Origin: a virus
DNA: 64,000 nucleotides
IMG/VR virus record: IMGVR_UViG_3300018036_000004
Coordinates: 38,477-102,476 of that record
Strand: one strand, 5' to 3'
The notes under the pieces: generated by a model
Told to the model about the DNA's origin: nothing
Databases searched by the model: none
The model's input: only the letters and a program-made list of their open reading frames with translations
Part shown: piece by piece, positions 1 through 64,000 of the stretch
Numbering within the stretch: the first letter of the stretch is position 1
Layout of the letters: each line of letters starts with the position of its first letter
Made by a program: the position numbers and the translations under genes

Positions 1-289
1 AACAAACTTAGGACACACATTGGTTATTTTGTTACATGAACTGTGTCATGCTGACCAAGGTAATCTCCCTACTATTAATGGTAAGACACGACCACACGAC
101 TTACCTTTTAATATACAACAGTACAAGATGGCTCGTAAGTGGTGGGGTTACACTACTCATCCCGAGGATGCCGGATGGTCCATTGGTAAAGGGTACGCTC
201 CCACTAAACATTTAAGGGTTTGGTTAGAACAAAAGATAGTAGACCAAGACCCAAAGGTTATGGCTTGGTTAAAAAAGATTGTCTTTTAA
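1..289 (+). CDS. 5'-truncated HExxH (zincin/SprT-like) metalloprotein
   Basis: Frame is open from position 2; contains LLHELCH motif. Confidence 0.5.
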   Translation, partial: TNLGHTLVILLHELCHADQGNLPTINGKTRPHDLPFNIQQYKMARKWWGYTTHPEDAGWSIGKGYAPTKHLRVWLEQKIVDQDPKVMAWLKKIVF

Positions 290-386
290 ACTCTCTTTTG
301 TAATTCCGTTTCCTATATATATTTGTGGAAGGGATACCACTTTAAAAAATAGGACCCACTTACTTACAATGCTAATGGAGCACATC

Positions 387-656
387 ATGGTCGATATGAC
401 ATATGAACAACAACTCAATCTTAAAACCCTTAAGACTTTGGACTTGGAAGTCTTTAACTTGAAAGTACAGTTTAAAGACTTACTACAACAACAAGGATGC
501 CACCCGGTAGCCATTAAAAGTTTCTTTGAAGGTATGATAACTACTTCTGAAGTGATTAGACATACACCAAGTCCTACTATGGAAACCTATGAAGTAGGTT
601 TGGAACTTACAGAGAAACAAAACAGCTTGAACACTTACAAAAAACTTTGTAAGTAA
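387..656 (+). CDS. hypothetical protein
   Basis: GGAG at 377-380 precedes ATG 387 within ORF 279..656. Confidence 0.6.
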   Translation: MVDMTYEQQLNLKTLKTLDLEVFNLKVQFKDLLQQQGCHPVAIKSFFEGMITTSEVIRHTPSPTMETYEVGLELTEKQNSLNTYKKLCK

Positions 657-719
657 ACTACAACACAAGGTTGGTTGGTACTAGTATCAATCAACCTTAC
701 TTTATGGAGAATACCTATC

Positions 720-956
720 ATGGTTAACAATACAGAAGACACTACAGCTTTGAAACAATGTGTTAAGATTATGAGTTCTACCGAACCTCAAGACTTGGAC
801 CAAGAACAAGCAGACTTTATGTTTGATACAATACAAGCATACAACGATGAAGATCGTATGTTTGATCCCGTATTGGATTGTGCCTTGTCTGACTTAGAAG
901 CCTTCTTGGATAAAGCCGGTTCGTTAGAACAAGAGATTACTGAAGACAACGCTTAA
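720..956 (+). CDS. acidic hypothetical protein
   Basis: GGAGA precedes ATG 720 within ORF 675..956. Confidence 0.6.
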   Translation: MVNNTEDTTALKQCVKIMSSTEPQDLDQEQADFMFDTIQAYNDEDRMFDPVLDCALSDLEAFLDKAGSLEQEITEDNA

Positions 957-976
957 CCCTATACCCTATACACATT

Positions 977-1024
977 AAGGCCTATACAGTACCTATACAC
1001 TGTATAGGCCTTCTTTTGTTTTTT
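977..1024 (+). terminator. intrinsic terminator
   Basis: AAGGCCTATACAGT / ACTGTATAGGCCTT stem followed by a T-rich tract. Confidence 0.75.
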
Positions 1025-1092
1025 ACCTAGGTCCTTACATACCTATATACCTACAACACTATTAAACCTCAAATACGGGTACCCTATATACC

Positions 1093-1680
1093 ATGAACAT
1101 CTTTACAATAGAATATAAGAATATACCTACACTAGATAATAAACATAAAGTAGAAATAGATTGGATTAGATCTGGCCAAACACAAGACGACCTAAGAACA
1201 GTTAAGATGGTAACTGAAACTACCCAACTACTATGTACAGCTGTTAATCTAAATGTTGGTAAACAAGTTACTAGATATAAAACAGCCCACCAACACCACC
1301 CATGCTCTAAATGGACTAGACACTCTTACATGAACTGGTGTAACTTACTTACTCATGGTATGGCCTTATCCTTTGAATACACAAAAAGATTTGGTAAGAT
1401 ACATAAGTGTCATGACGTACTACTACAGCTTAACCAATGGAACTTGTTTGGGTTTAACAATACAACACTAGAAGACATATTCCCTAACTATAACTCTACG
1501 CCTGTATACCTATGTATACCTGAAGAATACATAAGAGAAAACGATCCAGTACTATCCTATAGACTATTCTATACCAGTAAACCTAGAATGAGATACAAAA
1601 GACAACAACCACCTACTTGGTTTACGGAGATGAGAACACTACCCTATGAGTCTAGTACAGGTGTGTTAATACCTTCCTAA
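1093..1680 (+). CDS. pyrimidine-dimer DNA glycosylase/endonuclease V-like protein
   Basis: MNIF start; KMxxExxQLLxTA, YKxxHxxHPCxxW and EYxxRFGKxHK motifs typical of this phage family. Confidence 0.75.
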   Translation: MNIFTIEYKNIPTLDNKHKVEIDWIRSGQTQDDLRTVKMVTETTQLLCTAVNLNVGKQVTRYKTAHQHHPCSKWTRHSYMNWCNLLTHGMALSFEYTKRFGKIHKCHDVLLQLNQWNLFGFNNTTLEDIFPNYNSTPVYLCIPEEYIRENDPVLSYRLFYTSKPRMRYKRQQPPTWFTEMRTLPYESSTGVLIPS

Positions 1681-1825
1681 ACCAACCTGATGGGATTTTT
1701 CCTACAGAACTGCACCATTAACTTCCGAATGAGTACGGACTACCCAATTCTCGTACATTAGATGTGTATTGAAAATTCAAAAGTAAATCCTAACGGTATT
1801 TAAACTAGGGATCTAAAGTCCAGTG

Positions 1826-1866
1826 TTATGTTGTATGTATTATGTTGTATGTATTATGTTGTATGT
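1826..1866. repeat. 14-bp tandem repeat x3 (TTATGTTGTATGTA)
   Basis: Copies at 1826, 1840 and 1854 in a non-coding gap. Confidence 0.9.
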
Positions 1867-2101
1867 GTACTGTGTGTAAGTCTTACTGTGTTCAAAGTAT
1901 ACCTCAAAACCTTTTAGTCCATTATTTATAAGAAATTGGTTTTGTAAGTGTAATTAGTGAATGGTGGAAATTGTTGTTATATAATTTTGCAAAGCTTTTT
2001 CCGATCGGGGGATTATGTACATAAATAGTTTATCCGTATGTATAGGGTGTATTATTATGTACGACTTTAATAAGGAGTTTTAATATGGCTTGGAAAATAA
2101 A

Positions 2102-2293
2102 ATGATGCAAAACTTTATTAACAAACTTCCATACAGTCTTAGATGGACAACCCATAATTTAGTAGCACATCCAGCATTAGAAGTACTATACTTACTATCC
2201 ATTCTTTTTAAATATCCCAAGTTGAATGATTGGGGAAATCGATTACACGATTGTACAATACCAAAACATGAAAAAGGGTCTGGGAGGGGTTGA
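2102..2293 (+). CDS. hypothetical protein
   Basis: ORF whose stop overlaps the next start. Confidence 0.55.
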   Translation: MMQNFINKLPYSLRWTTHNLVAHPALEVLYLLSILFKYPKLNDWGNRLHDCTIPKHEKGSGRG

Positions 2294-2622
2294 TGGCTAA
2301 GTTATTCTATTTACAAAGAACAGAAGACGAGTCTGGTGTTAGTGGTACGGGTAAGATAGCCCAAGGTGTTATCTTTGATAATGGGAAAGTAGCTCTAACC
2401 TGGTTGTCAGATCATCCTAGTGTGTCAATGTATGACAATATAGGGGATGTTAGAGTTATACATGGGCATGAGGGTAAAACAGAAGTGGTAATGGAACAAG
2501 ATTGGAAAAGATCTTTTCAAGAGTTAAAGTCTGCTTTACATAACTTTGATATGGTAAGTGTAATGAAAGGTTGTGTACCGGAAGGCAGTGAAACAAAGGA
2601 TTTATTAGATAAACACAAGTGA
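2290..2622 (+). CDS. conserved phage protein of unknown function
   Basis: FYLxRxEDxSGVSGTGxxAxGVxFxxGxVALxW pattern common in phage ORFs. Confidence 0.65.
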   Translation: MMAKLFYLQRTEDESGVSGTGKIAQGVIFDNGKVALTWLSDHPSVSMYDNIGDVRVIHGHEGKTEVVMEQDWKRSFQELKSALHNFDMVSVMKGCVPEGSETKDLLDKHK

Positions 2623-2633
2623 TAGGAGTAAGT

Positions 2634-3032
2634 ATGTCACAAATCAAGGTTGTAGTAGAATTAAACATAGATGAGGAAGGTAACATTCAGACTTTACATT
2701 ATCCGTTAGATGAAGAAAACGAGAAGATGTTGAATGCCTTACCTGCTGGAGGTTTACCTCATTTATCTCAGTCGTTAATGATCGAGTCTTTTAAAAGGGA
2801 AGCGTATGTTTCTTTTGTGTCTGTATTAAGTCAAGGTACCGCCATAGAGGATATACATCCAGAGGAAGTCAAACAAGTATGTAGGGGTCGTTTTGATAAG
2901 GCTTTAGATAAGTACTTGGGTGCTATTTGTGGAATGGTTATGTTGGAACATATGCCACAAACAGAAGAAGCCTCTGACAGTGAACCAGAGGCTTCAAGTG
3001 GGGAAGAAGTAGATACGATTAGTTTCGACTAA
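2634..3032 (+). CDS. hypothetical protein
   Basis: AGGAG RBS before ATG 2634. Confidence 0.65.
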   Translation: MSQIKVVVELNIDEEGNIQTLHYPLDEENEKMLNALPAGGLPHLSQSLMIESFKREAYVSFVSVLSQGTAIEDIHPEEVKQVCRGRFDKALDKYLGAICGMVMLEHMPQTEEASDSEPEASSGEEVDTISFD

Positions 3033-3316
3033 GTATCTGTAGACATTACATAAGGTTGGATAGATTCTTGTAAGGCTTGCAAGTTAACAGTATAGTTTTC
3101 AGGTGTATCGCTATCCAGCCTGTTTTGTATTAAGTGTTTAAGGTTACTAGGGTTTAAGTTATCTAGTAGAACATGACCAAGTAGTAGGACATCTTTTTGT
3201 TCTAACTGTATAGTCTTAATGTCGTACTCAGAAGTATTTGTAGGTAGGTCTATACTATCAAAGACCAGTTTAAAGTTATTTGTATTGTGTTTACTTGTAA
3301 CAAGGTATAGTGTCAT
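3029..3316 (-). CDS. hypothetical protein
   Basis: ORF coupled to the upstream gene (TAATG). Confidence 0.6.
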   Translation of the reverse strand: MTLYLVTSKHNTNNFKLVFDSIDLPTNTSEYDIKTIQLEQKDVLLLGHVLLDNLNPSNLKHLIQNRLDSDTPENYTVNLQALQESIQPYVMSTDT

Positions 3317-3567
3317 TATTTCTCCTTACCGGATCTACATTTAGAACACCAAGATTGTGGTATTTTCTTGCCGTTAATAGTTCTCCAACCAAAGTGTTCT
3401 TCTACAGTATCAAAGAGTTCACAGTTAGGACATTTAGTATATGTACTGTAAAAGTTTTGAATTCTGTCTTCTACATCAGTAAGAACTTGTTTCACTTTAG
3501 TTTTGTGTGGTACTGTTAAAGTAACAGTAATAGTATCTTTGTTTCGAATAGTAGTAATTTGATGCAT
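3316..3567 (-). CDS. small Zn-finger protein
   Basis: CPNC ... CSKC; GGAGG RBS before ATG 3567. Confidence 0.65.
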   Translation of the reverse strand: MHQITTIRNKDTITVTLTVPHKTKVKQVLTDVEDRIQNFYSTYTKCPNCELFDTVEEHFGWRTINGKKIPQSWCSKCRSGKEK

Positions 3568-3606
3568 ATTCACCTCCATATTTATATACTGTAAAGTTGT
3601 GTGTGT

Positions 3607-4860
3607 TTATAGGTTTCTACTTCCAATACTGTCGGGTAGTTCTGGATAAAGTTCTTTGAGTTTACAATAGAATATATAAGTGTGGGCATATTCCCAAGGC
3701 TTACCTCTAGGTGTTAAGTATTGTGTTTCATTTAAGTGTTGACTTAAGTCTTCCATAGAGAAAGAAGGATTAGTTTCCACAAAAGCTTTAACAATTTTGT
3801 GTATACATTGATAGTAGTAGGCTGTGGGTGTCATACCTACTTTTTCACAGTTACGAAGAACAGACATAGCGGACATACAAAACATCCCCGCCAGTTCATC
3901 GTATCTAATTGGGTGTGTTTGACTTTCAAGAATACTTATTAGTTTGGTTTTAAAAGTAGTGTCTAACAAGTATTGTTTAACAGCGTCGTTATGGTTCTTA
4001 ATTAAAGGTTGTAGTAATCCGTTAAGGTTTTCTACACTCTTGTATAAAGTCTGGTCATCACACAAAGATGGAAGAATGTCTTTTATATCTTTTATTGTAA
4101 TAGTGTGTGTTAAAGGTAAAGTGCTTATATACTTCTGTATTCTAGGTAGTAGTACGGTTACATCTTGTTTTTGAATACAGATACCATGTTTATTACAAAG
4201 GATTGTAACGGACCATCGACCAAAGGACTTACCGTTTTTATTAGTATAGCCGGCTTCGTTTAGTTTCTTAGTAATCTCAGCATATGTCAAAGGTTGTTGT
4301 TCTAACAAGGATTTAATATAAGTTATGGATTCTGGGTCTTCTAGTTTAGGTTGTTCCTGTTGAACGATAACACTATCCTCAAAGTTGATGTTAGTAACAT
4401 CTGGTAGTAAGGTATAAGGATTAAACACTTGAGGGTCAAACTCACAGATTTCCTCTATTGGTGTAGGTTGTATCTTTCTAAGACTTTGAACAGCCACAAC
4501 ACCTTTAACAGTTTGTACACCTCTAGTTTGTAGATAATAATTCAAACCATTACTAGACCAAGGTTTACCTTGAGTATTAGTAATTCTTAAACTGTTTAGA
4601 ATGGAACAAAGTGTATTGCTAGATATAAGTGTTTTACCATGTTCTTCCAAAACTAAACTCAAGTCTACTAAGGGTGCGTCTATAAGGAAACTTAAAACTC
4701 TTTTTCTTTTAGGTAATGAGTTCTTAGTACGCATATAGTGAATAGTCTGTTTAGACACTTGTTTACCAAAAGACAACAGTTTAACCATGTCTTGGTCTTT
4801 ATAGCCTTGTAGTGTATACTTCAGGATCTCAGTTTTTTGTTGTAAGTCCAGTTCTACCAT
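3607..4860 (-). CDS. DNA-binding protein with three recombinase-domain-like HTH repeats and no catalytic serine recombinase domain
   Basis: Three LNxxgxxTxxGKxW/F repeats; AGGAGA before ATG 4860. Confidence 0.6.
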   Translation of the reverse strand: MVELDLQQKTEILKYTLQGYKDQDMVKLLSFGKQVSKQTIHYMRTKNSLPKRKRVLSFLIDAPLVDLSLVLEEHGKTLISSNTLCSILNSLRITNTQGKPWSSNGLNYYLQTRGVQTVKGVVAVQSLRKIQPTPIEEICEFDPQVFNPYTLLPDVTNINFEDSVIVQQEQPKLEDPESITYIKSLLEQQPLTYAEITKKLNEAGYTNKNGKSFGRWSVTILCNKHGICIQKQDVTVLLPRIQKYISTLPLTHTITIKDIKDILPSLCDDQTLYKSVENLNGLLQPLIKNHNDAVKQYLLDTTFKTKLISILESQTHPIRYDELAGMFCMSAMSVLRNCEKVGMTPTAYYYQCIHKIVKAFVETNPSFSMEDLSQHLNETQYLTPRGKPWEYAHTYIFYCKLKELYPELPDSIGSRNL

Positions 4861-4937
4861 ATGTTCTCCTGTGGTTAGATACAGATATATACTAAAACAC
4901 AAGAAAAAATTATAGGTTATTTTATATTTTTAAAAGT

Positions 4938-5183
4938 CTAGTTAACATACACCACTGTATCCCAAGGACCTAAGTGTTCTGGTGTAAGTACTACTCTATA
5001 CTTACAATCTAGTAAGACAGTGTTCCAAGTGTCACTGTCAATCACCATTTGTGTAGAGAAGGGTATTCCTAAGTTTAATTGTAGACAGCACACATACATA
5101 AACAATACCAAGTCTTCACACTCGAATTGTTTTAAATAGGCTGTGCCGTCTATTACGGTATATTGAAACTGTAGGAATCTCAT
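4938..5183 (-). CDS. hypothetical protein
   Basis: ORF; class-2 promoter-like motif upstream. Confidence 0.45.
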   Translation of the reverse strand: MRFLQFQYTVIDGTAYLKQFECEDLVLFMYVCCLQLNLGIPFSTQMVIDSDTWNTVLLDCKYRVVLTPEHLGPWDTVVYVN

Positions 5184-5304
5184 TCATCATTTATTGTATT
5201 AGTATTATCATATTTAATAAACAAATTAAAGGACCCACAACCTATAAACTTTTCCCTTAGGTTGGGGTCCTTAGTAGTATTGTAGTTTATAACTGGGTTT
5301 AAAG

Positions 5305-5778
5305 TTATAATAAAACTTTGTAGTCTAGTGTAATGTAACCCTCGACATAAAAACCACCATCAATGTCAAAAGCTGAGTAAACATCTAAGGATGTATATTC
5401 TGTGTCTTCTAACTGTTCGTTTAATATGTTCTCCACAAAACCAACAGCTTCCCTCTCACTTATATCGTAGACCTTGGTGTTAACAACAACACCCATTGGA
5501 TAGTTATAATCTAAACGGGCCTCTATAGTAGTATCTGAGTCTACATAAACATCTGACACAAGGTATTGTATACCTAAAGCTTTCTTTTGTAGTAAGGTAC
5601 TAAAACCTCTATTACTCTGGTAGAGTTGTAAGAAGTATTTATTTAAGTCCTTTTCAGACATACCTAAAGCTTCAGCTAATACAATTGCTTGTTTTAGATG
5701 GGAGGAGGATCTGTCTCCGTTCCAGTTATTAAAAGTCTCTTGGAAAACTTGATCTAATTTTGGATCAATTTTGGTCAT
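5305..5778 (-). CDS. hypothetical protein with leader-B-like N-terminus
   Basis: GDxSxxxQAIVLAEALGM resembles the N-termini of 18763, 22169, 23370 and 51817. Confidence 0.6.
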   Translation of the reverse strand: MTKIDPKLDQVFQETFNNWNGDRSSSHLKQAIVLAEALGMSEKDLNKYFLQLYQSNRGFSTLLQKKALGIQYLVSDVYVDSDTTIEARLDYNYPMGVVVNTKVYDISEREAVGFVENILNEQLEDTEYTSLDVYSAFDIDGGFYVEGYITLDYKVLL

Positions 5779-5828
5779 ACTAGTAATCCTTGTTTTGTTA
5801 ATTTATCTTCTACAATTTTATAAACAAA

Positions 5829-5861
5829 TAAAAAGGGGGGTCCTTTTACAAGACCCCCCTT
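5829..5861 (-). terminator. intrinsic terminator downstream of the sheath gene
   Basis: AAGGGGGTC / GACCCCCCTT stem plus T tract on the minus strand. Confidence 0.75.
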
Positions 5862-5884
5862 AGTTCAGGTTCCTTTAGTTCGGT

Positions 5885-8800
5885 TTACAAACTAGAACGA
5901 ACATTGAAAGTAATTACAATGTAGATCAATGGGAACACTGGTTGGTAGTAGGCTTCCACTTCGATAGCCGTTGCATCCGTTTCAGATACTTTAGCACTAG
6001 CAGGAATAAAGGTAGCAATAATTTGGTTACCCACAAGTCCTTTAAGAGTAGCGTTTAACTGACCCTCGATTTGACTTGTAATCCCTGGTAAGAACTTAAT
6101 ACCAATGAAACGATCCAAAGTAGCACGGGCTTGTCTTTGAACTTCATCTGCAATAGTAATAACAGAAGGAGTTCTAGACAAAGTGTTAGTCATGTCTGTT
6201 GTAAGACCGTGACGAACAGAAATAACCTGTCTGTCTTGTCCAATAACAGTCACACCTCTAACGGCCACTTGGTTTTGTGCTACAGCATCTAACTTACGAG
6301 CAACTTCATCAAATCCAACAATACGACCACGAGTCCAAGGAGTCGCAACATCAATTGTAGGACTTGCTCTGTTACCAGCCCAAGCGGCTGCTACATAAGT
6401 ACCATCCACCAAGTAAGACTTAACAGAACCATCCGCTGCAGTTAAAGACAATGTAACAATGTCCGGATACATAATTCTCAAACGAGAACGTTTAACGGCT
6501 TCTGCTATATTACCGACCTGTCTAGGTTGTGTTCCAGCACTAACACCAACAATCGCAGTTCTTTCCGCACGATAACGAATAGAACTTTGAATGTCACAAT
6601 GTCTAGCCAAGTATTGGAACATTGGTAAACTATCACCCCGCATAGGAACAATGTAGTTAGGATAAATACCACCAGGTAAAGACCCTTCTACTTCATCGAT
6701 AGCCTTAATGTAAGCGTCAATAGAAGCAGAGTCCGGAGTACCATCGTTGTTAATGTCTTCATCCTTTTCTACTTGTTTAATAGCAATGATTACGGCACCA
6801 TTCAAGAACGCTAAGTAAGCACCTAAGGAAACAGGATTAGAAGGAGTCTTTTCACCAAACGCTTGTTCTACAGTCGCTTGTTTAGTGTAAATCTGACTAC
6901 TAAAATCTTGTTTACGATAGTTGTACGACACATAGTAGATGTCTCCTACACTAGGTTCATTTCCACCACTTGCATAAGTAGTAACAACAGCCGAGTCTCC
7001 AACATTAACACCTAAAGTATTAGAAACAATTGTTTCTACTCCCGGTAAAGTATTAATAGGAAGATTGGAGTCTGTTGTAACAACCTTACGAAGTTTGAAA
7101 GTGAAACTTTCACCTGTAGGATAACTAGCGCCACCAGGTCTTGGTAAAACAGTAAAAGTCAAACCAGTAACTAAGTCACGATAGGTTTGTCCAACATTAC
7201 CATCTTGTCCATTACCACTATTAAGTACAGAAGTATTAGCTGAACCCGAACCGTCAATAGGATCAGAAGATGTAACATAGAAACCATCTATGGATGGTTC
7301 ACCAACATTACCTTCTCCACCAGTAACACCTAATCCAGTACCAGGTCTTGTTACAGAGTCTACAGCGGCTTCTACAATAGCAATAGAACTAGAAGTTCCA
7401 ACACCAGAAGTACCTAAACTTTGTAAGTACAAGAACTCTCCACCAACACTATCACGAATAGTTTTAGCAATACCCACTTTAGTAAAGTAAGCAGACGCAC
7501 CACCATCTGCCCAGTCGATTAAGTGCAATGCTATAGACGCTTGGTCGTGTGCCAAAAGAGCACTAACCAATGTTTCCACTTCTACAACAGTTCTAAATAC
7601 TTGTTCACCGGTATTGAATCCAAGTGTGTCGTTAGCAGAACCATTACCAATAGTAATAGAAGCATCTGAACTAGAACTAGCACCACGGAAACGGATACCC
7701 ACACCTTCTTGCATTACCAATCCACTAGCCAAACCTTGAGCAACCATGGCCGCTTGGATTTGGTTTAAGACTGTATTCGCTGTACCAATAGGACCTAAAG
7801 GAACATCTGCAGATGTTGTAATAGCACCGCCAGTACCGTCTGTAAACTCAATAGTTACAGGTACACCTTCGAAAGTAAACTTAAAGATGTTACTTTGTGG
7901 GTTAGTTGAACTTGGACCATAGAAAGTTACTAAAGGTTGTCCACTACCGTCTTGTCCACCTTCAAGTCCAATGTGTGAACTAATAGTAGGTTCCATAACT
8001 GTACCACGAATACCACTAACACCAATTTCGTTAGAAGTAAGACCACAGTTATTGTTTCCACTACCACCTAAGACTTGAATAAAGGCTTGGTCTTGAACAT
8101 ATTGTCCATCCATAGAACCAGATTTTCCAGGTACAAGGCGGTTACGAAGAATAAGTCTATCATAACGCTTTTGTCCTGAGGCACCTGTAAGTGAGAACAC
8201 ACGAGCAATTTTACCATTAACAAGTTTGGCTTGTCCACCTTGTGCACTGTCAGTATCGAAACCTGCTAACACAGCAAAGTCACGAGCAGGAGTTCCATTA
8301 GTTACAAACTCCAAGAAACCACCGTCAGTATCTGTATGATCTGGAATCAAACTAAATACTAATCTTCCACTAGTATCGGCTTCTACTGTAATAATACAGG
8401 AAAGACCCGCTACACCAACTGCTGTGTTTACTGCAGTTTGAATAGCAGATACTAAGTCACTTACAGAACCATAAGTACTTGCGGGAATTGTGACAGAGAT
8501 TGGAACAGAACCTTTAACGGAACCAGTGTAGTTAAGTTCAATTTGATCAAACTCACTCGCACTGATAACAGTAGGAGCCAAGAACTGTGTTACTCCAGTA
8601 ATACTAGGAGCAGCATCTGGATTGTACAAGTGGAATACAGAAGTAGCATCGAAAGTACCACCATCAAGTGTTAACACACCATTAACAGAGGCTGTAACAG
8701 TTCTAACTGTAGTACTTACACCAGTACCTCCTGTACACACAAGTTGCCAGCCTGCATACAGATTATCTGTATCACAAGGCATTTCCGAAGCGGGAATTGT

Positions 8801-11035
8801 AAGTGTGTTAAGACCACCCGCACTCGCTAATGCAAAGATACCTAAGGTGGCTTGGTTAATAGCTAAAGCATAGTAACCAACATCTACAGTACCTGTAGCG
8901 ATACAAGCCATAATAAGTTTACCATCAACAATAAACTCTAAGTTCTTATTAGTTTCGTCTACTACATAAGTAGTGTATCCACTAGAGGCTGTATACACAA
9001 TCTCATTACTCACAAGTTGTGCGTGTATACCGCAACCTGCACCTGTTGGATCACTTAAGTCCACAAAGCCACCAGTAACAGTAGACCCTTCAAACTCTAC
9101 ATCAAAATGGTCAGAACCATTAGAGATAAGATAGTAAGGACCTGTACCTGGTACAGTGTATTTAGCCAATGTTGCATCTTGACTGTCGAATGTAACAGTT
9201 ACATCTTCTTCTACTGAACCTTGATAGAAGTTAGTATTAAAAGGTGTTTCTACACGACAATCAGGAAGTCTTTCTGTACCACTTGGAAACTGTAATTCGA
9301 TAGTAGCCAACCCACTGGACTTAGATCCAAATTGTGGTGTTACTAAGGCATTACTGTTTTCGTCTGTGATAGTATAAGTACCAACACCACTTGCTCCAGC
9401 CGTATTACTAACAATAGAGTACTCTAGGTCTACTAATGTGTTGTAATAGAATGTAGCGTATACTGTGGCCCCTACAGGTACTGCTTGTGCTAAAGTGATA
9501 GTATTGGTTTCACTATCAACCTTAGTTACTTGTACACGACCACGATTAACAGCGTCTTCTACAGAGAATCCCCAATAAGCCCAAACCAGGTCTGGTCTAT
9601 TGGTTGGAAGATCGTAACGACCATTAGATACTTTGTTGTATGTATCAGAAGACAGAGGAGTATTTCTACCATTACCCGTTGTGGCTTGTAAAGGTAAAGT
9701 GAACTCTTTACGACCTTCTACTGCAGGAGAAGTTGCTGTATTTACAACGGCTGTACATTCTGCTAAGTATTGTCTAACATCTACCAAAGAAGAGGTAACT
9801 TGTGTTCCATCGAAGAAGTTGTAACCCAAAGTGTGAACACCAGACTCAACAGTACTAGCAGTACCCCAAAGGATTAAGTCGTCCTTTAGAATAAAGTCCG
9901 CACCGGCTGTGTAATCCTGACGATCTGGTGTAATACCACATTGTGTGATTTGAGTAACACCACGATGTGCCAGATAATCAAAAGTGTCCTGCCAAGAGTT
10001 AAAGTAATACTGACAAGATACAGTATCTCCAACCTTTGGAGCGAAAGGTAAAGTAATAGCACCAGATTGTCCATCTACTGAAGTAGGGATTACTTGGATA
10101 CCGTTTACTTTAACTGTTACATCCGCGGGATCTGTTGAGGTAATACCACCATTAGAACCATCTACGATAGGTCTTTGGAATGTGTAGAACACATTATTTC
10201 TTGGAGTAGTTTGTCCTAGAGTAAGTCCTAATGTAGTATTAGCAGACCCGTTAAGGATTTCAATACTATTATCAGCACTTAATACTACAACAGTGTCTCC
10301 AAAGTTATTAACTGTAGTAGAACCACTTAAAGAAGTACTACCACTACCACCATTAATAAAAGCAGCGATTTGAGCGGCTGTCCAAGGAGCGCCCGCGGCA
10401 CTTGGAAGAATTGTAATGTCCAAAGTAGTTTGGTTATCTACCAAGATTTTAAGAGTGTCGTTTACACCTTGTGTGATTACAAAAGGTTCACCTTTTGCTC
10501 CGTAAATAATAGGTGCTTGGGATGTAACTTGTTCAGACAAGTTATCCGTAATCAAAGTGTCTGTTCTATTAAAGAAGTAAGTAACTCTTACTTCGTCACC
10601 TAAACTAGGAGAAGTAGAAAGTTTTAAAATACCTTTAGAACCGTCAATAGCCAGAACTACTACGGGTTCATTATTAATAGTTACAGAAACACTACCGGTA
10701 TCTTTTGCAGTAGTTCCTGAACCGTCTCCTGTTACAATAGGAAAATGTTTAACTTGAATACGATCCAAGTTACCATCAAAAGCACCTAAAGTTACATTAC
10801 CAGTTTGGGAAATACTAACAACAGCACGACCTGTTTCATCTTCTTGAACAATGCGTTGGTCTACTGAAGAAGAAGAACCACGAACAAGTTCAAGTTGATT
10901 TTGTGTTAAGATTTCAGAGCCCGTTCCTACCAATAAAGGAATACGGACATTAGAGGCCACACCTTGTAAAGGGTCCTCAAAGTTTGTTTGGGTATACACA
11001 CCGGGAGGGGCGTATATAGAACCTGGGAAAGTCAT
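5885..11035 (-). CDS. contractile tail sheath protein, very large (1716 aa)
   Basis: N-terminal YAPPGVYT; C-terminal sheath domain (ERTAIVG, YVAAAWAG, IEVEAYYQPVFPLIYIVITFNV); AGGAG RBS. Confidence 0.85.
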   Translation of the reverse strand: MTFPGSIYAPPGVYTQTNFEDPLQGVASNVRIPLLVGTGSEILTQNQLELVRGSSSSVDQRIVQEDETGRAVVSISQTGNVTLGAFDGNLDRIQVKHFPIVTGDGSGTTAKDTGSVSVTINNEPVVVLAIDGSKGILKLSTSPSLGDEVRVTYFFNRTDTLITDNLSEQVTSQAPIIYGAKGEPFVITQGVNDTLKILVDNQTTLDITILPSAAGAPWTAAQIAAFINGGSGSTSLSGSTTVNNFGDTVVVLSADNSIEILNGSANTTLGLTLGQTTPRNNVFYTFQRPIVDGSNGGITSTDPADVTVKVNGIQVIPTSVDGQSGAITLPFAPKVGDTVSCQYYFNSWQDTFDYLAHRGVTQITQCGITPDRQDYTAGADFILKDDLILWGTASTVESGVHTLGYNFFDGTQVTSSLVDVRQYLAECTAVVNTATSPAVEGRKEFTLPLQATTGNGRNTPLSSDTYNKVSNGRYDLPTNRPDLVWAYWGFSVEDAVNRGRVQVTKVDSETNTITLAQAVPVGATVYATFYYNTLVDLEYSIVSNTAGASGVGTYTITDENSNALVTPQFGSKSSGLATIELQFPSGTERLPDCRVETPFNTNFYQGSVEEDVTVTFDSQDATLAKYTVPGTGPYYLISNGSDHFDVEFEGSTVTGGFVDLSDPTGAGCGIHAQLVSNEIVYTASSGYTTYVVDETNKNLEFIVDGKLIMACIATGTVDVGYYALAINQATLGIFALASAGGLNTLTIPASEMPCDTDNLYAGWQLVCTGGTGVSTTVRTVTASVNGVLTLDGGTFDATSVFHLYNPDAAPSITGVTQFLAPTVISASEFDQIELNYTGSVKGSVPISVTIPASTYGSVSDLVSAIQTAVNTAVGVAGLSCIITVEADTSGRLVFSLIPDHTDTDGGFLEFVTNGTPARDFAVLAGFDTDSAQGGQAKLVNGKIARVFSLTGASGQKRYDRLILRNRLVPGKSGSMDGQYVQDQAFIQVLGGSGNNNCGLTSNEIGVSGIRGTVMEPTISSHIGLEGGQDGSGQPLVTFYGPSSTNPQSNIFKFTFEGVPVTIEFTDGTGGAITTSADVPLGPIGTANTVLNQIQAAMVAQGLASGLVMQEGVGIRFRGASSSSDASITIGNGSANDTLGFNTGEQVFRTVVEVETLVSALLAHDQASIALHLIDWADGGASAYFTKVGIAKTIRDSVGGEFLYLQSLGTSGVGTSSSIAIVEAAVDSVTRPGTGLGVTGGEGNVGEPSIDGFYVTSSDPIDGSGSANTSVLNSGNGQDGNVGQTYRDLVTGLTFTVLPRPGGASYPTGESFTFKLRKVVTTDSNLPINTLPGVETIVSNTLGVNVGDSAVVTTYASGGNEPSVGDIYYVSYNYRKQDFSSQIYTKQATVEQAFGEKTPSNPVSLGAYLAFLNGAVIIAIKQVEKDEDINNDGTPDSASIDAYIKAIDEVEGSLPGGIYPNYIVPMRGDSLPMFQYLARHCDIQSSIRYRAERTAIVGVSAGTQPRQVGNIAEAVKRSRLRIMYPDIVTLSLTAADGSVKSYLVDGTYVAAAWAGNRASPTIDVATPWTRGRIVGFDEVARKLDAVAQNQVAVRGVTVIGQDRQVISVRHGLTTDMTNTLSRTPSVITIADEVQRQARATLDRFIGIKFLPGITSQIEGQLNATLKGLVGNQIIATFIPASAKVSETDATAIEVEAYYQPVFPLIYIVITFNVRSSL

Positions 11036-11138
11036 TTTAAACTCCTAGTTTAAAGTACAAGAAAAAGGATCTAACCACGATAGTGGAACTAATACTCTTA
11101 GTTAATAGAAAGAGTATTGTGTTTAATATACACAAAGA

Positions 11139-11594
11139 TTATTGTTTATCTTTTTTAAACTTTTCAGAGAGTTTTTTATTATAATCTTCAGCCAACGACC
11201 TATTTACATTAACCCTATCTATCTCTTGTTGTGTAAGTGTTCTGTACGAACCATCCCCTGTAGGTGTTAAGTGATCCATATGAACATCCCTACCACTTCT
11301 TCTTTCGTCTAAAGCTGTAGCAATTTTAACATCCCTTCTTTTATGAATCACTTCCCACTTCTGTTCAGCATCCCTACCTATAACTTTATCGTAGTTATAA
11401 TCAATACCAGACACTCCAGTGTTTTGAGGTATAGGACCTGTTGGTGTATGTTGAAAAGTAAAACTGGAACCGGAAACTTGTTTGTCTGCTAACTCATTAC
11501 AACAAGTACAAGGGCAGGTTTCTCTTTGTGTAGTACTTCTTAGTTGTTCAAACTCTAAACCACAATGTGAACATAAGTATTTATATCTAGGCAT
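11139..11594 (-). CDS. FmdB-family zinc-ribbon protein
   Basis: MPRYKYLCSHCGLEFE...CPCTCC. Confidence 0.7.
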   Translation of the reverse strand: MPRYKYLCSHCGLEFEQLRSTTQRETCPCTCCNELADKQVSGSSFTFQHTPTGPIPQNTGVSGIDYNYDKVIGRDAEQKWEVIHKRRDVKIATALDERRSGRDVHMDHLTPTGDGSYRTLTQQEIDRVNVNRSLAEDYNKKLSEKFKKDKQ

Positions 11595-11847
11595 TAGTAT
11601 CCTCGTCCAGAAACCACTGATTATTTTTGTATACAATCCAAGTACAATCACTCTCAAAAACATCTAAATGAATCTTGTTCATAAGTGTTCGAGTAATACC
11701 TATCGTGTGTATAGAACTATTGTCCATACTAAGTTGAAAGTGTAAGTTATCCGCAACCTTTTCGGCTTTATAGTAATCCCTTAAAGCACATACAATTATA
11801 GGTTTAGAATGTTCGTTTGATGTATACCAAAGTAAATAAACTTTCAT
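11587..11847 (-). CDS. hypothetical protein
   Basis: ORF with GAGG RBS. Confidence 0.55.
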   Translation of the reverse strand: MKVYLLWYTSNEHSKPIIVCALRDYYKAEKVADNLHFQLSMDNSSIHTIGITRTLMNKIHLDVFESDCTWIVYKNNQWFLDEDTNA

Positions 11848-11873
11848 GTTTCCTCTTGTTTAAATAAGTATAC

Positions 11874-12671
11874 TCACTCATCCAACAAGGTATAACTAAA
11901 AGTTTCTCTTCCTGTTTTCTCTACTTGTAGATGTGCCAGTTTTAACATCTTCTCAAAGTCGGCTAATCTTTTAAAGACCTGACAACCTGCAGACCACCTA
12001 TTAACATTCTCACTTTCTCCATTAGCAGAAGACCTATGTATGTTAATACCGAAATATCCACTAGCAATAGTTTTTTCACTACGGTCTAGAATACTATCTT
12101 TGTCACCATCCCTGTAAATCTTAACCTTACCAGACCTTTGACATAACGCTTCATACTTACCTTGATGTAGACCGAGTTTCCAAGTGTCTAAGTATTGTCC
12201 TTCTACTAAGATAGCCGTACCCACAACATAACTAGGATTCTCTAACCAGTATGTACCAGGATCTGTTGTACCTGGCCAAAAGTAAGAGTGCCATCCACCA
12301 TCTGCGTAATAGTAACAACCTAATGTGTCGTCAAACTTATTAGACTGTGTTTCTTTAGAACGGATTCCAAATAACCAAAGTCTATATGGTTCATCCCATA
12401 TCTCGTACCCTAACTTACGAGCCTTATCTAATATAGGGGGTAAAGGTGCTGTGGGTTCGTACTTAGTAGGGACTTGTAATAAACCAGTCCAAGTATCTTC
12501 TCCTACAATGCCGTCTGATAATAAACCCTTATCTTGTTGAAACTTACACACAATTTTGTGTGTAGTAGGTCCGAAGTCCCCATCTACAGATAAAGTATAA
12601 CCATGTTGTTTTAATAGTTTTTGTAGTTTTCTTACATCGGCACCTTTGTCGCCTTTCTTTAAAATGTCCAT
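11874..12671 (-). CDS. endolysin: peptidoglycan-binding domain plus Cys/His (YkuD-like) catalytic domain
   Basis: LKKGDKGADVRKLQ...DGDFGPTT...FQ...DGIVGxxTW; GINIH...WSAGCQV. Confidence 0.8.
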   Translation of the reverse strand: MDILKKGDKGADVRKLQKLLKQHGYTLSVDGDFGPTTHKIVCKFQQDKGLLSDGIVGEDTWTGLLQVPTKYEPTAPLPPILDKARKLGYEIWDEPYRLWLFGIRSKETQSNKFDDTLGCYYYADGGWHSYFWPGTTDPGTYWLENPSYVVGTAILVEGQYLDTWKLGLHQGKYEALCQRSGKVKIYRDGDKDSILDRSEKTIASGYFGINIHRSSANGESENVNRWSAGCQVFKRLADFEKMLKLAHLQVEKTGRETFSYTLLDE

Positions 12672-12682
12672 TAAAAAAACTC

Positions 12683-13906
12683 CTATTTAATAATCTCGAA
12701 ATCTTTCGTTCTATTAGAGTAGAACGGGTCTCTTAACTCTACTAACTTTAAACTCTCTACTAAAGTTAAAGTTGTAGGGTTTCCTGTTTCTATTAACTCA
12801 TCATCTGTTAAAGCATTGGTAGCTACTTCAGATACAAGTTGGTGGGGTACAACACGAGATAAGTATCTCGGCATTGGTTTAAACATAAACCAATCTGTCA
12901 TAACTGTTACAGACACGCTTGCGGTGTAAAAATAATCATCCCCATTATCATCATATGTTTCTTCACCTTCTCCACCTAAAGAAACATCTGTAATAACAAT
13001 ACCTTCCTTGCCTAATCGATCCCTTAATGTTGTGTACAAGTACATTACAGTGCGATCCGCTATCTCACCTTGTGAGTAAAGGTCTCTAGCCATTATGTCA
13101 AAGTCTAAACTAAGTTCCCAGTTACCGCCGTACTGTAAAAAGACATCTTCCCTTTGTCTAGTTACAAGTACACACATTACATCTCCAGCAAAAGCTCTTC
13201 TTCCAAAGGCTAGTATAACACCTGGTATGGCCGTATTGTTAGTACCATTTTCTTCTAATACATAAGGACCTGTAGATTGTCCTGCGTATCTATAGTCAAC
13301 ACTTAAAGACAAGTTGTTAGGTAAGGCTTTTAATAAAGTAATAGTACCTGTCTCTGGGTCTGCTGTATAGTTAACACCCTCGTAGTAAGGAAAATTACCG
13401 GGTACTTCGAATACTCGTAAGGAACCTGCATGAAAACCACCAGCACCTACTTCGAAAGTATAGTTGTTAATCCTTAAAGGTATTTCATTAACTATCTCTA
13501 ATAAAGGGTCTACATAGAACACAAGTTTATCTCTAGGTTCCCCTTTAACTAAAACTTGCTCTTCGACTACCTCTATATAATAGATACCTGGTGGTGTTGG
13601 AAACTTACTATTGTTTTGTTGAATGGCTACACTGTCTTCTTTAATCCATTCAATACTAGTACCTTGTTTACCATAGTAACCAGTAAGGGTACAGTAAGAA
13701 GACACTGTACCCATAAAATGGTCTGCGGCTAACGATGTAGCGGACGCTGAGTTACTTTTAAGAATAATAGCCTGTTGAGGTCTTTCTTCGAAAGAGAACT
13801 TACCTTGAATAACAAGATTATCTTTATACTGGGGTTCCGTAGACCAATAGTTACGTAACTCCATTATAAATCTTCTTTTAATACTCTCCGTTAAGTTTGC
13901 AAACAT
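12683..13906 (-). CDS. putative virion neck/tail-completion protein
   Basis: Beta-rich; shares the DxETGTITL...V.Y repeat with the sheath; lies near the sheath gene. Confidence 0.45.
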   Translation of the reverse strand: MFANLTESIKRRFIMELRNYWSTEPQYKDNLVIQGKFSFEERPQQAIILKSNSASATSLAADHFMGTVSSYCTLTGYYGKQGTSIEWIKEDSVAIQQNNSKFPTPPGIYYIEVVEEQVLVKGEPRDKLVFYVDPLLEIVNEIPLRINNYTFEVGAGGFHAGSLRVFEVPGNFPYYEGVNYTADPETGTITLLKALPNNLSLSVDYRYAGQSTGPYVLEENGTNNTAIPGVILAFGRRAFAGDVMCVLVTRQREDVFLQYGGNWELSLDFDIMARDLYSQGEIADRTVMYLYTTLRDRLGKEGIVITDVSLGGEGEETYDDNGDDYFYTASVSVTVMTDWFMFKPMPRYLSRVVPHQLVSEVATNALTDDELIETGNPTTLTLVESLKLVELRDPFYSNRTKDFEIIK

Positions 13907-14571
13907 ACAGGGTCATCTTTAAAGGGTGTTTAAGTAAGGTTTTTTACAGTCGATAGTTTGTTGGAACTTTTACCTTTAGGATTCCTTTGGTTTCATTATC
14001 TATATCCCAACCAAGACCTCCCCTTCGTTCAACATCAAATGCTCTCGACCAGTCTTCCATATCCTCTAGAAAAGTATTATAAAAGTTATCACGGTCACGA
14101 CCAAGATTGTACAATGTCCCAGAAGATGTAGTGATAGTGTATTCGAACTGCACATAAGGCATTCTATTCATTTCTATAATTTCGAAATCACTTACAACCT
14201 GTAATTCACGACGGTTTCGGCCGCGGCTATAAGACCTAGCTAATGTTGTAACCTTGTCCCGAACCAAGTCTAACCACTGTTGGGGTGTTCCAGCATCACT
14301 TAACCTTTCAGTTTCCGCTTGTAAAAATGTCTTATACCCTTCTAAGTGTCCTAGTAAGTTATCCTTTTCTCTTCCAGTCTGACCACGCATATAGTGCTTC
14401 AAAGTTTCTAAGGCTGAAAGTGTTTCCCTTATATTTATTAATTGTTCCTGTTTAGAAGCCAGTTTCTTTAATTGTTGAACTTCTTTAAGAAGTTGTTTTG
14501 CTGTTAATTTTCTCATGTGTTAACTCCTAGTTAACCTATTAAATTAATGTTTGCAAACATACATGGTCATC
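13895..14571. repeat. 23-bp direct repeats (13895-13917, 14549-14571) flanking gene 13944..14516
   Basis: GTTTGCAAACATACA(G/T)GGTCATC, one mismatch. Confidence 0.85.
13944..14516 (-). CDS. leader-A protein (putative internal head protein)
   Basis: MRKLTAKQLLKEVQQLKKLAS leader; AGGAG RBS. Confidence 0.7.
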   Translation of the reverse strand: MRKLTAKQLLKEVQQLKKLASKQEQLINIRETLSALETLKHYMRGQTGREKDNLLGHLEGYKTFLQAETERLSDAGTPQQWLDLVRDKVTTLARSYSRGRNRRELQVVSDFEIIEMNRMPYVQFEYTITTSSGTLYNLGRDRDNFYNTFLEDMEDWSRAFDVERRGGLGWDIDNETKGILKVKVPTNYRL

Positions 14572-15234
14572 CTAATATGCGTCTTTATTGTCTAGGTAAT
14601 TCATTAGAATTTTTGGTGCTTCTTTATCAAACACAGATTTAAAATGTGTAAAACACTTATCCATCGACTCATCTATATTTGGAGTAAGAATATTTTTCTC
14701 AACATCGTAAGGGTCTTGAAACAACCCGTAAAAATCACATTCGCTCTTATTGGTCCCATCTCTTGCGATCACATAATTGAACAAAATGAAATCACGACCC
14801 ACGACTAACTTCATCTCTACATGTCCCCAAGCACCTTTACCCCCTATATTAGATTTTATTTTCCAATCTAAACCTGTTTTCTTAGCCCAATTTTCCATAT
14901 AAGACAGGATTTTACCATAGGTGTCTTCAATGGCTTGTTTAGCGTCTTGGTCACATTCAGAACCTTGTTTCCACCAATCTATACAAACCTTTTGTTTTTG
15001 TACTCGAATAGGCTGTGTTCTTGTATAGGTGACATAGGCTATGTCACCTTGAACATTAATGTCTTCGATATAATGTTGTGAGACATGCTGAGCAGCCCAA
15101 GACTCTACTTGACCCAACAGGTCTTCTTCGTCTTCGTAAACGAAAACATAATCTTCTAACCAGTCTTTAGAGGCCAGTTTCTTTAATTGTTGAACTTCAA
15201 GAAGAAGTTGTTTTGCTGTCAGTTTTTTATTCAT
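14572..15234 (-). CDS. leader-A protein (putative internal head protein)
   Basis: MNKKLTAKQLLLEVQQLKKLAS leader. Confidence 0.7.
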   Translation of the reverse strand: MNKKLTAKQLLLEVQQLKKLASKDWLEDYVFVYEDEEDLLGQVESWAAQHVSQHYIEDINVQGDIAYVTYTRTQPIRVQKQKVCIDWWKQGSECDQDAKQAIEDTYGKILSYMENWAKKTGLDWKIKSNIGGKGAWGHVEMKLVVGRDFILFNYVIARDGTNKSECDFYGLFQDPYDVEKNILTPNIDESMDKCFTHFKSVFDKEAPKILMNYLDNKDAY

Positions 15235-15307
15235 AACACACCTTTTTGGAATTGTTATTTTAACATAAATGTTTTTTGTATAAGGATTCTATTGAATGTA
15301 TCTCTAG

Positions 15308-16753
15308 TTAATCTATTAAATAAATGTAAGCACTGGAGTCTGTCTCGATAATACCATCGTCAAACATAATCTCTAAAACCTGACTTACTTGTTTAGCGTC
15401 TACTTTAAACTTACGCATTACTTGTTTTGTTAAGTCTTCAATGAAAATAGCATCTTTACGACTTAGTAAGTCTTGAATGTACTTTTCCATCTTAGACTGT
15501 AAGTTTGCAAACTTCCACTTATTACGATCCATCATGTCCTTAGGTGAAAAGGTATTACGTTTAGGAAGAAACTTGTCAAAGTCATATCGTCCGTCTCCTT
15601 CTCGGGCTTGTAACCAAGCCAAAACACCTCTAGCAGAACCATGTGTACCAAACCTTTTAACAATGGAGAATCTATTATCTACCATGTACATTGTGTAACG
15701 ATCAATGTACTTGTTATTTTCAGAATCTGCGTTTCTTAAAGCAAGGAATGTGTATTCAGGAGAGATTCTTTTAGTGAAACTAGATTGATCTCTGGACCAT
15801 CCCGCTACACCTACGGCAGAGTGTGTAGGTATACCTTTTCTAGGAACACTGTCACCTTGTTTGTAGATAGGATACCCATAACCATTAAAGTCCGCTTTAA
15901 AGTTTCTACGGGCTTGTCTAGACTGGTTCATTTTAACAGCCCCTTGTAAATCCGGTTGTTCGGATTCTACAACAAACCTGTTTAAAGTAGACACATCACT
16001 ACCACCGGGTAACTCTAAAATCTCGTCTGGAGTTAAAGGACTAGCTTCGTACTCTTTCTTTTCCTGTGATAGTGGGCTTTGGTGGCCTCTATCTTCTTTT
16101 AAAGTATTTTTAAAAGTAGTAGGGTCATTAGAAACAGCGTTGGACTCTGCAAACTGTGAAACCTCTACTTTACGAGGATCTTTGTAAAAGATTTCGGCGG
16201 CGTCTATATCTTCCGAAACTCTTCTGTTTAATTTGGCTGTTCTAGGTTCTACAATCTGTTGTAACAAGTATAAGTTACTTTCGTGGTTGGAAGCCAATGT
16301 GATTAATAAATCCTCTAGACCTATTGTCATTAAACCAAAACCTTTTAAGTCCTCAATACTTTGTTCGATTAACTGTAAAAAGAACCTTTCAATGTGTAAG
16401 CCTCTTTTAATAGGATCTTGTACCTGAGAGAAACCTTGTAGGTATGAAAACATCAAAGGTGCTTGGTAGGCTAGTTTAAGTTGGCTAGTTCCCATAACCC
16501 CACCAATCTTTTCCGCCAAACTATCAATCTCTTCGTTTGTAGAGTTGTACAGTCTTTCGAAAAGTAAGTGGTCTTGGAAAAAGTGTGATCCGTATACAGT
16601 CCAATGGGAAGTCTGGTAAGAAATAGACATTGCTCTTAAACAGGCTAAAACAGGTCCTAGGATCTGTCCACCTACGGCCACCATTTCTAAGTCGTTAGTC
16701 ACATACCCATTTTTAGTAAAGTTTTCGTATTGTTGTTCCATAGTATCTTCCAT
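15308..16753 (-). CDS. Dps/ferritin-like domain fused to further small domains (may start at 16840 through an in-frame TGA)
   Basis: HWTVYGSHFFQDHLLFERLY...IDSLAEK Dps signature; RTA, RQA and KFA motifs between domains. Confidence 0.75.
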   Translation of the reverse strand: MEDTMEQQYENFTKNGYVTNDLEMVAVGGQILGPVLACLRAMSISYQTSHWTVYGSHFFQDHLLFERLYNSTNEEIDSLAEKIGGVMGTSQLKLAYQAPLMFSYLQGFSQVQDPIKRGLHIERFFLQLIEQSIEDLKGFGLMTIGLEDLLITLASNHESNLYLLQQIVEPRTAKLNRRVSEDIDAAEIFYKDPRKVEVSQFAESNAVSNDPTTFKNTLKEDRGHQSPLSQEKKEYEASPLTPDEILELPGGSDVSTLNRFVVESEQPDLQGAVKMNQSRQARRNFKADFNGYGYPIYKQGDSVPRKGIPTHSAVGVAGWSRDQSSFTKRISPEYTFLALRNADSENNKYIDRYTMYMVDNRFSIVKRFGTHGSARGVLAWLQAREGDGRYDFDKFLPKRNTFSPKDMMDRNKWKFANLQSKMEKYIQDLLSRKDAIFIEDLTKQVMRKFKVDAKQVSQVLEIMFDDGIIETDSSAYIYLID

Positions 16754-16928
16754 TTCGATTTCTTCGTTATACTCATAAGGACCACCCTGCCCCTCATAAG
16801 AACCTCAACCCCTTTTGAGTCTGCGTTGTTGTTTCCACATTGTTTTCACCGTATTAGTTTGTCTATCTAAGTTGTATAGTAATAACATTTTATGTAGACG
16901 ATAGTGTTTCTATTGAGAGGAGTGTTAC

Positions 16929-17318
16929 ATGAATATACAGTTTAAATTAAGTTTAGAATCTGAATACGAACTGTATGATTATTACGGGTATCCAGTAATA
17001 CCACAAAAGTTATTTTCGGATATTTACTATAAACATAATGTTAAAACTAACTCTGTGGCTTTTGTTTCAAGACAAGACAATAAGTATCTTATGTTAATGG
17101 TACCTATACCTAAATACTTAAACAGAGACGACCTTGAAAGAGTTACTTATCGTAATGACTTTTACTTTAGATGTGAGTTTATGTCTAATATAGAAGGTAA
17201 TCACGATAAGTGTTTCTTTATGGTTAAGGCTTTAGATGTAGACACTATACCTTATGTAGATACAAGTATCTGGGGTATATTTAATAGACAAATACAAGAG
17301 TTAAAGAGTAAAGAATGA
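16929..17318 (+). CDS. hypothetical protein
   Basis: GAGGAG RBS. Confidence 0.6.
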   Translation: MNIQFKLSLESEYELYDYYGYPVIPQKLFSDIYYKHNVKTNSVAFVSRQDNKYLMLMVPIPKYLNRDDLERVTYRNDFYFRCEFMSNIEGNHDKCFFMVKALDVDTIPYVDTSIWGIFNRQIQELKSKE

Positions 17319-18115
17319 GAGTTATAAACAGATGGAAAGAGTGTTACGAAGGTGTTCACACTCAAACACCACCCAATGAGTTTAAACAGTTGTTTTGTAA
17401 TAGCTGTATGAACACATCTTGTGAGTTATCTAAAGGTGGGGGTTTATCTTGGTCTAAACGCATGGCCTATCAAGTAGAGCGAATGTTAAACGATCCAAAG
17501 TTTGCAGACGAAAGGGACCCAGAGTTCCAACAAATTAGAAACTTAGACTTTAAAGACTTATTACATAGAGAACTAACTTTAAAGGTAAGTTCGGACAGAG
17601 GGGACTGGTCTATACCAACAGACATAGAAGTTTCTGTAGAGGCTAGTAAGTTACTTAATACTATTGATGAGTTAGAACACCCACAAGGTTTTACACCAGA
17701 ACTTTTACCAGAGGCTGTATTACCTCAACAACCTGTTCAACAGGATACAGAATACAAGTACTTTGTAAAAGGTAGTGGAGATAACACTTACATTGTTACT
17801 AATACAAAAGATAACTGGACTTGTACTTGTCCTAGTTTTACTTACTCTAAGTTAGACACACCTACTTGTAAACATATAGACCAACATAAGCCTGTTAAAC
17901 AAGACACACAAGACACAACACAAGAAGCGCCAGTACCAAGACCACCTCCTATTAATAAAGTCCCACAAATGAACACACAACAACCTACAACAGGTATTAT
18001 GTTAAGTGGAAATAAAGAACAGCCCGAAGATGTAGATCCATGGGCTGCTCCTAGTGAAGTTAGTTCAGACAAAGGTACATTAAAGTCTGGAATGAAGTTT
18101 AGTTTTAAGAAGTGA
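17315..18115 (+). CDS. SWIM zinc-finger protein
   Basis: WTCTCPSF...CKH. Confidence 0.7.
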   Translation: MRVINRWKECYEGVHTQTPPNEFKQLFCNSCMNTSCELSKGGGLSWSKRMAYQVERMLNDPKFADERDPEFQQIRNLDFKDLLHRELTLKVSSDRGDWSIPTDIEVSVEASKLLNTIDELEHPQGFTPELLPEAVLPQQPVQQDTEYKYFVKGSGDNTYIVTNTKDNWTCTCPSFTYSKLDTPTCKHIDQHKPVKQDTQDTTQEAPVPRPPPINKVPQMNTQQPTTGIMLSGNKEQPEDVDPWAAPSEVSSDKGTLKSGMKFSFKK

Positions 18116-18763
18116 TTACCACCCATAAAAGGACAATACATCTTCTAGGACTTCCTTATCACCCCAAAAGTTCTTCTTTAATTGTTTAATAGCCTCTGGG
18201 TCTTGGAATAGTTTGTCACCATAGTCTTTAAAGGACTTATCAATAGTCTTAAAGTGTTTTTCAATTAAAGATGTAAGTTGTTTAGTGTTGTTGAATATAG
18301 TTAAAGGGATGAAAAAGTTTATAGGTAAGTATACTTTTTTGCTAACAAAAGAGTCTTGTAATGATAACGGACCATCATCCATAATTTCAGCTTCGTATTG
18401 TTTATTTCGTTTTAGGTATTCTCTTGGGATTACACTATACACATTAAAGTACTTATTGTGTACAACATTACAATAGAGGACAAGTTCATCGTCCTCTATT
18501 GACACAGAAACCTCAAATACACAAGCTAGTTGTAAGTGTCTGGTGTTTACTACCGTAAACACATTACCTTCGTCTTGTTCCATAACACTAAAATTACCAG
18601 ACCAAGGTAAGTTTTCAAAGTCGTTTATACCATTAACGATGTCTATTAGTGGTTGTAGTTGGGGTAATAAGTCTAAGGAATCTGCTAACAATTCCGCTTG
18701 TTGTATTAAAGAAGGATCGTTTCTTAATACTAATTCTTGTAGTTTTTCAATTTCTGAGGACAT
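18116..18763 (-). CDS. leader-B family protein
   Basis: KLQELVLRNDPSLIQQAELLADSL; GGAGA RBS. Confidence 0.7.
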   Translation of the reverse strand: MSSEIEKLQELVLRNDPSLIQQAELLADSLDLLPQLQPLIDIVNGINDFENLPWSGNFSVMEQDEGNVFTVVNTRHLQLACVFEVSVSIEDDELVLYCNVVHNKYFNVYSVIPREYLKRNKQYEAEIMDDGPLSLQDSFVSKKVYLPINFFIPLTIFNNTKQLTSLIEKHFKTIDKSFKDYGDKLFQDPEAIKQLKKNFWGDKEVLEDVLSFYGW

Positions 18764-18785
18764 ATTTTCTCCAATAGTTAGTAAA

Positions 18786-18811
18786 TATTAAAGAACTATT
18801 AAAGAACTATT
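18786..18811. repeat. 11-bp tandem duplication (TATTAAAGAAC)
   Basis: Copies at 18786 and 18797 plus a partial third; resembles a class-2 promoter motif on the minus strand. Confidence 0.7.
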
Positions 18812-19037
18812 GTGAGTCTATATAGGCCTGTATATCTTCTATAGCTTGGTCCACTGTACTAGGTATTTCATCATAAGATAAGTAGGAATCCAAACTATCC
18901 GAAATATATTGTAAGGCTAGTTCTAAAGGTTGTTCTAACTTAATACAAGCTAAAACAGCACATGCTATGGCTTGGAAAAATTGTGGATTGTTCTTTTCTT
19001 GTTCAACCCACTTTTGAAACTCTTGTTCAATACTCAT
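18807..19037 (-). CDS. hypothetical protein
   Basis: ATGA overlap with the upstream gene. Confidence 0.55.
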   Translation of the reverse strand: MSIEQEFQKWVEQEKNNPQFFQAIACAVLACIKLEQPLELALQYISDSLDSYLSYDEIPSTVDQAIEDIQAYIDSQ

Positions 19038-19456
19038 AGTTCCCACCAGAACTCAATCCAAGACCCATCGTGTAAGTGTAACCAATCCACATTATGTAAA
19101 TTGTCCTTACCATAAACACATAAAGTATTCATTTTACCTTTAAACTGTTTTAAGTCGAACTGAATAGTTTGAATGGTATGTCCTGTATCGTAAATATCAT
19201 CTAACAATAAATAGGACTTACTAGATTGTAAGTCTGCATCATGAATAAAAGATACGGCTTTATCTTTATTGTCGTAAGTCTGGTACTTAACAATAGACAC
19301 AGGTAAGTCGTGTATGTTACTTAGATGCACACCCATAGGTAAACTACCTCTATAAACACACACAATATGGTCAATGTTATTTTCCTTAATGTACTCACCT
19401 ATTCTTTGTATGTCCGTCTGATACATATCTATAGAATATAAAGTTTTATTTATCAT
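19034..19456 (-). CDS. type I phosphoribosyltransferase (purine-salvage-like)
   Basis: VYRGSL and the PRPP-binding motif LLLDDIYDTGHT. Confidence 0.8.
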   Translation of the reverse strand: MINKTLYSIDMYQTDIQRIGEYIKENNIDHIVCVYRGSLPMGVHLSNIHDLPVSIVKYQTYDNKDKAVSFIHDADLQSSKSYLLLDDIYDTGHTIQTIQFDLKQFKGKMNTLCVYGKDNLHNVDWLHLHDGSWIEFWWEL

Positions 19457-19457
19457 G

Positions 19458-20417
19458 TCATTCTCCTAACTCTAAATAATGTAAAACCATTTCTCTAACT
19501 TCATTAGATACTTCTAAGTTATTAATACTGTCGTGTAAAGTGTCTTCTGTTTTAGTGTTCAGTTGTTCTTGTAATTTGTGTACAAAAGAATCCATCTCCA
19601 TCTGTCTCTCTACTTGGCGTCTACGACCTTCCATATCAAACACTTGCTCTGGAGCCTTAACTTTTAAAGGCTTTTGTGTACATACCACACCTTCTTTTGT
19701 ACATTCTATTAACACACAACAAGGTATACGATTAACTTCGTCTTCAGATAAAGAACCACGCGTTAATGAGCCTGTATTAATAATAGTCTTATTACCTACT
19801 TGTGTAATACCTTGGTTCTTATGCCAGTGTCCAAAACAAAACACATCAGGCTCTAAGTCTTCTAAGTCACTATACTTAATAATGTCTTCACCCTCAAACA
19901 TGGTACCGCCTTTCTCACTGGCTAGTATATGGGCTACACATATTAGTATATCTTCGTTCCCTTTCTTTATATGTTCAAACAAAGACTTGTCATAACTAGG
20001 ACCTGGATAAGGAACACCAACTACTCGTACTTTAAAGCCATCCTTTTCAAACACTACCTCATGTTCGTTATACAATCTTTTAAAGATACCTGTAGCATAC
20101 AACACACCTAAAGGTTGTTGTGGTAGGAACTTATAATCTCCATACACACTGTCATGATTACCAGGGCAACAGTAAACGGGTATCTTGTAATCAATATGGT
20201 GTTCACTTGTCTTAATAATAAGTTTATGAGAGTTTTTTGTAGGAGACTTAACATGAAAAAAGTCACCCCCATCTAAGATAGCCATTGCGTTATTTGTGTA
20301 GGCTATATCCCTAACTTGTCCTAGTTTTTCTAATACTGTATCATCCCAGTCATCTAAACGAGAACTAGGTTTATGATCAGACATATGAACATCCGTTCGC
20401 CATACTAAGTTAATCAT
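19458..20417 (-). CDS. SbcD/Mre11-like metallophosphoesterase nuclease
   Basis: DVH, GDFFH, GNHD and GHWH motifs; adjacent to the SbcC N-half. Confidence 0.85.
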   Translation of the reverse strand: MINLVWRTDVHMSDHKPSSRLDDWDDTVLEKLGQVRDIAYTNNAMAILDGGDFFHVKSPTKNSHKLIIKTSEHHIDYKIPVYCCPGNHDSVYGDYKFLPQQPLGVLYATGIFKRLYNEHEVVFEKDGFKVRVVGVPYPGPSYDKSLFEHIKKGNEDILICVAHILASEKGGTMFEGEDIIKYSDLEDLEPDVFCFGHWHKNQGITQVGNKTIINTGSLTRGSLSEDEVNRIPCCVLIECTKEGVVCTQKPLKVKAPEQVFDMEGRRRQVERQMEMDSFVHKLQEQLNTKTEDTLHDSINNLEVSNEVREMVLHYLELGE

Positions 20418-21582
20418 TGTGTACCTTTTTACATACAGGACATTCACCTAACTCACCAAGAGTATCCTGTATAAAACCTTGTACTTTATGATACTGTATC
20501 TCACACTCTTGTATAGAGTGTTGTTGTGTATTTATTTGTGTTTGTACACTCTTAAGTTGTTCACTTAACTTAAGTACTTTACTTAAAGTACTTTGTATTT
20601 TTAATAACTTTGTACTATCTGGTAACTCTGGTATGTCTTGTTGATAAGTGTCCACTAAGTCCACACATTGGACATATCTAGTGTTTAAGGCTTGTACCCT
20701 TTGTATCTTACTTACAAGTTGTGTAAAGTCTGTTGTGGGTACTTGTACCTCTTTTAAACCACTATACTTATTCAAAGTACTTTTACAATTGTTTTGTCTT
20801 GTAAGTAGTTGTCCTACTTTAGTTAAACCTAAATGTAATCTTTCGACTTTACTTTTATCTGGTATTGTTAAACCTTCTAAGTCTTTATACTGTTCTACAA
20901 CCTGTTTACAAGAGTTGTACTTATCTTGTAAATCCTGTACTTGTGTAATTGTAGTTTGTATCTTTTGTAGTTTAAGTTGTAACAGTTCCAAGCCTTCAAA
21001 CATACTTTCAAGAGTATCAAAGCCTTTATACACTTGTAAGGCTTCTTCTTGTTTAACTAAGTCTTGTTCTCTTACTTTTAACTCACTAGTTACAGATCGT
21101 TTATCCTTTTCCGCTAGCCTTAAAGCATTATTTAAACGACCTACCTTTTCAACATCAGATAAGGCTTCTCCTAATACAGCACCTGTTTCGTTTACAAGAA
21201 ATAAAGTTCCTTGGAACTGTTTTGCTATCTGTGGCCAGATTACAGTATTACCGGCTTGAATCGGTTTAACACCTAAATCATTTAGTTCTTCAGGAACACC
21301 TCGTCCTACAGTTTCTAACTTATAACCATTAATAGTATAAGCGTTTACTTTAGGTCCCTTTTCCCAAGTTACAGTTTGACCATCTTCAAACGATAAGTCT
21401 ACTGTTAACTGCTTCTGTCCATGACGAACTAAAGGGCCACTAGGAGAGTTTTCAAACACACCCCTAATAGCCCTCATTAACGCCGTCTTACCAGAGTTGT
21501 TGGGACCTGTAACTACTGTTAGACCATTAATGTCTAGTGTTACATCTTTAAGGCTTTGGAAATTCTGTACTCTAACTTTCAT
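20410..21582 (-). CDS. SbcC/Rad50-like ATPase, N-terminal half only
   Basis: NFQS, Walker A GPNNSGKT, coiled coil, ends at CPVC; no Walker B. Confidence 0.8.
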   Translation of the reverse strand: MKVRVQNFQSLKDVTLDINGLTVVTGPNNSGKTALMRAIRGVFENSPSGPLVRHGQKQLTVDLSFEDGQTVTWEKGPKVNAYTINGYKLETVGRGVPEELNDLGVKPIQAGNTVIWPQIAKQFQGTLFLVNETGAVLGEALSDVEKVGRLNNALRLAEKDKRSVTSELKVREQDLVKQEEALQVYKGFDTLESMFEGLELLQLKLQKIQTTITQVQDLQDKYNSCKQVVEQYKDLEGLTIPDKSKVERLHLGLTKVGQLLTRQNNCKSTLNKYSGLKEVQVPTTDFTQLVSKIQRVQALNTRYVQCVDLVDTYQQDIPELPDSTKLLKIQSTLSKVLKLSEQLKSVQTQINTQQHSIQECEIQYHKVQGFIQDTLGELGECPVCKKVHND

Positions 21583-21629
21583 AATATATAGTACAATATA
21601 AGTACTAAAAGTTAGAGGGTTATTCTAAT

Positions 21630-22169
21630 TTATCTTGTCCCAGGTATTAGTTTAAGGAACTTAGGGTCGTCCATTAGTTTCTTTAAAATAGGCTCTAACC
21701 TTGTTAAGTTTTTCTCAAAAGTAGTATCAATAAAGTCCAACATATCGTCGTAAGACATCTCTAATACATCTGTGGATACTACGGGTACTTTTCTGTTTAG
21801 GATTTGAGTTTGTACAAACTCAAAGGCCTTATTATTACCTCTCCAAGATCCAGCAGAAGAAGGATTGATTGTATACATAACACCATTACCTGTAAGTTTT
21901 ACACCTGTATGTAACTCTCCATCCCTAATGATAGCGGTTGGCTCTAAAGACACATATAAACCAAAGTTGGTAGACATCCATTCCATATAGGTAGATTCTA
22001 ACTCTGTATTTTTAATTTCTATTAACTGTGTAAGTCTGTAATTGTATACCGCGGAATTAAAAACATCCCTTTCCTGTTTTGTTAAAGGTAAAGAATCCGC
22101 TAACACAATTGCTTGTGTTACTAAGGAATCGTCTTCTTTTTCTACTAAATCCAATAACTTATGTAACAT
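21630..22169 (-). CDS. leader-B family protein
   Basis: KLLDLVEKEDDSLVTQAIVLADSLPL. Confidence 0.7.
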   Translation of the reverse strand: MLHKLLDLVEKEDDSLVTQAIVLADSLPLTKQERDVFNSAVYNYRLTQLIEIKNTELESTYMEWMSTNFGLYVSLEPTAIIRDGELHTGVKLTGNGVMYTINPSSAGSWRGNNKAFEFVQTQILNRKVPVVSTDVLEMSYDDMLDFIDTTFEKNLTRLEPILKKLMDDPKFLKLIPGTR

Positions 22170-22198
22170 TGTCTTATACTCCCTTTATTAAACTAAGA

Positions 22199-22795
22199 CT
22201 ATTTACACAAAGGTGTAGCCTTATTTAATCGTGTCAGTTTAGGGTCCATTGCTAAGAACTTGGTTTTAAGGTGAACCTTAGCAGATATGTCATTCCAATA
22301 GTGTTCCACTACATCTTCCACTTTATCCCAAGTATCGTCTACTGTGGTATCTATAGTTAGTTCCTTAAAGGCACCTTTAAGTTCTTTCTCTGCATACTTA
22401 AATGCCTTGTTACCGATAGAGCTTTGATAGTACCAGTTACCGTTCTTAGGGCAAAAGTAGATCATGTCGTCAAACCTTATACCCACACGAATAATGTTTG
22501 GGGCAATACTTACAGGCTCGATTTGGAAACTGAATGAGTAAGAGTCACTTTTACTCCCATCAGCAAAACCTAAACCTGGATTTTGTATACTGCGACCAAC
22601 ACTAACATAGTCATTAGAACCCCAACCATTAAAGAATATGTTGGGTAGCACTAAGGCAATCTCTGTTTCCAACGCATAAATCTCTTGGGCATTAAGACCT
22701 ACTAAGTACATAAGTTCTTTTACTTGTTCAATGTAAGCGAGGTTACCTGTTTCAACAAGTCTCATTAACTTTATTGCGTCTTCTGATAATCTCAT
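22199..22795 (-). CDS. leader-B family protein
   Basis: LSEDAIKLMRLVETGNLAYIEQ; paralogous to its neighbours. Confidence 0.7.
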   Translation of the reverse strand: MRLSEDAIKLMRLVETGNLAYIEQVKELMYLVGLNAQEIYALETEIALVLPNIFFNGWGSNDYVSVGRSIQNPGLGFADGSKSDSYSFSFQIEPVSIAPNIIRVGIRFDDMIYFCPKNGNWYYQSSIGNKAFKYAEKELKGAFKELTIDTTVDDTWDKVEDVVEHYWNDISAKVHLKTKFLAMDPKLTRLNKATPLCK

Positions 22796-22797
22796 TC

Positions 22798-23370
22798 TTA
22801 AAATCCTGCGTAGGATCTAAAAGCCGATTGATTAACCCATCTTTGGGCTTCCCCTGCTAAACGGTTAATACGATTACGAAAGTATCTTTCTGCATACTTA
22901 ACAAAGTCTTCGTATTCTGTATCCCACTTAACTTCAAACAAACCAGGTCCTAACTTTTTGTTAAGAACCTTAATAGCAAAATCATCGGCTCTTTTATTGA
23001 CATTAGTTTCATTGTTAGAACGAAAAGGTCCTACAGTAGATCCTCCCTCAAATACAGGCTGAACCTTAATTAAAGGCATGTTTGGATTAGGGTAGAAACC
23101 ACCAACATAAACAGGAAACATATATTCATACTCATCGTCGTCTGTTCGGATTACAAGAACATCTTGTAAGTCATACCGACCATAGTCGTCCCAAATCATT
23201 TCAGTGAAAGCTATCTTTTTCCAATCTACGATAAGTTCCTTAATGTACTGTTCTTCATCTCTAGGCAACTGTATGTCTTCTAATAAAAGAACAGCCTGAT
23301 TTACAAACGTTTCATTACCATTAGTAATTAAGTCTTTAAGTTTTTGAGCGTCTTCTGATAAGTTACGCAT
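22798..23370 (-). CDS. leader-B family protein
   Basis: LSEDAQKLKDLITNGNETFVNQAVLLLEDI. Confidence 0.7.
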   Translation of the reverse strand: MRNLSEDAQKLKDLITNGNETFVNQAVLLLEDIQLPRDEEQYIKELIVDWKKIAFTEMIWDDYGRYDLQDVLVIRTDDDEYEYMFPVYVGGFYPNPNMPLIKVQPVFEGGSTVGPFRSNNETNVNKRADDFAIKVLNKKLGPGLFEVKWDTEYEDFVKYAERYFRNRINRLAGEAQRWVNQSAFRSYAGF

Positions 23371-23928
23371 AGTTTCTCCATAATAAAAAAGGATGTGTTT
23401 TAAACAAAAAACACATCCTTATATACAATTTATTGCTACTTACATTGCAGGTGTATAGATTGTAGTGTAAACAGTCACAACACCTTTTCTAGTAGTTTCT
23501 TCAATGTTTTTTAAGTCCCATTCGGCACCATAAACTTTATCCAACCATTTTGAAACAGGTCCCCAAATTGAGTGTGCATGGTCCAGCAATACCTCGTCCC
23601 ACAAGTCATAATCTTCTTCTTCTAACATAATTAATTCTTGGTGTTGTTGGGGTGTCAGTTTCTTAGATAACTCAAGATCTAGTTGTCCCTTATATTCATC
23701 TTGCTCTACTTTAATACCTCGAAAATTCTTTTCTAAGGCTTTGATAAGTTCAGGCATATCAAACTTATCGAAGTTACCGGCTTGTTTAGTTGAAAGGGCT
23801 TCTACTTCTTGTTTAAGACTAGCTACTTGGTTAGCCAATCTTTTTAGGGTTTGTTTATTAGTCATAGTTTCTCCATAATAAAAAAGGATGTGTTTAAACA
23901 TAAACACATCCTTATATACAATTTATTG
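23368..23928 (-). repeat. 66-68 bp direct repeats (23368-23435, 23863-23928): promoter motif + hairpin + RBS + ATG
   Basis: Copies differ only in or at the edge of the hairpin loop. Confidence 0.9.
23440..23865 (-). CDS. leader-A-like protein
   Basis: MTNKQTLKRLANQVASLKQEVEALSTKQAG; GGAGA RBS before ATG 23865. Confidence 0.7.
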   Translation of the reverse strand: MTNKQTLKRLANQVASLKQEVEALSTKQAGNFDKFDMPELIKALEKNFRGIKVEQDEYKGQLDLELSKKLTPQQHQELIMLEEEDYDLWDEVLLDHAHSIWGPVSKWLDKVYGAEWDLKNIEETTRKGVVTVYTTIYTPAM

Positions 23929-23936
23929 AAAATGTT

Positions 23937-25145
23937 TTAGAGATCTAAATCGTCTAAATCACTTAAAACATTATCGATGTCATTACCTGCCGTATCTTCC
24001 TCTTCGTCTTCATCTGTAAAGTTATCTGCGGCCCCTGTACCCAATAATGGTAAGACAGTGTTACGCAAAGATAAGTAGTCGTCTTCAGATTGTATTAAGT
24101 GTGTTCTTAAACGCTCTGTACCTTGTAGTTTTAACGGACCACTTGGACAAGTTTCCCAAGTTAACCAAGAACCACCTTTCTTAATAATACCGTGAGCAAT
24201 GGCAATTTCCATCATAGTACGAACATTGTCAATACCTTCACCCCAACGAATATAAAAGATCTCTTGACGACCTTGGGATCGTGACATCTTACACTTAACG
24301 GCTTCCACTTTAATAATACCACCCACAACACGTTCATCTGTTTTATGAGTAAGTTTATTGTGTTCCTTAGCCTTTTCGTTTTGTACACGCCGTAATTCCA
24401 ATCTAACAGAAGAATAAAACTTCCAAGCATTTCCACCTTGTGGTTTACTTTGTTTACCCATACTGTTCATTGTAGCACGGATCTGTGAGATACCAATAAT
24501 AGCAGTTCCAGTCTTAGCGATAACTTTCTTTAAGTTAGGTAGTTCCTGTGACCATACAGATTGTAACTCACCAATCTTACCTTGCTCTGCTACATCCAAG
24601 GCGTCTCGTTCAGATAGTCTTCTTGGAATAGCGGCTCCCACAGAGTCAAACACAATAATGTCAACACCAGCAGCGGCGTATGCCATTGCATACTTAATAC
24701 CATCTTCTAAAGACTCTGGTTGTAATAACTCAAAACGATCAGGGTCTGTAATAGGAACACCAAGTGCCATTGCATAATCAGGAACAATGTCGTTTTCCCA
24801 ATCAATGTAAAGTGCGGAACCACCTTCAGCACAAACACGAGCACATGCTTCCAAACATAAAGTAGTTTTACCAGCCGACTCATGTCCCCATACTTGGGTA
24901 ACACGACCACGAGGAAAACCTGGACAAGGGGCTACACCAAACTTATTAGGTTCACCTCCAATAAGATAATCTACTACATCTGAACCACTACTAATGTGAG
25001 GTAAGGATTCTTTTAATGCGTCATCATCCAAGGCTACACGAATACTGGTAAAGTCCTTACCAGCTTTCTTTTTTAAGTATTCACGAGCGGCTGCAAGTGG
25101 GTTAGACCCACCACTTTGTATTTCACTTTTAGCTTTCTTAGCCAT
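23937..25145 (-). CDS. recA: RecA recombinase
   Basis: ISSGS, GHESAGKTT, VFDSV, ISQIR and GGNAWKFYSSVRL motifs. Confidence 0.92.
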   Translation of the reverse strand: MAKKAKSEIQSGGSNPLAAAREYLKKKAGKDFTSIRVALDDDALKESLPHISSGSDVVDYLIGGEPNKFGVAPCPGFPRGRVTQVWGHESAGKTTLCLEACARVCAEGGSALYIDWENDIVPDYAMALGVPITDPDRFELLQPESLEDGIKYAMAYAAAGVDIIVFDSVGAAIPRRLSERDALDVAEQGKIGELQSVWSQELPNLKKVIAKTGTAIIGISQIRATMNSMGKQSKPQGGNAWKFYSSVRLELRRVQNEKAKEHNKLTHKTDERVVGGIIKVEAVKCKMSRSQGRQEIFYIRWGEGIDNVRTMMEIAIAHGIIKKGGSWLTWETCPSGPLKLQGTERLRTHLIQSEDDYLSLRNTVLPLLGTGAADNFTDEDEEEDTAGNDIDNVLSDLDDLDL

Positions 25146-25174
25146 AGTTATTTCTCCACATAGAGTTGTTAGTT

Positions 25175-25819
25175 TTATTTTTGTGACCAAAGGAAGAACC
25201 GATCTTCTTCTCTATACATCATCCCAGTACGAACAGTTTTACCCGCTTTCTTACCACGAGAAAAAGTATGTTCCTTAGTAAAGTACTTCTTTTCAACTGA
25301 GTTTAATAGGCTTTCTGTAGTGTTTCCTAAATAAAAATTCCAGAATGAAGCCGACAATCTAGCAACATGATAAGCGTCGGCTTCATTGTGATTTATTCTA
25401 CCAAAACCACCGTCTACTTTAGCCGCTTCACACATATCCATTTTATCCATAGCCCAACCTTTAGGTCTATCTATTAGTAAACGAGCATATGCTTTAACTT
25501 GTAAAGGTGACCAGAATACAACATCACACTTAGTATCTTTCAAAGCCTCACAACAAAACAAGAAAAGACCATACATTCCTTCTGACCAAAGATTATTAAA
25601 GACTGGAAACTCAATACCAACATAGTCTGGTTCGTATTGTTCAATTAAGTCTTTAAGGTGTTGTCTTTGATGTTTATATCTTTCTATAAACTCCATCTTA
25701 GCCTGAGTCTTAATAAGACCCTTTGCTACACAACGACTTTTATCTCCAGAAGGTTTATCTGTATCTATAATAGCCCAACCAAAGTTAGTAAGAGAAGGGT
25801 CAAGTCCAAGTACTTTCAT
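25175..25819 (-). CDS. ruvC: RuvC-like Holliday junction resolvase
   Basis: MKVLGLDPSLTNFGWA, GIE, PLQVK, NEADA. Confidence 0.85.
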   Translation of the reverse strand: MKVLGLDPSLTNFGWAIIDTDKPSGDKSRCVAKGLIKTQAKMEFIERYKHQRQHLKDLIEQYEPDYVGIEFPVFNNLWSEGMYGLFLFCCEALKDTKCDVVFWSPLQVKAYARLLIDRPKGWAMDKMDMCEAAKVDGGFGRINHNEADAYHVARLSASFWNFYLGNTTESLLNSVEKKYFTKEHTFSRGKKAGKTVRTGMMYREEDRFFLWSQK

Positions 25820-25888
25820 GTTTACACCTACAAATAAAAATAGGGTGGATTTAACACCCACCCTATCAACCTATTAACTCAAACTACA

Positions 25889-26608
25889 TTACAGAATGTC
25901 AGACAACAAGTTATCCACATCAGATGAAGTATGAGATCCAGTTGGAGTATCCAAAGTTTCACCCAAGGCTTCACGAACTTGATCTGTAGTCATATCACGA
26001 GCCAAGTCTCTTTGAAGACCCTCTGCTACACGATTCACATCAGCCAAAATCTGACGACCAACTTCTTGTAATTTAGCATTTTCTGAGTTCAACAATTTCA
26101 TAAACAAGTTTTCCCCTTCTGGAGTAAAAGTAAGTTTTTGAAACTGTGCGTCAGAACAAGCCATACTCAAGTCATGTTTAGTAAGAGGGAATCTTTTGTG
26201 ATTTCTACCAATCTCTTTGTACTTATCTGCACTAAAGATCCAAGGAGAAACATTCCATCCCTTACCAGATTTAAACGCACTTACATCCAAGTCACCATCT
26301 TTGTCTGTTGGCCACACACAAATAATAGTCGCAATAGTTTGTTTAGGCTGTGAACCCAACAAGTCAATCATTGCAGCACGATTAGAATCTTTAATCAAAA
26401 CATATCCAACACCGTTTTTATAGATACGCTCACAACCAGTAAAACGTGGTGAACTGTCTTCTGTAGGCATACCATTATCATCAGTGTTTGTTAACCAAAC
26501 AAAAGATGCACGGTAAGTACGGTTTGACTCAGCTTTGAATCGTTCAGTTTTTTTGCCAATGCGGGAATCACCCTCGCCAATTGTAAAGTCTAAAAATCCA
26601 TCAGACAT
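25889..26608 (-). CDS. putative single-stranded DNA-binding protein
   Basis: Position in the recombination module; HDLSM...QFQK pattern; acidic DVDNLLSDIL tail. Confidence 0.55.
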   Translation of the reverse strand: MSDGFLDFTIGEGDSRIGKKTERFKAESNRTYRASFVWLTNTDDNGMPTEDSSPRFTGCERIYKNGVGYVLIKDSNRAAMIDLLGSQPKQTIATIICVWPTDKDGDLDVSAFKSGKGWNVSPWIFSADKYKEIGRNHKRFPLTKHDLSMACSDAQFQKLTFTPEGENLFMKLLNSENAKLQEVGRQILADVNRVAEGLQRDLARDMTTDQVREALGETLDTPTGSHTSSDVDNLLSDIL

Positions 26609-26744
26609 AATTTACTCCAAATAGTAGCGGGTTTAATGTTTGTGACTATATTGTCGGAAAAGTTTATTGTGCTACTGAATATATATACTTACAAGAAAAC
26701 TATTTGTATAGGGTAAAGTCGAAACTTTTTTACTTTTAAAATTA

Positions 26745-26779
26745 AAAAACCCACTGGTCTACTTACACCAGTGGGTTTT
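26745..26779. terminator. intrinsic terminator hairpin
   Basis: AAAACCCACTGGT / ACCAGTGGGTTTT. Confidence 0.75.
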
Positions 26780-26799
26780 AGGGACATTTAGGGGAAGCT

Positions 26800-27585
26800 T
26801 TAGTTTAGTAAACTGTCTAACAAGTCGTCTATATCTGTATTAGACTTTCTAATTTGGGGTTCATTACTTGTAGCCTCTACAATCGCTTTTACAGGCGTTT
26901 CTTCTTCTACAGTAGTGTCTACACTGACACTCTCTAACTCTTGTAGGAAATCGTCCATATCCTCTCCTAAGGACTCTTTTACAATGTTAGTATTAGTTGT
27001 CGTTCTTTGTCCTGAAAACATCTCATGTAACTGTTTTACAGTAGTGTGTCCTTCCTTCTTAGGCTCTTCCTTTTCTACTTGTCCAAACTTCTTATTACCC
27101 CAACGACCCCCTAAGGAGATTTCTTCCTGACACAATCTAATCTGGTCTTTAAGTCTAGACTGTGTGTCTTTAAGGTCAGACTTCTTAGACTTAACTACTA
27201 CAATAATAGCCTCTAAGTCGGACAAAGCACTTTCACATTTAGAAACTTCTTCTACTTCGGATCTTAACTTCATAGATGCAATAGCATCTCGATCAGCCAC
27301 ATTTCGACCAGCCCTAACTTCTGGGTCATTAGCCAAAAGATGTTTCTTACCTAAGTCCAAGTTTAACTGTGCGGCTCTGTTGGCCGACTTGTATTTCTGT
27401 ACCCACAAAGACACTTTTAAAAATAAAGCCTCACACTCACTTTGGTATTGTCTTACTTCTGCGATCTTTTGATTAAGTCTTTTAGGACCATAGATAAGTG
27501 GGTTTTCGTCTAGTTCAACTTCCATATCCATTAACTGGTTAAAGATGTTGGTTACAATGTTTTGGTCAATAGAAGGTAGTTCCAT
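26800..27585 (-). CDS. coiled-coil protein, possibly a UvsY-like recombination mediator
   Basis: Helical N-half; acidic DIDDLLDSLLN tail; lies between helicase and SSB. Confidence 0.4.
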   Translation of the reverse strand: MELPSIDQNIVTNIFNQLMDMEVELDENPLIYGPKRLNQKIAEVRQYQSECEALFLKVSLWVQKYKSANRAAQLNLDLGKKHLLANDPEVRAGRNVADRDAIASMKLRSEVEEVSKCESALSDLEAIIVVVKSKKSDLKDTQSRLKDQIRLCQEEISLGGRWGNKKFGQVEKEEPKKEGHTTVKQLHEMFSGQRTTTNTNIVKESLGEDMDDFLQELESVSVDTTVEEETPVKAIVEATSNEPQIRKSNTDIDDLLDSLLN

Positions 27586-27588
27586 TGT

Positions 27589-29919
27589 TTACTCCATAGT
27601 TATAGGTTGTTCTTTATATACTGTTATTATGCGTTCGTCTAATAGGGTAAATCTTTTGTTAGCCTTATCATTAGTAACGGCTTTTAATATAGCCCCTTGT
27701 TCACCAATAATAAAAACCTTTTTCTTAGCCCTTGTAATTGCTGTGTAAAACAAGTTTCTTTGTAACTGTAAAGAGAAACTATTTAACAAAGGTAACACAA
27801 TAATGTCATACTCCTGACCCTGACTTTTATGTACTGTTTGGGCATAAGCCAATCTTAACACTTGTGTGGCTTCTTGAAAAGAGTATCTAACAACACTTGG
27901 TGGTACATCCGTCCCCTCATGTATCTTAACTTCAATCTCTTTAGCTTTCTTATCTATAAAAGACACTTTACCAACATCACCATTATAAACACCTTTTAAG
28001 TAATCGTTCTTAATAGTCATTACACGATCACCCTCTCTTACAACAGCATTACCTAATCTAACTTCAGGTACTGTATAAGAAGGAGGATTTAGTGTCTGTC
28101 TTAAAGACTCGTTTAAGGCCGTTACACCAGCCTCTCCATTATGTCTAGGAGACAACACTTGAAAGTTGTATCTACTATTGTAGAGTTTCTTAGACACTTG
28201 TACAATCTTATCTTGTGCGTCTTTTTGACTACCACTAGCAAATAGTACAAAGTCTTTATTATCAATTGTAGGCATTACACCATGATGTGTATCATGGGCG
28301 GCTAATACAATACCACTTGTATTTTGTTGTCTAAAGATTTCGTCTAAATGTGTGTGGTTAAAAACATTAGTACTTACTAAATCCCTTAGAATGTCCCCAC
28401 TACCAACACTTGGTAATTGGTACGGGTCTCCTACAAAGACAACATGACAATCTTTTCTTGTACCTAATAATAATCTATAAAGCATATGTAAGTCTAACAT
28501 AGAGCTTTCATCTACAATAATAAACTGGGCTGGATGTGGATTCTCTTCGTCAAAACCCCACTCCTGTTTTAAAGACTCATCGAATCCTTGCTTCTTTGCT
28601 GTCTTAATAACACCTGTGTAAGAAGCCAGATCCTCATCTTCTTCTATACGACCTTTAGCACCAAAGGCTCTATGTACTGTCATAGCCTCACAACCTGTTA
28701 CACTAGATAATCTTTTAGCCGCAATACCTGTAGGGGCACACAATAAGAAAGGTATACCTGCGTCTTTTAAAACACTTACAACAGATTGTAAGGTGGTTGT
28801 TTTACCGGTACCAGGTAATCCTGTTAGTACAGACACTTTAGAAGTTAGGATACTAATACTAGCCTGTTTCTGTGTTTCCGTAAGAGTGATGTGATTACCT
28901 TTTGACCAGTTAGAAATACAGGCTTCCGCTACTTGGTTTAAGTCACCACCTTGTTCCACAACCTCTTCTACAGCGTACCCTACATTAGTTAAAGATTTTA
29001 TGTAGGCTTCTAAGTCTATGTTTGTACTTAACCTTTCTATAAGTTGTTGTGTACAATATGTTTCCATATCATAATTATGTTTTAGATAAACACACACCCC
29101 TTGAGTTTCACTTTTATGAGCCACTATACTTTTCTTATGTACTAAGTCCTTTATAGCATCGGAAAAGTCTTCATTGTCTACACTGGATCTTGTTAAGTTT
29201 CTAACAAGATCCATTAACTTAGAAAGTGGGATATATAAGTCACCTTGACTTGTTTCGGTTTTAACTACGGATAAGATAGCCCCTTTTAATCGATTATTAT
29301 TGTCTAAAGACACACCTAACTTTTCAGCTATCCTGTCTGCTTCAATAAAACTAATACCTGCGGCTCTAACTAGTATCCAAGGATCTTGATTAATAACATC
29401 TTCGATGTCGGAACCTATTGTCTTCCATATATTAGAAATAACATGAGTACTTAAACCTAAATCATATAAGTATGTGGTTGTTTCTAAGTGTGCTCTAATA
29501 AAGTTCCATCTGCCAATAACAAAGACTTGTTGTTCTGGTTTTAACTTTTCAACATTAGATAAGTCACCACTGTTTAACAAGTCGAACAGTTTCACATCAT
29601 TACTATCACAGTACATCTCCAATACAGTTCTAGCAAACATGGAAACACCTTGGGCTGTTAAAGCAGACATTATCTTTTCCTCTGTCCAAGTATCTACAGG
29701 AACAGGGTATCTAGTCACACTTAACTGTTTACCATACTTACGATCACTAACCCACTCTCCTTCAAAACTAATCCAAGTACCAATAGCGATCTTATCATAG
29801 AAGTTTCCTTTTACAGTAATAGGTAAAGATTTTTTATCTCCGTCTAACAAGACTTTTAAGATTTTAAAGTCTTCGTTTTCATATACAATAGTGTTTACTC
29901 GTCCACTAAAATTGTTCAT
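27589..29919 (-). CDS. RecD2-like SF1 helicase
   Basis: GLPGTGKTT, APTGIAAKR, VDESSM, VGDPYQLPSV, AQTVHKSQGQEY, YTAITRAK. Confidence 0.92.
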   Translation of the reverse strand: MNNFSGRVNTIVYENEDFKILKVLLDGDKKSLPITVKGNFYDKIAIGTWISFEGEWVSDRKYGKQLSVTRYPVPVDTWTEEKIMSALTAQGVSMFARTVLEMYCDSNDVKLFDLLNSGDLSNVEKLKPEQQVFVIGRWNFIRAHLETTTYLYDLGLSTHVISNIWKTIGSDIEDVINQDPWILVRAAGISFIEADRIAEKLGVSLDNNNRLKGAILSVVKTETSQGDLYIPLSKLMDLVRNLTRSSVDNEDFSDAIKDLVHKKSIVAHKSETQGVCVYLKHNYDMETYCTQQLIERLSTNIDLEAYIKSLTNVGYAVEEVVEQGGDLNQVAEACISNWSKGNHITLTETQKQASISILTSKVSVLTGLPGTGKTTTLQSVVSVLKDAGIPFLLCAPTGIAAKRLSSVTGCEAMTVHRAFGAKGRIEEDEDLASYTGVIKTAKKQGFDESLKQEWGFDEENPHPAQFIIVDESSMLDLHMLYRLLLGTRKDCHVVFVGDPYQLPSVGSGDILRDLVSTNVFNHTHLDEIFRQQNTSGIVLAAHDTHHGVMPTIDNKDFVLFASGSQKDAQDKIVQVSKKLYNSRYNFQVLSPRHNGEAGVTALNESLRQTLNPPSYTVPEVRLGNAVVREGDRVMTIKNDYLKGVYNGDVGKVSFIDKKAKEIEVKIHEGTDVPPSVVRYSFQEATQVLRLAYAQTVHKSQGQEYDIIVLPLLNSFSLQLQRNLFYTAITRAKKKVFIIGEQGAILKAVTNDKANKRFTLLDERIITVYKEQPITME

Positions 29920-29984
29920 ACTATCTCCAATACAATGCGTACAATTATATACAGTAATTACAACAACAATTAGAGGGTAAAAAA

Positions 29985-30020
29985 CAAAAGGAGTAGGACT
30001 TTACTAAATCCTACTCCTTT
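29985..30020 (-). terminator. intrinsic terminator after the RNR gene
   Basis: AAAGGAGTAGGA / TCCTACTCCTTT stem with T tract on the minus strand. Confidence 0.75.
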
Positions 30021-30053
30021 ACTTAAAAGTTAACTTATAAACTTTACACAAGT

Positions 30054-31907
30054 TTAGATAAGTTCACAGGCTCCACCACCACAAGCGATTTCACCAGACA
30101 AGTCTGTTTCATCTGTTTCTTCCAAAACATTATCTAAGTTAATCTCTGAAACATATTGGATAAGTTCATTATACTTTTCCTCAGTGATGTCTTCAAAAGG
30201 TGCTTGGACATAGTTGTGTTCACTATGAGGTAGTACGGACAAGCCATTGTAATACTCACGATTTTCCCACATCCAATTTCCTACAGTATCCCATTCATCT
30301 GGTTTAATAGAAACAGTAGCGGAAACATTGTGTGAGTTAGAGCCTTTAATGTGACCAGGTCTAATCCACTTCTCCGTAACTAACTTAATACGGTTCAAAA
30401 GATCCAAAGGGGACTCATGTCTTGTAATAGCACCTTCGGGAGCCTTTTGAGGTACAGACAAGACACTTGTATCATGTGGTCTGTAAGAGTAAGACTCCAT
30501 TAACTCAGGTACCTTTTCCATTAAATAATTATAAATGGCTTCGTTGTGTCCAATAGTAAGTCTACGGATATAATAATCATTGTGCCACGCATGAATACCA
30601 CTTGAACAACCTAAAACTAAACTTGTAGTTCCAGCGGGCTTTACACAAGTAGTACGGGCTGCTGGGTTAATACCGATCAACTTAGCAACTTCTTGGTTAG
30701 TACTTTTAACTACTTCGGCACTTTGTTCCATATCCAAGTTAAGTACAGCACCTGAAGCAATACCTGTCATAGACACACCAATCAAAGCTTCTTTTTCTGT
30801 AGTTCGTTGCCATACAGGACGAAGGTAATGAAAGTCAGTATAACCGGCTTGTAAAGTTGCTACAATACTAGCAGCCTTACAACGACTGTTAAGGTCTGTT
30901 TGGTCTTTTAAGTCTGAGGCGTTAATCTCTACAAGATTACAAAACTGAAAAGGTTTAAGACCAATTTCACAGCAAGGATTACATCCCCACTCTTTATCAT
31001 TAGATAAGTAAAAACCAGGTTCACCCCAACCAGATTCTTCTACACGCTTCCATACTTTGAAAAAGGTTTCTTTATCCAATCTATGTCTTAATAAAACTAC
31101 AGAGTTATTAGCACGACCTCTTTGACCATTTAACTCGTACCACTTACCAGACTTACAAGATAACATTTCATCGTCATCCGCAGAGAACAAAGAGATAAGG
31201 GCTGCTCTACGAATACCTCCGGCCAATACAGCATCTGCAATATGACAGATCATATCGTGTACTTCCAAAGGTGTTAACTGATCACCGTCTTCCTTAGTTT
31301 CCAAGATACCTTCTAACTTAACAAGACATTCCTTAAGTGGTTGTGGACCTGGAGCCTTACCACCACTTGTAATAAGTCTAGCACCTTTAGGTCGAATGTC
31401 AGAAAAGTCAAATCTTAATCTGGAAGACCCTTTAAAGTAAGATTCTACTAAGGCCTTAACAGCATCCGCCCAACCTTCGATACTATCCCCAATAAGGAAA
31501 CGGCGGGTTCTTTTGTCACTAGGTGTTTTAATAGAAGGTAACTTTTCAACATGATGTTTCTGTACAGAGAAACCCACACCCGTTCCACCTAACAACAAGA
31601 ACATAATCTCTGAAAAGATCTTTGGGTGATCCGCAGGTGCATACGCACAATTGAAAATCCTATTTGGAGACACTTCAATAGGTTTACCTCCGAACTGTAA
31701 AGAACGCATAGAAGGTAGGATAAGTTTGTCGTAAACAAATTCGTAAGCCCATTCGATCTGTTCTTTTAAGTGTGGATATTTAGCGATGTGCATTTCTTTA
31801 TTACGAGTAACTAGACTATACCAGTTCTCTCTTTTGTTTTGTTCTTCTAAGTACCGAGCATACTTCATATGTACGGTAATGTCAGATAAGATTGTCTTCT
31901 CTTTCAT
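30054..31907 (-). CDS. nrdJ: class II (adenosylcobalamin-dependent) ribonucleotide reductase
   Basis: FNCA, GGTGVG, GGIRRAA, NPCCEI, VKPAGT, C-terminal ACGGGACE; no small subunit nearby. Confidence 0.85.
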   Translation of the reverse strand: MKEKTILSDITVHMKYARYLEEQNKRENWYSLVTRNKEMHIAKYPHLKEQIEWAYEFVYDKLILPSMRSLQFGGKPIEVSPNRIFNCAYAPADHPKIFSEIMFLLLGGTGVGFSVQKHHVEKLPSIKTPSDKRTRRFLIGDSIEGWADAVKALVESYFKGSSRLRFDFSDIRPKGARLITSGGKAPGPQPLKECLVKLEGILETKEDGDQLTPLEVHDMICHIADAVLAGGIRRAALISLFSADDDEMLSCKSGKWYELNGQRGRANNSVVLLRHRLDKETFFKVWKRVEESGWGEPGFYLSNDKEWGCNPCCEIGLKPFQFCNLVEINASDLKDQTDLNSRCKAASIVATLQAGYTDFHYLRPVWQRTTEKEALIGVSMTGIASGAVLNLDMEQSAEVVKSTNQEVAKLIGINPAARTTCVKPAGTTSLVLGCSSGIHAWHNDYYIRRLTIGHNEAIYNYLMEKVPELMESYSYRPHDTSVLSVPQKAPEGAITRHESPLDLLNRIKLVTEKWIRPGHIKGSNSHNVSATVSIKPDEWDTVGNWMWENREYYNGLSVLPHSEHNYVQAPFEDITEEKYNELIQYVSEINLDNVLEETDETDLSGEIACGGGACELI

Positions 31908-31973
31908 TCAAGACTCCTGATTATGTAGATTAAAAAATCGGTTGTAGAGAATACTACAACCTATAGCGATATA

Positions 31974-32954
31974 TTAGATGTATTTCAGTAAAATACTTTC
32001 ACAAGCAGCCCAACTATTAGGACAACCCTTTAAAACTTTGGACTCTAACTCGGCTAACAGATATACCATTTGTTTTAGTGTTCCCATCTTCCAGTTTCCT
32101 GCTACAGTTAAAAGGTCTTTTTGAAGTATCCATAAAGGAATACCCAAACGACTTGAGATTTCCTCTGGTGTCTTCTTTTGTTTAAGACACTGTTTTACTA
32201 ATAGTAAGTTGTATAAAACATCTAACGGACCACCACGACCTTTTAACATTAACATTGTAGGATCGGAGGCGGACTTGGTACGGATTTTATACAAAGATAA
32301 GGCTAGTCTCTTTTTGTCTTTTAGTTTTAAACTTTGTCTTAAACCATCTAAGTCTAAATCATCCCCTTGCTTAATTAAACTAGAAACAACCTCTGTTGTA
32401 ACTTGGTTTAATCCTTTGTACTTAGCACATAAGGAATACTTAGTGGCCTCGAAAGATAAAACACCTAAGTCCACACCAACAACCTTCACAACAGCATCTA
32501 CTAGATTGTCTTCTATACTATTACTTTTACCTAAAAGTCTATCACACTCATAAGCTAAAAATCGTTTAGCCACTTTTACTTTATCAGCCTGTCTTGTAGG
32601 TATATTGTGTTCCCTAATCATTTTCTTAGGAACTAAGTCTAACCACTTAATCTTTTTAGGAAGTTCCTTAGTACACTCGATTAATAAACACACCTTGGGT
32701 AAAGGATTGTCTAATACGTCCTTTATAGTGTCTTCTTGTACATCCTCGATCTGAATGTGTATTAAACAAGTATCCCCAAAAGTTCCACAACCTGTAAGTA
32801 AGTCTACTACTTCATTGTCTGTAGATACTCGTTCAGTACGAATACCGTTTTTAAACATACTAAGTTTAGCGTTTCTAATTTCTCTTTGCACTAGAAATTG
32901 TTCTGAACCACCCATAACTAAAACAGGTGGTGGGTTCTTCCATGATATAGACAT
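31974..32954 (-). CDS. holA: DNA polymerase III delta subunit-like protein
   Basis: VMGGSEQFLV N-terminus; GVDLGVLSFEATK; C-terminal ELESKVLKG. Confidence 0.65.
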   Translation of the reverse strand: MSISWKNPPPVLVMGGSEQFLVQREIRNAKLSMFKNGIRTERVSTDNEVVDLLTGCGTFGDTCLIHIQIEDVQEDTIKDVLDNPLPKVCLLIECTKELPKKIKWLDLVPKKMIREHNIPTRQADKVKVAKRFLAYECDRLLGKSNSIEDNLVDAVVKVVGVDLGVLSFEATKYSLCAKYKGLNQVTTEVVSSLIKQGDDLDLDGLRQSLKLKDKKRLALSLYKIRTKSASDPTMLMLKGRGGPLDVLYNLLLVKQCLKQKKTPEEISSRLGIPLWILQKDLLTVAGNWKMGTLKQMVYLLAELESKVLKGCPNSWAACESILLKYI

Positions 32955-32962
32955 AACTACCT

Positions 32963-33586
32963 TTATAGATTTTTAAGGAATAGTTTCACACCTAACAAGA
33001 AACTACCTTTACTGTTTAAAGTGTTTTTTAAGTCAGGCCAAAACCTTAATAGATCTGTTTCCCCTTTTAACACTTCCTCACATAAAACTTTACTAAAAGC
33101 TTCTAATAACTGATCGTAGTATTTCTTATTATCAGGTTCATTAAGGATTTCTAGTAAGCCTAACTCGTCTTTACTTTTAACGGCTTTAAGTAAGTTTTTA
33201 GCTGTAGGAATCATATAATCCGTTTGACTAATATAAGTCTTACTAGGTGGACACCACTTAGGTAAGGTTCTAGATCTAATAGTACCAATTACACCATTTA
33301 AGTTTTCAGCCCATAATGTAATTTTTAAAGGTCCTTCCGCTAAGTCTTCTAATGTCTTTAATAAAGCGTCTGCCGCTTCGGGCGTGGCTTTATCTATAGG
33401 ACCAATAACCACACAAGGAGGTTTATCTCCAACACCACTACTTTGACTAATGTAGACAATGCTACGAGCATCATCTACTTTTAAACCTTTATCTCCAATA
33501 GGTTCACTAATCATTCGTCCTAAGGACTGTGCTCTGTATAGAGCATTGTCTCTAGCCATAGGACCATGGAATAACATAGGTGTCAT
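32963..33586 (-). CDS. holB: DNA polymerase III delta-prime-like protein
   Basis: MLFHGP, KVDDAR, AADALLKTLE, TIRSR. Confidence 0.7.
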   Translation of the reverse strand: MTPMLFHGPMARDNALYRAQSLGRMISEPIGDKGLKVDDARSIVYISQSSGVGDKPPCVVIGPIDKATPEAADALLKTLEDLAEGPLKITLWAENLNGVIGTIRSRTLPKWCPPSKTYISQTDYMIPTAKNLLKAVKSKDELGLLEILNEPDNKKYYDQLLEAFSKVLCEEVLKGETDLLRFWPDLKNTLNSKGSFLLGVKLFLKNL

Positions 33587-33813
33587 TACTTTTCTTCCTT
33601 TAAACTTTGTAATCTTATATACTGTATCTGTAAGTCAGTTAATAGGATTACTTAAAAAGTAATAGTGAAGCCACCATTACAAGTAAGACATCTATAGTGG
33701 ATACTTCTTCCTCCCGTAGGGAGATTGAACTTCCTTAGTACAAGACATCTTTGTCCTGTACATTTAGGTTTTCTACAATTAACAAAAACAGTATCCCCAG
33801 GTTTAGACATAAG

Positions 33814-34218
33814 TTAAAATCCTTGCTCTATATTCTTTTGTTCTAATAACTGTTTAACTAATGTAGGTAATAATACAGTATCCTCAATAGTGTATAAAGA
33901 ACCTATACTAGACTCTATAAAAGTAGTCTCTCCTATCTTTACATTATGTAAGTATATATCTTGTCCTTTAATAGGATACTTACCTAAGTAAGACTTTACT
34001 TGTTCTACAATAGGACTTACTACTTTATCCCATTGTAGTTCATTAATACTTATAGTATTAATTTTACCTTTAAGTAAAACTACTTTACTTGGATTGGAAT
34101 TACTCCAAGTAGCATAACTTATACTATTATTACCAATAACTAAATCAATAATCATATAGTTAAGATTACCAATCTCTTTTGTACTTAATGTATTCTTTCT
34201 ATCATTGTATCTAGACAT
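33814..34218 (-). CDS. AT-rich hypothetical protein
   Basis: 134-aa ORF with atypical composition. Confidence 0.4.
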   Translation of the reverse strand: MSRYNDRKNTLSTKEIGNLNYMIIDLVIGNNSISYATWSNSNPSKVVLLKGKINTISINELQWDKVVSPIVEQVKSYLGKYPIKGQDIYLHNVKIGETTFIESSIGSLYTIEDTVLLPTLVKQLLEQKNIEQGF

Positions 34219-34620
34219 AGTCTTATTCTTACTTATCTTCTTATGTTTACTTTTATTGTTCTTGTTATTTATTGTACTCTTACTATTTCTATTCTTAGTC
34301 TTGTTAATCTTATTAGGCTTATTGTTCTTGTATCAGGTAAAAACATATACTTGAATTCTATACTAAACCTTCCCTAATTAATCCTACCTTTACTTTTAGG
34401 TGTTTAGTTATAGTGTCCGTATACAAAATCCTCATATGTAAAAAACACTTAGAGGAATCCTTTAAAGTTCCTTGACCTTTTATGTAGGTAAAAAGTCTTT
34501 TGGTGGGAGGCTGTTCCTTGACCTAAGGGTTTCCCCTTACTTAACACTAAGTACCATATTTATCAGTTTAGACAAAATAGTTAGATTATCTAAATCCTGT
34601 GGTCGTGTAGTTTAAGTCTA

Positions 34621-34650
34621 TAAACCTATTCCTATATAGGAATAGGTTTA
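34621..34650. repeat. perfect 30-bp palindrome
   Basis: TAAACCTATTCCTATATAGGAATAGGTTTA equals its own reverse complement. Confidence 0.95.
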
Positions 34651-34722
34651 CCACCACCTATGTTATAAAGCATTTTTACCAAACTGGTTCGAATTTTCTT
34701 CTTTTTCTTTTTAGAGGCTATT

Positions 34723-35031
34723 ATGTATACTGTACTAATTGTAGATACAACAAAGGATTTATGGGAACTTGTAAGTACACCTATGAATTGTAATTCCGAG
34801 AAAGAAGCCTTATCCTTAGCTGGACGGTTTTTAAAAGGACTTAGTTCTGTACCTTTGTATTCTAGTAATCTTACAGAGTTTCAATTACAACAACAAGGTT
34901 TACCTATAGATAGTTTAGGTGTATGTGTTTACAGTCCAGCATTGCCGTTTATGGCTGTTATACCTGGTTTAACTTATACAGATCCTAATAATGAAAAAGG
35001 ACCCTACCTTGGTGAGATAGGACCCTTTTAA
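34723..35031 (+). CDS. hypothetical protein
   Basis: GAGG RBS. Confidence 0.55.
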   Translation: MYTVLIVDTTKDLWELVSTPMNCNSEKEALSLAGRFLKGLSSVPLYSSNLTEFQLQQQGLPIDSLGVCVYSPALPFMAVIPGLTYTDPNNEKGPYLGEIGPF

Positions 35032-35050
35032 AGTATCAACCTGAAGAGTG

Positions 35051-35893
35051 TTAGAACAGAAGTTCTTCTTCTCTTGTCATAATACCTTCTCTAGTAAACT
35101 GTATTGTAGAATCTGTATAAGTAATAAGGTTGTCTTCACCCAACACTTGTAAGGCTTTTCTCAACCATTTACTGTCTTCGTCTTCTACATCCAAGTCTTT
35201 AATGAAAACAGTATCTGTATCTTGTTCCATAACCAAACGAGCCATAGAACAAGTCTTTTGTAATGTTTCACGAAGAGTTTGTACAACAGCACGCATAGTT
35301 GTCATTGTATCCCCTTCCATTTCAGCAATTTGAGTCACAGTATAGTCTTCACAAATCAAGTTGTAGATACGAGTGTATCGTTCACTTGCTCTCATTGTAC
35401 CTAAAACCTTACGTAAGAAGTTACTACGATAAGCAGTCTTGTCATATTGTACTTCTTTTGGTTCGGCTACTACAATAAAAGTATCCCCTTCTTCTCCGTT
35501 TTCAGATTTTTGAGAAACAACAATAGAAGGAGTATCCGCAGGTAAGATATAACTGTCCGCGTTTACTTTTTGGTTTCTTTGTTCAGACAAAGTACGAGCA
35601 CCAGTATGATGACGAACCAACGCATCTTGTGCTTTACCGAATACTTGTGTTTGTTTCTTTTGGTTTAAGAACTTCAAGATTGTTGGAAACGCTACAAAAG
35701 GATTGTTACTTAAGTAGTCATCAAAAGTACCTTCTACACACCACTTCCAAAGTTGGAAATTAGTAAAGGATAATAAATCATCGTAAGACTCATGTACCCA
35801 TACTTTTCTTAAAGAAGAAGTGAGTTTACGGTTAATGGCTTGGGTTTCAATTTGTTCACTAAGGAACTTGTGGGTAAGTGTCATGTAAGACAT
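35051..35893 (-). CDS. divergent sigma-factor-like/HTH protein
   Basis: YDDLLS region; ERYTRIYNLICEDYTVTQIAEMEG HTH resembling region 4; AGGAGA RBS; extended -10 TGtTATACT upstream. Confidence 0.45.
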   Translation of the reverse strand: MSYMTLTHKFLSEQIETQAINRKLTSSLRKVWVHESYDDLLSFTNFQLWKWCVEGTFDDYLSNNPFVAFPTILKFLNQKKQTQVFGKAQDALVRHHTGARTLSEQRNQKVNADSYILPADTPSIVVSQKSENGEEGDTFIVVAEPKEVQYDKTAYRSNFLRKVLGTMRASERYTRIYNLICEDYTVTQIAEMEGDTMTTMRAVVQTLRETLQKTCSMARLVMEQDTDTVFIKDLDVEDEDSKWLRKALQVLGEDNLITYTDSTIQFTREGIMTREEELLF

Positions 35894-36117
35894 AGTATTT
35901 TCTCCTGCTTGACCTTAAAAGGTATCGCTTAAAGTAAGGTTAATGTGTCGGACTTGGACTCTTGCGGTCAGTGTCTCTCACTTAAACAGTATAACACATT
36001 TTTAGAGGGTACAAGTAAAAAATACACTTTTTTATGTAGAAATCGTGACTTTTTGTTTTCCAATATGTTGTTTATCCTCTAACATTAGTTGTAAATATAG
36101 TACTGTTAGGAGTAAGT

Positions 36118-37470
36118 ATGACAAAAGTAGGAAGATTGTTAAAAGCAATGTTAACAAAGAGGCTTGGTACAACCTTGAATGAATATAGTTCCAATGTGTT
36201 TGAATACAACGATTTAGGTAAGGCTTACTTCGTAGCAGGTTTCTTAGGTGAAAACTATAGACAAGCGGAACGAAGAAACTACTTGGCCACAAAAGGTGAA
36301 GCCTTAGTACAAGCAGGAATGCCTGCCAATCAGGCTTCACAATGGACAGGAGAGTTAATTGTTACACAAGATTCTACTGGTCGTTCTAACTATACAGAGG
36401 ATCGTACTAACATCTGGAAACCCTCATTCTTTGCTGCTAATCGTATTGTTAACAGATATGGTATTCAAATGTTCTCTGCAGACGATGTTGTTTCTAGTTT
36501 GTTATTAGGTGTATCTGTTGCCACTAATGAACCTATTAATGGTGGTATTCCTGCCCCTTATCTTATTGGACAACAAAAGAGAAACGATGTGGCTAACGCA
36601 ACACCACAAAGTTTGGCTAACTTATTGCAAGTACAGGCAGTACAACAAACAGAAGCCGCAGCACGGGCTATGTCGAGAAGAAGAGATACTACAGACAGTG
36701 GAGATGCTCCGTTGTTTGAAGAATCCAGTGTAAGTTGGTTTGATATTTTAAATGGTGATTACACAGACGAAAGTGGTTATGGTTTGGAAGGTATTCACTG
36801 GGAAGATGTTTTAGATGACAACGCCGCTTTATTAGCCTTAAACGAGACAGTTCAAGGTTCTAACTTACCTAATGCCATGAAGGAAATATTCGAAGTTATT
36901 CTTATTGACCCTAGTTTGTTAGTAACTAGAAGCGGTGACTTATCTGTTAAACAAAAGGATGTGGCGGATGTTTTGTATGATGGTAATCCTACAAAGTCCC
37001 AGATTCAGTATGTAGGTCAAGTTTGGAGGGCTAATAAAAATAAACTTATTAAAACTCTTAGAGACGCTGTACCTAACAATGAAGTGTTGAACATTGTTCA
37101 GGAAGAGTTACAAAAGTTTGATAGATCTTTTAGGGGTCGTAACGCTTCTGTTAGAATGGCTAAACGAGTAGTTAATATGTACTTAGACAAAACTGCTGGT
37201 GTAGATTGGATGAAATGGGGTAAGTCTAAAGGTTTATTAGTACAAAAGGAAAAGTATGGTACTTTACCTGATACTGTAGAAGAGTTTCGGTTTACTAATG
37301 GTTATGTAGGTGATTGGGATAACTTGGATACTTTAGGTGGCGACATTACTTGTTCATTAGAAGTAGTAGAAGACGGATCTTATAGACTTTATACCGGTAG
37401 AAAGATGGAAACCTTTTTACAAGGTGAAGAGAAAGCTATTGAAAGAGCCATACTTAAGTTCTTAAAATAA
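36118..37470 (+). CDS. sigma-factor-like protein with a C-terminal (K/R)xA-delimited extension
   Basis: ADDVVS...GDAPL...SWFDIL...LPNAMKEIF...QKDVADVL pattern; RNASVRMAKRVVNMYLDKTAG. Confidence 0.45.
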   Translation: MTKVGRLLKAMLTKRLGTTLNEYSSNVFEYNDLGKAYFVAGFLGENYRQAERRNYLATKGEALVQAGMPANQASQWTGELIVTQDSTGRSNYTEDRTNIWKPSFFAANRIVNRYGIQMFSADDVVSSLLLGVSVATNEPINGGIPAPYLIGQQKRNDVANATPQSLANLLQVQAVQQTEAAARAMSRRRDTTDSGDAPLFEESSVSWFDILNGDYTDESGYGLEGIHWEDVLDDNAALLALNETVQGSNLPNAMKEIFEVILIDPSLLVTRSGDLSVKQKDVADVLYDGNPTKSQIQYVGQVWRANKNKLIKTLRDAVPNNEVLNIVQEELQKFDRSFRGRNASVRMAKRVVNMYLDKTAGVDWMKWGKSKGLLVQKEKYGTLPDTVEEFRFTNGYVGDWDNLDTLGGDITCSLEVVEDGSYRLYTGRKMETFLQGEEKAIERAILKFLK

Positions 37471-37502
37471 TTTCTTTGATTGATTGATTGTGTTGAATGT
37501 TT

Positions 37503-37536
37503 AAACCCATAAGTTCGCTTATGGGTTTTTTCTTTT
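37503..37536 (+). terminator. intrinsic terminator with TTCG loop
   Basis: AAACCCATAAG-TTCG-CTTATGGGTTTTTT. Confidence 0.85.
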
Positions 37537-37538
37537 AT

Positions 37539-37571
37539 CCCTCTAATCCTAAAACCTATTCCAGTATATAA
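37539..37571 (+). promoter_or_regulatory. class-1 phage promoter (CCCTCTAA-N17-GTATATAA), representative copy
   Basis: The same bipartite motif with a 17-nt spacer occurs at about 10 intergenic sites (see findings). Confidence 0.75.
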
Positions 37572-37598
37572 GGTACAACACTAACATGAGGAGTACCT

Positions 37599-38591
37599 AT
37601 GTATACTAAAATTAATACAGATACAGTTATCTCTTTAGGAGACAACGCACCTAACGCAAAACTACTATGGGGTCATAGTTTTGATGTATTACAAGACCTT
37701 CATATACAGAAAACACAAGTACAGTCTATTATCACAGAACTACCTTCTTACGGTATTGGAGACTCTATGGATGTAGAGTGGCCACAGTGTACTTACAAAG
37801 TGTTTGATAATGTTACTCATACAATACCTAAACAACAAACTACTTTAGGTTTAGAGGATACTGTTGAGGATTACATTGGACACATTGTACAGTTGTTAGA
37901 TAGTGCCCGAGAAGTACTTAAAACTAATGGTACATTATGGTTAGCTTGTAGAGATCGTTATGGTGAGGATAAAAACTTAGGTATGATACCTGCTCGTATT
38001 GCTTTAGCTTTACAGGCTGAAGGTTGGATTCTTCGTAATGACATCATCTGGAAGTGGGATAATCCTAATCCAGAGTCTACTAAGGATAGACTAACAAGAA
38101 CCTATGGTCACATATTTATGTTTGCTCATCCTGATAGTAAAGGGGAATACTTATATAACCAAGATAGTATTAGAGAGGAACATACTTCTAGTTTATCTGA
38201 TAGTTATGTTTCCTATACAGAAGTTGCAGACGGTTTTAGTAAACGACCAGACGCTCACCAAGCCTATCATCCTTTAGGTAGAAATAAAAGGGATGTTTGG
38301 GAAGTGAACTTAGGTGCTTATATGGGTAAGTCTAATAGTCCTTGGCCTTACGAGTTAGTTGTTCCTATGGTATTGGCTTCTAGTAATGAGGGTGATACGG
38401 TTTTGGATTTATTAAGTGGGACAGCACAGACAGGTAAGGCTTGTTTAGATAATAACCGTAACTATATTGGAATAGATAGTAACACACAAGTAAGGTCAGA
38501 GGCCTTAGCCCGTTTACAAGGTATTAAACAATCCCGTAAGGCTAAACAACAATGGGATTCTAATCCTGTTGTAGAGATGTTTGGAGTATAA
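37599..38591 (+). CDS. N6/N4 DNA methyltransferase homologue with degenerate catalytic motifs
   Basis: LGLE...GTLWL...GWILRNDIIW...PESTKDR...GDTVLD...RNYIGID; SPPY replaced by ELPSY. Confidence 0.75.
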   Translation: MYTKINTDTVISLGDNAPNAKLLWGHSFDVLQDLHIQKTQVQSIITELPSYGIGDSMDVEWPQCTYKVFDNVTHTIPKQQTTLGLEDTVEDYIGHIVQLLDSAREVLKTNGTLWLACRDRYGEDKNLGMIPARIALALQAEGWILRNDIIWKWDNPNPESTKDRLTRTYGHIFMFAHPDSKGEYLYNQDSIREEHTSSLSDSYVSYTEVADGFSKRPDAHQAYHPLGRNKRDVWEVNLGAYMGKSNSPWPYELVVPMVLASSNEGDTVLDLLSGTAQTGKACLDNNRNYIGIDSNTQVRSEALARLQGIKQSRKAKQQWDSNPVVEMFGV

Positions 38592-38592
38592 G

Positions 38593-39384
38593 ATGGAAAT
38601 TAAACTGTATGAGCCGAAAGATGTGATACCACAACAACAGATACAAGTTGTTGTGGAACATCCAACCAAACCTGGTGTAATGATTTTAAATCCAAACTTG
38701 GAAGCTAAAATTGTTGAAAGAGTATTTCTAGATGGGGACATACCAGAACTTAGAACAGGTCCTTTACATACTGAAGGAATACCCGCAGTACCTGTGTTAA
38801 CGGATTCCCTTAACTCTTTAGTTGTAGGAGAGATGTTAGAACAGGCTTCTAACTTTGTTAAAAGTGAGTTAGATAATAAGTTGTTAGGCTTTGTAGAAAG
38901 TAATGAGCCTACAGACCTAGTAAAACATCCTGAAGTTTATAACTTACTCGGTATATATAGTGCTGGTACAGAGGTTCCTTTAATGGAAGTACAGCCTAAG
39001 TCTTTGGGAGAGTTAGTTTCTTGTACCGTAGAAAAACAACGGGAATGGGTTTATAAAACTATTTCGACAACACAAGGTCGAAGATCTTTACAGTATCCAA
39101 TTGAACATAGAATGTGGGAAACACTGTTAGGTCTTGGGTATGTAAGAAAGGTGTGTCTTAATCCACAAGAGTTTTATACACATTGGGAAATGACTACTTG
39201 GGGTAGTGAAGATATGCAAGTAGGTTTTAATCCTGCTTCAGTGGCTTGTAATGCTTTATTAAAAGACTTTACGAATAAAGTAGGACCTACAGCCGTACAA
39301 AATATACAAGTAGAGTCTGTTAATATGTATGCCGAAAGAGTTTTCGGTTGGTCTGTAATAATAACTTATTGTGGAGGTGAGTAA
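38593..39384 (+). CDS. hypothetical protein
   Basis: GGAG RBS before ATG 38593. Confidence 0.65.
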   Translation: MEIKLYEPKDVIPQQQIQVVVEHPTKPGVMILNPNLEAKIVERVFLDGDIPELRTGPLHTEGIPAVPVLTDSLNSLVVGEMLEQASNFVKSELDNKLLGFVESNEPTDLVKHPEVYNLLGIYSAGTEVPLMEVQPKSLGELVSCTVEKQREWVYKTISTTQGRRSLQYPIEHRMWETLLGLGYVRKVCLNPQEFYTHWEMTTWGSEDMQVGFNPASVACNALLKDFTNKVGPTAVQNIQVESVNMYAERVFGWSVIITYCGGE

Positions 39385-39665
39385 TGGCAATGGTAAGAGA
39401 TAGAGTTCAGTGGATTGTGGAACAACCCAAAAAAGTAAGTAATGTTGTAATTTTAACTACTAAGTCTGACACACAAGATACTATGAAAGGTTTGTTTTCC
39501 TATAAAGTAGAAAAGACATCGGACATTGGATATATTCAAATCCGTGGTGTTAAGTATTGGGTGTCTTTACTGTGTAGTGACAAGCCTAACTTTGAGTACC
39601 AATCTTATCTATGTGTTAGTTCTATTTCGAAAGAAGAAGAAAAACATTTAAAGAGATGGCTATGA
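39384..39665 (+). CDS. hypothetical protein
   Basis: GGAGG RBS; coupled ORF. Confidence 0.6.
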   Translation: MAMVRDRVQWIVEQPKKVSNVVILTTKSDTQDTMKGLFSYKVEKTSDIGYIQIRGVKYWVSLLCSDKPNFEYQSYLCVSSISKEEEKHLKRWL

Positions 39666-40093
39666 CAAACTTTTATACCTACAAGATAGAGTCTAATATA
39701 CACTTTACTGTTTCTCTTAAAGGAAACGATACTATCGTTCATACTGGAGGTACAAGTTTAGGTAAACTTGTATGTACAGAACAAGAGTTACAAGAGTTAC
39801 AAGACTACTTTGTAGTACTTGGTGTTAAAGTAGAGTTTTTTGAAACACCAAGGTCTGACGAAGAGACATTAAGTATTCAAAAGGAGATGTTAGGAAAAGG
39901 GGATGTTGTTTATCCACATCTGTCTTGTGCGAAGTGTAGTTGGTTTAATCCAGAGATAAAGTCTTTTTGTTGGCTGACGGATTTATCTGTAGAGGGTATT
40001 AACACTCTTATAGAAAAAGATAATTACAAGAAAGATAAGATTAACTGCCCTGTTCCATACCTTTGGGATAATAATCTTTCTATCAAAGGTTAG
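39656..40093 (+). CDS. Cys-containing hypothetical protein
   Basis: CAKC...C...C. Confidence 0.6.
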   Translation: MAMTNFYTYKIESNIHFTVSLKGNDTIVHTGGTSLGKLVCTEQELQELQDYFVVLGVKVEFFETPRSDEETLSIQKEMLGKGDVVYPHLSCAKCSWFNPEIKSFCWLTDLSVEGINTLIEKDNYKKDKINCPVPYLWDNNLSIKG

Positions 40094-40097
40094 AATT

Positions 40098-40391
40098 ATG
40101 ATTTCTGATTATACAGTATTATTAAAACGAGGTTATGAAGACATTATTGTTTATGTAAACAATAATGGTTCTAGGTACCCTTGGACTATTATTAAAAATA
40201 AAGTTGTGGTAGGTCCTGTAAGAAAAAGTACAGTGTATGGTATCCCTGTAAATTCTTTACAGTGGAGAACAGATAAGTATTGGGTGTGTGGGGCCACAAC
40301 AAGTACAGGACAAGGTGTAGAGTTAACGCCTCAAGAATATATGAAAAGTATAAAAGAAGTATATACAAGGGGGCAGTTACATTTTCAATAG
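40098..40391 (+). CDS. hypothetical protein
   Basis: ORF in operon. Confidence 0.55.
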   Translation: MISDYTVLLKRGYEDIIVYVNNNGSRYPWTIIKNKVVVGPVRKSTVYGIPVNSLQWRTDKYWVCGATTSTGQGVELTPQEYMKSIKEVYTRGQLHFQ

Positions 40392-40399
40392 GAGTATTT

Positions 40400-40585
40400 A
40401 TGTCAGGTAGTTTAGAGTTTAAATTGTTATCAAGGATTGATAAAAACGGGAATGAGTACTTAATAGGCTCACCTAATTTCCCAGCTAATGTTAACCTGAA
40501 CGATTTTACAATTATCGTTTTTTATCCTGAAGAAGAAGGTGGTAAAGCCACAATTATTCTTCGACCTAAAGAAGATAAAAAGTAA
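40400..40585 (+). CDS. hypothetical protein
   Basis: AGGAG RBS before ATG 40400. Confidence 0.55.
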   Translation: MSGSLEFKLLSRIDKNGNEYLIGSPNFPANVNLNDFTIIVFYPEEEGGKATIILRPKEDKK

Positions 40586-40605
40586 GACCACTAAATGTAA
40601 CACAT

Positions 40606-40637
40606 AAAGGGTAGTTCACTTAGAACTACCCTTTTTT
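40606..40637. terminator. terminator between convergent genes
   Basis: AAAGGGTAGTTC / GAACTACCCTTTTTT. Confidence 0.8.
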
Positions 40638-40643
40638 GTTTTG

Positions 40644-41954
40644 TTATAATCTGTTAGCTGCAACCTCTGCTAATTCAGATCTAACACCTTGAGTAAAGAA
40701 TACTGTTCCAAAGATACTCTCCCCTAACATTCTTTGACTTACATAAGTAAGACCATTAGAGTGCTTGTCTAGGAATGGGCTATCTACTTGATACGGGTCA
40801 CCCAATAAAACTACCTTAGTGTTTTCACCGGCTCTTGTAACAATAGTTTTAATCTCATGTGTTGTTAGGTTTTGGGCTTCGTCTATTACTATAAAAGAGT
40901 TGTCTAAAGAACGACCCCTAATAGAGTTAAGAGGTTGTACTACAACAGCCTCCGTATCTAGTAAGTACTTCCAGTTAGGTTCTTTCTTTTTACCTGTTCC
41001 TACAAAACTTTTAGTAGGCATAATCTTAGATAGATTGTCATAGTAACTAGCCATCCAAGGTTGTAATTTTTCGTCCAAGTCACCTGGTAAGAATCCAATA
41101 GAGTTGCCCATGTCTATAATAGGCTTCGCTAATATAATTTGTTCGTATTGAGTATGTAGTTGAGACAACGCGGCAGCTAAAGTTAAAAATGTTTTACCCG
41201 TACCAGCCTTACCTACAAGAGTTATAAGTTGGACTGTAGAATCTGTTAATAGATCCAAAGCCATTCTTTGTTCCAAGTTACGAGCCTCAACACCTACATT
41301 AAACTCTTTATCCACCGGTATAACTTGGCCGTACTTATTTCTACATAGAATGTTTTTACCCATCCACTCAGAAATATAAAACTGATTGTAAATAGGTTCT
41401 GGTACTAACTCTATAGGTTGAATGTTAGTTGTAGGGTTGTAGGCTTCCTTTAGAATAGGGTCCTCTCCTAAGTGTGTGTAACCTGGGTACAAGTCTGCAA
41501 CATCAACTTTGTCTGTTTCGTAGTCTTCCGCTACTAATCCTTGACCTTGACATAAGAGTCTAAGGTTAAGATCTTTAGAGACTAGTACTACATGTTCGTA
41601 TTGCTTTTTCATTTCTAAAGCACATTCCATAATCCACAGATCCATCTTTCTAGGATTAGTGGTAGACTGTAAAGCCTTAATACCAATGTCTGAAGTTGTG
41701 CCTATAACTTTCACATTAATGTCTTCTTCTTGTAGGTAAACTCCTTTTTGTAAATCTTGGTCACCTTGAATGTCTTGTATATTTCTACTTGCCTCCCTAG
41801 ACTTAAAACTAACATTAGTTTTCTTTCTTTCTTTTAAGTCATCCAGTTCTATGATTACAAAGATTGGGAGAGCAACATCATTGCCTTTAAAGTTTGTAAT
41901 ACATTCTGGATCATGAATAAGTACAGATGTGTCTAATACATATAGTTTTCTCAT
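40644..41954 (-). CDS. phoH: PhoH-family ATPase with N-terminal PIN domain
   Basis: YVLDTSVLIHDP; GKAGTGKT; GFLPGD; IRGRSL; IDEAQN; GDPYQVD. Confidence 0.9.
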   Translation of the reverse strand: MRKLYVLDTSVLIHDPECITNFKGNDVALPIFVIIELDDLKERKKTNVSFKSREASRNIQDIQGDQDLQKGVYLQEEDINVKVIGTTSDIGIKALQSTTNPRKMDLWIMECALEMKKQYEHVVLVSKDLNLRLLCQGQGLVAEDYETDKVDVADLYPGYTHLGEDPILKEAYNPTTNIQPIELVPEPIYNQFYISEWMGKNILCRNKYGQVIPVDKEFNVGVEARNLEQRMALDLLTDSTVQLITLVGKAGTGKTFLTLAAALSQLHTQYEQIILAKPIIDMGNSIGFLPGDLDEKLQPWMASYYDNLSKIMPTKSFVGTGKKKEPNWKYLLDTEAVVVQPLNSIRGRSLDNSFIVIDEAQNLTTHEIKTIVTRAGENTKVVLLGDPYQVDSPFLDKHSNGLTYVSQRMLGESIFGTVFFTQGVRSELAEVAANRL

Positions 41955-42270
41955 TAAGTACCTCCTAGTACATAAACCACACAAGATAGAAAAGAAACTA
42001 AGTTCTGTGTGTATAATTAAGTGTTTATTTGGAGTGTGAAAGTGAAAAACATAAAAATATTTTTATACTTGTGTTTAGCAGTGTTTACTTTAAGACTGAG
42101 TGTGAACACTTATAGATGGTATTGTTTAAATAGGGATTGTACAGATTATTCCTCTAAAACAGAAAGAGAGTGTGAAAGAACCAAAAGATACTTGAGATAT
42201 AGTATACGCAAGGCTAATAAATGATGGTGTTTAAGTTTAATGTGTGTATTTTTATTTATGGGGGTGACCT

Positions 42271-43158
42271 GTGAATATAAAAAGTACATTGTTCTGGTCT
42301 CATTTAAAAATGTATGAAGACTGTCCTCAAAGGTTTCTTTGGACAAAAGGTTGGGATGGTATTGATGTAGGTGCTGGAGAGGGTAAACCAAAACCAGTTA
42401 CTAAACCTACAAGTAGACATGCTGCTATTATGGGTATTGCTATTCATCACGCTATTGAGTTGTTTTATAATGATGAGATTTATCGTAACGGAAAAGGTGT
42501 TACAGATTTACTTTGTACACTAGCCACAGAAAAGTTTAACACTTTATGTGAAAAGTCTTTTATAGACTATGAGGAAGCCAAGTTAACTAAACAACAGATG
42601 TTAGACTTAGTTATTAATGGTGTTAAAGGGTTTGTACAGACTTGTAAACACAATAAATTACTAGGTACATATTCCAAGTCCGAAGTAAAAATGATAGCGT
42701 GGATTGACCAGTATAACAGTATTGGTGGGATTGTAGACATTGTTGTTCGAAGAGAAGACTGTGGTACTTTACTGTTAGATGGTAAGAACAGTCGTATAAA
42801 AGAAAAGGTAGACGAGGATCAATTACACTTCTATGCTCTAGTGTATAGATACTCTTATAGAAAGATGCCGGACAAGTTAGGGTTCGTTTGGTTTAGGTAT
42901 CCGTATGTAGAAAATACACAAGACACAGGTATTACTTGGGTAGATGTTAGTCAACAAAAGTTGGACGAGTTAATTACAAGGGTACAAACGGCTAAGAAAA
43001 GTATGTATAAGAAGAAGTTTAAAGCCAAACCTAGTAGAGATGCTTGTATCTTTTGTAATTATAAAGATCAATGTTCTGAATACCAAGAAGGTGAGCAGTT
43101 AGTAGAGGGTATTAAAAAAGTACCAAAGAATAATGGTTTTGGAGATTTCTCCCTATAA
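42271..43158 (+). CDS. Cas4-like/RecB-family PD-(D/E)xK nuclease
   Basis: YEDCP...GIAIH...GIVD...DGK...QLxFY...CIFCNYKDQC (four-Cys Fe-S pattern). Confidence 0.8.
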   Translation: MNIKSTLFWSHLKMYEDCPQRFLWTKGWDGIDVGAGEGKPKPVTKPTSRHAAIMGIAIHHAIELFYNDEIYRNGKGVTDLLCTLATEKFNTLCEKSFIDYEEAKLTKQQMLDLVINGVKGFVQTCKHNKLLGTYSKSEVKMIAWIDQYNSIGGIVDIVVRREDCGTLLLDGKNSRIKEKVDEDQLHFYALVYRYSYRKMPDKLGFVWFRYPYVENTQDTGITWVDVSQQKLDELITRVQTAKKSMYKKKFKAKPSRDACIFCNYKDQCSEYQEGEQLVEGIKKVPKNNGFGDFSL

Positions 43159-43200
43159 CCTAAAACCTTAAAATAGTATATACAACATAAGGAGGTAGGT

Positions 43201-43464
43201 ATGACTACGGAAGACCGGTTAAACAAAGCCATTAAGTTAAGAGAAACTTTATCCTCAGACTTACAAAGAATGTTAGGAAAGAAACAAGCCGCAGAACAGT
43301 CTTTATTAAAAGTCGAACAAGAGATAAGAGACGCTAACTTAGATCCCAACACTTTACAAGAAACTTTAACAAAGTTACAACAAGCCCTTGAACAAACATT
43401 AAGTGAGTTCGAGGCTCAACTCAATCTAGTACAGGATAAAATGTCCTTATATACGGAGAAATAA
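43201..43464 (+). CDS. coiled-coil protein
   Basis: AGGAGG RBS; heptad-rich. Confidence 0.65.
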   Translation: MTTEDRLNKAIKLRETLSSDLQRMLGKKQAAEQSLLKVEQEIRDANLDPNTLQETLTKLQQALEQTLSEFEAQLNLVQDKMSLYTEK

Positions 43465-44597
43465 TGAAAATTGAAGTCGCAAGAAATGATTTAGAGTTCT
43501 CTCTAAATACTACCAGAACAGCTGTAGGTAACGGTACAGACATTACATCACACTACCTGTTTCGTGTACATAATAATAAAGTAGAAGTTCTTTCCCAGAA
43601 CTTAAGAGTGTTTAGTGGTGCTCCAATTATTTGTACCTTTGAAGGTGAAGAGGGCGATGCTTTTACAGTGGAATCTTGGCGTTTAGATAAGTGGTTGTCC
43701 GGTGCTTCAGATGGTGTGTTAACACTTACTTATAATGGTGGTGGGGATGTACAAGCCAAGTCCGGTCGTTCCTCTATTCGTTTAAGATCTTTAGATCCTA
43801 GTAAGTTTCCTTTTTGGGATAAGTTAATGTCTACGGCTACTACTGTTGGAAATATTGCCCCTGAAAAGATTACAAGGGCTTTAAATCTTACTAAGAACTT
43901 TGTTAGTACAGACGACACACTTAAACCAGAATTGTGTCAAGTAGAATCTATTGATGGTACATTTTGGGCTACAGATAGAAAAGGTGTGTGTAGTGCAAAA
44001 GTTCCTATGGGTGACTTGAACATTCGTATTCCTGCTAAAGACATTACTCCAGTAACAAAGTTCTTGGGTAATGAGGATTCTGTTGAAGTGTTAACATCTA
44101 CTCGTGAAGATGATAGTGGTTCTTGTGTATTGTTTAAGAAGGAAACAGGTCACTACTTAGGTGTTACTAAGCCTGTTACACAGTTTCCGACCTTGGCTTT
44201 AGATCCAGATAAAGTGCCAGATTGTACAGTTAGTTTGGATATGGACGAGTTAACAGCAGGTTTGGCTGTCTTGTCGGCTTCTGCTCCTAAAGGTCATGAG
44301 AGTGTTACTTTCCGTTGGGATAGTGAGAATCAAAAGGTGGTTTTGTCAATGCCAAGTGTTGCCGGTGGCAATGATGAGTACCCTCTAAGTTTGGCTGGAC
44401 TTACAGTACATAGTAAAGAGTTCGAAACTTTTACTATCGACTATCCGTACTTGAAAGGTATTGTTAACGCTTTTGGTTTAGATAAAATTGATCTTGGTGT
44501 TAATAGTATGGGTCGAGCAGGTTTTACATCTTTTAAGTATGAAGAAGAAGTAGAAGAAGGAAACTCATACTACGCTGTAATTGTATGGAGAACTTAA
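43464..44597 (+). CDS. dnaN: DNA polymerase III beta sliding clamp
   Basis: 377 aa; MKIEV start, DPSKFP, FWATD, QFP, IDYPYL, C-terminal AVIV pattern. Confidence 0.7.
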   Translation: MKIEVARNDLEFSLNTTRTAVGNGTDITSHYLFRVHNNKVEVLSQNLRVFSGAPIICTFEGEEGDAFTVESWRLDKWLSGASDGVLTLTYNGGGDVQAKSGRSSIRLRSLDPSKFPFWDKLMSTATTVGNIAPEKITRALNLTKNFVSTDDTLKPELCQVESIDGTFWATDRKGVCSAKVPMGDLNIRIPAKDITPVTKFLGNEDSVEVLTSTREDDSGSCVLFKKETGHYLGVTKPVTQFPTLALDPDKVPDCTVSLDMDELTAGLAVLSASAPKGHESVTFRWDSENQKVVLSMPSVAGGNDEYPLSLAGLTVHSKEFETFTIDYPYLKGIVNAFGLDKIDLGVNSMGRAGFTSFKYEEEVEEGNSYYAVIVWRT

Positions 44598-45254
44598 TTG
44601 TCTACTTATGATCAATTAATGTTTGTGTATAAGGGCTTAAGGGAGGATTACATCCGAACAAAAGCCCTTATTGATACACATAAAAAACAACATGAAGAGT
44701 TGTTGGAACAAGTTTTAGATCTAAAACATCGAACAGATATATTAGATAAAACTTGTTCTGTTCTTCGTGGTTTAATTGACCATGAAATGGTAGCCAATAT
44801 AACAACAGCGGAAACATTATTAACAGAAGGATTACAACATATCTTTGACGACTTAAATCTAAGTGTACGAGCGGACACTAGTATACAAAGAGGTAAAGTG
44901 TCTGTAGACTTTGTAACAGTACAAGAACATACTACTGGCATGATAACAGAAGGTAGTTCTATGGATGTTTATGGTGGTTCTGTATCTACAGTACAATCCA
45001 CTCTACTAAGGATTGTTGTACTAACAAGAAGAAGTTTACGACCTTTATTGTTATTGGATGAAAGTTTATCGGCAGTGGCTGAAAGGTATGTTCCAAGAGT
45101 AGGAAACTTTTTAAGAACACTGTCAGAAAAGTTAAACTTAGACATTCTAGTGGTAACACATAATCCAACATTAGTAGAGCAAGCGGATGTTGCTTATAGG
45201 ATTAAAAAAATAAAAGGTTCGGCTACTTTCACAAAAATAGGGCGTTCACAATGA
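44598..45254 (+). CDS. SbcC/Rad50-like ATPase, C-terminal half only
   Basis: Coiled coil, then YGGS signature, Walker B LLLLDE, H-loop VVTH. Confidence 0.75.
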   Translation: MSTYDQLMFVYKGLREDYIRTKALIDTHKKQHEELLEQVLDLKHRTDILDKTCSVLRGLIDHEMVANITTAETLLTEGLQHIFDDLNLSVRADTSIQRGKVSVDFVTVQEHTTGMITEGSSMDVYGGSVSTVQSTLLRIVVLTRRSLRPLLLLDESLSAVAERYVPRVGNFLRTLSEKLNLDILVVTHNPTLVEQADVAYRIKKIKGSATFTKIGRSQ

Positions 45255-45667
45255 AAACCGATGGTGAAATAAAACAACGATTAAAACAAATTCGTTTCCG
45301 AACTATTAAAAAAGAAATTGAAAACCTACTTAAAAGAACCGCTTCTAACTGTAGGTTTAACTACTTATTAAAACCACAAGGACAAGACACTACTCAGTTA
45401 TGTGATATGTTAGAAGGTGGTGTTTATATTTGTAAGTGTCCAGATTACAATACACATATATGTGATACTCGTTTTTCTCAAGAGGACCCGGCTGTAAAAT
45501 GTCCTTACTTTGACACTAGACACAACAAGGACTTAATTAAACAATCTTTATCTGGTTTCTTTGACAATGCCCCCGTAGAAGAAATCTTAGTAAGATTTCC
45601 ACAGATAGCTACCCTGTTATGGGTGTTACAAGAAGACGATGTAAAACCTACAACAGAAGAAGACTAA
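45251..45667 (+). CDS. Cys-rich hypothetical protein
   Basis: ATGA overlap; six Cys. Confidence 0.6.
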   Translation: MKTDGEIKQRLKQIRFRTIKKEIENLLKRTASNCRFNYLLKPQGQDTTQLCDMLEGGVYICKCPDYNTHICDTRFSQEDPAVKCPYFDTRHNKDLIKQSLSGFFDNAPVEEILVRFPQIATLLWVLQEDDVKPTTEED

Positions 45668-46179
45668 TGTTATTACAAGTTATTCAAATGAAGACACCCC
45701 AACCTCCTATTATGTTTGAATGCGGTGTGGATCAACAATTAGATGGACCTTACTTAGTTAGTTCGACGAAAGACTTTATATGGGTAAACAGACAGTTCCC
45801 AGGTAATCTATTAAGAGCCGCTACTAGGCAAGGGTCTATAAACGAGTTGTTTATGGACATTGTTTTTAAGTGTAAAGAAATGTCCCTACAATCCCAATGG
45901 GGTTCTTGTTTGGAATATAACAACACTAATATACAGGATCGTTTACAACAGGTACAAGAGTACTTTAACTACTTTGGTTTTACAGAGTTTGATGTTTATA
46001 CAAACGAAACAGTAAACGATGTTAACAGTACCCTAGTAAGTTGGGTACCTGAAAAGTATATAGTTGTGACACCCAAGGATAAAACATACTTAGGCACTGT
46101 TTATAACTTTAACTCAAACTTAAATGGTGTAGTTGTACATAATCCTTCTAGGGGTATTTGTATCTTATATCCAGAGTAA
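45667..46179 (+). CDS. hypothetical protein
   Basis: TAATG coupling. Confidence 0.6.
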   Translation: MLLQVIQMKTPQPPIMFECGVDQQLDGPYLVSSTKDFIWVNRQFPGNLLRAATRQGSINELFMDIVFKCKEMSLQSQWGSCLEYNNTNIQDRLQQVQEYFNYFGFTEFDVYTNETVNDVNSTLVSWVPEKYIVVTPKDKTYLGTVYNFNSNLNGVVVHNPSRGICILYPE

Positions 46180-46182
46180 TAC

Positions 46183-46893
46183 ATGAGAGAGTGGTTGTTA
46201 AACGCTATTAAGGATTTAACCTTACCGGAAGAAGCTTTAGGTTATGTTTTAGGTAGAGGTTTACCTTATACACTTGTACAGGAACTAAAAATAGGTGTGT
46301 GGAAAACACAAACGGAAAGAGCCCCAGACTCGGACTTTCATACTAATGGTGTGATGGGTCATCGTTTACATGGTATGTTGTGTATTCCTATCTACTCTCC
46401 TAGAGGTGTGTTAATAGGCTGTGAGTTTCGTAATATGGAAGAGAAACTTGTTCGTAAGTATTACTTACCTGATGTTAAGTGGAATCCAGCTTTTGTAGGT
46501 ATGTGTCCTAGTGTGTTTGAAGGAATTTGTAAGGGTTATGATGTGTGGTTGGTAGAAGGTGTGTTTGATCTAAGTATCCTAAAAGCCTTACCTAAAAATC
46601 ATGTGTGTCTAGCGATGGGTGGTGCTAGAGTAACTCCTACACAAGTAAAGTTCTTACAAAGGTTTATACGACCTAAGGCTACTGTACATATATGTTTTGA
46701 TATGGATGAAACAGGTAGAAAGTTAAGTGCTGGATATAAAAATGATCAGGGAAAACTAATTTGGGGTCTAAAACAGAAACTGGATACAGTACATATAAAC
46801 ACTAGGTTGGTTACTTACTTTGGAGGTAAAGATCCTGGTGAAATATGGGAAAGTGGTGGAACACTAGCCCTTAAAAAATCCTTTAACTTATAA
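46183..46893 (+). CDS. DnaG-type primase catalytic (TOPRIM) core lacking the Zn-binding domain
   Basis: YVLGRGL, IPIYS, LVEGVFD, FDMDETGR, GKDPGE. Confidence 0.8.
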   Translation: MREWLLNAIKDLTLPEEALGYVLGRGLPYTLVQELKIGVWKTQTERAPDSDFHTNGVMGHRLHGMLCIPIYSPRGVLIGCEFRNMEEKLVRKYYLPDVKWNPAFVGMCPSVFEGICKGYDVWLVEGVFDLSILKALPKNHVCLAMGGARVTPTQVKFLQRFIRPKATVHICFDMDETGRKLSAGYKNDQGKLIWGLKQKLDTVHINTRLVTYFGGKDPGEIWESGGTLALKKSFNL

Positions 46894-46910
46894 TCTTTGG
46901 AGATTAAAAA

Positions 46911-47369
46911 ATGTCTGCTACTATTTGGAAAGCACGAGAAGAAATTGTGTCTGATGTACACACCCTAATTCATAATAATCACCCACACTTATCTTACTTG
47001 GTAGATGAGATCTGTGTAGTGTTTCGGGAAAAGGCTACTATGTCTGGTGGTCAAACAGTCTTTGGTAAAGTAACTAAATGTTCTGACTTGATTAACGCTA
47101 TGTCTGGTACAGATTACCAGTTGATTATGGAGTTGGCTGCAGATACTTGGACTAACGACTTAGATACACACGCACAAGAAGCATTGTTGGACAGTTTGTT
47201 GTGTTCTATTCATGTAGAAGAGAATCCTAAAACTGGTGACATGAAAATTAAAATCTTGAAGCCAGACATTATGGCACATCGTTCTAACATTGAGAAATAT
47301 GGTATGTGGATGCCTAAACAAGAAGACTTGGACTTAGATAACTTAGAGGAAGTTGAAGAACAAGGTTAA
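46911..47369 (+). CDS. phage metallopeptidase-like protein with degenerate HExxH
   Basis: VFGKV...W...QEALLDSLLCSI...IxxPD pattern. Confidence 0.55.
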   Translation: MSATIWKAREEIVSDVHTLIHNNHPHLSYLVDEICVVFREKATMSGGQTVFGKVTKCSDLINAMSGTDYQLIMELAADTWTNDLDTHAQEALLDSLLCSIHVEENPKTGDMKIKILKPDIMAHRSNIEKYGMWMPKQEDLDLDNLEEVEEQG

Positions 47370-47370
47370 T

Positions 47371-47384
47371 AATAGGTTGTTTAT
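47371..47384 (+). promoter_or_regulatory. class-2 (putative late) promoter motif AATA-NN-TTGTTTAT, representative copy
   Basis: Repeated upstream of virion and leader genes (see findings). Confidence 0.65.
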
Positions 47385-47392
47385 CTTGTATT

Positions 47393-47421
47393 AAAAGGAG
47401 AGTGATACACTCTCCTTTTTT
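47393..47421 (+). terminator. terminator-like hairpin immediately downstream of the class-2 promoter motif
   Basis: AAAAGGAGAGTG-ATA-CACTCTCCTTTTTT. Confidence 0.7.
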
Positions 47422-47432
47422 AGGTTTAAGTT

Positions 47433-48467
47433 ATGGTAGATAGTAAGACAGTAGTAAAACGATATATACTCAGACAAGCGGCTTTACAGGCCTATACAGA
47501 AGCCACACAGTCTAGGTACGCTTTTAATAGTAGACAGGCCCGTAAAGTAAGACAAGAGTTTACAGTAGAGGTGTTTGAAGCTTTTACTTATCCTTTTTTA
47601 AAGAAGGCTGTAGATAAGTTTACAATCAAGGATGTGGTTAAAAAGGTTAAAGACATCTGGTTGGCTTTTCAAAAAGTTCCTAAGTATTGGGAACAGTTTA
47701 AAAGTATGTTAGGTATTACAGCTAAAAACCTTATTACATTCACAGCACAGTTACCTAAAAAGATTATAGAGTTTTTCAAAAACGGATATAAAGGGTTTAC
47801 AGATGTTGTTAAACAGATGCAAAGTAAACTGTCCGAGTTTATGAAGGTGTTTAATGCTATAAGTAGTAACATTACTCCCTTTAACTTATTAATGGAAAAG
47901 GCTACAACATACCTAAAAGAATCCCCAGTCGGTAAACAGGTTATTGGTGTGTTAGACAACGGCAAGAAGAAAGCCGAAGACTTCCTTAGTAACATTAAGT
48001 TTAAAAGTGGTAATACTGGCTTAGACTTAATGAAAGATATACTGAATACTTTTCTAGATGGTAAGGTATCCAATACAGTAGGTATACCTTTAAAGGCTTA
48101 CATTTTCTTTGACATCTGGATTAGTGTGGCCGAGTTGTCTTGGGATTATACTGGAATCGTTAAAGGTATGTTAGGTCTTTTATCTTGGAGAGACTTGTTA
48201 GGAACACTACCTGAAAGTGGTGTGGGTTACTTAGTAAATAAGTTTCTAGGTTTCGCCTTCCCTGGTTTTGCTATTTTTAAAGGATACTCTTTGTTGACAA
48301 AGATAACAGGTAATCGTTTGATGTTAGTAATACCTGTGTTCCAAATTATTTACTTAATTAAAAATAAGTTAATAGCCATAGGCTCTTCCGTTATTAAGTT
48401 CTTTTGGGATAAGATGGGTATCCCAGACTTTAAGGACAAAGGATTGCCGGAAACAATAAGTTTGTAA
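47433..48467 (+). CDS. helical protein with RxA-rich N-terminus and hydrophobic C-terminal segments
   Basis: VVKRYILRQAA...SRYA...SRQA; amphipathic helices then hydrophobic stretches. Confidence 0.6.
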   Translation: MVDSKTVVKRYILRQAALQAYTEATQSRYAFNSRQARKVRQEFTVEVFEAFTYPFLKKAVDKFTIKDVVKKVKDIWLAFQKVPKYWEQFKSMLGITAKNLITFTAQLPKKIIEFFKNGYKGFTDVVKQMQSKLSEFMKVFNAISSNITPFNLLMEKATTYLKESPVGKQVIGVLDNGKKKAEDFLSNIKFKSGNTGLDLMKDILNTFLDGKVSNTVGIPLKAYIFFDIWISVAELSWDYTGIVKGMLGLLSWRDLLGTLPESGVGYLVNKFLGFAFPGFAIFKGYSLLTKITGNRLMLVIPVFQIIYLIKNKLIAIGSSVIKFFWDKMGIPDFKDKGLPETISL

Positions 48468-48528
48468 ATAATCCTAGTATTGTTGACACGCATATAGTAT
48501 ATATGTACAACAAGATTAGGAGATAGCT

Positions 48529-49899
48529 ATGGCTTTAGACACAAAGTACAGACCACGAAATTATGTAGATGTTTTAGGACAAGAATCTAGTACTGCTGTT
48601 TTAAAACAGTTTGTGAAAGAAGGAAAAGGCTTTCACCAGTCTTATGTGTTTTGTGGTCAACATGGTTCTGGTAAAACAACAATGGGTCGTATTCTAGCCC
48701 GTGCTTTATTGTGTTCTAATCCTGTAGAAGGTGAACCTTGTAATGAGTGCGAATCCTGTAATACCTTTCTAAGTGGTGGTGTACACGCTAACTTTGAAGA
48801 GTTAGATGCTGCTACTAGATCAGGTAAGGCTGACTTAGCACAAATTATAGAAGAACTTAACTACGCTTCCTTTTCAGGTAAAAGAAAGATTTACTTGTTC
48901 GACGAGTCCCATCGTTTATCTAAACAGGCCTTAGATGCGTTATTAAAACCGATGGAAGACACAATAGAAGGAAGTGAAGACAAAAGACTTATCTGTATTT
49001 TCTGTACAACAGAACCAGAGAAAATGGTATCTACTATCTTCTCTAGATGTGCTCCAGCGTTTGTTATTAAAGCCGTAGACGCAGAAGGTATTGCTGAACG
49101 ATTGGCTTATGTGTGTGAACAAGAGAGTATTAACTATACTATAGATTCCTTAGTAACAATAGCGGAAGTAGCAGAGTGTCACATTAGAGACTGTTTAAAA
49201 ATGGTTGAAGGTGTGTCTATGTTAGGGGACATTAATAAGCAGACAGTTACTCAGTACTTACAGATAGGTGCTAATGATTATATTGTGGACACACTTTTAA
49301 ACATTGGTGTGGATCTAAATCAATGTGTACAGAATACAGATTTACTATCTAAAGAAGTTTCTCCAAGTGTTGCATATGAAAGATTAGCAGATTGTTGTAT
49401 GGTGGCTTATCGTAAGTTTTTAGGTGTGGGTAAAGTTCCTAAACAATGGGAGGAGTCCAAGATAGAGGAACTATCTAAGAAGGGTGAACAGTTATTAACA
49501 TTGTCTATGAAGTTTGCTGCTCCAATACATAAACCTAGTAAACAAACATTGGTGTTAGATATAGCAATGTGTCATTATGGAGATAAGTTCCAAGTCCCAG
49601 ATAATTGTGTTACAATAAACTTTAATAACAGTGGTGCTAAATCTTCTACTAATGAGCATAAAAAATCAACAGTAGAAAAGATAAATGTAAGTAATATACA
49701 AAGTGAGGTTGTTAAAACAGACAAGCCAGTAAAGGGTCAGGTAAGTCAGTCTTTAACTCCTACAGGTGTCTGGGTAGACCCTAGAGCCATAAAAAGTATA
49801 AATACACAAAAAAGAATCACTAACGGGTTAGCACCTAATGAGTTTAGATCGATACTACTGTATCATCTGCGGAGACAAATAGATGGAGAGAGATGGTAA
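48529..49899 (+). CDS. dnaX: DNA polymerase III gamma/tau clamp-loader subunit
   Basis: KYRP...VLGQ, GQHGSGKTT, C4 Zn motif, ELDAA, FDESH, ALLK, TIFSRC. Confidence 0.9.
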   Translation: MALDTKYRPRNYVDVLGQESSTAVLKQFVKEGKGFHQSYVFCGQHGSGKTTMGRILARALLCSNPVEGEPCNECESCNTFLSGGVHANFEELDAATRSGKADLAQIIEELNYASFSGKRKIYLFDESHRLSKQALDALLKPMEDTIEGSEDKRLICIFCTTEPEKMVSTIFSRCAPAFVIKAVDAEGIAERLAYVCEQESINYTIDSLVTIAEVAECHIRDCLKMVEGVSMLGDINKQTVTQYLQIGANDYIVDTLLNIGVDLNQCVQNTDLLSKEVSPSVAYERLADCCMVAYRKFLGVGKVPKQWEESKIEELSKKGEQLLTLSMKFAAPIHKPSKQTLVLDIAMCHYGDKFQVPDNCVTINFNNSGAKSSTNEHKKSTVEKINVSNIQSEVVKTDKPVKGQVSQSLTPTGVWVDPRAIKSINTQKRITNGLAPNEFRSILLYHLRRQIDGERW

Positions 49900-50422
49900 A
49901 ACTTGGGTAATCCTTCAGTTAACTCCTTATGGGGAAGCCTTAGCTGAAAAGGGTGAACTGTATTCCAAACTTCGTAGGAGTATTCCTAGGGAAAAGGAAA
50001 TCTTTATACCATACCATCGAATAAACTTCCAAGGAAAAATTACAAAGTTAAATGTGTTAGAGGGTTATTGTTTTGTAGAATCGGGTCTACCAGAAAATGA
50101 TTACTTTAACTTTGGCTTAGAAAATTACATTGAAGATGTTTTACATAGTAAAAGTAGTAAGAGAGGTCCTATTACTTTACAGACTGTAAGGGATGTAGAT
50201 GTGCAAAAATTAAAAGACAGTCTACAAGAAATGCTAAGCCAAGACTTACAAGAAGATATGAGTGTAACTATTACAAGTGGTATCTACAAAGGTTTAGAGG
50301 GTAAGGTTGTAGGCTTTACAGAAGATAGGGGTGAGGCTTTTATTTATATAAGTTTAAGATCTTTAAAAGCCATCCGAACTGTTCCTACAATACTTTTAAC
50401 TACGGAGGTAGAGGATGTCTAA
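49883..50422 (+). CDS. NusG-like transcription factor
   Basis: IFIP...GYCFV NGN domain; KOW motif VTITSGIYKGLEGKV. Confidence 0.75.
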   Translation: MERDGKTWVILQLTPYGEALAEKGELYSKLRRSIPREKEIFIPYHRINFQGKITKLNVLEGYCFVESGLPENDYFNFGLENYIEDVLHSKSSKRGPITLQTVRDVDVQKLKDSLQEMLSQDLQEDMSVTITSGIYKGLEGKVVGFTEDRGEAFIYISLRSLKAIRTVPTILLTTEVEDV

Positions 50423-51020
50423 GTATTGGAGTAACTTTGTATATTTTGACAGCCATGACTTTGAAGGAATGTTTTCCAACGAAGACGGTATACATAACTT
50501 TCCTACATACAGTGAAGTCTTAGACGAAGACTCCCAAGAGAAATTAGATAGTATTAGGGAAGTGTTAGAAGAATTACCACCAAGGGAAGCCGATTTTATT
50601 GACTTGTACTTTTTTAAAAAAGTAACACAGTTGGGTATAGCAGACTTGTTTGGTGTTTCTCAACCTACAGTATGTTATAGGTTAGCTAAAGCCGCTAAAA
50701 GATTAAGTTACATAATTAACACACCAAACTATCCTATTAGTAGTGTGGAAGAAGACTTGAGGGGTGTGTTAACAGACGAGTTGGACATTAATATAATGTT
50801 GTTAATGTTACAAAAAACTTGTCAGTCAGAAGTAGCCCGAGAATTAAATGTTTCACAAGGATTAGTTCGTTATAGGTTTATGCGTAACTTAAAACAAATT
50901 AAAAACTTTAAGGATTTAGATAAAACCATAAAGTGTTTAGAGCATGTGTCTAATCACTTTAACATTCTAAAAGACACTAACAGATCAAAACTAGAAGAGT
51001 CTATTACTTATTCCTTATAA
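50415..51020 (+). CDS. protein with two sigma-70 region 4-like HTH domains
   Basis: LPPREADFIDLYF...TQLGIADLFGVSQPTV and CQSEVARELNVSQGLVRYR. Confidence 0.7.
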   Translation: MSKYWSNFVYFDSHDFEGMFSNEDGIHNFPTYSEVLDEDSQEKLDSIREVLEELPPREADFIDLYFFKKVTQLGIADLFGVSQPTVCYRLAKAAKRLSYIINTPNYPISSVEEDLRGVLTDELDINIMLLMLQKTCQSEVARELNVSQGLVRYRFMRNLKQIKNFKDLDKTIKCLEHVSNHFNILKDTNRSKLEESITYSL

Positions 51021-51068
51021 CAATAAATACTTTATACATTACATAGTGTGTCAGTAAAAAGGATTGTT

Positions 51069-51374
51069 ATGGATAAATCTTCTACCAAAAGAGTACTAAT
51101 GGCCCGTAGTGTGGCTACACAATGGTTACAAAAACATAGTTCGGCTGAGTACAGACTGCATGTGTATCCTACATTAGGCACAGCACAAACTTTACCTTCG
51201 TGGTTAAAAGCTTTTAGGGATGGTAAGTCTAAGTTTGGTAGTTTACAATCTTTTGATTTTGCTGTTGAAATTGGTAGTGATTCCTTTTGTATTCGTAGTC
51301 GTGACAAGGATAGCCTCATAACTTTAAATGCTAAGTTAGAAGAGATGGGTCACGAAACCTCAGGTGTTTGGTAA
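51069..51374 (+). CDS. hypothetical protein with MARSVAxxWL leader-like motif
   Basis: Class-2 motif upstream; AAGGA RBS. Confidence 0.55.
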   Translation: MDKSSTKRVLMARSVATQWLQKHSSAEYRLHVYPTLGTAQTLPSWLKAFRDGKSKFGSLQSFDFAVEIGSDSFCIRSRDKDSLITLNAKLEEMGHETSGVW

Positions 51375-51375
51375 G

Positions 51376-51804
51376 ATGGCTGTTTCATTAGTACAATCCG
51401 AGTTTACTTACCAAAGTGGTACAGCACCTACTTTGTATATGTTTACTATTGTATCTGATCTTAGTGGTACATTAAGTGTTCGAGATATACAAGACCCTTA
51501 TGGTTTTATTATCTCTCCTTATACACAGATACCTAAATCAGTAACTGACGACATACAAAGTGCTATGTTGCAAGTGGAGGGTCTTTTGAGTAGTACAAGT
51601 GCTTTTAATGGTAGTGTTAACTTTGTAGGAGAGACTACAAAAGTTATCACTTTCCCAAGTGTACAACCTAACCTAAATTACAGGGTTCATTTAACAAGTG
51701 ATATATTCGCACCTTTCAAAGTTACAAGTAAAACACTTACAAGTTTCACTATCGAATGTGGTGCGGAAATTACAGCCACTGTTTCGTTCGATGTTTTTAT
51801 TTAA
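51376..51804 (+). CDS. putative virion protein
   Basis: Beta-rich; ITFP...Y.V...KTxTSFTI tail-fibre-type C-terminus. Confidence 0.5.
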   Translation: MAVSLVQSEFTYQSGTAPTLYMFTIVSDLSGTLSVRDIQDPYGFIISPYTQIPKSVTDDIQSAMLQVEGLLSSTSAFNGSVNFVGETTKVITFPSVQPNLNYRVHLTSDIFAPFKVTSKTLTSFTIECGAEITATVSFDVFI

Positions 51805-51816
51805 CAAGGATAAGTT

Positions 51817-53418
51817 ATGAATAGACAACAAAAAGAAAACCTTAAAGGTCTACTAATGAGTGGAGACAAGGGTTCCATTAATCAAGCACTATCTTTGATG
51901 GATGCTTTAGATATGGCTACACAAGAAAAGGATAGTGAACTTATAAGAGAAGTTACTAATTACCTTTATGAGGAGGGTAGTGTAGACAACGATTACTTCG
52001 AACGCTCCCAAACTTTAAGAAAAGAAATGGTTCGTTTTAAAGGTGGTGTGGTTAAGGATTTAGTGGACTTTGTAGACGAAGTTGTACATGGTTGTTGGAA
52101 GGGTCCAAAAGGTAACAAACCTACAGGTTCCGCAATGCATAGTGAAAAGACTGTTTTTAATACAGATGAACTGGATTTTCTTTATTCTGTACAAGGTGAT
52201 TATAGTGCTGAAAGTCGTAACTTCGGAACGGCTTATAATTTTGTGAATTGTTTAAAACAATCCTTAAAACAGTATGGTCTAATACAAAAGGATGATCAAG
52301 TATACGCCCGCTATGATAGGGAAGACTTCATGTTTGAAGTAAGCTTAGACTTAAAGCAGATTAACTTTAATAAACTAAAATTAGCAAGTACAGGGAGTGA
52401 TACTATGCGAAAACTAGCTAGAACGGAACGTAAAAAAGGTATTGAGGTTTGGGTTTCCCGTAGAACAACAAACTTTCCAAAAAATGTAAACGATAAAAAG
52501 TATTGGCAAGGATACTTAGAGATGTTAGCAGACGTTCATGAATGGGATGAAGACGTTTATGAGCAGATGAAGATAGAAACCGACGAGGACGTGCTTTTAG
52601 AGAATATAAAACTAACCGATATAAACGACCTTGGAGACAATGCTATATTGACTTTCGATGTGGATGTTTCGTTTAATGATTCTTATTATAAACACGCAAG
52701 GAGTAATACTATGCGAAAATTAACTAAGAGACAAGCAAGTCGTAAACTGGATGAGTTGTACGGTCAACTCACTAACAATAAACAAGCCTATCTAACTAGA
52801 AGAGCAAAAACTGAAACCGTAAAGTTCACTATGGACTTTAATGAGATGTTTTCGTATGCCCAATTACGAGGTCATGATATAACTGATAGAGGTGTTATTG
52901 AGGGATTAATAATCCCTGAGTGGCAGGTAGAGGAAAAGGCTGAAGACTTTGTTATGGGTAATTATGGAGACGTGGATTGGGAAATCTACACTACCAAAGT
53001 TAAAGGAAGACCTAGAATTGACTTACATGCTGTAAGTCAAGGATATGAAGATTGGGAGATGGATGATAGCCACTATGGTGGTACCGTTTCTGGAACACTG
53101 GAGGTAACCCTTCATATTTCTGACGATAATTCTTCAAGACGTGCTCGTTTCTCTGAAGGACCCGAAGGTACAAAAGAGTTCGAAAAGTGGAAAGCCGAAC
53201 AACCCGAAGAGTTCCAAGAAGAATGGGATGCTAATACTGAAAAGTACAAAGATAAGTTTAAACAAGCCAAGTTAACTCGTAGACAAGCAAGTCGTGCTTT
53301 AGATCGTTTACATGCACAAGTTGTAGGTACTAAGCGTACAGCAAGTTCTAGAATGACTAAACGTCAGGCCTCTAGAAAGTTAGACTTGTTACACAAAAAA
53401 CTTACTACTAGACGATAA
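51817..53418 (+). CDS. multi-module (polyprotein-like) putative internal head protein
   Basis: Leader-B N-terminus; three (K/R)xT(K/R)RQASRxLD repeats; two internal RBS+ATG sites. Confidence 0.7.
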   Translation: MNRQQKENLKGLLMSGDKGSINQALSLMDALDMATQEKDSELIREVTNYLYEEGSVDNDYFERSQTLRKEMVRFKGGVVKDLVDFVDEVVHGCWKGPKGNKPTGSAMHSEKTVFNTDELDFLYSVQGDYSAESRNFGTAYNFVNCLKQSLKQYGLIQKDDQVYARYDREDFMFEVSLDLKQINFNKLKLASTGSDTMRKLARTERKKGIEVWVSRRTTNFPKNVNDKKYWQGYLEMLADVHEWDEDVYEQMKIETDEDVLLENIKLTDINDLGDNAILTFDVDVSFNDSYYKHARSNTMRKLTKRQASRKLDELYGQLTNNKQAYLTRRAKTETVKFTMDFNEMFSYAQLRGHDITDRGVIEGLIIPEWQVEEKAEDFVMGNYGDVDWEIYTTKVKGRPRIDLHAVSQGYEDWEMDDSHYGGTVSGTLEVTLHISDDNSSRRARFSEGPEGTKEFEKWKAEQPEEFQEEWDANTEKYKDKFKQAKLTRRQASRALDRLHAQVVGTKRTASSRMTKRQASRKLDLLHKKLTTRR

Positions 53419-53443
53419 GACTTAGTGTTTTGTGGTTAGACAT

Positions 53444-53478
53444 AAGGGTACACATACAAGTGTACCCTTCTTTGTTTA
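53444..53478 (+). terminator. intrinsic terminator
   Basis: AAGGGTACAC / GTGTACCCTT plus T-rich tail. Confidence 0.7.
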
Positions 53479-53489
53479 TAGGAGATAGT

Positions 53490-53765
53490 ATGGACTCTGT
53501 AAGATTTATTAGAGTATGGTGTGTTGTAAGAGATGGTTTTGTTTACACTAAACAAGGAAACCTAGGACAAGGACACACAGCAATACCTTGGCAGGTTTTA
53601 TTAAAGTTACATTTTAAAGTACCTTACACACAAGAACTTATATTAAGTGATTGGAATAGTATACCAGATACTAATAAGAAGTATGTCTATATAGATAGAA
53701 GAGAACACCAAGTTGTACTACAAGACTACTTAGGGGCTTTAGATGAATGGGTAGAACTTAAATAG
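53490..53765 (+). CDS. hypothetical protein
   Basis: AGGAGA RBS before ATG 53490. Confidence 0.6.
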   Translation: MDSVRFIRVWCVVRDGFVYTKQGNLGQGHTAIPWQVLLKLHFKVPYTQELILSDWNSIPDTNKKYVYIDRREHQVVLQDYLGALDEWVELK

Positions 53766-53803
53766 TTAGTTTATACGCTAATACTATTAAAGTAAGGTTC
53801 AGT

Positions 53804-54526
53804 ATGAAAAAACAATCAAAAGCAAATCTAACACCTAAAAGACAAATAATGGCATCTAACCAAAAGGAAAATAAAATGTCAAGAAAAATAACAGCCAAAG
53901 AACTTTTAAGAGAAGTCAGAACTTTGAAGAAACAAGCAGGTGAGAATCCTTGCGCCCCAAGACTAATTGAATACTCCGAAGATAGTGAGTTAAAGTCTCT
54001 GATTGAGCGAAGCATAGGACCAGATGGTTTGATGTATGGTTGGGGACACTTTACCTTGAAAAATATAGAGGTAGTGGATGGGATCGCGTACTTTGATGGG
54101 AACATTTCGGGTGAAGTCCCTGTTATGAAAGTGACCCCTTGGTTTGAAACTGCTAACCACCCACAAGTACAAAAAGCATTCAAAGAACTTGAGAAAGAAC
54201 TGAAGTCTTTTGTAGCGAAAAACGGTCTTTCCGATTTGAGGGTAGTCGCTAGTAACGACGATTATAACAGAAATGTAGACTGGATTACATCGGTTTCTAT
54301 CGTAGATAGCATAACGAATCGAAAGGTGTCCTTTCTTATAGGAGGGTGGGACACTGATTCAGCCGTTGTAGAGTCATGGTTGGGAGACCATTGGTCAAAG
54401 AAGTTCTCCGGAAATATAGATGCAGATGTTGCTATGGCAGTTTCAAATATGAGGAAGTTCATCAATAAAGACCTACTCCAGCAAGTATTAGAATCCAGAG
54501 CAAAGTTCGAAGCCAGAAAAAGATAA
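53804..54526 (+). CDS. leader-A protein (alternative start 53876)
   Basis: MSRKITAKELLREVRTLKKQAG. Confidence 0.7.
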   Translation: MKKQSKANLTPKRQIMASNQKENKMSRKITAKELLREVRTLKKQAGENPCAPRLIEYSEDSELKSLIERSIGPDGLMYGWGHFTLKNIEVVDGIAYFDGNISGEVPVMKVTPWFETANHPQVQKAFKELEKELKSFVAKNGLSDLRVVASNDDYNRNVDWITSVSIVDSITNRKVSFLIGGWDTDSAVVESWLGDHWSKKFSGNIDADVAMAVSNMRKFINKDLLQQVLESRAKFEARKR

Positions 54527-55421
54527 TCTTATGCGAAAACAATCTAAAGCAAATCTAACACCTAAAAGACAACGAACTCAATACTCATGTATGGCTACCT
54601 CAATGAGTATGTGTTTACAGGCCTTAGACTATCCACACGCTAATGAGGATGAAGTCAATAAGGTAATGGGTGCTTTACCGATGAGAGGGGCCGCTTGGGA
54701 ACAAGCTTTGGCATGTGCTCAGCATTATGGGTGTAGAGCCACATTAACAATGCCTTCTACAGTTAAGCAATTAAAAGAATGGACTGACCGAGGTGTTCCT
54801 GTAATGATTGCTTGGAACCCAGAGGGTCGTGATTGGTCTCATGCTTCTGTAGTCTTCGATGTAGATGAAGACTTAAATGTATATGTTGCTGACCCTAACA
54901 TTCCAGACCCAGATGAAACTGTAAGGGTTGTACCTAAAACAGAGTTCTATTCAAAGTGGTACGAGAAGTGGCCGAATTATCTAGTTCGTCGCCCTGCCTG
55001 CGCTATCGAGAGAGAAATAACTCCGGATGGGAGACAAATAATGGCATCTAAAAAGGAGAATAAAATGTCAAGAAATCCAGAAATAAGAAAAATTGCTCGA
55101 GAAATCGAATCTATTAAAGGTCAATTACAAGGCAAAACAGCAGGGACTTGGGATCTTGGAACAGAACTTTCTGCGTTGAAGAAAAACTCTGGAATCCATT
55201 TCAAGTTATCAGACAAGTTAATTGGGGAAGCCGTGGGAGAAGTGCAATTATACGAAGATTTGCGTAAAGGCTACAGCCTTTTAGATCAAGTAAAAGCGAT
55301 GTTGCAACAAACAATAGAAGAAATCGAATCCATGCAGAGAAAAATTAAGTCTGATAATGGCATCTAACCAAAAGGAAAATAAAATGTCAAGAAAAATAAC
55401 AGCCAAAGAACTTTTAAGAGA
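53846..55421. repeat. 68-bp exact direct repeat (53846-53913, 55354-55421); related partial copy at 55032-55075
   Basis: ATAATGGCATCTAACCAAAAGGAAAATAAAATGTCAAGAAAAATAACAGCCAAAGAACTTTTAAGAGA. Confidence 0.9.
54531..55367 (+). CDS. C39-like cysteine peptidase domain fused to a leader-A-like module
   Basis: QRTQYSC, WSHASVV, VADP triad pattern; then MSRNPEIRKIAREIESIKGQLQGKTAG. Confidence 0.75.
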   Translation: MRKQSKANLTPKRQRTQYSCMATSMSMCLQALDYPHANEDEVNKVMGALPMRGAAWEQALACAQHYGCRATLTMPSTVKQLKEWTDRGVPVMIAWNPEGRDWSHASVVFDVDEDLNVYVADPNIPDPDETVRVVPKTEFYSKWYEKWPNYLVRRPACAIEREITPDGRQIMASKKENKMSRNPEIRKIAREIESIKGQLQGKTAGTWDLGTELSALKKNSGIHFKLSDKLIGEAVGEVQLYEDLRKGYSLLDQVKAMLQQTIEEIESMQRKIKSDNGI

Positions 55422-56097
55422 GGTTCGTGCGATTAAAAAATTAGCCGCGGGTACAAGTATTCCATCGGTTTTTCCATCTATTACAAGACAATTAAACATT
55501 CCAGAAGGTGTACAGTTCCTTCCTGATGGTAGTGGTGAGTTTGAAATTATTACAGAAAACGGCGAACATATTTACGCTGTTTTAGGAGATAGTGGTTACG
55601 AAATTAGTGGAAAAGGTGCTAAGAAACCTTTTATTAAAGCAGACATTACTTTCGATGAAGAGGGTGAAGGTGTTACAAACGATCCTAAATCCATTGTGAG
55701 TGCTATTCAAACTATGTTAAACTGGTACGACAATGCTTTGTTAACCTCTATTAAAGACGACGAACTGGAAATGAGAAAACTTTTCTCTATGGCTTTTAAA
55801 GGTAGTAGAACCTTTGATTATGATAGTTGGTATAAAAAAGGTAAGATTTATATTATTACAGGTAAGTCTTACGGTATGCCACAGCAAGTTGTTGGTGGCG
55901 GCGGTATAGAGTTTCAGATCTATAGAGAGGGGGATAATAAGGCCAGTGTAAACGCTTTATACCCAGATAAAAGACGACATATGGGAACTTATATTGTTAA
56001 CAATGTCCAATGGACTGCTAATGGTGTTCCATTAATTGACCCACGAGAATTTAAAAAGATTTTCTCTAAGGTTAGCGCTAAAACTAAAAAATGGTAA
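55357..56097 (+). CDS. leader-A protein (probable start 55384)
   Basis: MSRKITAKELLREVRAIKKLAAG. Confidence 0.7.
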   Translation: MASNQKENKMSRKITAKELLREVRAIKKLAAGTSIPSVFPSITRQLNIPEGVQFLPDGSGEFEIITENGEHIYAVLGDSGYEISGKGAKKPFIKADITFDEEGEGVTNDPKSIVSAIQTMLNWYDNALLTSIKDDELEMRKLFSMAFKGSRTFDYDSWYKKGKIYIITGKSYGMPQQVVGGGGIEFQIYREGDNKASVNALYPDKRRHMGTYIVNNVQWTANGVPLIDPREFKKIFSKVSAKTKKW

Positions 56098-56125
56098 TAA
56101 CCTTACCCTCTTATAGGAATAAGTA

Positions 56126-56830
56126 ATGCCAGCACAAGGAATATGTCTAAGAGTAACACATACAGGGGCTGTAAAAGGACCTCTGTTAGTTACTGATATA
56201 CACGATGGTATAGATGCCAATGGTCGTGTTCAGGCTAATAAACCTGGTGCTGTGTATATTCCTTTTAATGGTGTTGTGGACTTAATCTATACTTCACAAG
56301 TAGCACACTCTTTTGAAGTAGGAGCTATTCGTGCTTGGATTAATACTGGATACTTAACGGCTGTGTTTGTATTTGGTACTAGTTTCCACAACACTATTAC
56401 TCAAACCTCTTCTATTATTGTACAAGATGAAGGGGTACCTGTAGAAACTGAAACCACCACACTTAACTTTATTGGTGGTAATGTTACAGCCACACCAGTA
56501 GGTGGTGGTGTTGTAGATGTAGTCGTTGTAGGTGGTGGCGCCAGTACTTATTGGAATGTACTTACTACACTTGTAGATAGGGTGGCTACCAACTCAGAGT
56601 TCATTCTTATTGATAGTGACCCAGTTACAATAACTTTACCTGTTCCTAATGTAAGTGATCACATTGCAGTAAAAGTGATAACACCCACCATTACAAATAT
56701 ACAAGTTAAGACTCATGGGGCGGGTGTTTTAATAGATGGTACTGATTACTCCGTTACAGGTCTTCCTTTAACCACACAATGGGAACAAGTTAACTTTATT
56801 AGTAATGGTACAAATTGGTTTATATGGTAG
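56126..56830 (+). CDS. putative virion/fibre-associated protein
   Basis: VQDEG...TLNFIG and TITLP...IDG...ISNGTNW motifs common in fibre proteins. Confidence 0.55.
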   Translation: MPAQGICLRVTHTGAVKGPLLVTDIHDGIDANGRVQANKPGAVYIPFNGVVDLIYTSQVAHSFEVGAIRAWINTGYLTAVFVFGTSFHNTITQTSSIIVQDEGVPVETETTTLNFIGGNVTATPVGGGVVDVVVVGGGASTYWNVLTTLVDRVATNSEFILIDSDPVTITLPVPNVSDHIAVKVITPTITNIQVKTHGAGVLIDGTDYSVTGLPLTTQWEQVNFISNGTNWFIW

Positions 56831-56836
56831 GTTTAT

Positions 56837-58444
56837 ATGTCTTACAGTCCACAAGTTAGAAATACAATAGATGAGGTGAATAGTAGTATTGTACCTTTAT
56901 TGGCCGGTCAAACTTTTACTGGAGGCTGGACAGATATAACACTATGGAATGGTATTAGTGTTTTCCTTGATGGTAAGTCCTTATCCACAGCACCTGGTAC
57001 ATTACAAATGCAATTCTCACAGGATTGTATTACTGTTAATGAAAGTATCCAAATTAACATACAAGATATAGACACTGCTAACTCTAGAACACTAGCGCCT
57101 ATATCTAGATACTTTCGAGTTGTATATACCAATGGTGGTGTTGATCAAACCGTATTTAACTTACAGACTATCTATCATACATCACAAGTAAGTTCTGTTT
57201 CTAGATTAAACCAAGACCTTGTAGGAAACGAAGATGTTATTAATGTTCGTTCTGTGTCTACTGGACAACAACCTGATGGCGACTTTGTAAACGCAAAAGC
57301 TGACGGTACTGCTTTTGTAAGTGTTGTACCATTAGGTGTTGGTGGTGTGTATGATAGTGGTTGGGTAGACACAGATGGTTTTGTATCTGTAGAGTTGTTT
57401 ATAGCCACTGATCAAGTATCTTCCTCACAAGGTATTCAAATCCTGTTTACGGATGATGTGCAAGGGGCTGCTACAGTAAGAGCCATTGAAACTTATACTT
57501 ATTCACAAGACGAAGTAGATAGAGGATTTCTATCTATTAACTTTGGAACTAGGTTAGATGGGTTTAGAGTTATCTATACTAATAACTCTGTAGCGCAAAC
57601 AAGTTTCTTTTTAGAGTGTGACTTAAGAACCAATACCATTCCGTTTAGAACTAGTAACATCGGTGCTATTGTAACAACAGATTTTCAAGTAGAAGTCGCT
57701 CTTGGTAATATACCTGGTTACAGTAATGGTACTAAGTTTGGCTCTATTAGATTGATTGACGCCGCAGACGCACAACCTTTAACTATATGGCGCTTGGCGG
57801 ATGATGGTAGAACACCTTTACGAGTGGCTAGAAAGACTTTTCAGACTGTTGCGAGTAACGCTTGGGTGGCTAGTAATAATGCTTTAGACGCTGGTAAACA
57901 GATTACAGTTGAACTTAATGATAGTAACAACAATTTTGTAACTCATACACTTACTTTAAATGGTGGGGATGGTAGAATACCAGTATCTACTGGTATTAGT
58001 GCTTTAGATTGTAATGTGGCTTTTCTAAGTGGTGATACCCAAACATTAAGTGGTGATGTGTATGTTACCAATGCTAATAACTTTACGAATGGTGTTCCTA
58101 ACTTAGGTAGTGCGGTTCTTGCTTTCATATCACAAGCAGATGGTAGAACACAACAATCTGTATACAGAGTACCTAGTGGGTATACAATGATTATTCGTAA
58201 TGTGTATTCTACTATTACAGCGGGTACCTCTAATGGTTCTGTGCAAGTCACATTAAGAATTAAACCTGATGGTGGTTCTTGGTATGTGGTAAGACCTTAT
58301 GCTATTACAACAGCCGTAGCTTTAGATAGGGAAGAAATAATTACTTTAAGTGAAAACAGTCTTGTAGAGTTTACTATATCTAGTGTGGGTGGTAATGATA
58401 CCAATACTTTAGCATTCTTTAATTATGAATTAATTGCTAACTAA
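56837..58444 (+). CDS. putative beta-rich virion structural protein
   Basis: Repeated YFRVVYTN / GFRVIYTN modules; YxVPSG motif. Confidence 0.55.
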   Translation: MSYSPQVRNTIDEVNSSIVPLLAGQTFTGGWTDITLWNGISVFLDGKSLSTAPGTLQMQFSQDCITVNESIQINIQDIDTANSRTLAPISRYFRVVYTNGGVDQTVFNLQTIYHTSQVSSVSRLNQDLVGNEDVINVRSVSTGQQPDGDFVNAKADGTAFVSVVPLGVGGVYDSGWVDTDGFVSVELFIATDQVSSSQGIQILFTDDVQGAATVRAIETYTYSQDEVDRGFLSINFGTRLDGFRVIYTNNSVAQTSFFLECDLRTNTIPFRTSNIGAIVTTDFQVEVALGNIPGYSNGTKFGSIRLIDAADAQPLTIWRLADDGRTPLRVARKTFQTVASNAWVASNNALDAGKQITVELNDSNNNFVTHTLTLNGGDGRIPVSTGISALDCNVAFLSGDTQTLSGDVYVTNANNFTNGVPNLGSAVLAFISQADGRTQQSVYRVPSGYTMIIRNVYSTITAGTSNGSVQVTLRIKPDGGSWYVVRPYAITTAVALDREEIITLSENSLVEFTISSVGGNDTNTLAFFNYELIAN

Positions 58445-58496
58445 TACTGTATAAAAGGTTTACAGTATGTAGTATATAAATATATACGGAGGGCAT

Positions 58497-58874
58497 ATGA
58501 AAGTAATTGGTATCAATGACATTAAAGGTATGGTGTTCAAACAAAAGTCTATTGAACAGTTAACAGAGGGTTTCGACTTAAACTTTTCTTTAGAGGAGCA
58601 ACAATACTTTAAGGATATGTTGTTTAGTTATATGGAAGCCGAACACAATATACAAGTAGAAAAGTCTATGGAAGACTTTGATGTTTACTTAGCGTTATCC
58701 TCACAAGATGCTTTATTAGGTCGTATTAGTTTTGCTGTGGAAAATAAGATGATACTTTTATTGGCTACAGGTGATAATAGTATTCATGACATAGAGAATA
58801 TGAAAGAACTGTTTATGGTAGTAAAGTCTTTTTATACAGTGTACAAACAGTTCAGTAAAGGTTTAATAGGATAA
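58497..58874 (+). CDS. hypothetical protein
   Basis: GGAGG RBS. Confidence 0.6.
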   Translation: MKVIGINDIKGMVFKQKSIEQLTEGFDLNFSLEEQQYFKDMLFSYMEAEHNIQVEKSMEDFDVYLALSSQDALLGRISFAVENKMILLLATGDNSIHDIENMKELFMVVKSFYTVYKQFSKGLIG

Positions 58875-58877
58875 ACT

Positions 58878-59285
58878 ATGGCTGACATTATAGACCTTAA
58901 AGAAAAGTTACAAAAGGACTTTTATACAGAAAGACTCTATAATGGTTTATCTTTAAAATTAAGTCCTGTAGAAGGTATGGAACTTAAGTATTTATTAAGA
59001 ACATACTTAGAAGAGGATTTTATATACGAGACTTCCTATGATGTAAATGAGGATGTTTTAACAGTACTTAAAAACAACAAGCCTGTAATACTTCTTACAT
59101 TCACAGAAGGAAGTCATGTTTATTTCACACCCCCTTTAGACTTCATGGGACAAGACACCGAAGTACAAAACTTGTGTATATGTTTAGTAGTGTGTGACCA
59201 GTTTATAGAAGTTTACTTAGAACTATATGGTCCTCAAGACAGTTCTACAGATGATGGTAATGTGTTAACTTTCCCAATTAAATAA
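58878..59285 (+). CDS. hypothetical protein
   Basis: AGGA RBS. Confidence 0.6.
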   Translation: MADIIDLKEKLQKDFYTERLYNGLSLKLSPVEGMELKYLLRTYLEEDFIYETSYDVNEDVLTVLKNNKPVILLTFTEGSHVYFTPPLDFMGQDTEVQNLCICLVVCDQFIEVYLELYGPQDSSTDDGNVLTFPIK

Positions 59286-59333
59286 CTTGTTTATACTAAT
59301 ACAATAGTTAACAAGTTATTACAGAGGATTGTT

Positions 59334-59900
59334 ATGGGACGAGGTATTGCAGGACAAAAGCCGTTTAAGATGTTGGTTGCAAATCTTAGACAAGGATCTG
59401 ATCCTTCTAAAGGTGAAAGTGGAAACCCACAGATCGTACGCAAAACATACACTACACAAAACTTTATTGAAGTTGCGGGTAAAGGTATACCTAAAGAAGG
59501 TAAGAGTGGTAAAACACCAGGTACGGGTGTTAGAATGGGACATATTGTACAAGGTAATGTTGCACCTACTTTTACGATTTCTGTAGATAATGCTGTTAGT
59601 GCTTTAAGTACAATGGAACCTACAGAACTTGTAATGGGTGATTATGTTATTGTAAGTCATGTAGACTTTGTAGTTGTTAATGGTGATGTAAATACAACGG
59701 CTACTAATTTGGCTACTACTATTGGTACAGACACACCTTTTTCTGCAGTGGCTGTAGGGGCTATTGTAACAGTGAGTTTACCTGTTGGATTAGAGTATAA
59801 TAGTATGTACACAAAAGTTACAGGACCTAACGCAGGTGATTACACGATGTCACAAGTTGTGGAAGGAGAACCTTATATTGGTCCTGCTATTATAGGATAA
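59334..59900 (+). CDS. putative virion protein
   Basis: Class-2 motif at 59281; DF...TATNLA...A...VTV pattern. Confidence 0.5.
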   Translation: MGRGIAGQKPFKMLVANLRQGSDPSKGESGNPQIVRKTYTTQNFIEVAGKGIPKEGKSGKTPGTGVRMGHIVQGNVAPTFTISVDNAVSALSTMEPTELVMGDYVIVSHVDFVVVNGDVNTTATNLATTIGTDTPFSAVAVGAIVTVSLPVGLEYNSMYTKVTGPNAGDYTMSQVVEGEPYIGPAIIG

Positions 59901-59905
59901 TAAGC

Positions 59906-60583
59906 ATGAAACAGACCAAAGAAGAAAAACAACATATACTAGATAACTTACCTGAAGGTACGAGAAGGATACAAGTTGTTTCTCCTAATGGTAAACAACA
60001 GTATAAAAGACCGGACGAAGTGGATATAGACACAGATGAGATTTCTATAGCACCCACCGGAGCCCCTATTGTAATGAGGGGAAAACCTGGTCGTAAACCA
60101 AAAGTGGTTCGTAATGCTGTAACACCTCAAATCGCCCAAACTTGTCAAGCAAGAGACGAGCATGTTTCTGCTAATGAGTTGTCTAATACAATAAAAGAGG
60201 ACTCTAACTCTGATCGTGTAATAGAAAACATTCTATTAGAAATGGCTCAGGACGCGGCTACCATAGACTTTGAGAAAGACGAGGCTAGTAGAACGGGAGG
60301 TGATGTTAGTGGTTTACTAACAAAGAAAGCCCGTATCTTAAAAGGTATGTCTGATATATGGCTTCGTAAAAAGTCTTTAGATGAAGGTGGTATTATAGAC
60401 TTAGAGTCTGGTACTTTCGAAGCAGTGTTTGGTTTAATACTAGAAACTTTTAAGGAAACATTGTTAGAATCTGGTGTTCACGATGAACACATAGAAACTA
60501 TTTTCGCTAAGTTAGTAAGTAGTTTAGACGATCAGTGGAAGGAAGAAGCCAAAAGAAGAATGCGTCAAGAAAGAGGTAACTAA
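59906..60583 (+). CDS. putative terminase small subunit
   Basis: Helical protein coupled (TAATG) directly upstream of terL; positional inference only. Confidence 0.4.
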   Translation: MKQTKEEKQHILDNLPEGTRRIQVVSPNGKQQYKRPDEVDIDTDEISIAPTGAPIVMRGKPGRKPKVVRNAVTPQIAQTCQARDEHVSANELSNTIKEDSNSDRVIENILLEMAQDAATIDFEKDEASRTGGDVSGLLTKKARILKGMSDIWLRKKSLDEGGIIDLESGTFEAVFGLILETFKETLLESGVHDEHIETIFAKLVSSLDDQWKEEAKRRMRQERGN

Positions 60584-62478
60584 TGGGTTTAGGAGATTTA
60601 GCTGCCACTATTGGTAGAAGTAAGTCAACAGATAAAAGAGATCCTGTAGACATTATTACTTTTATTGAGGCTCCTTGGGGTTTAGGTTTAAAGTTGTTTC
60701 CAGTACAACGAGTTATACTTAAAACACATTATGGTATGACCTTAGACGACAACGAACTAGATTATCCTTTAGATGTACCTGTACCCGAAGATCATGAAAA
60801 CTATGACCCTGAGTTGATGGATAGGGATGGTTATTACAAGTATAGATTAGTTATTACGGACTTTAGAAGAGAGAATGTTCAGTACTTCACAGAGGCCGGT
60901 TACTTAAAGTACTTACATAGTGAAGGTAGATGTAATACAGATAAAGTAATACCAGGTGTACAAAGACGAGAAATGGTTTTAAGTGTGGGTCGTCGTTCTG
61001 GAAAAACACTTATTACATCTTGTATTGTGGCGTACGAAACTTATAAATTATTATTACTTGGTAATCCACAGAAACATTATGGGTCTTCACAGTCGAATGT
61101 TATACAGTTAATTTCCGTTGCGACAGATCAGGCACAGGCCTCTTTATTGTATAGGGAGGCTAGTGGACACTTCCAAAAGTGTGATTACTTTAAACCTTAT
61201 ACTGCGAATGCTACACAAAGTTACGCAACTTTTCAAACACCTTTTGATATAGAAACTTATGGTAGTTATTCTAAGAATCCAAAAGCCCGTTATTCAGTTA
61301 ATGTTACTTTTAGGTCTTGTGTGGCAAAAGGGCTTCGCGGGGGCGCTAACATTATGGTTGCACTGGACGAGGTTGCTCACTTTGGTGAACAAGGACAAGC
61401 CTCTGCAGATGAAGTGTATCAGGCTGTAGAACCTTCTACTAGAACCTTTTCTCCTAAGGACCCCTTAGACACTACAAAACCTGTTGGCGAGAACGAAGGT
61501 CGTATTGTTATGATTTCTTCTCCGTTAGGTAAACAAGGTTTGTTCTATAAACAGTTTGAGTTAGGTTTTGGTAATAACAAAGCGGCGGATAATCTTCTTT
61601 GTATACAAGCACCTACTTGGGAAGTAAACCCAACAGTACCCGCGGAAACCTTTGTGGCTTCTTACTTAAAAGATCCTAATGTTTTCTATACGGAATTTGG
61701 GGCTGTGTTTTCGGATAGAACTCGTGGGTGGATTCAAGACGCTAAAGACTTATTAGATTGTATAGATCCCGCTTTAAGAAAAAGAACATCTGGTTTACCG
61801 AAAGCACCTTACTTTATGGGGATAGACATCGCACTTGTAGGTGACTGGTGTGCTGTAGCAATTGGACATAACGATCAAAATGGTAATGTTGTTGTAGATT
61901 GTATGGAGCGTATTAAAGCCGGTGAGGGTAAGTACCAAGACTTAGAAAGATTAGACTTTGATGAGGTAGCGGATTGGATTACTAGTTTCACTAGTAGATT
62001 TTATATTAGAGAAGGTGTGTTTGACCAGTGGGTCGGTATACCAATGGAACAGGCTTTACAAAAAAGAGGCTTACCTCAGTTAAAGTCTTTACATCACACA
62101 AAACAGTTAACATCCCAGATGTTCCATAACTTAAAAAACTTAATGTTTGATAGTAAGTTAAAAATATATGATGAACCTACAGAAGAAGGACATGCCGATT
62201 ACATTCAAGAGTTGTTAGAGTTACAGGCCACACAGGTTAGTAAATATGTAATAGAAGTAGAAGCCCCACAGACAGAAGGTAAGCACGATGACTACTCGGA
62301 CGCCTTAGTTAGAATGTGTTGGTTGGCTACAAAGGATTCAAATAAAAAGGTTATCTTATCTGGTACTCGTGGAAATATATACTCAAGTGGTAATTCCAGA
62401 TTTGGAAGGTCTACTACAAAAACTCGTAGTGGGTCTCATGAGTCCAGACAATTACCTAGAAATAATAGGAGAAAATAA
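60583..62478 (+). CDS. terL: terminase large subunit
   Basis: LFPVQ, Walker A GRRSGKT, LDEVAHF, ISSP, FMGID, FDQW, HDDYSDA. Confidence 0.9.
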   Translation: MGLGDLAATIGRSKSTDKRDPVDIITFIEAPWGLGLKLFPVQRVILKTHYGMTLDDNELDYPLDVPVPEDHENYDPELMDRDGYYKYRLVITDFRRENVQYFTEAGYLKYLHSEGRCNTDKVIPGVQRREMVLSVGRRSGKTLITSCIVAYETYKLLLLGNPQKHYGSSQSNVIQLISVATDQAQASLLYREASGHFQKCDYFKPYTANATQSYATFQTPFDIETYGSYSKNPKARYSVNVTFRSCVAKGLRGGANIMVALDEVAHFGEQGQASADEVYQAVEPSTRTFSPKDPLDTTKPVGENEGRIVMISSPLGKQGLFYKQFELGFGNNKAADNLLCIQAPTWEVNPTVPAETFVASYLKDPNVFYTEFGAVFSDRTRGWIQDAKDLLDCIDPALRKRTSGLPKAPYFMGIDIALVGDWCAVAIGHNDQNGNVVVDCMERIKAGEGKYQDLERLDFDEVADWITSFTSRFYIREGVFDQWVGIPMEQALQKRGLPQLKSLHHTKQLTSQMFHNLKNLMFDSKLKIYDEPTEEGHADYIQELLELQATQVSKYVIEVEAPQTEGKHDDYSDALVRMCWLATKDSNKKVILSGTRGNIYSSGNSRFGRSTTKTRSGSHESRQLPRNNRRK

Positions 62479-62480
62479 AA

Positions 62481-63053
62481 ATGGCAACCTTAGTTAATTC
62501 AAGTGTCGTAGATAGTGGTGATGTGGAGTTACAGTTCCCTGGTGATAGGTTTCCAGTTACAGTAGGACCTACTTTAAGAGCCCGTGGTTGGAGAGGTGGT
62601 TTGTTTGTACAATATGTACAAACAACACAAGAGTATACAGTAGAAGTTAGTGATGGTTCTAATGTGTGTGGATTTCTGTTATTCCAATCAGAAAACTACA
62701 CTCCAATGACACCTGGTGGTATTAGTACAGGGTCTCCAGAAAACTTTATTGGTAAACAGTTTCGGGCTCCTGTAGGTGGTAACAATGTTGCTACAATGAT
62801 AAATGGTGGTACAAGGGCTATGTTTAAGTTCTTTGAAACCACAGCCTTGACAGGTGGGGGAACTCGTACAGGAGGGGTTATTACTTATAACTTAAATGAG
62901 GCTTTACGAGTTTCTGAAAATGGTTTATTATGTAATGACTCAGAAGCGAATCTAATAGCTGCAGGTGTAGTTAATCCTACACAAGTAGGATTATGTAGTA
63001 GTGTTCCAAAAGAAAGTAACTTTAATCGTTTAGGTATAGACCTGAAGTACTAA
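62481..63053 (+). CDS. putative capsid-associated structural protein
   Basis: Between terL and portal; YNLNExLRVSENGLL motif. Confidence 0.45.
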   Translation: MATLVNSSVVDSGDVELQFPGDRFPVTVGPTLRARGWRGGLFVQYVQTTQEYTVEVSDGSNVCGFLLFQSENYTPMTPGGISTGSPENFIGKQFRAPVGGNNVATMINGGTRAMFKFFETTALTGGGTRTGGVITYNLNEALRVSENGLLCNDSEANLIAAGVVNPTQVGLCSSVPKESNFNRLGIDLKY

Positions 63054-63307
63054 TGAGAAATATACAAGGCACATATGATGAACATTTAAAAAGGGCTACT
63101 AGGGAAATAGAGTCGGCTTTAAGACTTGTAAGTGGTAGTTCTTTAAGTATTCAGGATCGTAAAAAAGTTTTACGAAAACTAGATCCTGTTTTAATGTTAA
63201 TAAAACAAAGTAGTCGTGTAAAATTAGTAAACGAAGAACAAGAACAAGATGTAAAGAAGACAAGGGGTAATAAAGATGGCAACAAACGAGGACGGAACGC
63301 CAATTAA
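63053..63307 (+). CDS. hypothetical protein
   Basis: TAATG coupling. Confidence 0.55.
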   Translation: MRNIQGTYDEHLKRATREIESALRLVSGSSLSIQDRKKVLRKLDPVLMLIKQSSRVKLVNEEQEQDVKKTRGNKDGNKRGRNAN

Positions 63308-64000
63308 AAAGATCCCTTCGGGTGATGGTAAACACAAGGCTAGTACTGGTAAACCTAGAAGAATTGTAACCTCCTCTATGAAATCCAGAACAGCCTCTTA
63401 TGCTGGTGCTAATACTATTAACGGTATGGGTCAGAACTTCTACTCACCTGAGTTGTCTACAGATTTCTTAGAGTTACCACAAAGTTTACATGAACAGTGG
63501 AAGTTCTACAGATTCTTTTACAAGTCCGAACCTTTTGTTGGTCAGGCCATAGACTTACATACTGAGTTACCTTTATCTAAAATTAGAATTGGTAAGCCTA
63601 GGTGTAAAAACCAAGACTTAGGGGATCAGGCTACAAAGTTTTGTGAGAAGTGGGCTAATAACATTGGACTACTACATAGACTTATTGCTATTGTACATGA
63701 CCGAAATCTTATCGGTGAAGTGTTTATCTGGTGTGAAGACGCTAATCCAGAAATGCCTAGAGACATTAGGGAAGAACTTGTAAGAGTTGTTAAACCTGAC
63801 GGTACAGTGACAGAGGATTATACATTAAGACCAGACGCAGATGAAAGAGCCGCCAATTGGGTTCGTAAAAACTATAAAGGGTGGACCTCTGTAAGGGTTT
63901 TACCTCCAGAACAAATTCAGATGGAAACTTTTAACTTTACAGACGAGAGAATTGTGGAGTTAATACCAGATGGTAAAACTAAGTCTATAATAGACAAAGC
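63276..64000 (+). CDS. portal protein, 3'-truncated (missing from the ORF track)
   Basis: Manual translation: MATNEDGTP...KSRTAS...NFYSPELSTDFLELPQS...RFFYKSEPFVGQAIDLHTELPLSK; runs off the window edge downstream of terL. Confidence 0.7.
   Translation, partial: MATNEDGTPIKKIPSGDGKHKASTGKPRRIVTSSMKSRTASYAGANTINGMGQNFYSPELSTDFLELPQSLHEQWKFYRFFYKSEPFVGQAIDLHTELPLSKIRIGKPRCKNQDLGDQATKFCEKWANNIGLLHRLIAIVHDRNLIGEVFIWCEDANPEMPRDIREELVRVVKPDGTVTEDYTLRPDADERAANWVRKNYKGWTSVRVLPPEQIQMETFNFTDERIVELIPDGKTKSIIDK

Follow-up and report, generated by a model that had tools for sequence, protein, structure and literature searches.

The locus raises the question of whether a short leader, present at the N-termini of otherwise dissimilar proteins, acts as a portable tag that loads diverse cargo into the head of a virus. 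The window analysed here is a stretch of 64,000 nucleotides from the IMG/VR virus record IMGVR_UViG_3300018036_000004 (positions 38,477 to 102,476 of that record), and its features are collected in Table 1. All six N-termini listed in an earlier note on this DNA are present in the sequence exactly as given. Their grouping into one family held for those at 14516, 15234, 53876 and 55384, which form a tight family (Leader A), but not for those at 23865 and 55065, which reached significance with neither leader HMM and resemble Leader A only in general form, as a basic helix ending in K-x-A-G. Scanning the whole genome with a leader HMM, a check that the note had suggested, revealed three extra copies outside the window, all on LRR proteins. 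The seven significant copies in this phage (E 1.6e-13 to 2.5e-9 among its own six-frame ORFs, where the next-best match has E 0.2) sit on five unrelated cargo types. Among 1.84 billion proteins, a leader profile of 24 positions had 22 matches at E <= 1e-3. In 18 of these the leader begins at residue 1 or 2, in three (P0011, P0015 and P0022) it lies no more than about 13 residues from the called start, and in one (P0009) it stands directly behind a peptidase domain. All known members of the family are metagenomic singletons.

Table 1. Leader copies, their cargo, the peptidase gene and related modules; positions are those of the window unless stated otherwise.
Feature	Position	Strand	Remarks
Leader A copy 1, MRKLTAKQLLKEVQQLKKLAS	14454..14516	-	N-terminus of gene 13944-14516; HMM E 1.7e-12
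Cargo 1, 169 aa, pI 5.8	13944..14453	-	no family match
Leader A copy 2, MNKKLTAKQLLLEVQQLKKLAS	15169..15234	-	N-terminus of gene 14572-15234; E 2.4e-10
Cargo 2, 198 aa, pI 4.8	14572..15168	-	unrelated to cargo 1
Tag-like junction SRQARRNFKA in 481-aa Dps/ferritin-like protein	15893..15922	-	
Loosely similar leader, MTNKQTLKRLANQVASLKQEVEALSTKQAG, gene 23440-23865	23776..23865	-	not significant with family HMM
101-aa protein, N-terminus MARSVATQWLQKHSS	51069..51374	+	orthologous counterpart of RVAxRWV tag
533-aa modular ORF with leader-like repeats	51817..53418	+	MRKLTKRQASRKLDEL at 52714-52758; MTKRQASRKLDLL at 53353-53391
In-frame upstream extension, RQIMASNQKENK, gene 53804-54526	53804..53875	+	duplicated peptidase-gene start + linker cassette
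Leader A copy 3, MSRKITAKELLREVRTLKKQAG	53876..53941	+	HMM E 1.6e-13; preceded by AAGGAA-N7-ATG
Cargo 3, 194 aa	53942..54526	+	member of largest cargo cluster
C39-like papain-fold cysteine peptidase domain, residues 1-163	54531..55019	+	Pfam, alignment, model
Conserved flexible linker TPDGRQIMAS, end of peptidase domain	55020..55049	+	conservation, pLDDT
Leader-like helix variant inside peptidase ORF, MSRNPEIRKIAREIESIKGQLQGKTAG	55065..55145	+	preceded by AAGGAG-N7-ATG
C-terminal module of peptidase ORF, predicted long helix	55146..55367	+	low-confidence model
Leader A copy 4, MSRKITAKELLREVRAIKKLAA	55384..55449	+	gene 55357-56097; HMM E 7e-12
Cargo 4, 215 aa	55450..56097	+	no relatives found
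Three extra Leader A copies, LRR proteins	genome positions 10190, 12454, 13160		outside window; HMM E 1e-13 to 2.5e-9

The leader is a 21-residue basic helix with the consensus L-T-A-K-x-L-L-x-E-V-x-x-L, followed by a short junction of K-K-x-A and mostly S, G or A, and it presents a heptad-like hydrophobic face (A6, L9/10, V13, L16, A20). Its helical hydrophobic moment is 0.44-0.52, compared with 0.22-0.27 in shuffled sequences, and its net charge is +3 to +5 at a pI of 10-11, against a cargo pI of 4.6-7.0. Since F, Y, K, H, N or V can also follow KK-x-A, a strict A-S/G site is not universal. Among the copies, 166 codon positions differ synonymously and 145 non-synonymously, and these synonymous changes indicate that selection constrains the protein; because conserved residues are encoded by different codons, the leader was rejected as an element working at the RNA or DNA level. 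The string TTTAATAG, which precedes some leader genes, does not represent a promoter signal that they share.

The tag moves independently of what follows it. As observed earlier, the DNA of the neighbouring leaders at 14516 and 15234 is near-identical, and this holds across the leader codons only: the two diverge right behind KLASK and also ahead of the leader. In a second pair, the stretches 53846-53913 and 55354-55421 are identical over 68 bases. The cargo parts showed no similarity to one another by blastp; thirty leader proteins fell into 14 unrelated cargo clusters, with similarity ending at KK-x-A every time, and in orthologue pairs identity is higher in the leader (about 70-90%) than in the cargo (45-64%). 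The comparison with related genomes proposed in the note uncovered a swap in the closest relative, G001, in which the slot just downstream of the peptidase gene carries the same leader with an unrelated 133-aa cargo instead of cargo 4. These cargo clusters and the conservation of the leader, together with the abrupt break in DNA identity at its end and the different syntenic cargo, strongly support the proposal of a portable, swappable tag behind which new cargo is recruited by recombination.

The cargo of the family comprises globular or LRR proteins of 60-300 aa, and apart from the LRRs no matches to the cargo proteins were found in Pfam and PHROGs; blastn against known phages gave no match. 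Orthologues of cargo 1 (P0008, from a metagenome) and of cargo 2 (P0011) carry the same leader, and all orthologues of cargo 3, at 45-64% identity, have Leader A at their start. The latter lack the upstream extension of the gene in the window and begin with the leader itself; the extension repeats the 14 codons with which the peptidase gene opens, fused to the linker cassette. For cargo 4, whose gene has an 11-nt overlap with the 3' end of the peptidase ORF, no match in the ESM Atlas and no related loci were found.

Between two leader genes (53804-54526 and 55357-56097) stands the gene of a peptidase (54531-55367), and the link between leader and peptidase was absent from the earlier note. The domain matches Pfam PF13529 above the curated cut-off (E 5.1e-9), its residues Q14, C20, H104 and D121 are invariant in an alignment of 26 relatives, and its AlphaFold2 model (pLDDT 87) was matched by Foldseek to LahT150, ComA and PCAT1 with a probability of 1.00 and TM scores of 0.72-0.80 normalised to the target. 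On the sequence match, the Gln/Cys/His/Asp set and the predicted papain-like fold, the protein is a member of the C39/C39-like peptidases (PF13529, clan CA). The 278-aa ORF is without a transporter domain and thus lacks the fusion to or pairing with an ABC exporter; among the 120 homologues listed, lengths are 182-487 aa and none has a transporter domain. The peptidase is the most conserved protein common to this phage and its relatives, with 84% identity to G001 and 76% to the complete relative G007, compared with 49% for terminase and 60% for portal in the latter.

Behind the catalytic domain, the pLDDT falls from 68 to 41 across the linker, and conservation among relatives ends after MAS. 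In 37 distinct relatives and 112 database homologues GRQ(V/I)MAS closes the domain and is followed by a short helix tag, and many homologues end right behind this tag. Its type tracks lineage, being Leader A or the EIRKIAREI variant in the AT-rich lineage and RVAxRYL-like elsewhere; orthologues that are 91-95% identical carry, at the exact position of 55065, either the true Leader A or the variant present there in this phage. As AAGGAG-N7-ATG precedes this helix, an internal start is possible there, and the helix may also begin an internally initiated product. A single-sequence AlphaFold2 model of the whole ORF was poor (pLDDT 45), and a complex prediction of the peptidase domain (residues 1-162) with the leader N-terminus scored 0.00, which counts neither way on binding.

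Helix tags of another type are widespread in the GC-rich relatives, in which RVAxR(Y/W)L occupies the slot behind the peptidase and also occurs on polyproteins with topoisomerase IB, nucleotidyltransferase and helicase domains. G007 has 20 such tags, at N-termini, C-termini and domain junctions; the tagged proteins include a UvrD helicase and, encoded between the portal and major capsid genes, a protein of 2493 aa that combines 2H phosphoesterase, nucleotidyltransferase, topoisomerase IB and GNAT domains. A-x precedes the tag in 14/20 cases, and only 2-6 residues follow the tags at the extreme C-termini. Leader A escaped an HMM trained on the RVAxRYL tags of relatives, and a search of G007 and 51 other loci with the Leader A HMM gave no match; as neither detects the other, no sequence homology is claimed between the two. 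The 101-aa protein of the window corresponds to a protein tagged with RVAxRWV in a complete relative (MAKRVARRWVGKFST), and the orthologue of the Dps/ferritin-like protein in the closest relative ends just behind the equivalent tag. A match of the tag pattern in a RecA-like protein, AAAREYLKKKAG, was set aside, since its position is presumably that of the usual N-terminal helix of RecA.

Concerning cleavage, [KR]xA[GSA] is enriched in the 14 residues that follow a tag (p 1e-4 and 1e-5), and [KR]xA[SG] is enriched in scaffold-like proteins of G007 and in the modular proteins adjacent to the peptidase, such as the 533-aa ORF, which has five sites where 0.5 are expected. The p-values of these enrichments are modest, and those for the modular proteins carry no correction for multiple testing. 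The contig of this phage is estimated to be 58% complete, with the head module (capsid, scaffold and head protease) lying off it. In the head module of G007, a 601-aa protein matches phrog_18299, 'head maturation protease', at E 2.8e-11; in four large relatives, no match to the Pfam S77, S78 and S49 models was found, and ClpP is present in only one of the four. Candidate trimming enzymes are the C39-like peptidase and this homologue of head maturation proteases.

Based on these data, we tentatively propose, giving it somewhat less than an even chance, that Leader A serves a giant myovirus lineage as a portable N-terminal tag for sorting and processing, which docks cargo during head assembly and is then cut. 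The basic amphipathic helix would dock the cargo onto a conserved partner during assembly of the virion head, and a cut at the KK-x-A junction would free the cargo from the tag; new cargo comes in by recombination at the leader end. As the same kind of helix follows its catalytic domain, just behind the GRQ(V/I)MAS linker, the peptidase would be sent to the destination of the cargo. Docking, cleavage and head localisation are inferred; the support for head targeting, and for removal by a prohead protease, is circumstantial and comes from the similar tag on the conserved peptidase, the polyproteins of the head module and the enrichment of [KR]xA[SG]. For some tagged proteins, such as the UvrD-like helicase and the small protein of the replication block, the site of action could be the cell and not the virion. 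A broader version, in which a clade of 100-600 kb phages uses Leader A, RVAxRYL and other helix tags to address enzymes, LRR proteins and polyproteins to the head, and a tagged C39-like peptidase built like the herpesvirus precursor trims them, is rather doubtful at present.

The leader might instead serve the C39-like peptidase only, as the helix that it recognises and the signal for its cut; like a leader of the double-glycine type, it would hold diverse effectors or polyprotein modules inactive until trimmed and have no role in packaging. The peptidase shares its fold and catalytic residues with double-glycine leader peptidases, its gene is flanked by two leader genes and adjoined by modular ORFs rich in [KR]xA[SG], and recognition of the kind described for LahT150 (PMC6363468) fits a conserved amphipathic leader with diverse cargo. 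We consider this explanation unlikely, however, as a GG, GA or GS ending is missing from the leader, the tags with only 2-6 residues behind them fit poorly with a leader that is followed by a cut, and the peptidase is itself tagged, often as its last residues. The fold, together with the JGI names 'double-glycine peptidase' and 'bacteriocin exporter' given to some homologues, also recalls export through a host transporter, in the manner of double-glycine leaders with ABC exporters, but the absence of a transporter domain from the homologues of 182-487 aa among the matches listed, a leader without a hydrophobic core, and cargo of 60-300-aa globular or LRR proteins rather than small peptides make this highly improbable.

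The C-terminal tags, which leave no room for a downstream cut, would suit an uncleaved docking or oligomerisation helix of the coiled-coil type that gathers proteins on a phage structure other than the capsid or in a compartment of the infected cell, for example a replication or assembly factory. The heptad-like hydrophobic face, the predominance of DNA/RNA enzymes among the tagged proteins of relatives and the one small tagged protein in the replication block are in line with such a helix; conserved small-residue junctions nevertheless lie on the cargo side of the tag, whether N- or C-terminal (KKxA-S/G; A-x in 14/20), and tagged polyproteins lie within the head gene module of G007, so that we regard this explanation, too, as improbable. 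Sorting to the head followed by cleavage is retained as the preferred reading.

Our literature search found no paper on this phage peptidase, on the leader or on the RVAxRYL tag, and searches for the motif strings and for C39 combined with prohead returned nothing relevant. If sorting to the head is correct, the tag defines the proteins that giant uncultured phages bring into the cell alongside their DNA, which in relatives would include topoisomerase IB, nucleotidyltransferase, helicase, Dps-like and LRR proteins. A cysteine peptidase of the bacteriocin-leader type would then join the short list of virion maturation enzymes, and on the clade-wide version would represent a new class of virion maturation protease. 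The leader would also offer a programmable 21-residue handle for loading chosen or foreign proteins into capsids, and its profile is a practical search key for cargo genes that have no other recognisable feature.

In T4, phiKZ and SPN3US, unrelated proteins that are packed into the head and ejected carry a short N-terminal peptide that the head protease removes, and giant phages have many paralogous or modular head cargo proteins. Leader A resembles these propeptides (relevant literature: PMC5694885, PMC10052503) in being one short N-terminal peptide common to otherwise unrelated proteins of one phage. The T4 tag has about 10 residues and ends in L/I-x-E, and phiKZ-type sites are S/A/G-x-E, whereas Leader A forms a basic helix of 21 residues that closes with KK-x-A-(S/G); unlike in those phages, a C39-like cysteine peptidase bears the same tag here, and packaging and cleavage are putative.

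With the double-glycine systems (LahT150, ComA and PCAT1), the phage system has in common the peptidase fold, the Q/C/H/D set and an N-terminal helical leader of 15-30 residues with conserved hydrophobic positions. LahT150 recognises a helical leader by its hydrophobic residues, which it binds in a groove, and places hardly any restriction on the residue behind the cut (PMC6363468); one enzyme family serves many divergent substrates. The KK-x-A ending of Leader A is not of the GG/GA/GS type, and the phage system differs further in the lack of an ABC transporter, the whole-protein cargo, the phage context and the tag on the peptidase.

The peptidase ORF also parallels the herpesvirus assemblin precursor, which combines a protease, a release site of x-x-A followed by S/T (R-site, M-site) and a nested in-frame gene with its own start, and in which cleavage at V-Q-A/S removes the C-terminal tail responsible for binding to the major capsid protein (PMC4498786); here, GRQ(V/I)MA-S is followed by an internal Shine-Dalgarno and ATG and then the helix tag. 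Assemblin is a Ser-His-His protease as opposed to a papain-fold cysteine peptidase, and the likeness is in architecture only. In the staphylococcal phage 80alpha, capsid and scaffold resemble the Leader A proteins in that non-homologous proteins have a conserved N-terminal motif in common; the 80alpha motif is needed for assembly and is removed by the cysteine protease Prp, although assembly does not depend on its removal (PMC5744158). Prp comes from the host, has a different fold and cleaves at F/A, and the 80alpha motif has 13-14 residues and no long basic helix. Encapsulin cargo-loading peptides and the C-terminal targeting tail of the HK97 protease are short terminal peptides that direct unrelated cargo into an HK97-fold shell; encapsulin tags stay uncleaved, and their cargo includes ferritin-like proteins. 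The sequences are unrelated, but the parallel extends to a Dps/ferritin-like protein that is tagged at its end or at a domain junction in this phage group.

The observation that Leader A, a basic N-terminal helix, is portable and swappable between unrelated cargo proteins is well supported by this study, which extends it to seven significant copies in the record and 22 database proteins. Head targeting and cleavage of the Leader A proteins are plausible hypotheses, and a new finding is the leader's link to a C39-like peptidase that is both highly conserved and itself tagged.

All six N-termini quoted by the earlier note were found in the sequence. A profile built from the four close copies was run across the whole IMG/VR record (102,476 bp, completeness estimate 58%), whose final 64 kb are the window, and the seven significant copies comprised four inside the window (Table) and three outside. 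The latter head paralogous LRR proteins, in which Leader A is followed by a common segment, LLxLLNSxDxxQVNQALSL, and then the repeats. With a 28-sequence profile, the seven copies gave E values of 1.6e-13 to 2.5e-9, and the next match had an E of 0.2. Among the six members originally proposed, those at 14516, 15234, 53876 and 55384 were significant by profile; those at 23865 and 55065 were matched by neither the four-copy nor the 28-sequence profile and have only the general shape in common. The leaders are amphipathic and basic, with a charge of +3 to +5 and a pI of 10–11; the cargo proteins are acidic to neutral. Public data contain a 267-kb contig that encodes these proteins. At least six proteins that are dissimilar in other respects begin with another shared segment, Leader B (L.xL..xxDxxxxxQAxxLxxxL), which in the LRR proteins is placed after Leader A.

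The DNA likeness reported between 14516 and 15234 is indeed restricted to the leader codons and stops after KLASK, and a 68-nt stretch is identical at 53846–53913 and 55354–55421. The cargo parts of the leader proteins of this phage had no mutual similarity by blastp. Codon differences across the leader copies were 166 synonymous and 145 non-synonymous. The Leu, Val, Arg, Lys, Ala and Ser residues that are conserved in the leader are encoded by differing codons, so the constraint acts on the peptide, and one at the RNA or DNA level was ruled out.

Table. Coordinates of the tagged genes, the peptidase and the cassettes in the window, and of the head module in the complete relative genome G007 (locus L059)
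Feature	Location	Strand	Remarks
Leader A gene	13944-14516	-	profile match, in window
Leader A gene	14572-15234	-	profile match, in window
Leader A gene	53804-54526	+	profile match, in window
Leader A gene	55357-56097	+	profile match, in window
C39-like peptidase gene	54531-55367		flanked by two leader genes; Peptidase_C39_2 match, E 5e-9
Linker/start cassette copies	53846-53913, 55038-55075, 55354-55421		
Leader B genes	18116-18763, 21630-22169, 22199-22795, 22798-23370, 51817-53418, 5305-5778		also LRR genes of L055
Major capsid protein	G007 head module		phrog_2522, E 4e-50
230-aa protein	G007 head module		after major capsid protein
Scaffold-like 543-aa protein	L059:4704-6335		extremely acidic; EF-hand calcium-binding loop
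601-aa protein	G007 head module		'head maturation protease' phrog_18299, E 2.8e-11
259-aa acidic protein	G007 head module		C-terminus KKAS-HGYVLTA
2493-aa tagged polyprotein	L059:9266-16747		between portal and major capsid genes
Tagged 323-aa protein	G007 head module		between 2493-aa polyprotein and portal

The 22 database proteins came from a search of 1.84 billion representative proteins with a leader profile of 24 positions (E <= 1e-3; 35–46 bits), and all members of the family are metagenomic singletons. The leader starts at residue 1–2 in 18 of the 22; in three others (P0011, P0015 and P0022) it begins at most about 13 residues from the called start. The remaining protein, P0009, carries it at residues 171–193; this is an orthologue of the window's peptidase (95% identical) and reads ...DGRQVMAS-RKLTANNLLQEVRKLKKQAG-cargo. 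Clustering of 30 leader proteins, namely the database matches and the copies of this phage and its closest relative, G001, yielded 14 cargo clusters mutually unrelated by blastp, and similarity always stops at KK-x-A. The proposed leader end K-x-A-(S/G/A) holds in most cases, although F, Y, K, H, N and V were also seen at the last position. LRR was the only Pfam family among the cargoes. Since all orthologues of cargo 3, the part behind leader 53876, begin directly at Leader A (45–64% identical) and lack the upstream extension 53804–53875, the start at 53876 in the earlier note is likely correct.

Cargo exchange behind a constant leader, as had been predicted, was seen in the comparison with G001, a 37.8-kb fragment that is collinear with the window around the terminase and has core proteins 50–84% identical to the window's. 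In both phages, the gene directly downstream of the peptidase starts with MAS(N/S)..K(M)SR(K/E)(I/L)TA(K/T)ELL..EVR.LKKLA, but the cargo has 133 aa in G001 versus 215 aa in the window, and similarity is absent past about residue 41–59. Another G001 protein carries MSNKREIAKIAREIRELKKQAAG, an intermediate between Leader A and the 55065 variant. Encapsulins classically take ferritin-like proteins as cargo, and the window encodes a Dps/ferritin-like protein at 15308–16753 (phrog_3636; PF00210 at E 2.6e-4, which falls short of the curated threshold). Its G001 counterpart (287 aa) ends in a tag-like KRAAIRKVLFKARIR, and the 481-aa window protein has SRQARRNFKA at the matching place, followed by an extra C-terminal domain absent from G001.

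The peptidase domain is encoded at 52 loci on viral contigs of 37–619 kb (58–85% identity), and its homologues form at least 552 clusters in a large protein collection, some JGI-named 'double-glycine peptidase'. Residues Q14, C20, H104 and D121 are invariant. The best structural matches of an alignment-based model (pLDDT 87) were PeiR, PCAT1, LahT150 and ComA (target-normalised TM 0.72–0.80), the last three being double-glycine leader peptidases. Of the proteins common to the window and G007, the peptidase is conserved most strongly (76% identity; portal 60%, terminase 49%, sheath 46%), and it also ranks first in the comparison with G001 (84%). This conservation reaches ...LVRRPA.AIEREIT.DG(R/K)Q(V/I)MAS, a linker predicted to be flexible, and then ends; a short helix tag follows, often as the extreme C-terminus in forms of 183–211 aa. 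Among orthologues at 91–95% identity, some have a Leader A-like tag (LTAKELLQEV, LTASGLLREV) and others EIRKIAREI..SIK..L, the form of the window's peptidase; in more distant orthologues the tag is RVAxR(Y/F/W)L-like. Elsewhere, a 1716-aa protein (5885–11035; 70% identical in G001, 46% in G007) begins MTFPGSIYAPPGVYTQ and looks tail-sheath-like, as judged by this N-terminus.

The cassette ATAATGGCATCTAA..AAGGA(A/G)AATAAAATG occurs in three copies. One cassette thus has three roles: in frame, it codes for the linker end; a Shine-Dalgarno motif lying 7 nt ahead of the leader ATG provides a ribosome-binding site for internal initiation; and, read in another frame, it closes the peptidase ORF with a stop codon. 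It resembles a prefabricated joint at which genes could be fused or split, and given the Shine-Dalgarno motif, an internally initiated product may also begin with the helix at 55065. A different cassette, of about 70 nt, lies in two nearly identical copies at 23371–23440 and 23866–23935, upstream of genes 22798–23370 and 23440–23865, and comprises a promoter-like box AATAAATTGTATATAAGG, a hairpin GGATGTGTTT...AAACACATCC, a T-run and then GGAGAAACTATG.

In the relatives' loci, (A)-x-RVAxR(Y/W/F)(L/V/I) recurs at the N-termini, C-termini and domain junctions of coding-strand genes. In the complete G007 genome of 435,804 bp, which has terminal repeats, 17 genes carry 20 of these tags in total, versus about 2 expected from a rough residue-frequency estimate, and Ala precedes the core by two residues in 14 of the 20. 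The tagged proteins include the peptidase itself, a UvrD-type helicase, the 2493-aa protein, with 2H phosphoesterase, nucleotidyltransferase (poly(A)-polymerase-type), topoisomerase IB and GNAT domains, and a second topoisomerase IB protein. As G007's MAKRVARRWVGKFST has its orthologue in the 101-aa window protein at 51069 (MARSVATQWLQKHSS), the RVA-type tag exists in this phage as well, in a degenerate form. Neither the Leader A profile nor the RVAxRYL profile detects the other tag, and we regard the two as filling one and the same slot rather than as established homologues. A third motif recurs at the N- or C-termini of several proteins in relatives' loci L004, L005, L014 and L020 and reads (L)IRLA(x)xxP(E)LRxxLLP(L)L or ALIRLASTLPxGSxERKxILAGL. 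The RecA-like protein at 23937–25145 has an N-terminal AAAREYLKKKAG that mimics a tag plus site and that we take to be the ordinary RecA N-terminal helix, which warns against tag calls made from a short pattern alone.

Concerning cleavage, 5/16 and 9/45 non-terminal tags are followed by [KR]xA[GSA] within 14 residues (p 1e-4 and 1e-5, respectively), far above the background of 3.2% at random positions. The head module of G007 runs capsid, 230-aa, 543-aa, 601-aa, 259-aa, 2493-aa and 323-aa proteins, portal and terminase. Its 543-aa protein, a candidate scaffold, has four [KR]xA[SG] sites (RKAS, KEAS, RVAS and KKAS) and one KEAA. When proteins were shuffled one at a time, the richest in [KR]xA[SG] were the 1415-aa ORF adjoining the peptidase in G007 (11 versus 3.2 expected), the scaffold-like protein (4 versus 0.7) and the 533-aa modular ORF at 51817 of this phage (5 versus 0.5), with p-values uncorrected for how many proteins were tested. 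The portals of this phage, G001 and G007 have (K/R)-x-(T/V)-A-S about 40 residues from the start. These patterns fit a putative cut at the tag–cargo junction, whether the cargo precedes or follows the tag, and the C39-like peptidase and the homologue of the head protease are both candidate enzymes. Four large relatives were searched with Pfam models: S77, S78 and S49 matched in none of them, ClpP in a single one.

The T4 capsid-targeting sequences and the phiKZ/SPN3US propeptides are established systems; Leader A is like them in logic but unlike them in motif and in the associated peptidase. The phage peptidase groups structurally with the double-glycine leader peptidases, which recognise a helical leader via hydrophobic knobs and tolerate nearly any residue after the cut (PMC6363468), although it comes without a transporter and its leader without GG. 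In phage 80alpha, a cysteine protease is able to trim a motif common to non-homologous head proteins (PMC5744158). The order of protease, x-x-A↓S, nested start and predicted docking helix resembles the herpesvirus protease–scaffold precursor, in which a cut at V-Q-A↓S releases the scaffold from its capsid-binding tail (PMC4498786).

What the first reader, a model, noticed from the sequence alone, without database searches (positions are those of the whole stretch)
53804..55421. Domain shuffling caught in the act: a peptidase domain bounded by 6-bp microhomology, and a duplicated leader cassette
Seen: 53804-53845 matches 54531-54572 at 39/42 nt, and 53846-53913 equals 55354-55421 (68 nt). In gene 54531 the C39-like domain lies between two AGACAA hexamers (54567-54572 and 55032-55037), 465 nt or 155 codons apart and in frame. 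In gene 53804 the same flanks are joined directly across a single AGACAA (53840-53845): KANLTPKRQ|IMAS. Inference: in-frame loss or gain of a whole domain by microhomology, plus reuse of an RBS-ATG-leader block ahead of different cargo.
Basis: seen in the sequence. Interest (0 to 1): 0.75.

Follow-up and report, generated by a model that had tools for sequence, protein, structure and literature searches.

The report
Phage peptidase swapping cargo via cassettes
In an uncultured large salt-marsh phage, a protein-cutting enzyme gene and three neighbouring cargo genes share one repeated junction sequence. Recombination there is re-sorting which cargo is fused to the enzyme, and a natural variant with a different fusion exists, so module shuffling is seen under way.

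Summary
The locus holds a C39-like cysteine peptidase (gene B, 54531-55367) and three cargo genes. Each cargo is headed by the same unit: the peptidase's conserved C-terminal boundary (RQIMAS), a linker carrying a Shine-Dalgarno site and ATG, and an amphipathic tag helix ending in Ala-Gly.

- **Stub:** gene A starts with 14 codons of the peptidase, up to its oxyanion-hole Gln, joined at a 6-nt AGACAA microhomology to that boundary. It is a peptidase remnant without its core. Orthologues of A in relatives lack it.
- **Gene conversion:** A and C share a 68-nt identical tract. It ends abruptly, and the next three conserved codons differ only synonymously.
- **Natural variant:** public assemblies hold a 415-aa protein exactly equal to the peptidase fused in frame to cargo C, with 319 nt (cargo B) deleted between two cassettes. 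A contig from one salt-marsh run carries the same junction.
- **Family pattern:** in about 50 related phage contigs (one a complete 436-kb genome) the peptidase is fused after the same boundary to unrelated cargo.

The shuffling is shown. That the tag is a cleavage or docking signal is inferred, not tested. This scan noted the same peptidase-plus-tag theme on other genomes.

The parts
53804..53845 (+). Stub: first 14 codons of a peptidase gene, ending at the oxyanion-hole Gln, now the 5' end of ORF A
   Evidence: 39/42 nt identical to 54531-54572. The three differences are one synonymous change and one Lys/Arg codon. The N-terminal motif is conserved in all relatives' peptidases. It is absent from A orthologues.
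53840..53845 (+). AGACAA junction, where the peptidase 5' end meets the peptidase 3' boundary
   Evidence: The same hexamer lies at 54567 and 55032, 465 nt apart and in frame. Chance p is about 0.002.
53846..53913 (+). Cassette copy 1 plus the first 12 tag codons; 68-nt gene-conversion tract shared with gene C
   Evidence: 68/68 identity to 55354-55421. Codons 13-15 after the tract are all synonymous differences.
53876..54526 (+). A' = tag helix (22 aa, ends Ala-Gly) plus cargo A; probable independent start with SD AAGGAA 6 nt upstream
   Evidence: Orthologues P0122-P0126 (203-216 aa) start at this Met. SD usage.
54531..55040 (+). C39-like cysteine peptidase domain of gene B (Gln14, Cys20, His104, Asp121)
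   Evidence: Pfam PF13529. These residues are invariant or over 90% conserved in 118 sequences. AlphaFold2 model has pLDDT above 90 over most of the domain. Foldseek TM 0.73-0.82, normalised to the target, against the PCAT1, LahT150 and ComA peptidase domains, and 0.54 against PeiR.
55032..55064 (+). Peptidase C-terminal boundary (RQIMAS) plus linker with SD AAGGAG: cassette copy 2
   Evidence: The boundary motif is conserved in about 45 divergent relatives and followed by unrelated sequence. 20 nt are identical to 53840-53859.
55065..55367 (+). B' = tag helix plus helical cargo B, fused in frame to the peptidase; internal SD-ATG at 55065
   Evidence: P0002-P0004 keep the same fusion. The model shows long helices at residues 183-275.
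55076..55394 (+). 319-nt segment (cargo B and cassette 3) missing from a natural variant, which fuses the peptidase in frame to cargo C
   Evidence: P0129 equals the translation of 54531-55075 plus 55395-56097 at 415/415 residues. Contig 9 of run X5 continues from 55075 into 13 nt of the A/C-type tag, and only in that run is the repeat node split at 53870.
55354..55421 (+). Cassette copy 3 plus the first 12 tag codons. It is read in another frame by gene B, whose stop (55365-55367) lies inside it.
   Evidence: Relatives' B ends two codons after the last shared codon, without a cassette.
55384..56097 (+). C' = tag helix (ends Ala-Ala-Gly) plus cargo C; probable start at 55384 with SD, not at 55357
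   Evidence: There is an SD before 55384 and none before 55357. No homologue was found other than itself and P0129.

Best explanation
This is a cargo-shuffling locus of a large uncultured myovirus-type phage. A C39-like cysteine peptidase ends in a family-wide boundary motif (RQ-V/I-MAS). In this clade the boundary is followed by a roughly 30-nt linker that doubles as a ribosome-binding site plus ATG. After that comes a conserved amphipathic tag helix ending in Ala-Gly or Ala-Ser, and then variable cargo. The same boundary-linker-tag unit heads three cargo genes in tandem (A', B', C'). The tag alone heads at least three more proteins elsewhere in the genome.

Shown: because the unit is repeated in direct orientation, recombination re-sorts the cargos.
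- A 68-nt gene-conversion tract links A and C.
- A crossover between cassettes 2 and 3 gives a natural peptidase::cargo-C fusion lacking cargo B.
- A join at a 6-nt AGACAA repeat left a 14-codon peptidase stub in front of A'.

Inferred: the tag is a common handle that the peptidase, the head-assembly machinery, or both recognise. Cutting at the small-residue pairs (after MAS and after the tag's Ala-Gly) would free the cargo. Fused, split and stub-bearing forms would then all yield the same mature protein, so such rearrangements would be tolerated.
For: - **Repeats and frames:**
- **Family-wide boundary:** RQ(V/I)MAS is followed by unrelated cargo, with peptidase ORFs of 184-1147 aa, in 52 viral loci.
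- **Active-looking peptidase:** the catalytic set is conserved and the fold is C39.
- **Stub is derived:** A' orthologues are free-standing, with their own SD, no stub and no cassette.
- **Conversion tract:** it has a sharp edge and synonymous divergence beyond it.
- **Natural variant:** P0129 is an exact 415-aa fusion, and run X5 carries a recombinant contig with a split repeat node.
- **Relative L001:** it has two cassette copies, one preceded by a remnant of the peptidase 3' end and flanked by a 46-nt duplication of the next gene's 5' end.
- **Recurrent stubs:** peptidase N-terminal stubs sit on the upstream gene in L010 and in L016/L017/L048.
- **Translation signals:** SD-ATG is kept in all five cassette copies, ATG or GTG.
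- **Tag elsewhere:** further tag-bearing genes lie at 13944-14516(-), 14572-15234(-) and upstream of the window.
- **Ala-Gly site:** it is kept after the tag at variable spacing in A', B', C' and relatives.
Against: - No cleavage, virion location or binding has been shown.
- The tag's spacing differs from the classical double-glycine consensus.
- In GC-rich relatives a related motif sits at C-termini. Some peptidases carry only a tag and no cargo (P0010, P0011). Both fit a docking handle better than a cleaved leader.
- The top fold hit is a phage cell-wall endoisopeptidase, PeiR, so a lytic or effector role is not excluded.
- The route that produced the stub is unresolved. No peptidase::A' fusion was found among proteins of 132-420 aa.
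- The genome context of P0129 could not be fetched.
Confidence: 0.72

Rival explanations
1. The stub did not come from deleting the core of a full second peptidase::A' gene. It came from one replication template-switch event. The nascent strand copied the first 42 nt of the peptidase gene, jumped at AGACAA to the peptidase 3' boundary and cassette, then returned to A' through tag homology.
For: All five A' orthologues are free-standing, and in L057 no peptidase lies upstream of A'. No peptidase::A' fusion was found. The start of A' in L057 and the stub share their first 10 nt. Every junction carries homology or microhomology.
Against: It needs three switches. The present sequence cannot distinguish it from duplication followed by deletion. 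The stub's amino acids match another peptidase allele (the P0006 type) better than gene B, which suggests an older or foreign copy.
Confidence: 0.3
2. The identical cassettes are held by selection on a nucleotide-level signal (translation-initiation region or late promoter), not by recent recombination.
For: The SD and start codon are conserved in five copies across two phages.
Against: Identity runs 38 nt into the coding helix and then stops, with three consecutive synonymous differences. An actual crossover product exists. L057's A' uses a different SD region.
Confidence: 0.1
3. The peptidase is not a processing enzyme for the tagged proteins. It is itself cargo (a wall-cutting or host-directed effector), and the tag is only a packaging or docking handle that is never cleaved.
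For: PeiR endoisopeptidase is the best fold and sequence hit in the PDB. Some peptidases carry a tag and no cargo. Related motifs sit at C-termini in relatives. This parallels packaged effectors that carry the T4 capsid targeting sequence (PMC9026906).
Against: Small-residue pairs are conserved exactly at the domain boundary and after the tag. The fold is about as close to the double-glycine leader peptidases. Fusions to very diverse cargo are easier to tolerate if they are cut.
Confidence: 0.3
4. The repeats are an assembly artefact.
For: Short-read assemblers can mis-join at a 68-nt repeat.
Against: Four runs give the same graph, with twofold depth on the repeat and a single linear path. The exact proteins recur on 5-7 contigs.
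Confidence: 0.02

Closest known systems
T4 internal proteins with the capsid targeting sequence (CTS) and prohead protease gp21
   Same: A short N-terminal propeptide is shared by otherwise unrelated, fast-evolving proteins. In T4 the propeptide targets them into the head and the phage protease removes it. The review PMC9026906 suggests the CTS may be an evolutionary route for packaging varied cargo.
   Different: The peptidase here has a C39/papain-like fold, not the gp21 type. It is physically fused to cargo through the tag. The tag is a roughly 20-aa helix ending in Ala-Gly or Ala-Ser, not a site cut after Glu. Head targeting is untested.
Double-glycine leader peptides and C39 peptidase domains of PCAT/AMS exporters (ComA, PCAT1, LahT150)
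   Same: Same fold and the same Gln/Cys/His/Asp set. Substrates carry an N-terminal amphipathic helix followed by two small residues. The start of the tag resembles the leader consensus (Leu, Ser/Thr, two residues, Glu-Leu).
   Different: There is no ABC transporter. The helix is longer, P2 is Ala, and the protease is encoded by a phage and fused upstream of its presumed substrate.
Polymorphic toxin loci (CdiA-CT and Rhs with orphan modules)
   Same: A constant N-terminal part, a conserved junction motif and variable C-terminal modules. Downstream orphan modules keep the junction sequence, so homologous recombination swaps the module.
   Different: The proteins are unrelated and the setting is a phage. 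Here each orphan also has its own SD-ATG inside the junction, so it is expressed without being swapped in.
Short-repeat (microhomology) deletions and mosaic joints at domain boundaries in phage genomes
   Same: A 6-nt direct repeat lies at an in-frame deletion joint, and the boundaries coincide with a domain.
   Different: Here both parental flanks, the product and a second segregating rearrangement are visible in one population.
PeiR/PeiW pseudomurein endoisopeptidases of methanogen proviruses
   Same: Best structural hit (E 2e-7) and the only PDB sequence hit (E 0.006); also phage-encoded.
   Different: About 20% identity. PeiR has its own wall-binding part and no tag or cargo fusion. The host of this phage is unknown.

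Membership tests
Peptidase_C39_2 / C39-like papain-fold peptidases | Profile match above the curated cut-off | tested here: met
   PF13529: 37.3 bits against a cut-off of 24, E 5e-9, residues 12-123. Homologues also carry PF03412.
Peptidase_C39_2 / C39-like papain-fold peptidases | Oxyanion Gln six residues before the catalytic Cys, then His and Asp | tested here: met
   Gln14, Cys20, His104 and Asp121 are invariant or over 90% conserved in 118 sequences.
Peptidase_C39_2 / C39-like papain-fold peptidases | C39 fold | tested here: met
   Model pLDDT 84. Target-normalised TM is 0.73-0.82 against the PCAT1, LahT150 and ComA peptidase domains.
Double-glycine leader / C39 processing system | Substrate leader matching the consensus, with cleavage after Gly-Gly/Ala/Ser | tested here: inconclusive
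   The tag begins like the consensus and ends in Ala-Gly or Ala-Ser, but the spacing is about 6 residues longer. No cleavage data exist.
Double-glycine leader / C39 processing system | Peptidase fused to or paired with an ABC exporter | tested here: not met
   The peptidase is N-terminal to variable non-transporter cargo in all 52 loci.
CTS-type head-targeting propeptide system | The same N-terminal tag on several unrelated proteins of one phage | tested here: met
   Six tag-bearing ORFs in the genome.
CTS-type head-targeting propeptide system | Tagged proteins are packaged and the tag is removed by the phage protease | not testable with these tools
   The phage is uncultured and no proteome or RNA run is available (one search lists DNA runs only).
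Microhomology-mediated in-frame deletion | A short direct repeat at both parental sites and once at the joint | tested here: met
   AGACAA at 54567 and 55032, and once at 53840. Chance p is about 0.002.
Homologous recombination between direct repeats (segregating deletion) | A product that equals the reference minus the interval between the repeats, found in independent data | tested here: met
   P0129 matches at 415/415 residues. The X5 contig carries the junction.

The most novel reading that the evidence does not exclude
A clade of large and huge phages uses a C39-type leader peptidase, instead of or beside a classical prohead protease, as the hub of an evolvable delivery platform. Any protein that acquires the tag, at either end or by fusion to the peptidase, is recruited and trimmed. 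The dual-purpose junction (protein boundary plus ribosome-binding site) lets cargo switch freely between fused and free forms.
Probability: 0.3. Interest if true: 0.8.

Novelty: new variant of a known kind. Interest (0 to 1): 0.62.

Why it matters
Module exchange in phages is usually inferred from old mosaic joints. Here one natural population shows the substrate repeats, a conversion tract, a deletion scar and a segregating alternative fusion together, so rates and mechanisms can be measured directly. The work also defines a large, unannotated family of phage C39-like peptidases: over 550 homologues, all from metagenomes. Their fixed boundary motif and shared tag give a concrete, testable candidate for how large phages address and process accessory proteins. 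If cleavage is confirmed, the tag and peptidase would form a compact, self-contained module for protein tagging and release.

Tried and rejected
- **Complex prediction:** peptidase domain with the first 45 residues of A' gave no verdict (score 0.00, controls not run). This is neither for nor against binding.
- **Exact DNA pattern scans:** scans for the cassette in viral and metagenome contigs and for the recombinant junction in viral contigs found nothing.
- **Similarity searches:** blastn against isolated phages found no match. PHROGs had no family for A, B, C or most neighbours. Pfam gave only a sub-threshold hit for A and nothing for C.
- **Cargo function:** cargo A, B and C have no relatives in the 52 loci beyond the tag. 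The protein atlas gave no usable hit for A' or C'.
- **A' in viral contigs:** none found.
- **Classical prohead proteases in five relatives:** PF04586 is absent, including from the complete 436-kb genome. PF03420 rang in no control genome either, so that search is uninformative. Neither shows that a classical protease is missing.
- **Depth:** the lower depth of cargo B in run X5 (4.6 against 7-9.5) is only a hint at the variant's share, because contig depths are coarse.
- **Rejected idea:** the conserved Met of the boundary as an internal start. It is Val or Gln in many relatives and has no SD here.

Full report
**Observation.** Every number in the finding is correct.
- 53804-53845 matches 54531-54572 at 39/42 nt.
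- 53846-53913 equals 55354-55421 at 68/68 nt.
- AGACAA lies at 53840, 54567 and 55032. The last two are 465 nt (155 codons) apart and in frame.
- Repeat searches add a 20-nt identity between 53840-53859 and 55032-55051, and a third, shorter cassette copy at 55038-55075.

The ORFs are A (53804-54526, 240 aa), B (54531-55367, 278 aa) and C (55357-56097, 246 aa). Gene B carries Peptidase_C39_2 on residues 12-123.

**Context.** The window is part of a 102-kb IMG/VR virus record from salt-marsh metagenomes. It encodes a large terminase at 60583-62478, a tail-sheath-containing protein and T4-like replication genes. It matches no isolated phage at the DNA level. Most of its genes have Shine-Dalgarno sites. 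The peptidase has over 550 homologues, all metagenomic, and 52 related viral loci. One of those loci lies on a complete 436-kb genome with terminal repeats.

**What the repeated pieces are.** Two findings reinterpret the repeats.
- *Peptidase N-terminus.* In the relatives the peptidase starts with a conserved N-terminal motif whose Arg-Gln lies six residues before the catalytic Cys. That Gln is the papain-type oxyanion-hole residue. Gln14, Cys20, His104 and Asp121 are invariant or nearly so in 118 sequences.
- *Peptidase C-terminus.* The domain ends in a family-wide motif, Gly-Arg/Lys-Gln-Val/Ile-Met-Ala-Ser. After it the sequences become unrelated, and ORF lengths range from 184 to 1147 aa.

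So the 14 codons at the start of gene A and the IMAS that follows them are the two ends of the peptidase domain, not an independent leader. The AlphaFold2 model (pLDDT 84) matches the PCAT1, LahT150 and ComA peptidase domains at target-normalised TM 0.73-0.82. It also matches the phage endoisopeptidase PeiR, which has the best E-value at TM 0.54.

After the boundary, this AT-rich clade has a linker that contains AAGGA(A/G), six more bases and an ATG (GTG in one L001 copy). Then comes an amphipathic helix that ends in Ala-Gly. Orthologues of cargo A in five relatives are free-standing proteins of 203-216 aa. They begin at that Met or at the equivalent Met-Lys-Lys. In locus L057 the orthologue has its own, different SD region and no stub or cassette. 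The likely functional genes are therefore A' (53876-54526), B with an internal start at 55065, and C' (55384-56097). Gene B's stop codon lies inside cassette 3, which it reads in another frame. Relatives' B proteins end two codons after the last shared codon, so the C' module with its cassette was added at the 3' end of B.

**Evidence for recombination.**
1. *Conversion tract.* Between A and C, the cassette and tag codons 1-12 are identical. Codons 13-15 encode the same residues but all differ synonymously, including AGA against CGT. Beyond that the proteins diverge. This is a recent conversion tract with a sharp edge, not purifying selection.
2. *Stub joint.* The stub joins peptidase position +42 to position +507 across a single AGACAA. 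Six or more nt of microhomology at a random joint has p of about 0.002. Because the two flanks are contiguous parts of one conserved domain in all relatives, the event was a loss of the core, not a gain.
3. *Natural variant.* The 90%-identity cluster of gene C contains P0129, a 415-aa protein seen on two JGI contigs. It is identical, at 415 of 415 residues, to the translation of 54531-55075 joined to 55395-56097. That is the peptidase fused in frame to tag-plus-cargo C, with 319 nt (cargo B and cassette 3) removed by a crossover between cassettes 2 and 3.
4. *Independent support from run X5.* A 1205-nt contig follows the window from 53884 to 55075, including the base specific to cassette 2. 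It then continues for 13 nt with the A/C-type tag. Only in that run is the 68-nt repeat node split at 53870, as a third incoming branch would require.
5. *Point variant.* A Lys6Arg variant of the stub (P0128) matches a two-allele site at 53820 in run X6.

**Not an artefact.** In four runs the repeat is a separate 31-mer node at about twice the depth of its flanks. All four flank joints exist, and one contig links cargo A to cassette 3. The assembled order is therefore the only linear path.

**The pattern recurs in relatives.**
- L001 (peptidase 84% identical) has the cassette twice. One copy sits at the peptidase-cargo joint. The other sits before a free-standing gene, where it is preceded by a remnant of the peptidase 3' end. 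That whole insert is flanked by a 46-nt duplication of the next gene's 5' end.
- L010 and L016/L017/L048 have the peptidase N-terminus, through the catalytic Cys region, grafted onto the gene just upstream of the intact peptidase.

**How the stub arose is unresolved.** Either a second peptidase::A' gene lost its core, or one template-switching event copied the peptidase start and then jumped at AGACAA to the boundary. The free-standing state of all A' orthologues and the absence of any peptidase::A' fusion among proteins of 132-420 aa leave both routes open. The stub's residues match another peptidase allele better than gene B.

**Function (inferred).** The tag also heads two adjacent genes on the minus strand (13944-14516 and 14572-15234) and one gene upstream of the window. 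Ala-Gly or Ala-Ser follows the helix at variable spacing, and Ala-Ser ends the peptidase domain across the family. This suits a C39-type enzyme, which cuts after two small residues. If the peptidase cuts there, then fused, free and stub-bearing precursors all give the same mature cargo, which would explain why fusion and fission are tolerated.

Three observations argue against a pure cleaved-leader role and favour a docking handle like the T4 capsid targeting sequence (PMC9026906). Some peptidases carry a tag and no cargo. Related motifs sit at C-termini in GC-rich relatives. The best PDB hit is a wall-cutting enzyme. No cleavage, binding or virion data exist.

**Relation to earlier notes of this scan.** Other first-reader notes on this genome and on other genomes describe the same tag family and C39-like peptidases heading tagged proteins. 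I confirmed the extra tag-bearing genes myself and treat the rest as leads.

**Verdict.** The mechanism of shuffling (homologous exchange between direct cassette repeats, plus one microhomology joint) is well supported. The biochemical role of the tag and the peptidase remains a hypothesis.

Noticed in passing
window 51817-53418 (+): A 533-aa protein carries three copies of a basic motif (Thr-Lys/Arg-Arg-Gln-Ala-Ser-Arg, one residue, Leu-Asp), two of them at its extreme C-terminus. This may be another form of the tag. Parts of the protein match ORFs near the peptidase in L033, L034, L036 and L049.
   Followed up: partly
window 13944-14516 (-) and 14572-15234 (-): Two adjacent genes with unrelated bodies start with nearly the same tag, ending in Ala-Ser. 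Their tag-coding DNA looks nearly identical once a 3-nt offset at the start is allowed for (judged by eye, no gapped alignment run), as with the A/C pair.
   Followed up: partly
L001 7006-7051 and 7496-7541: A 46-nt direct repeat (93% identical) of the 5' end of the 166-aa gene flanks the inserted cassette-tag-cargo gene. It looks like a tandem-duplication or insertion joint.
   Followed up: partly
L010 4962-6011; L016/L017/L048 5073-6011: The gene upstream of the peptidase begins with a copy of the peptidase N-terminus through the catalytic Cys region, then switches to an unrelated repeat protein. L012 has that gene without the graft.
   Followed up: partly
L005-L010, L013 (large ORFs downstream of the peptidase): Many very large proteins (386-1415 aa) end in a shared C-terminal motif (Asp/Glu-Trp-Leu-Ala-Trp-Glu-Asp). 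Many small proteins end or begin with Arg-Val-Ala-Ser/Ala-Arg-Tyr/Phe-Leu.
   Followed up: no
window 50415-51020 (+): A 201-aa protein has sigma-70 region 4 (E 7e-13) and a second helix-turn-helix. It is a candidate phage late sigma-like factor, just upstream of this gene block.
   Followed up: no
window 5885-11035 (-): A 1716-aa ORF matches tail sheath only in its last roughly 350 residues, so the sheath has a very long N-terminal extension.
   Followed up: no
window 53820: An A/G polymorphism (Lys6Arg in the stub) is seen as two alleles in run X6 and as protein P0128 on two contigs.
   Followed up: yes
L057 1-330: The contig starts in an ORF whose first residues (His-Gln-Val-Met-Ala-Asn) resemble the peptidase boundary motif. 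This may be another junction cut off by the contig end.
   Followed up: no
L006, L014 (about 2.4-4.4 kb): By eye, relatives appear to encode a GroEL-like chaperonin (535-561 aa) a few genes upstream of the peptidase. No family search was run on it.
   Followed up: no
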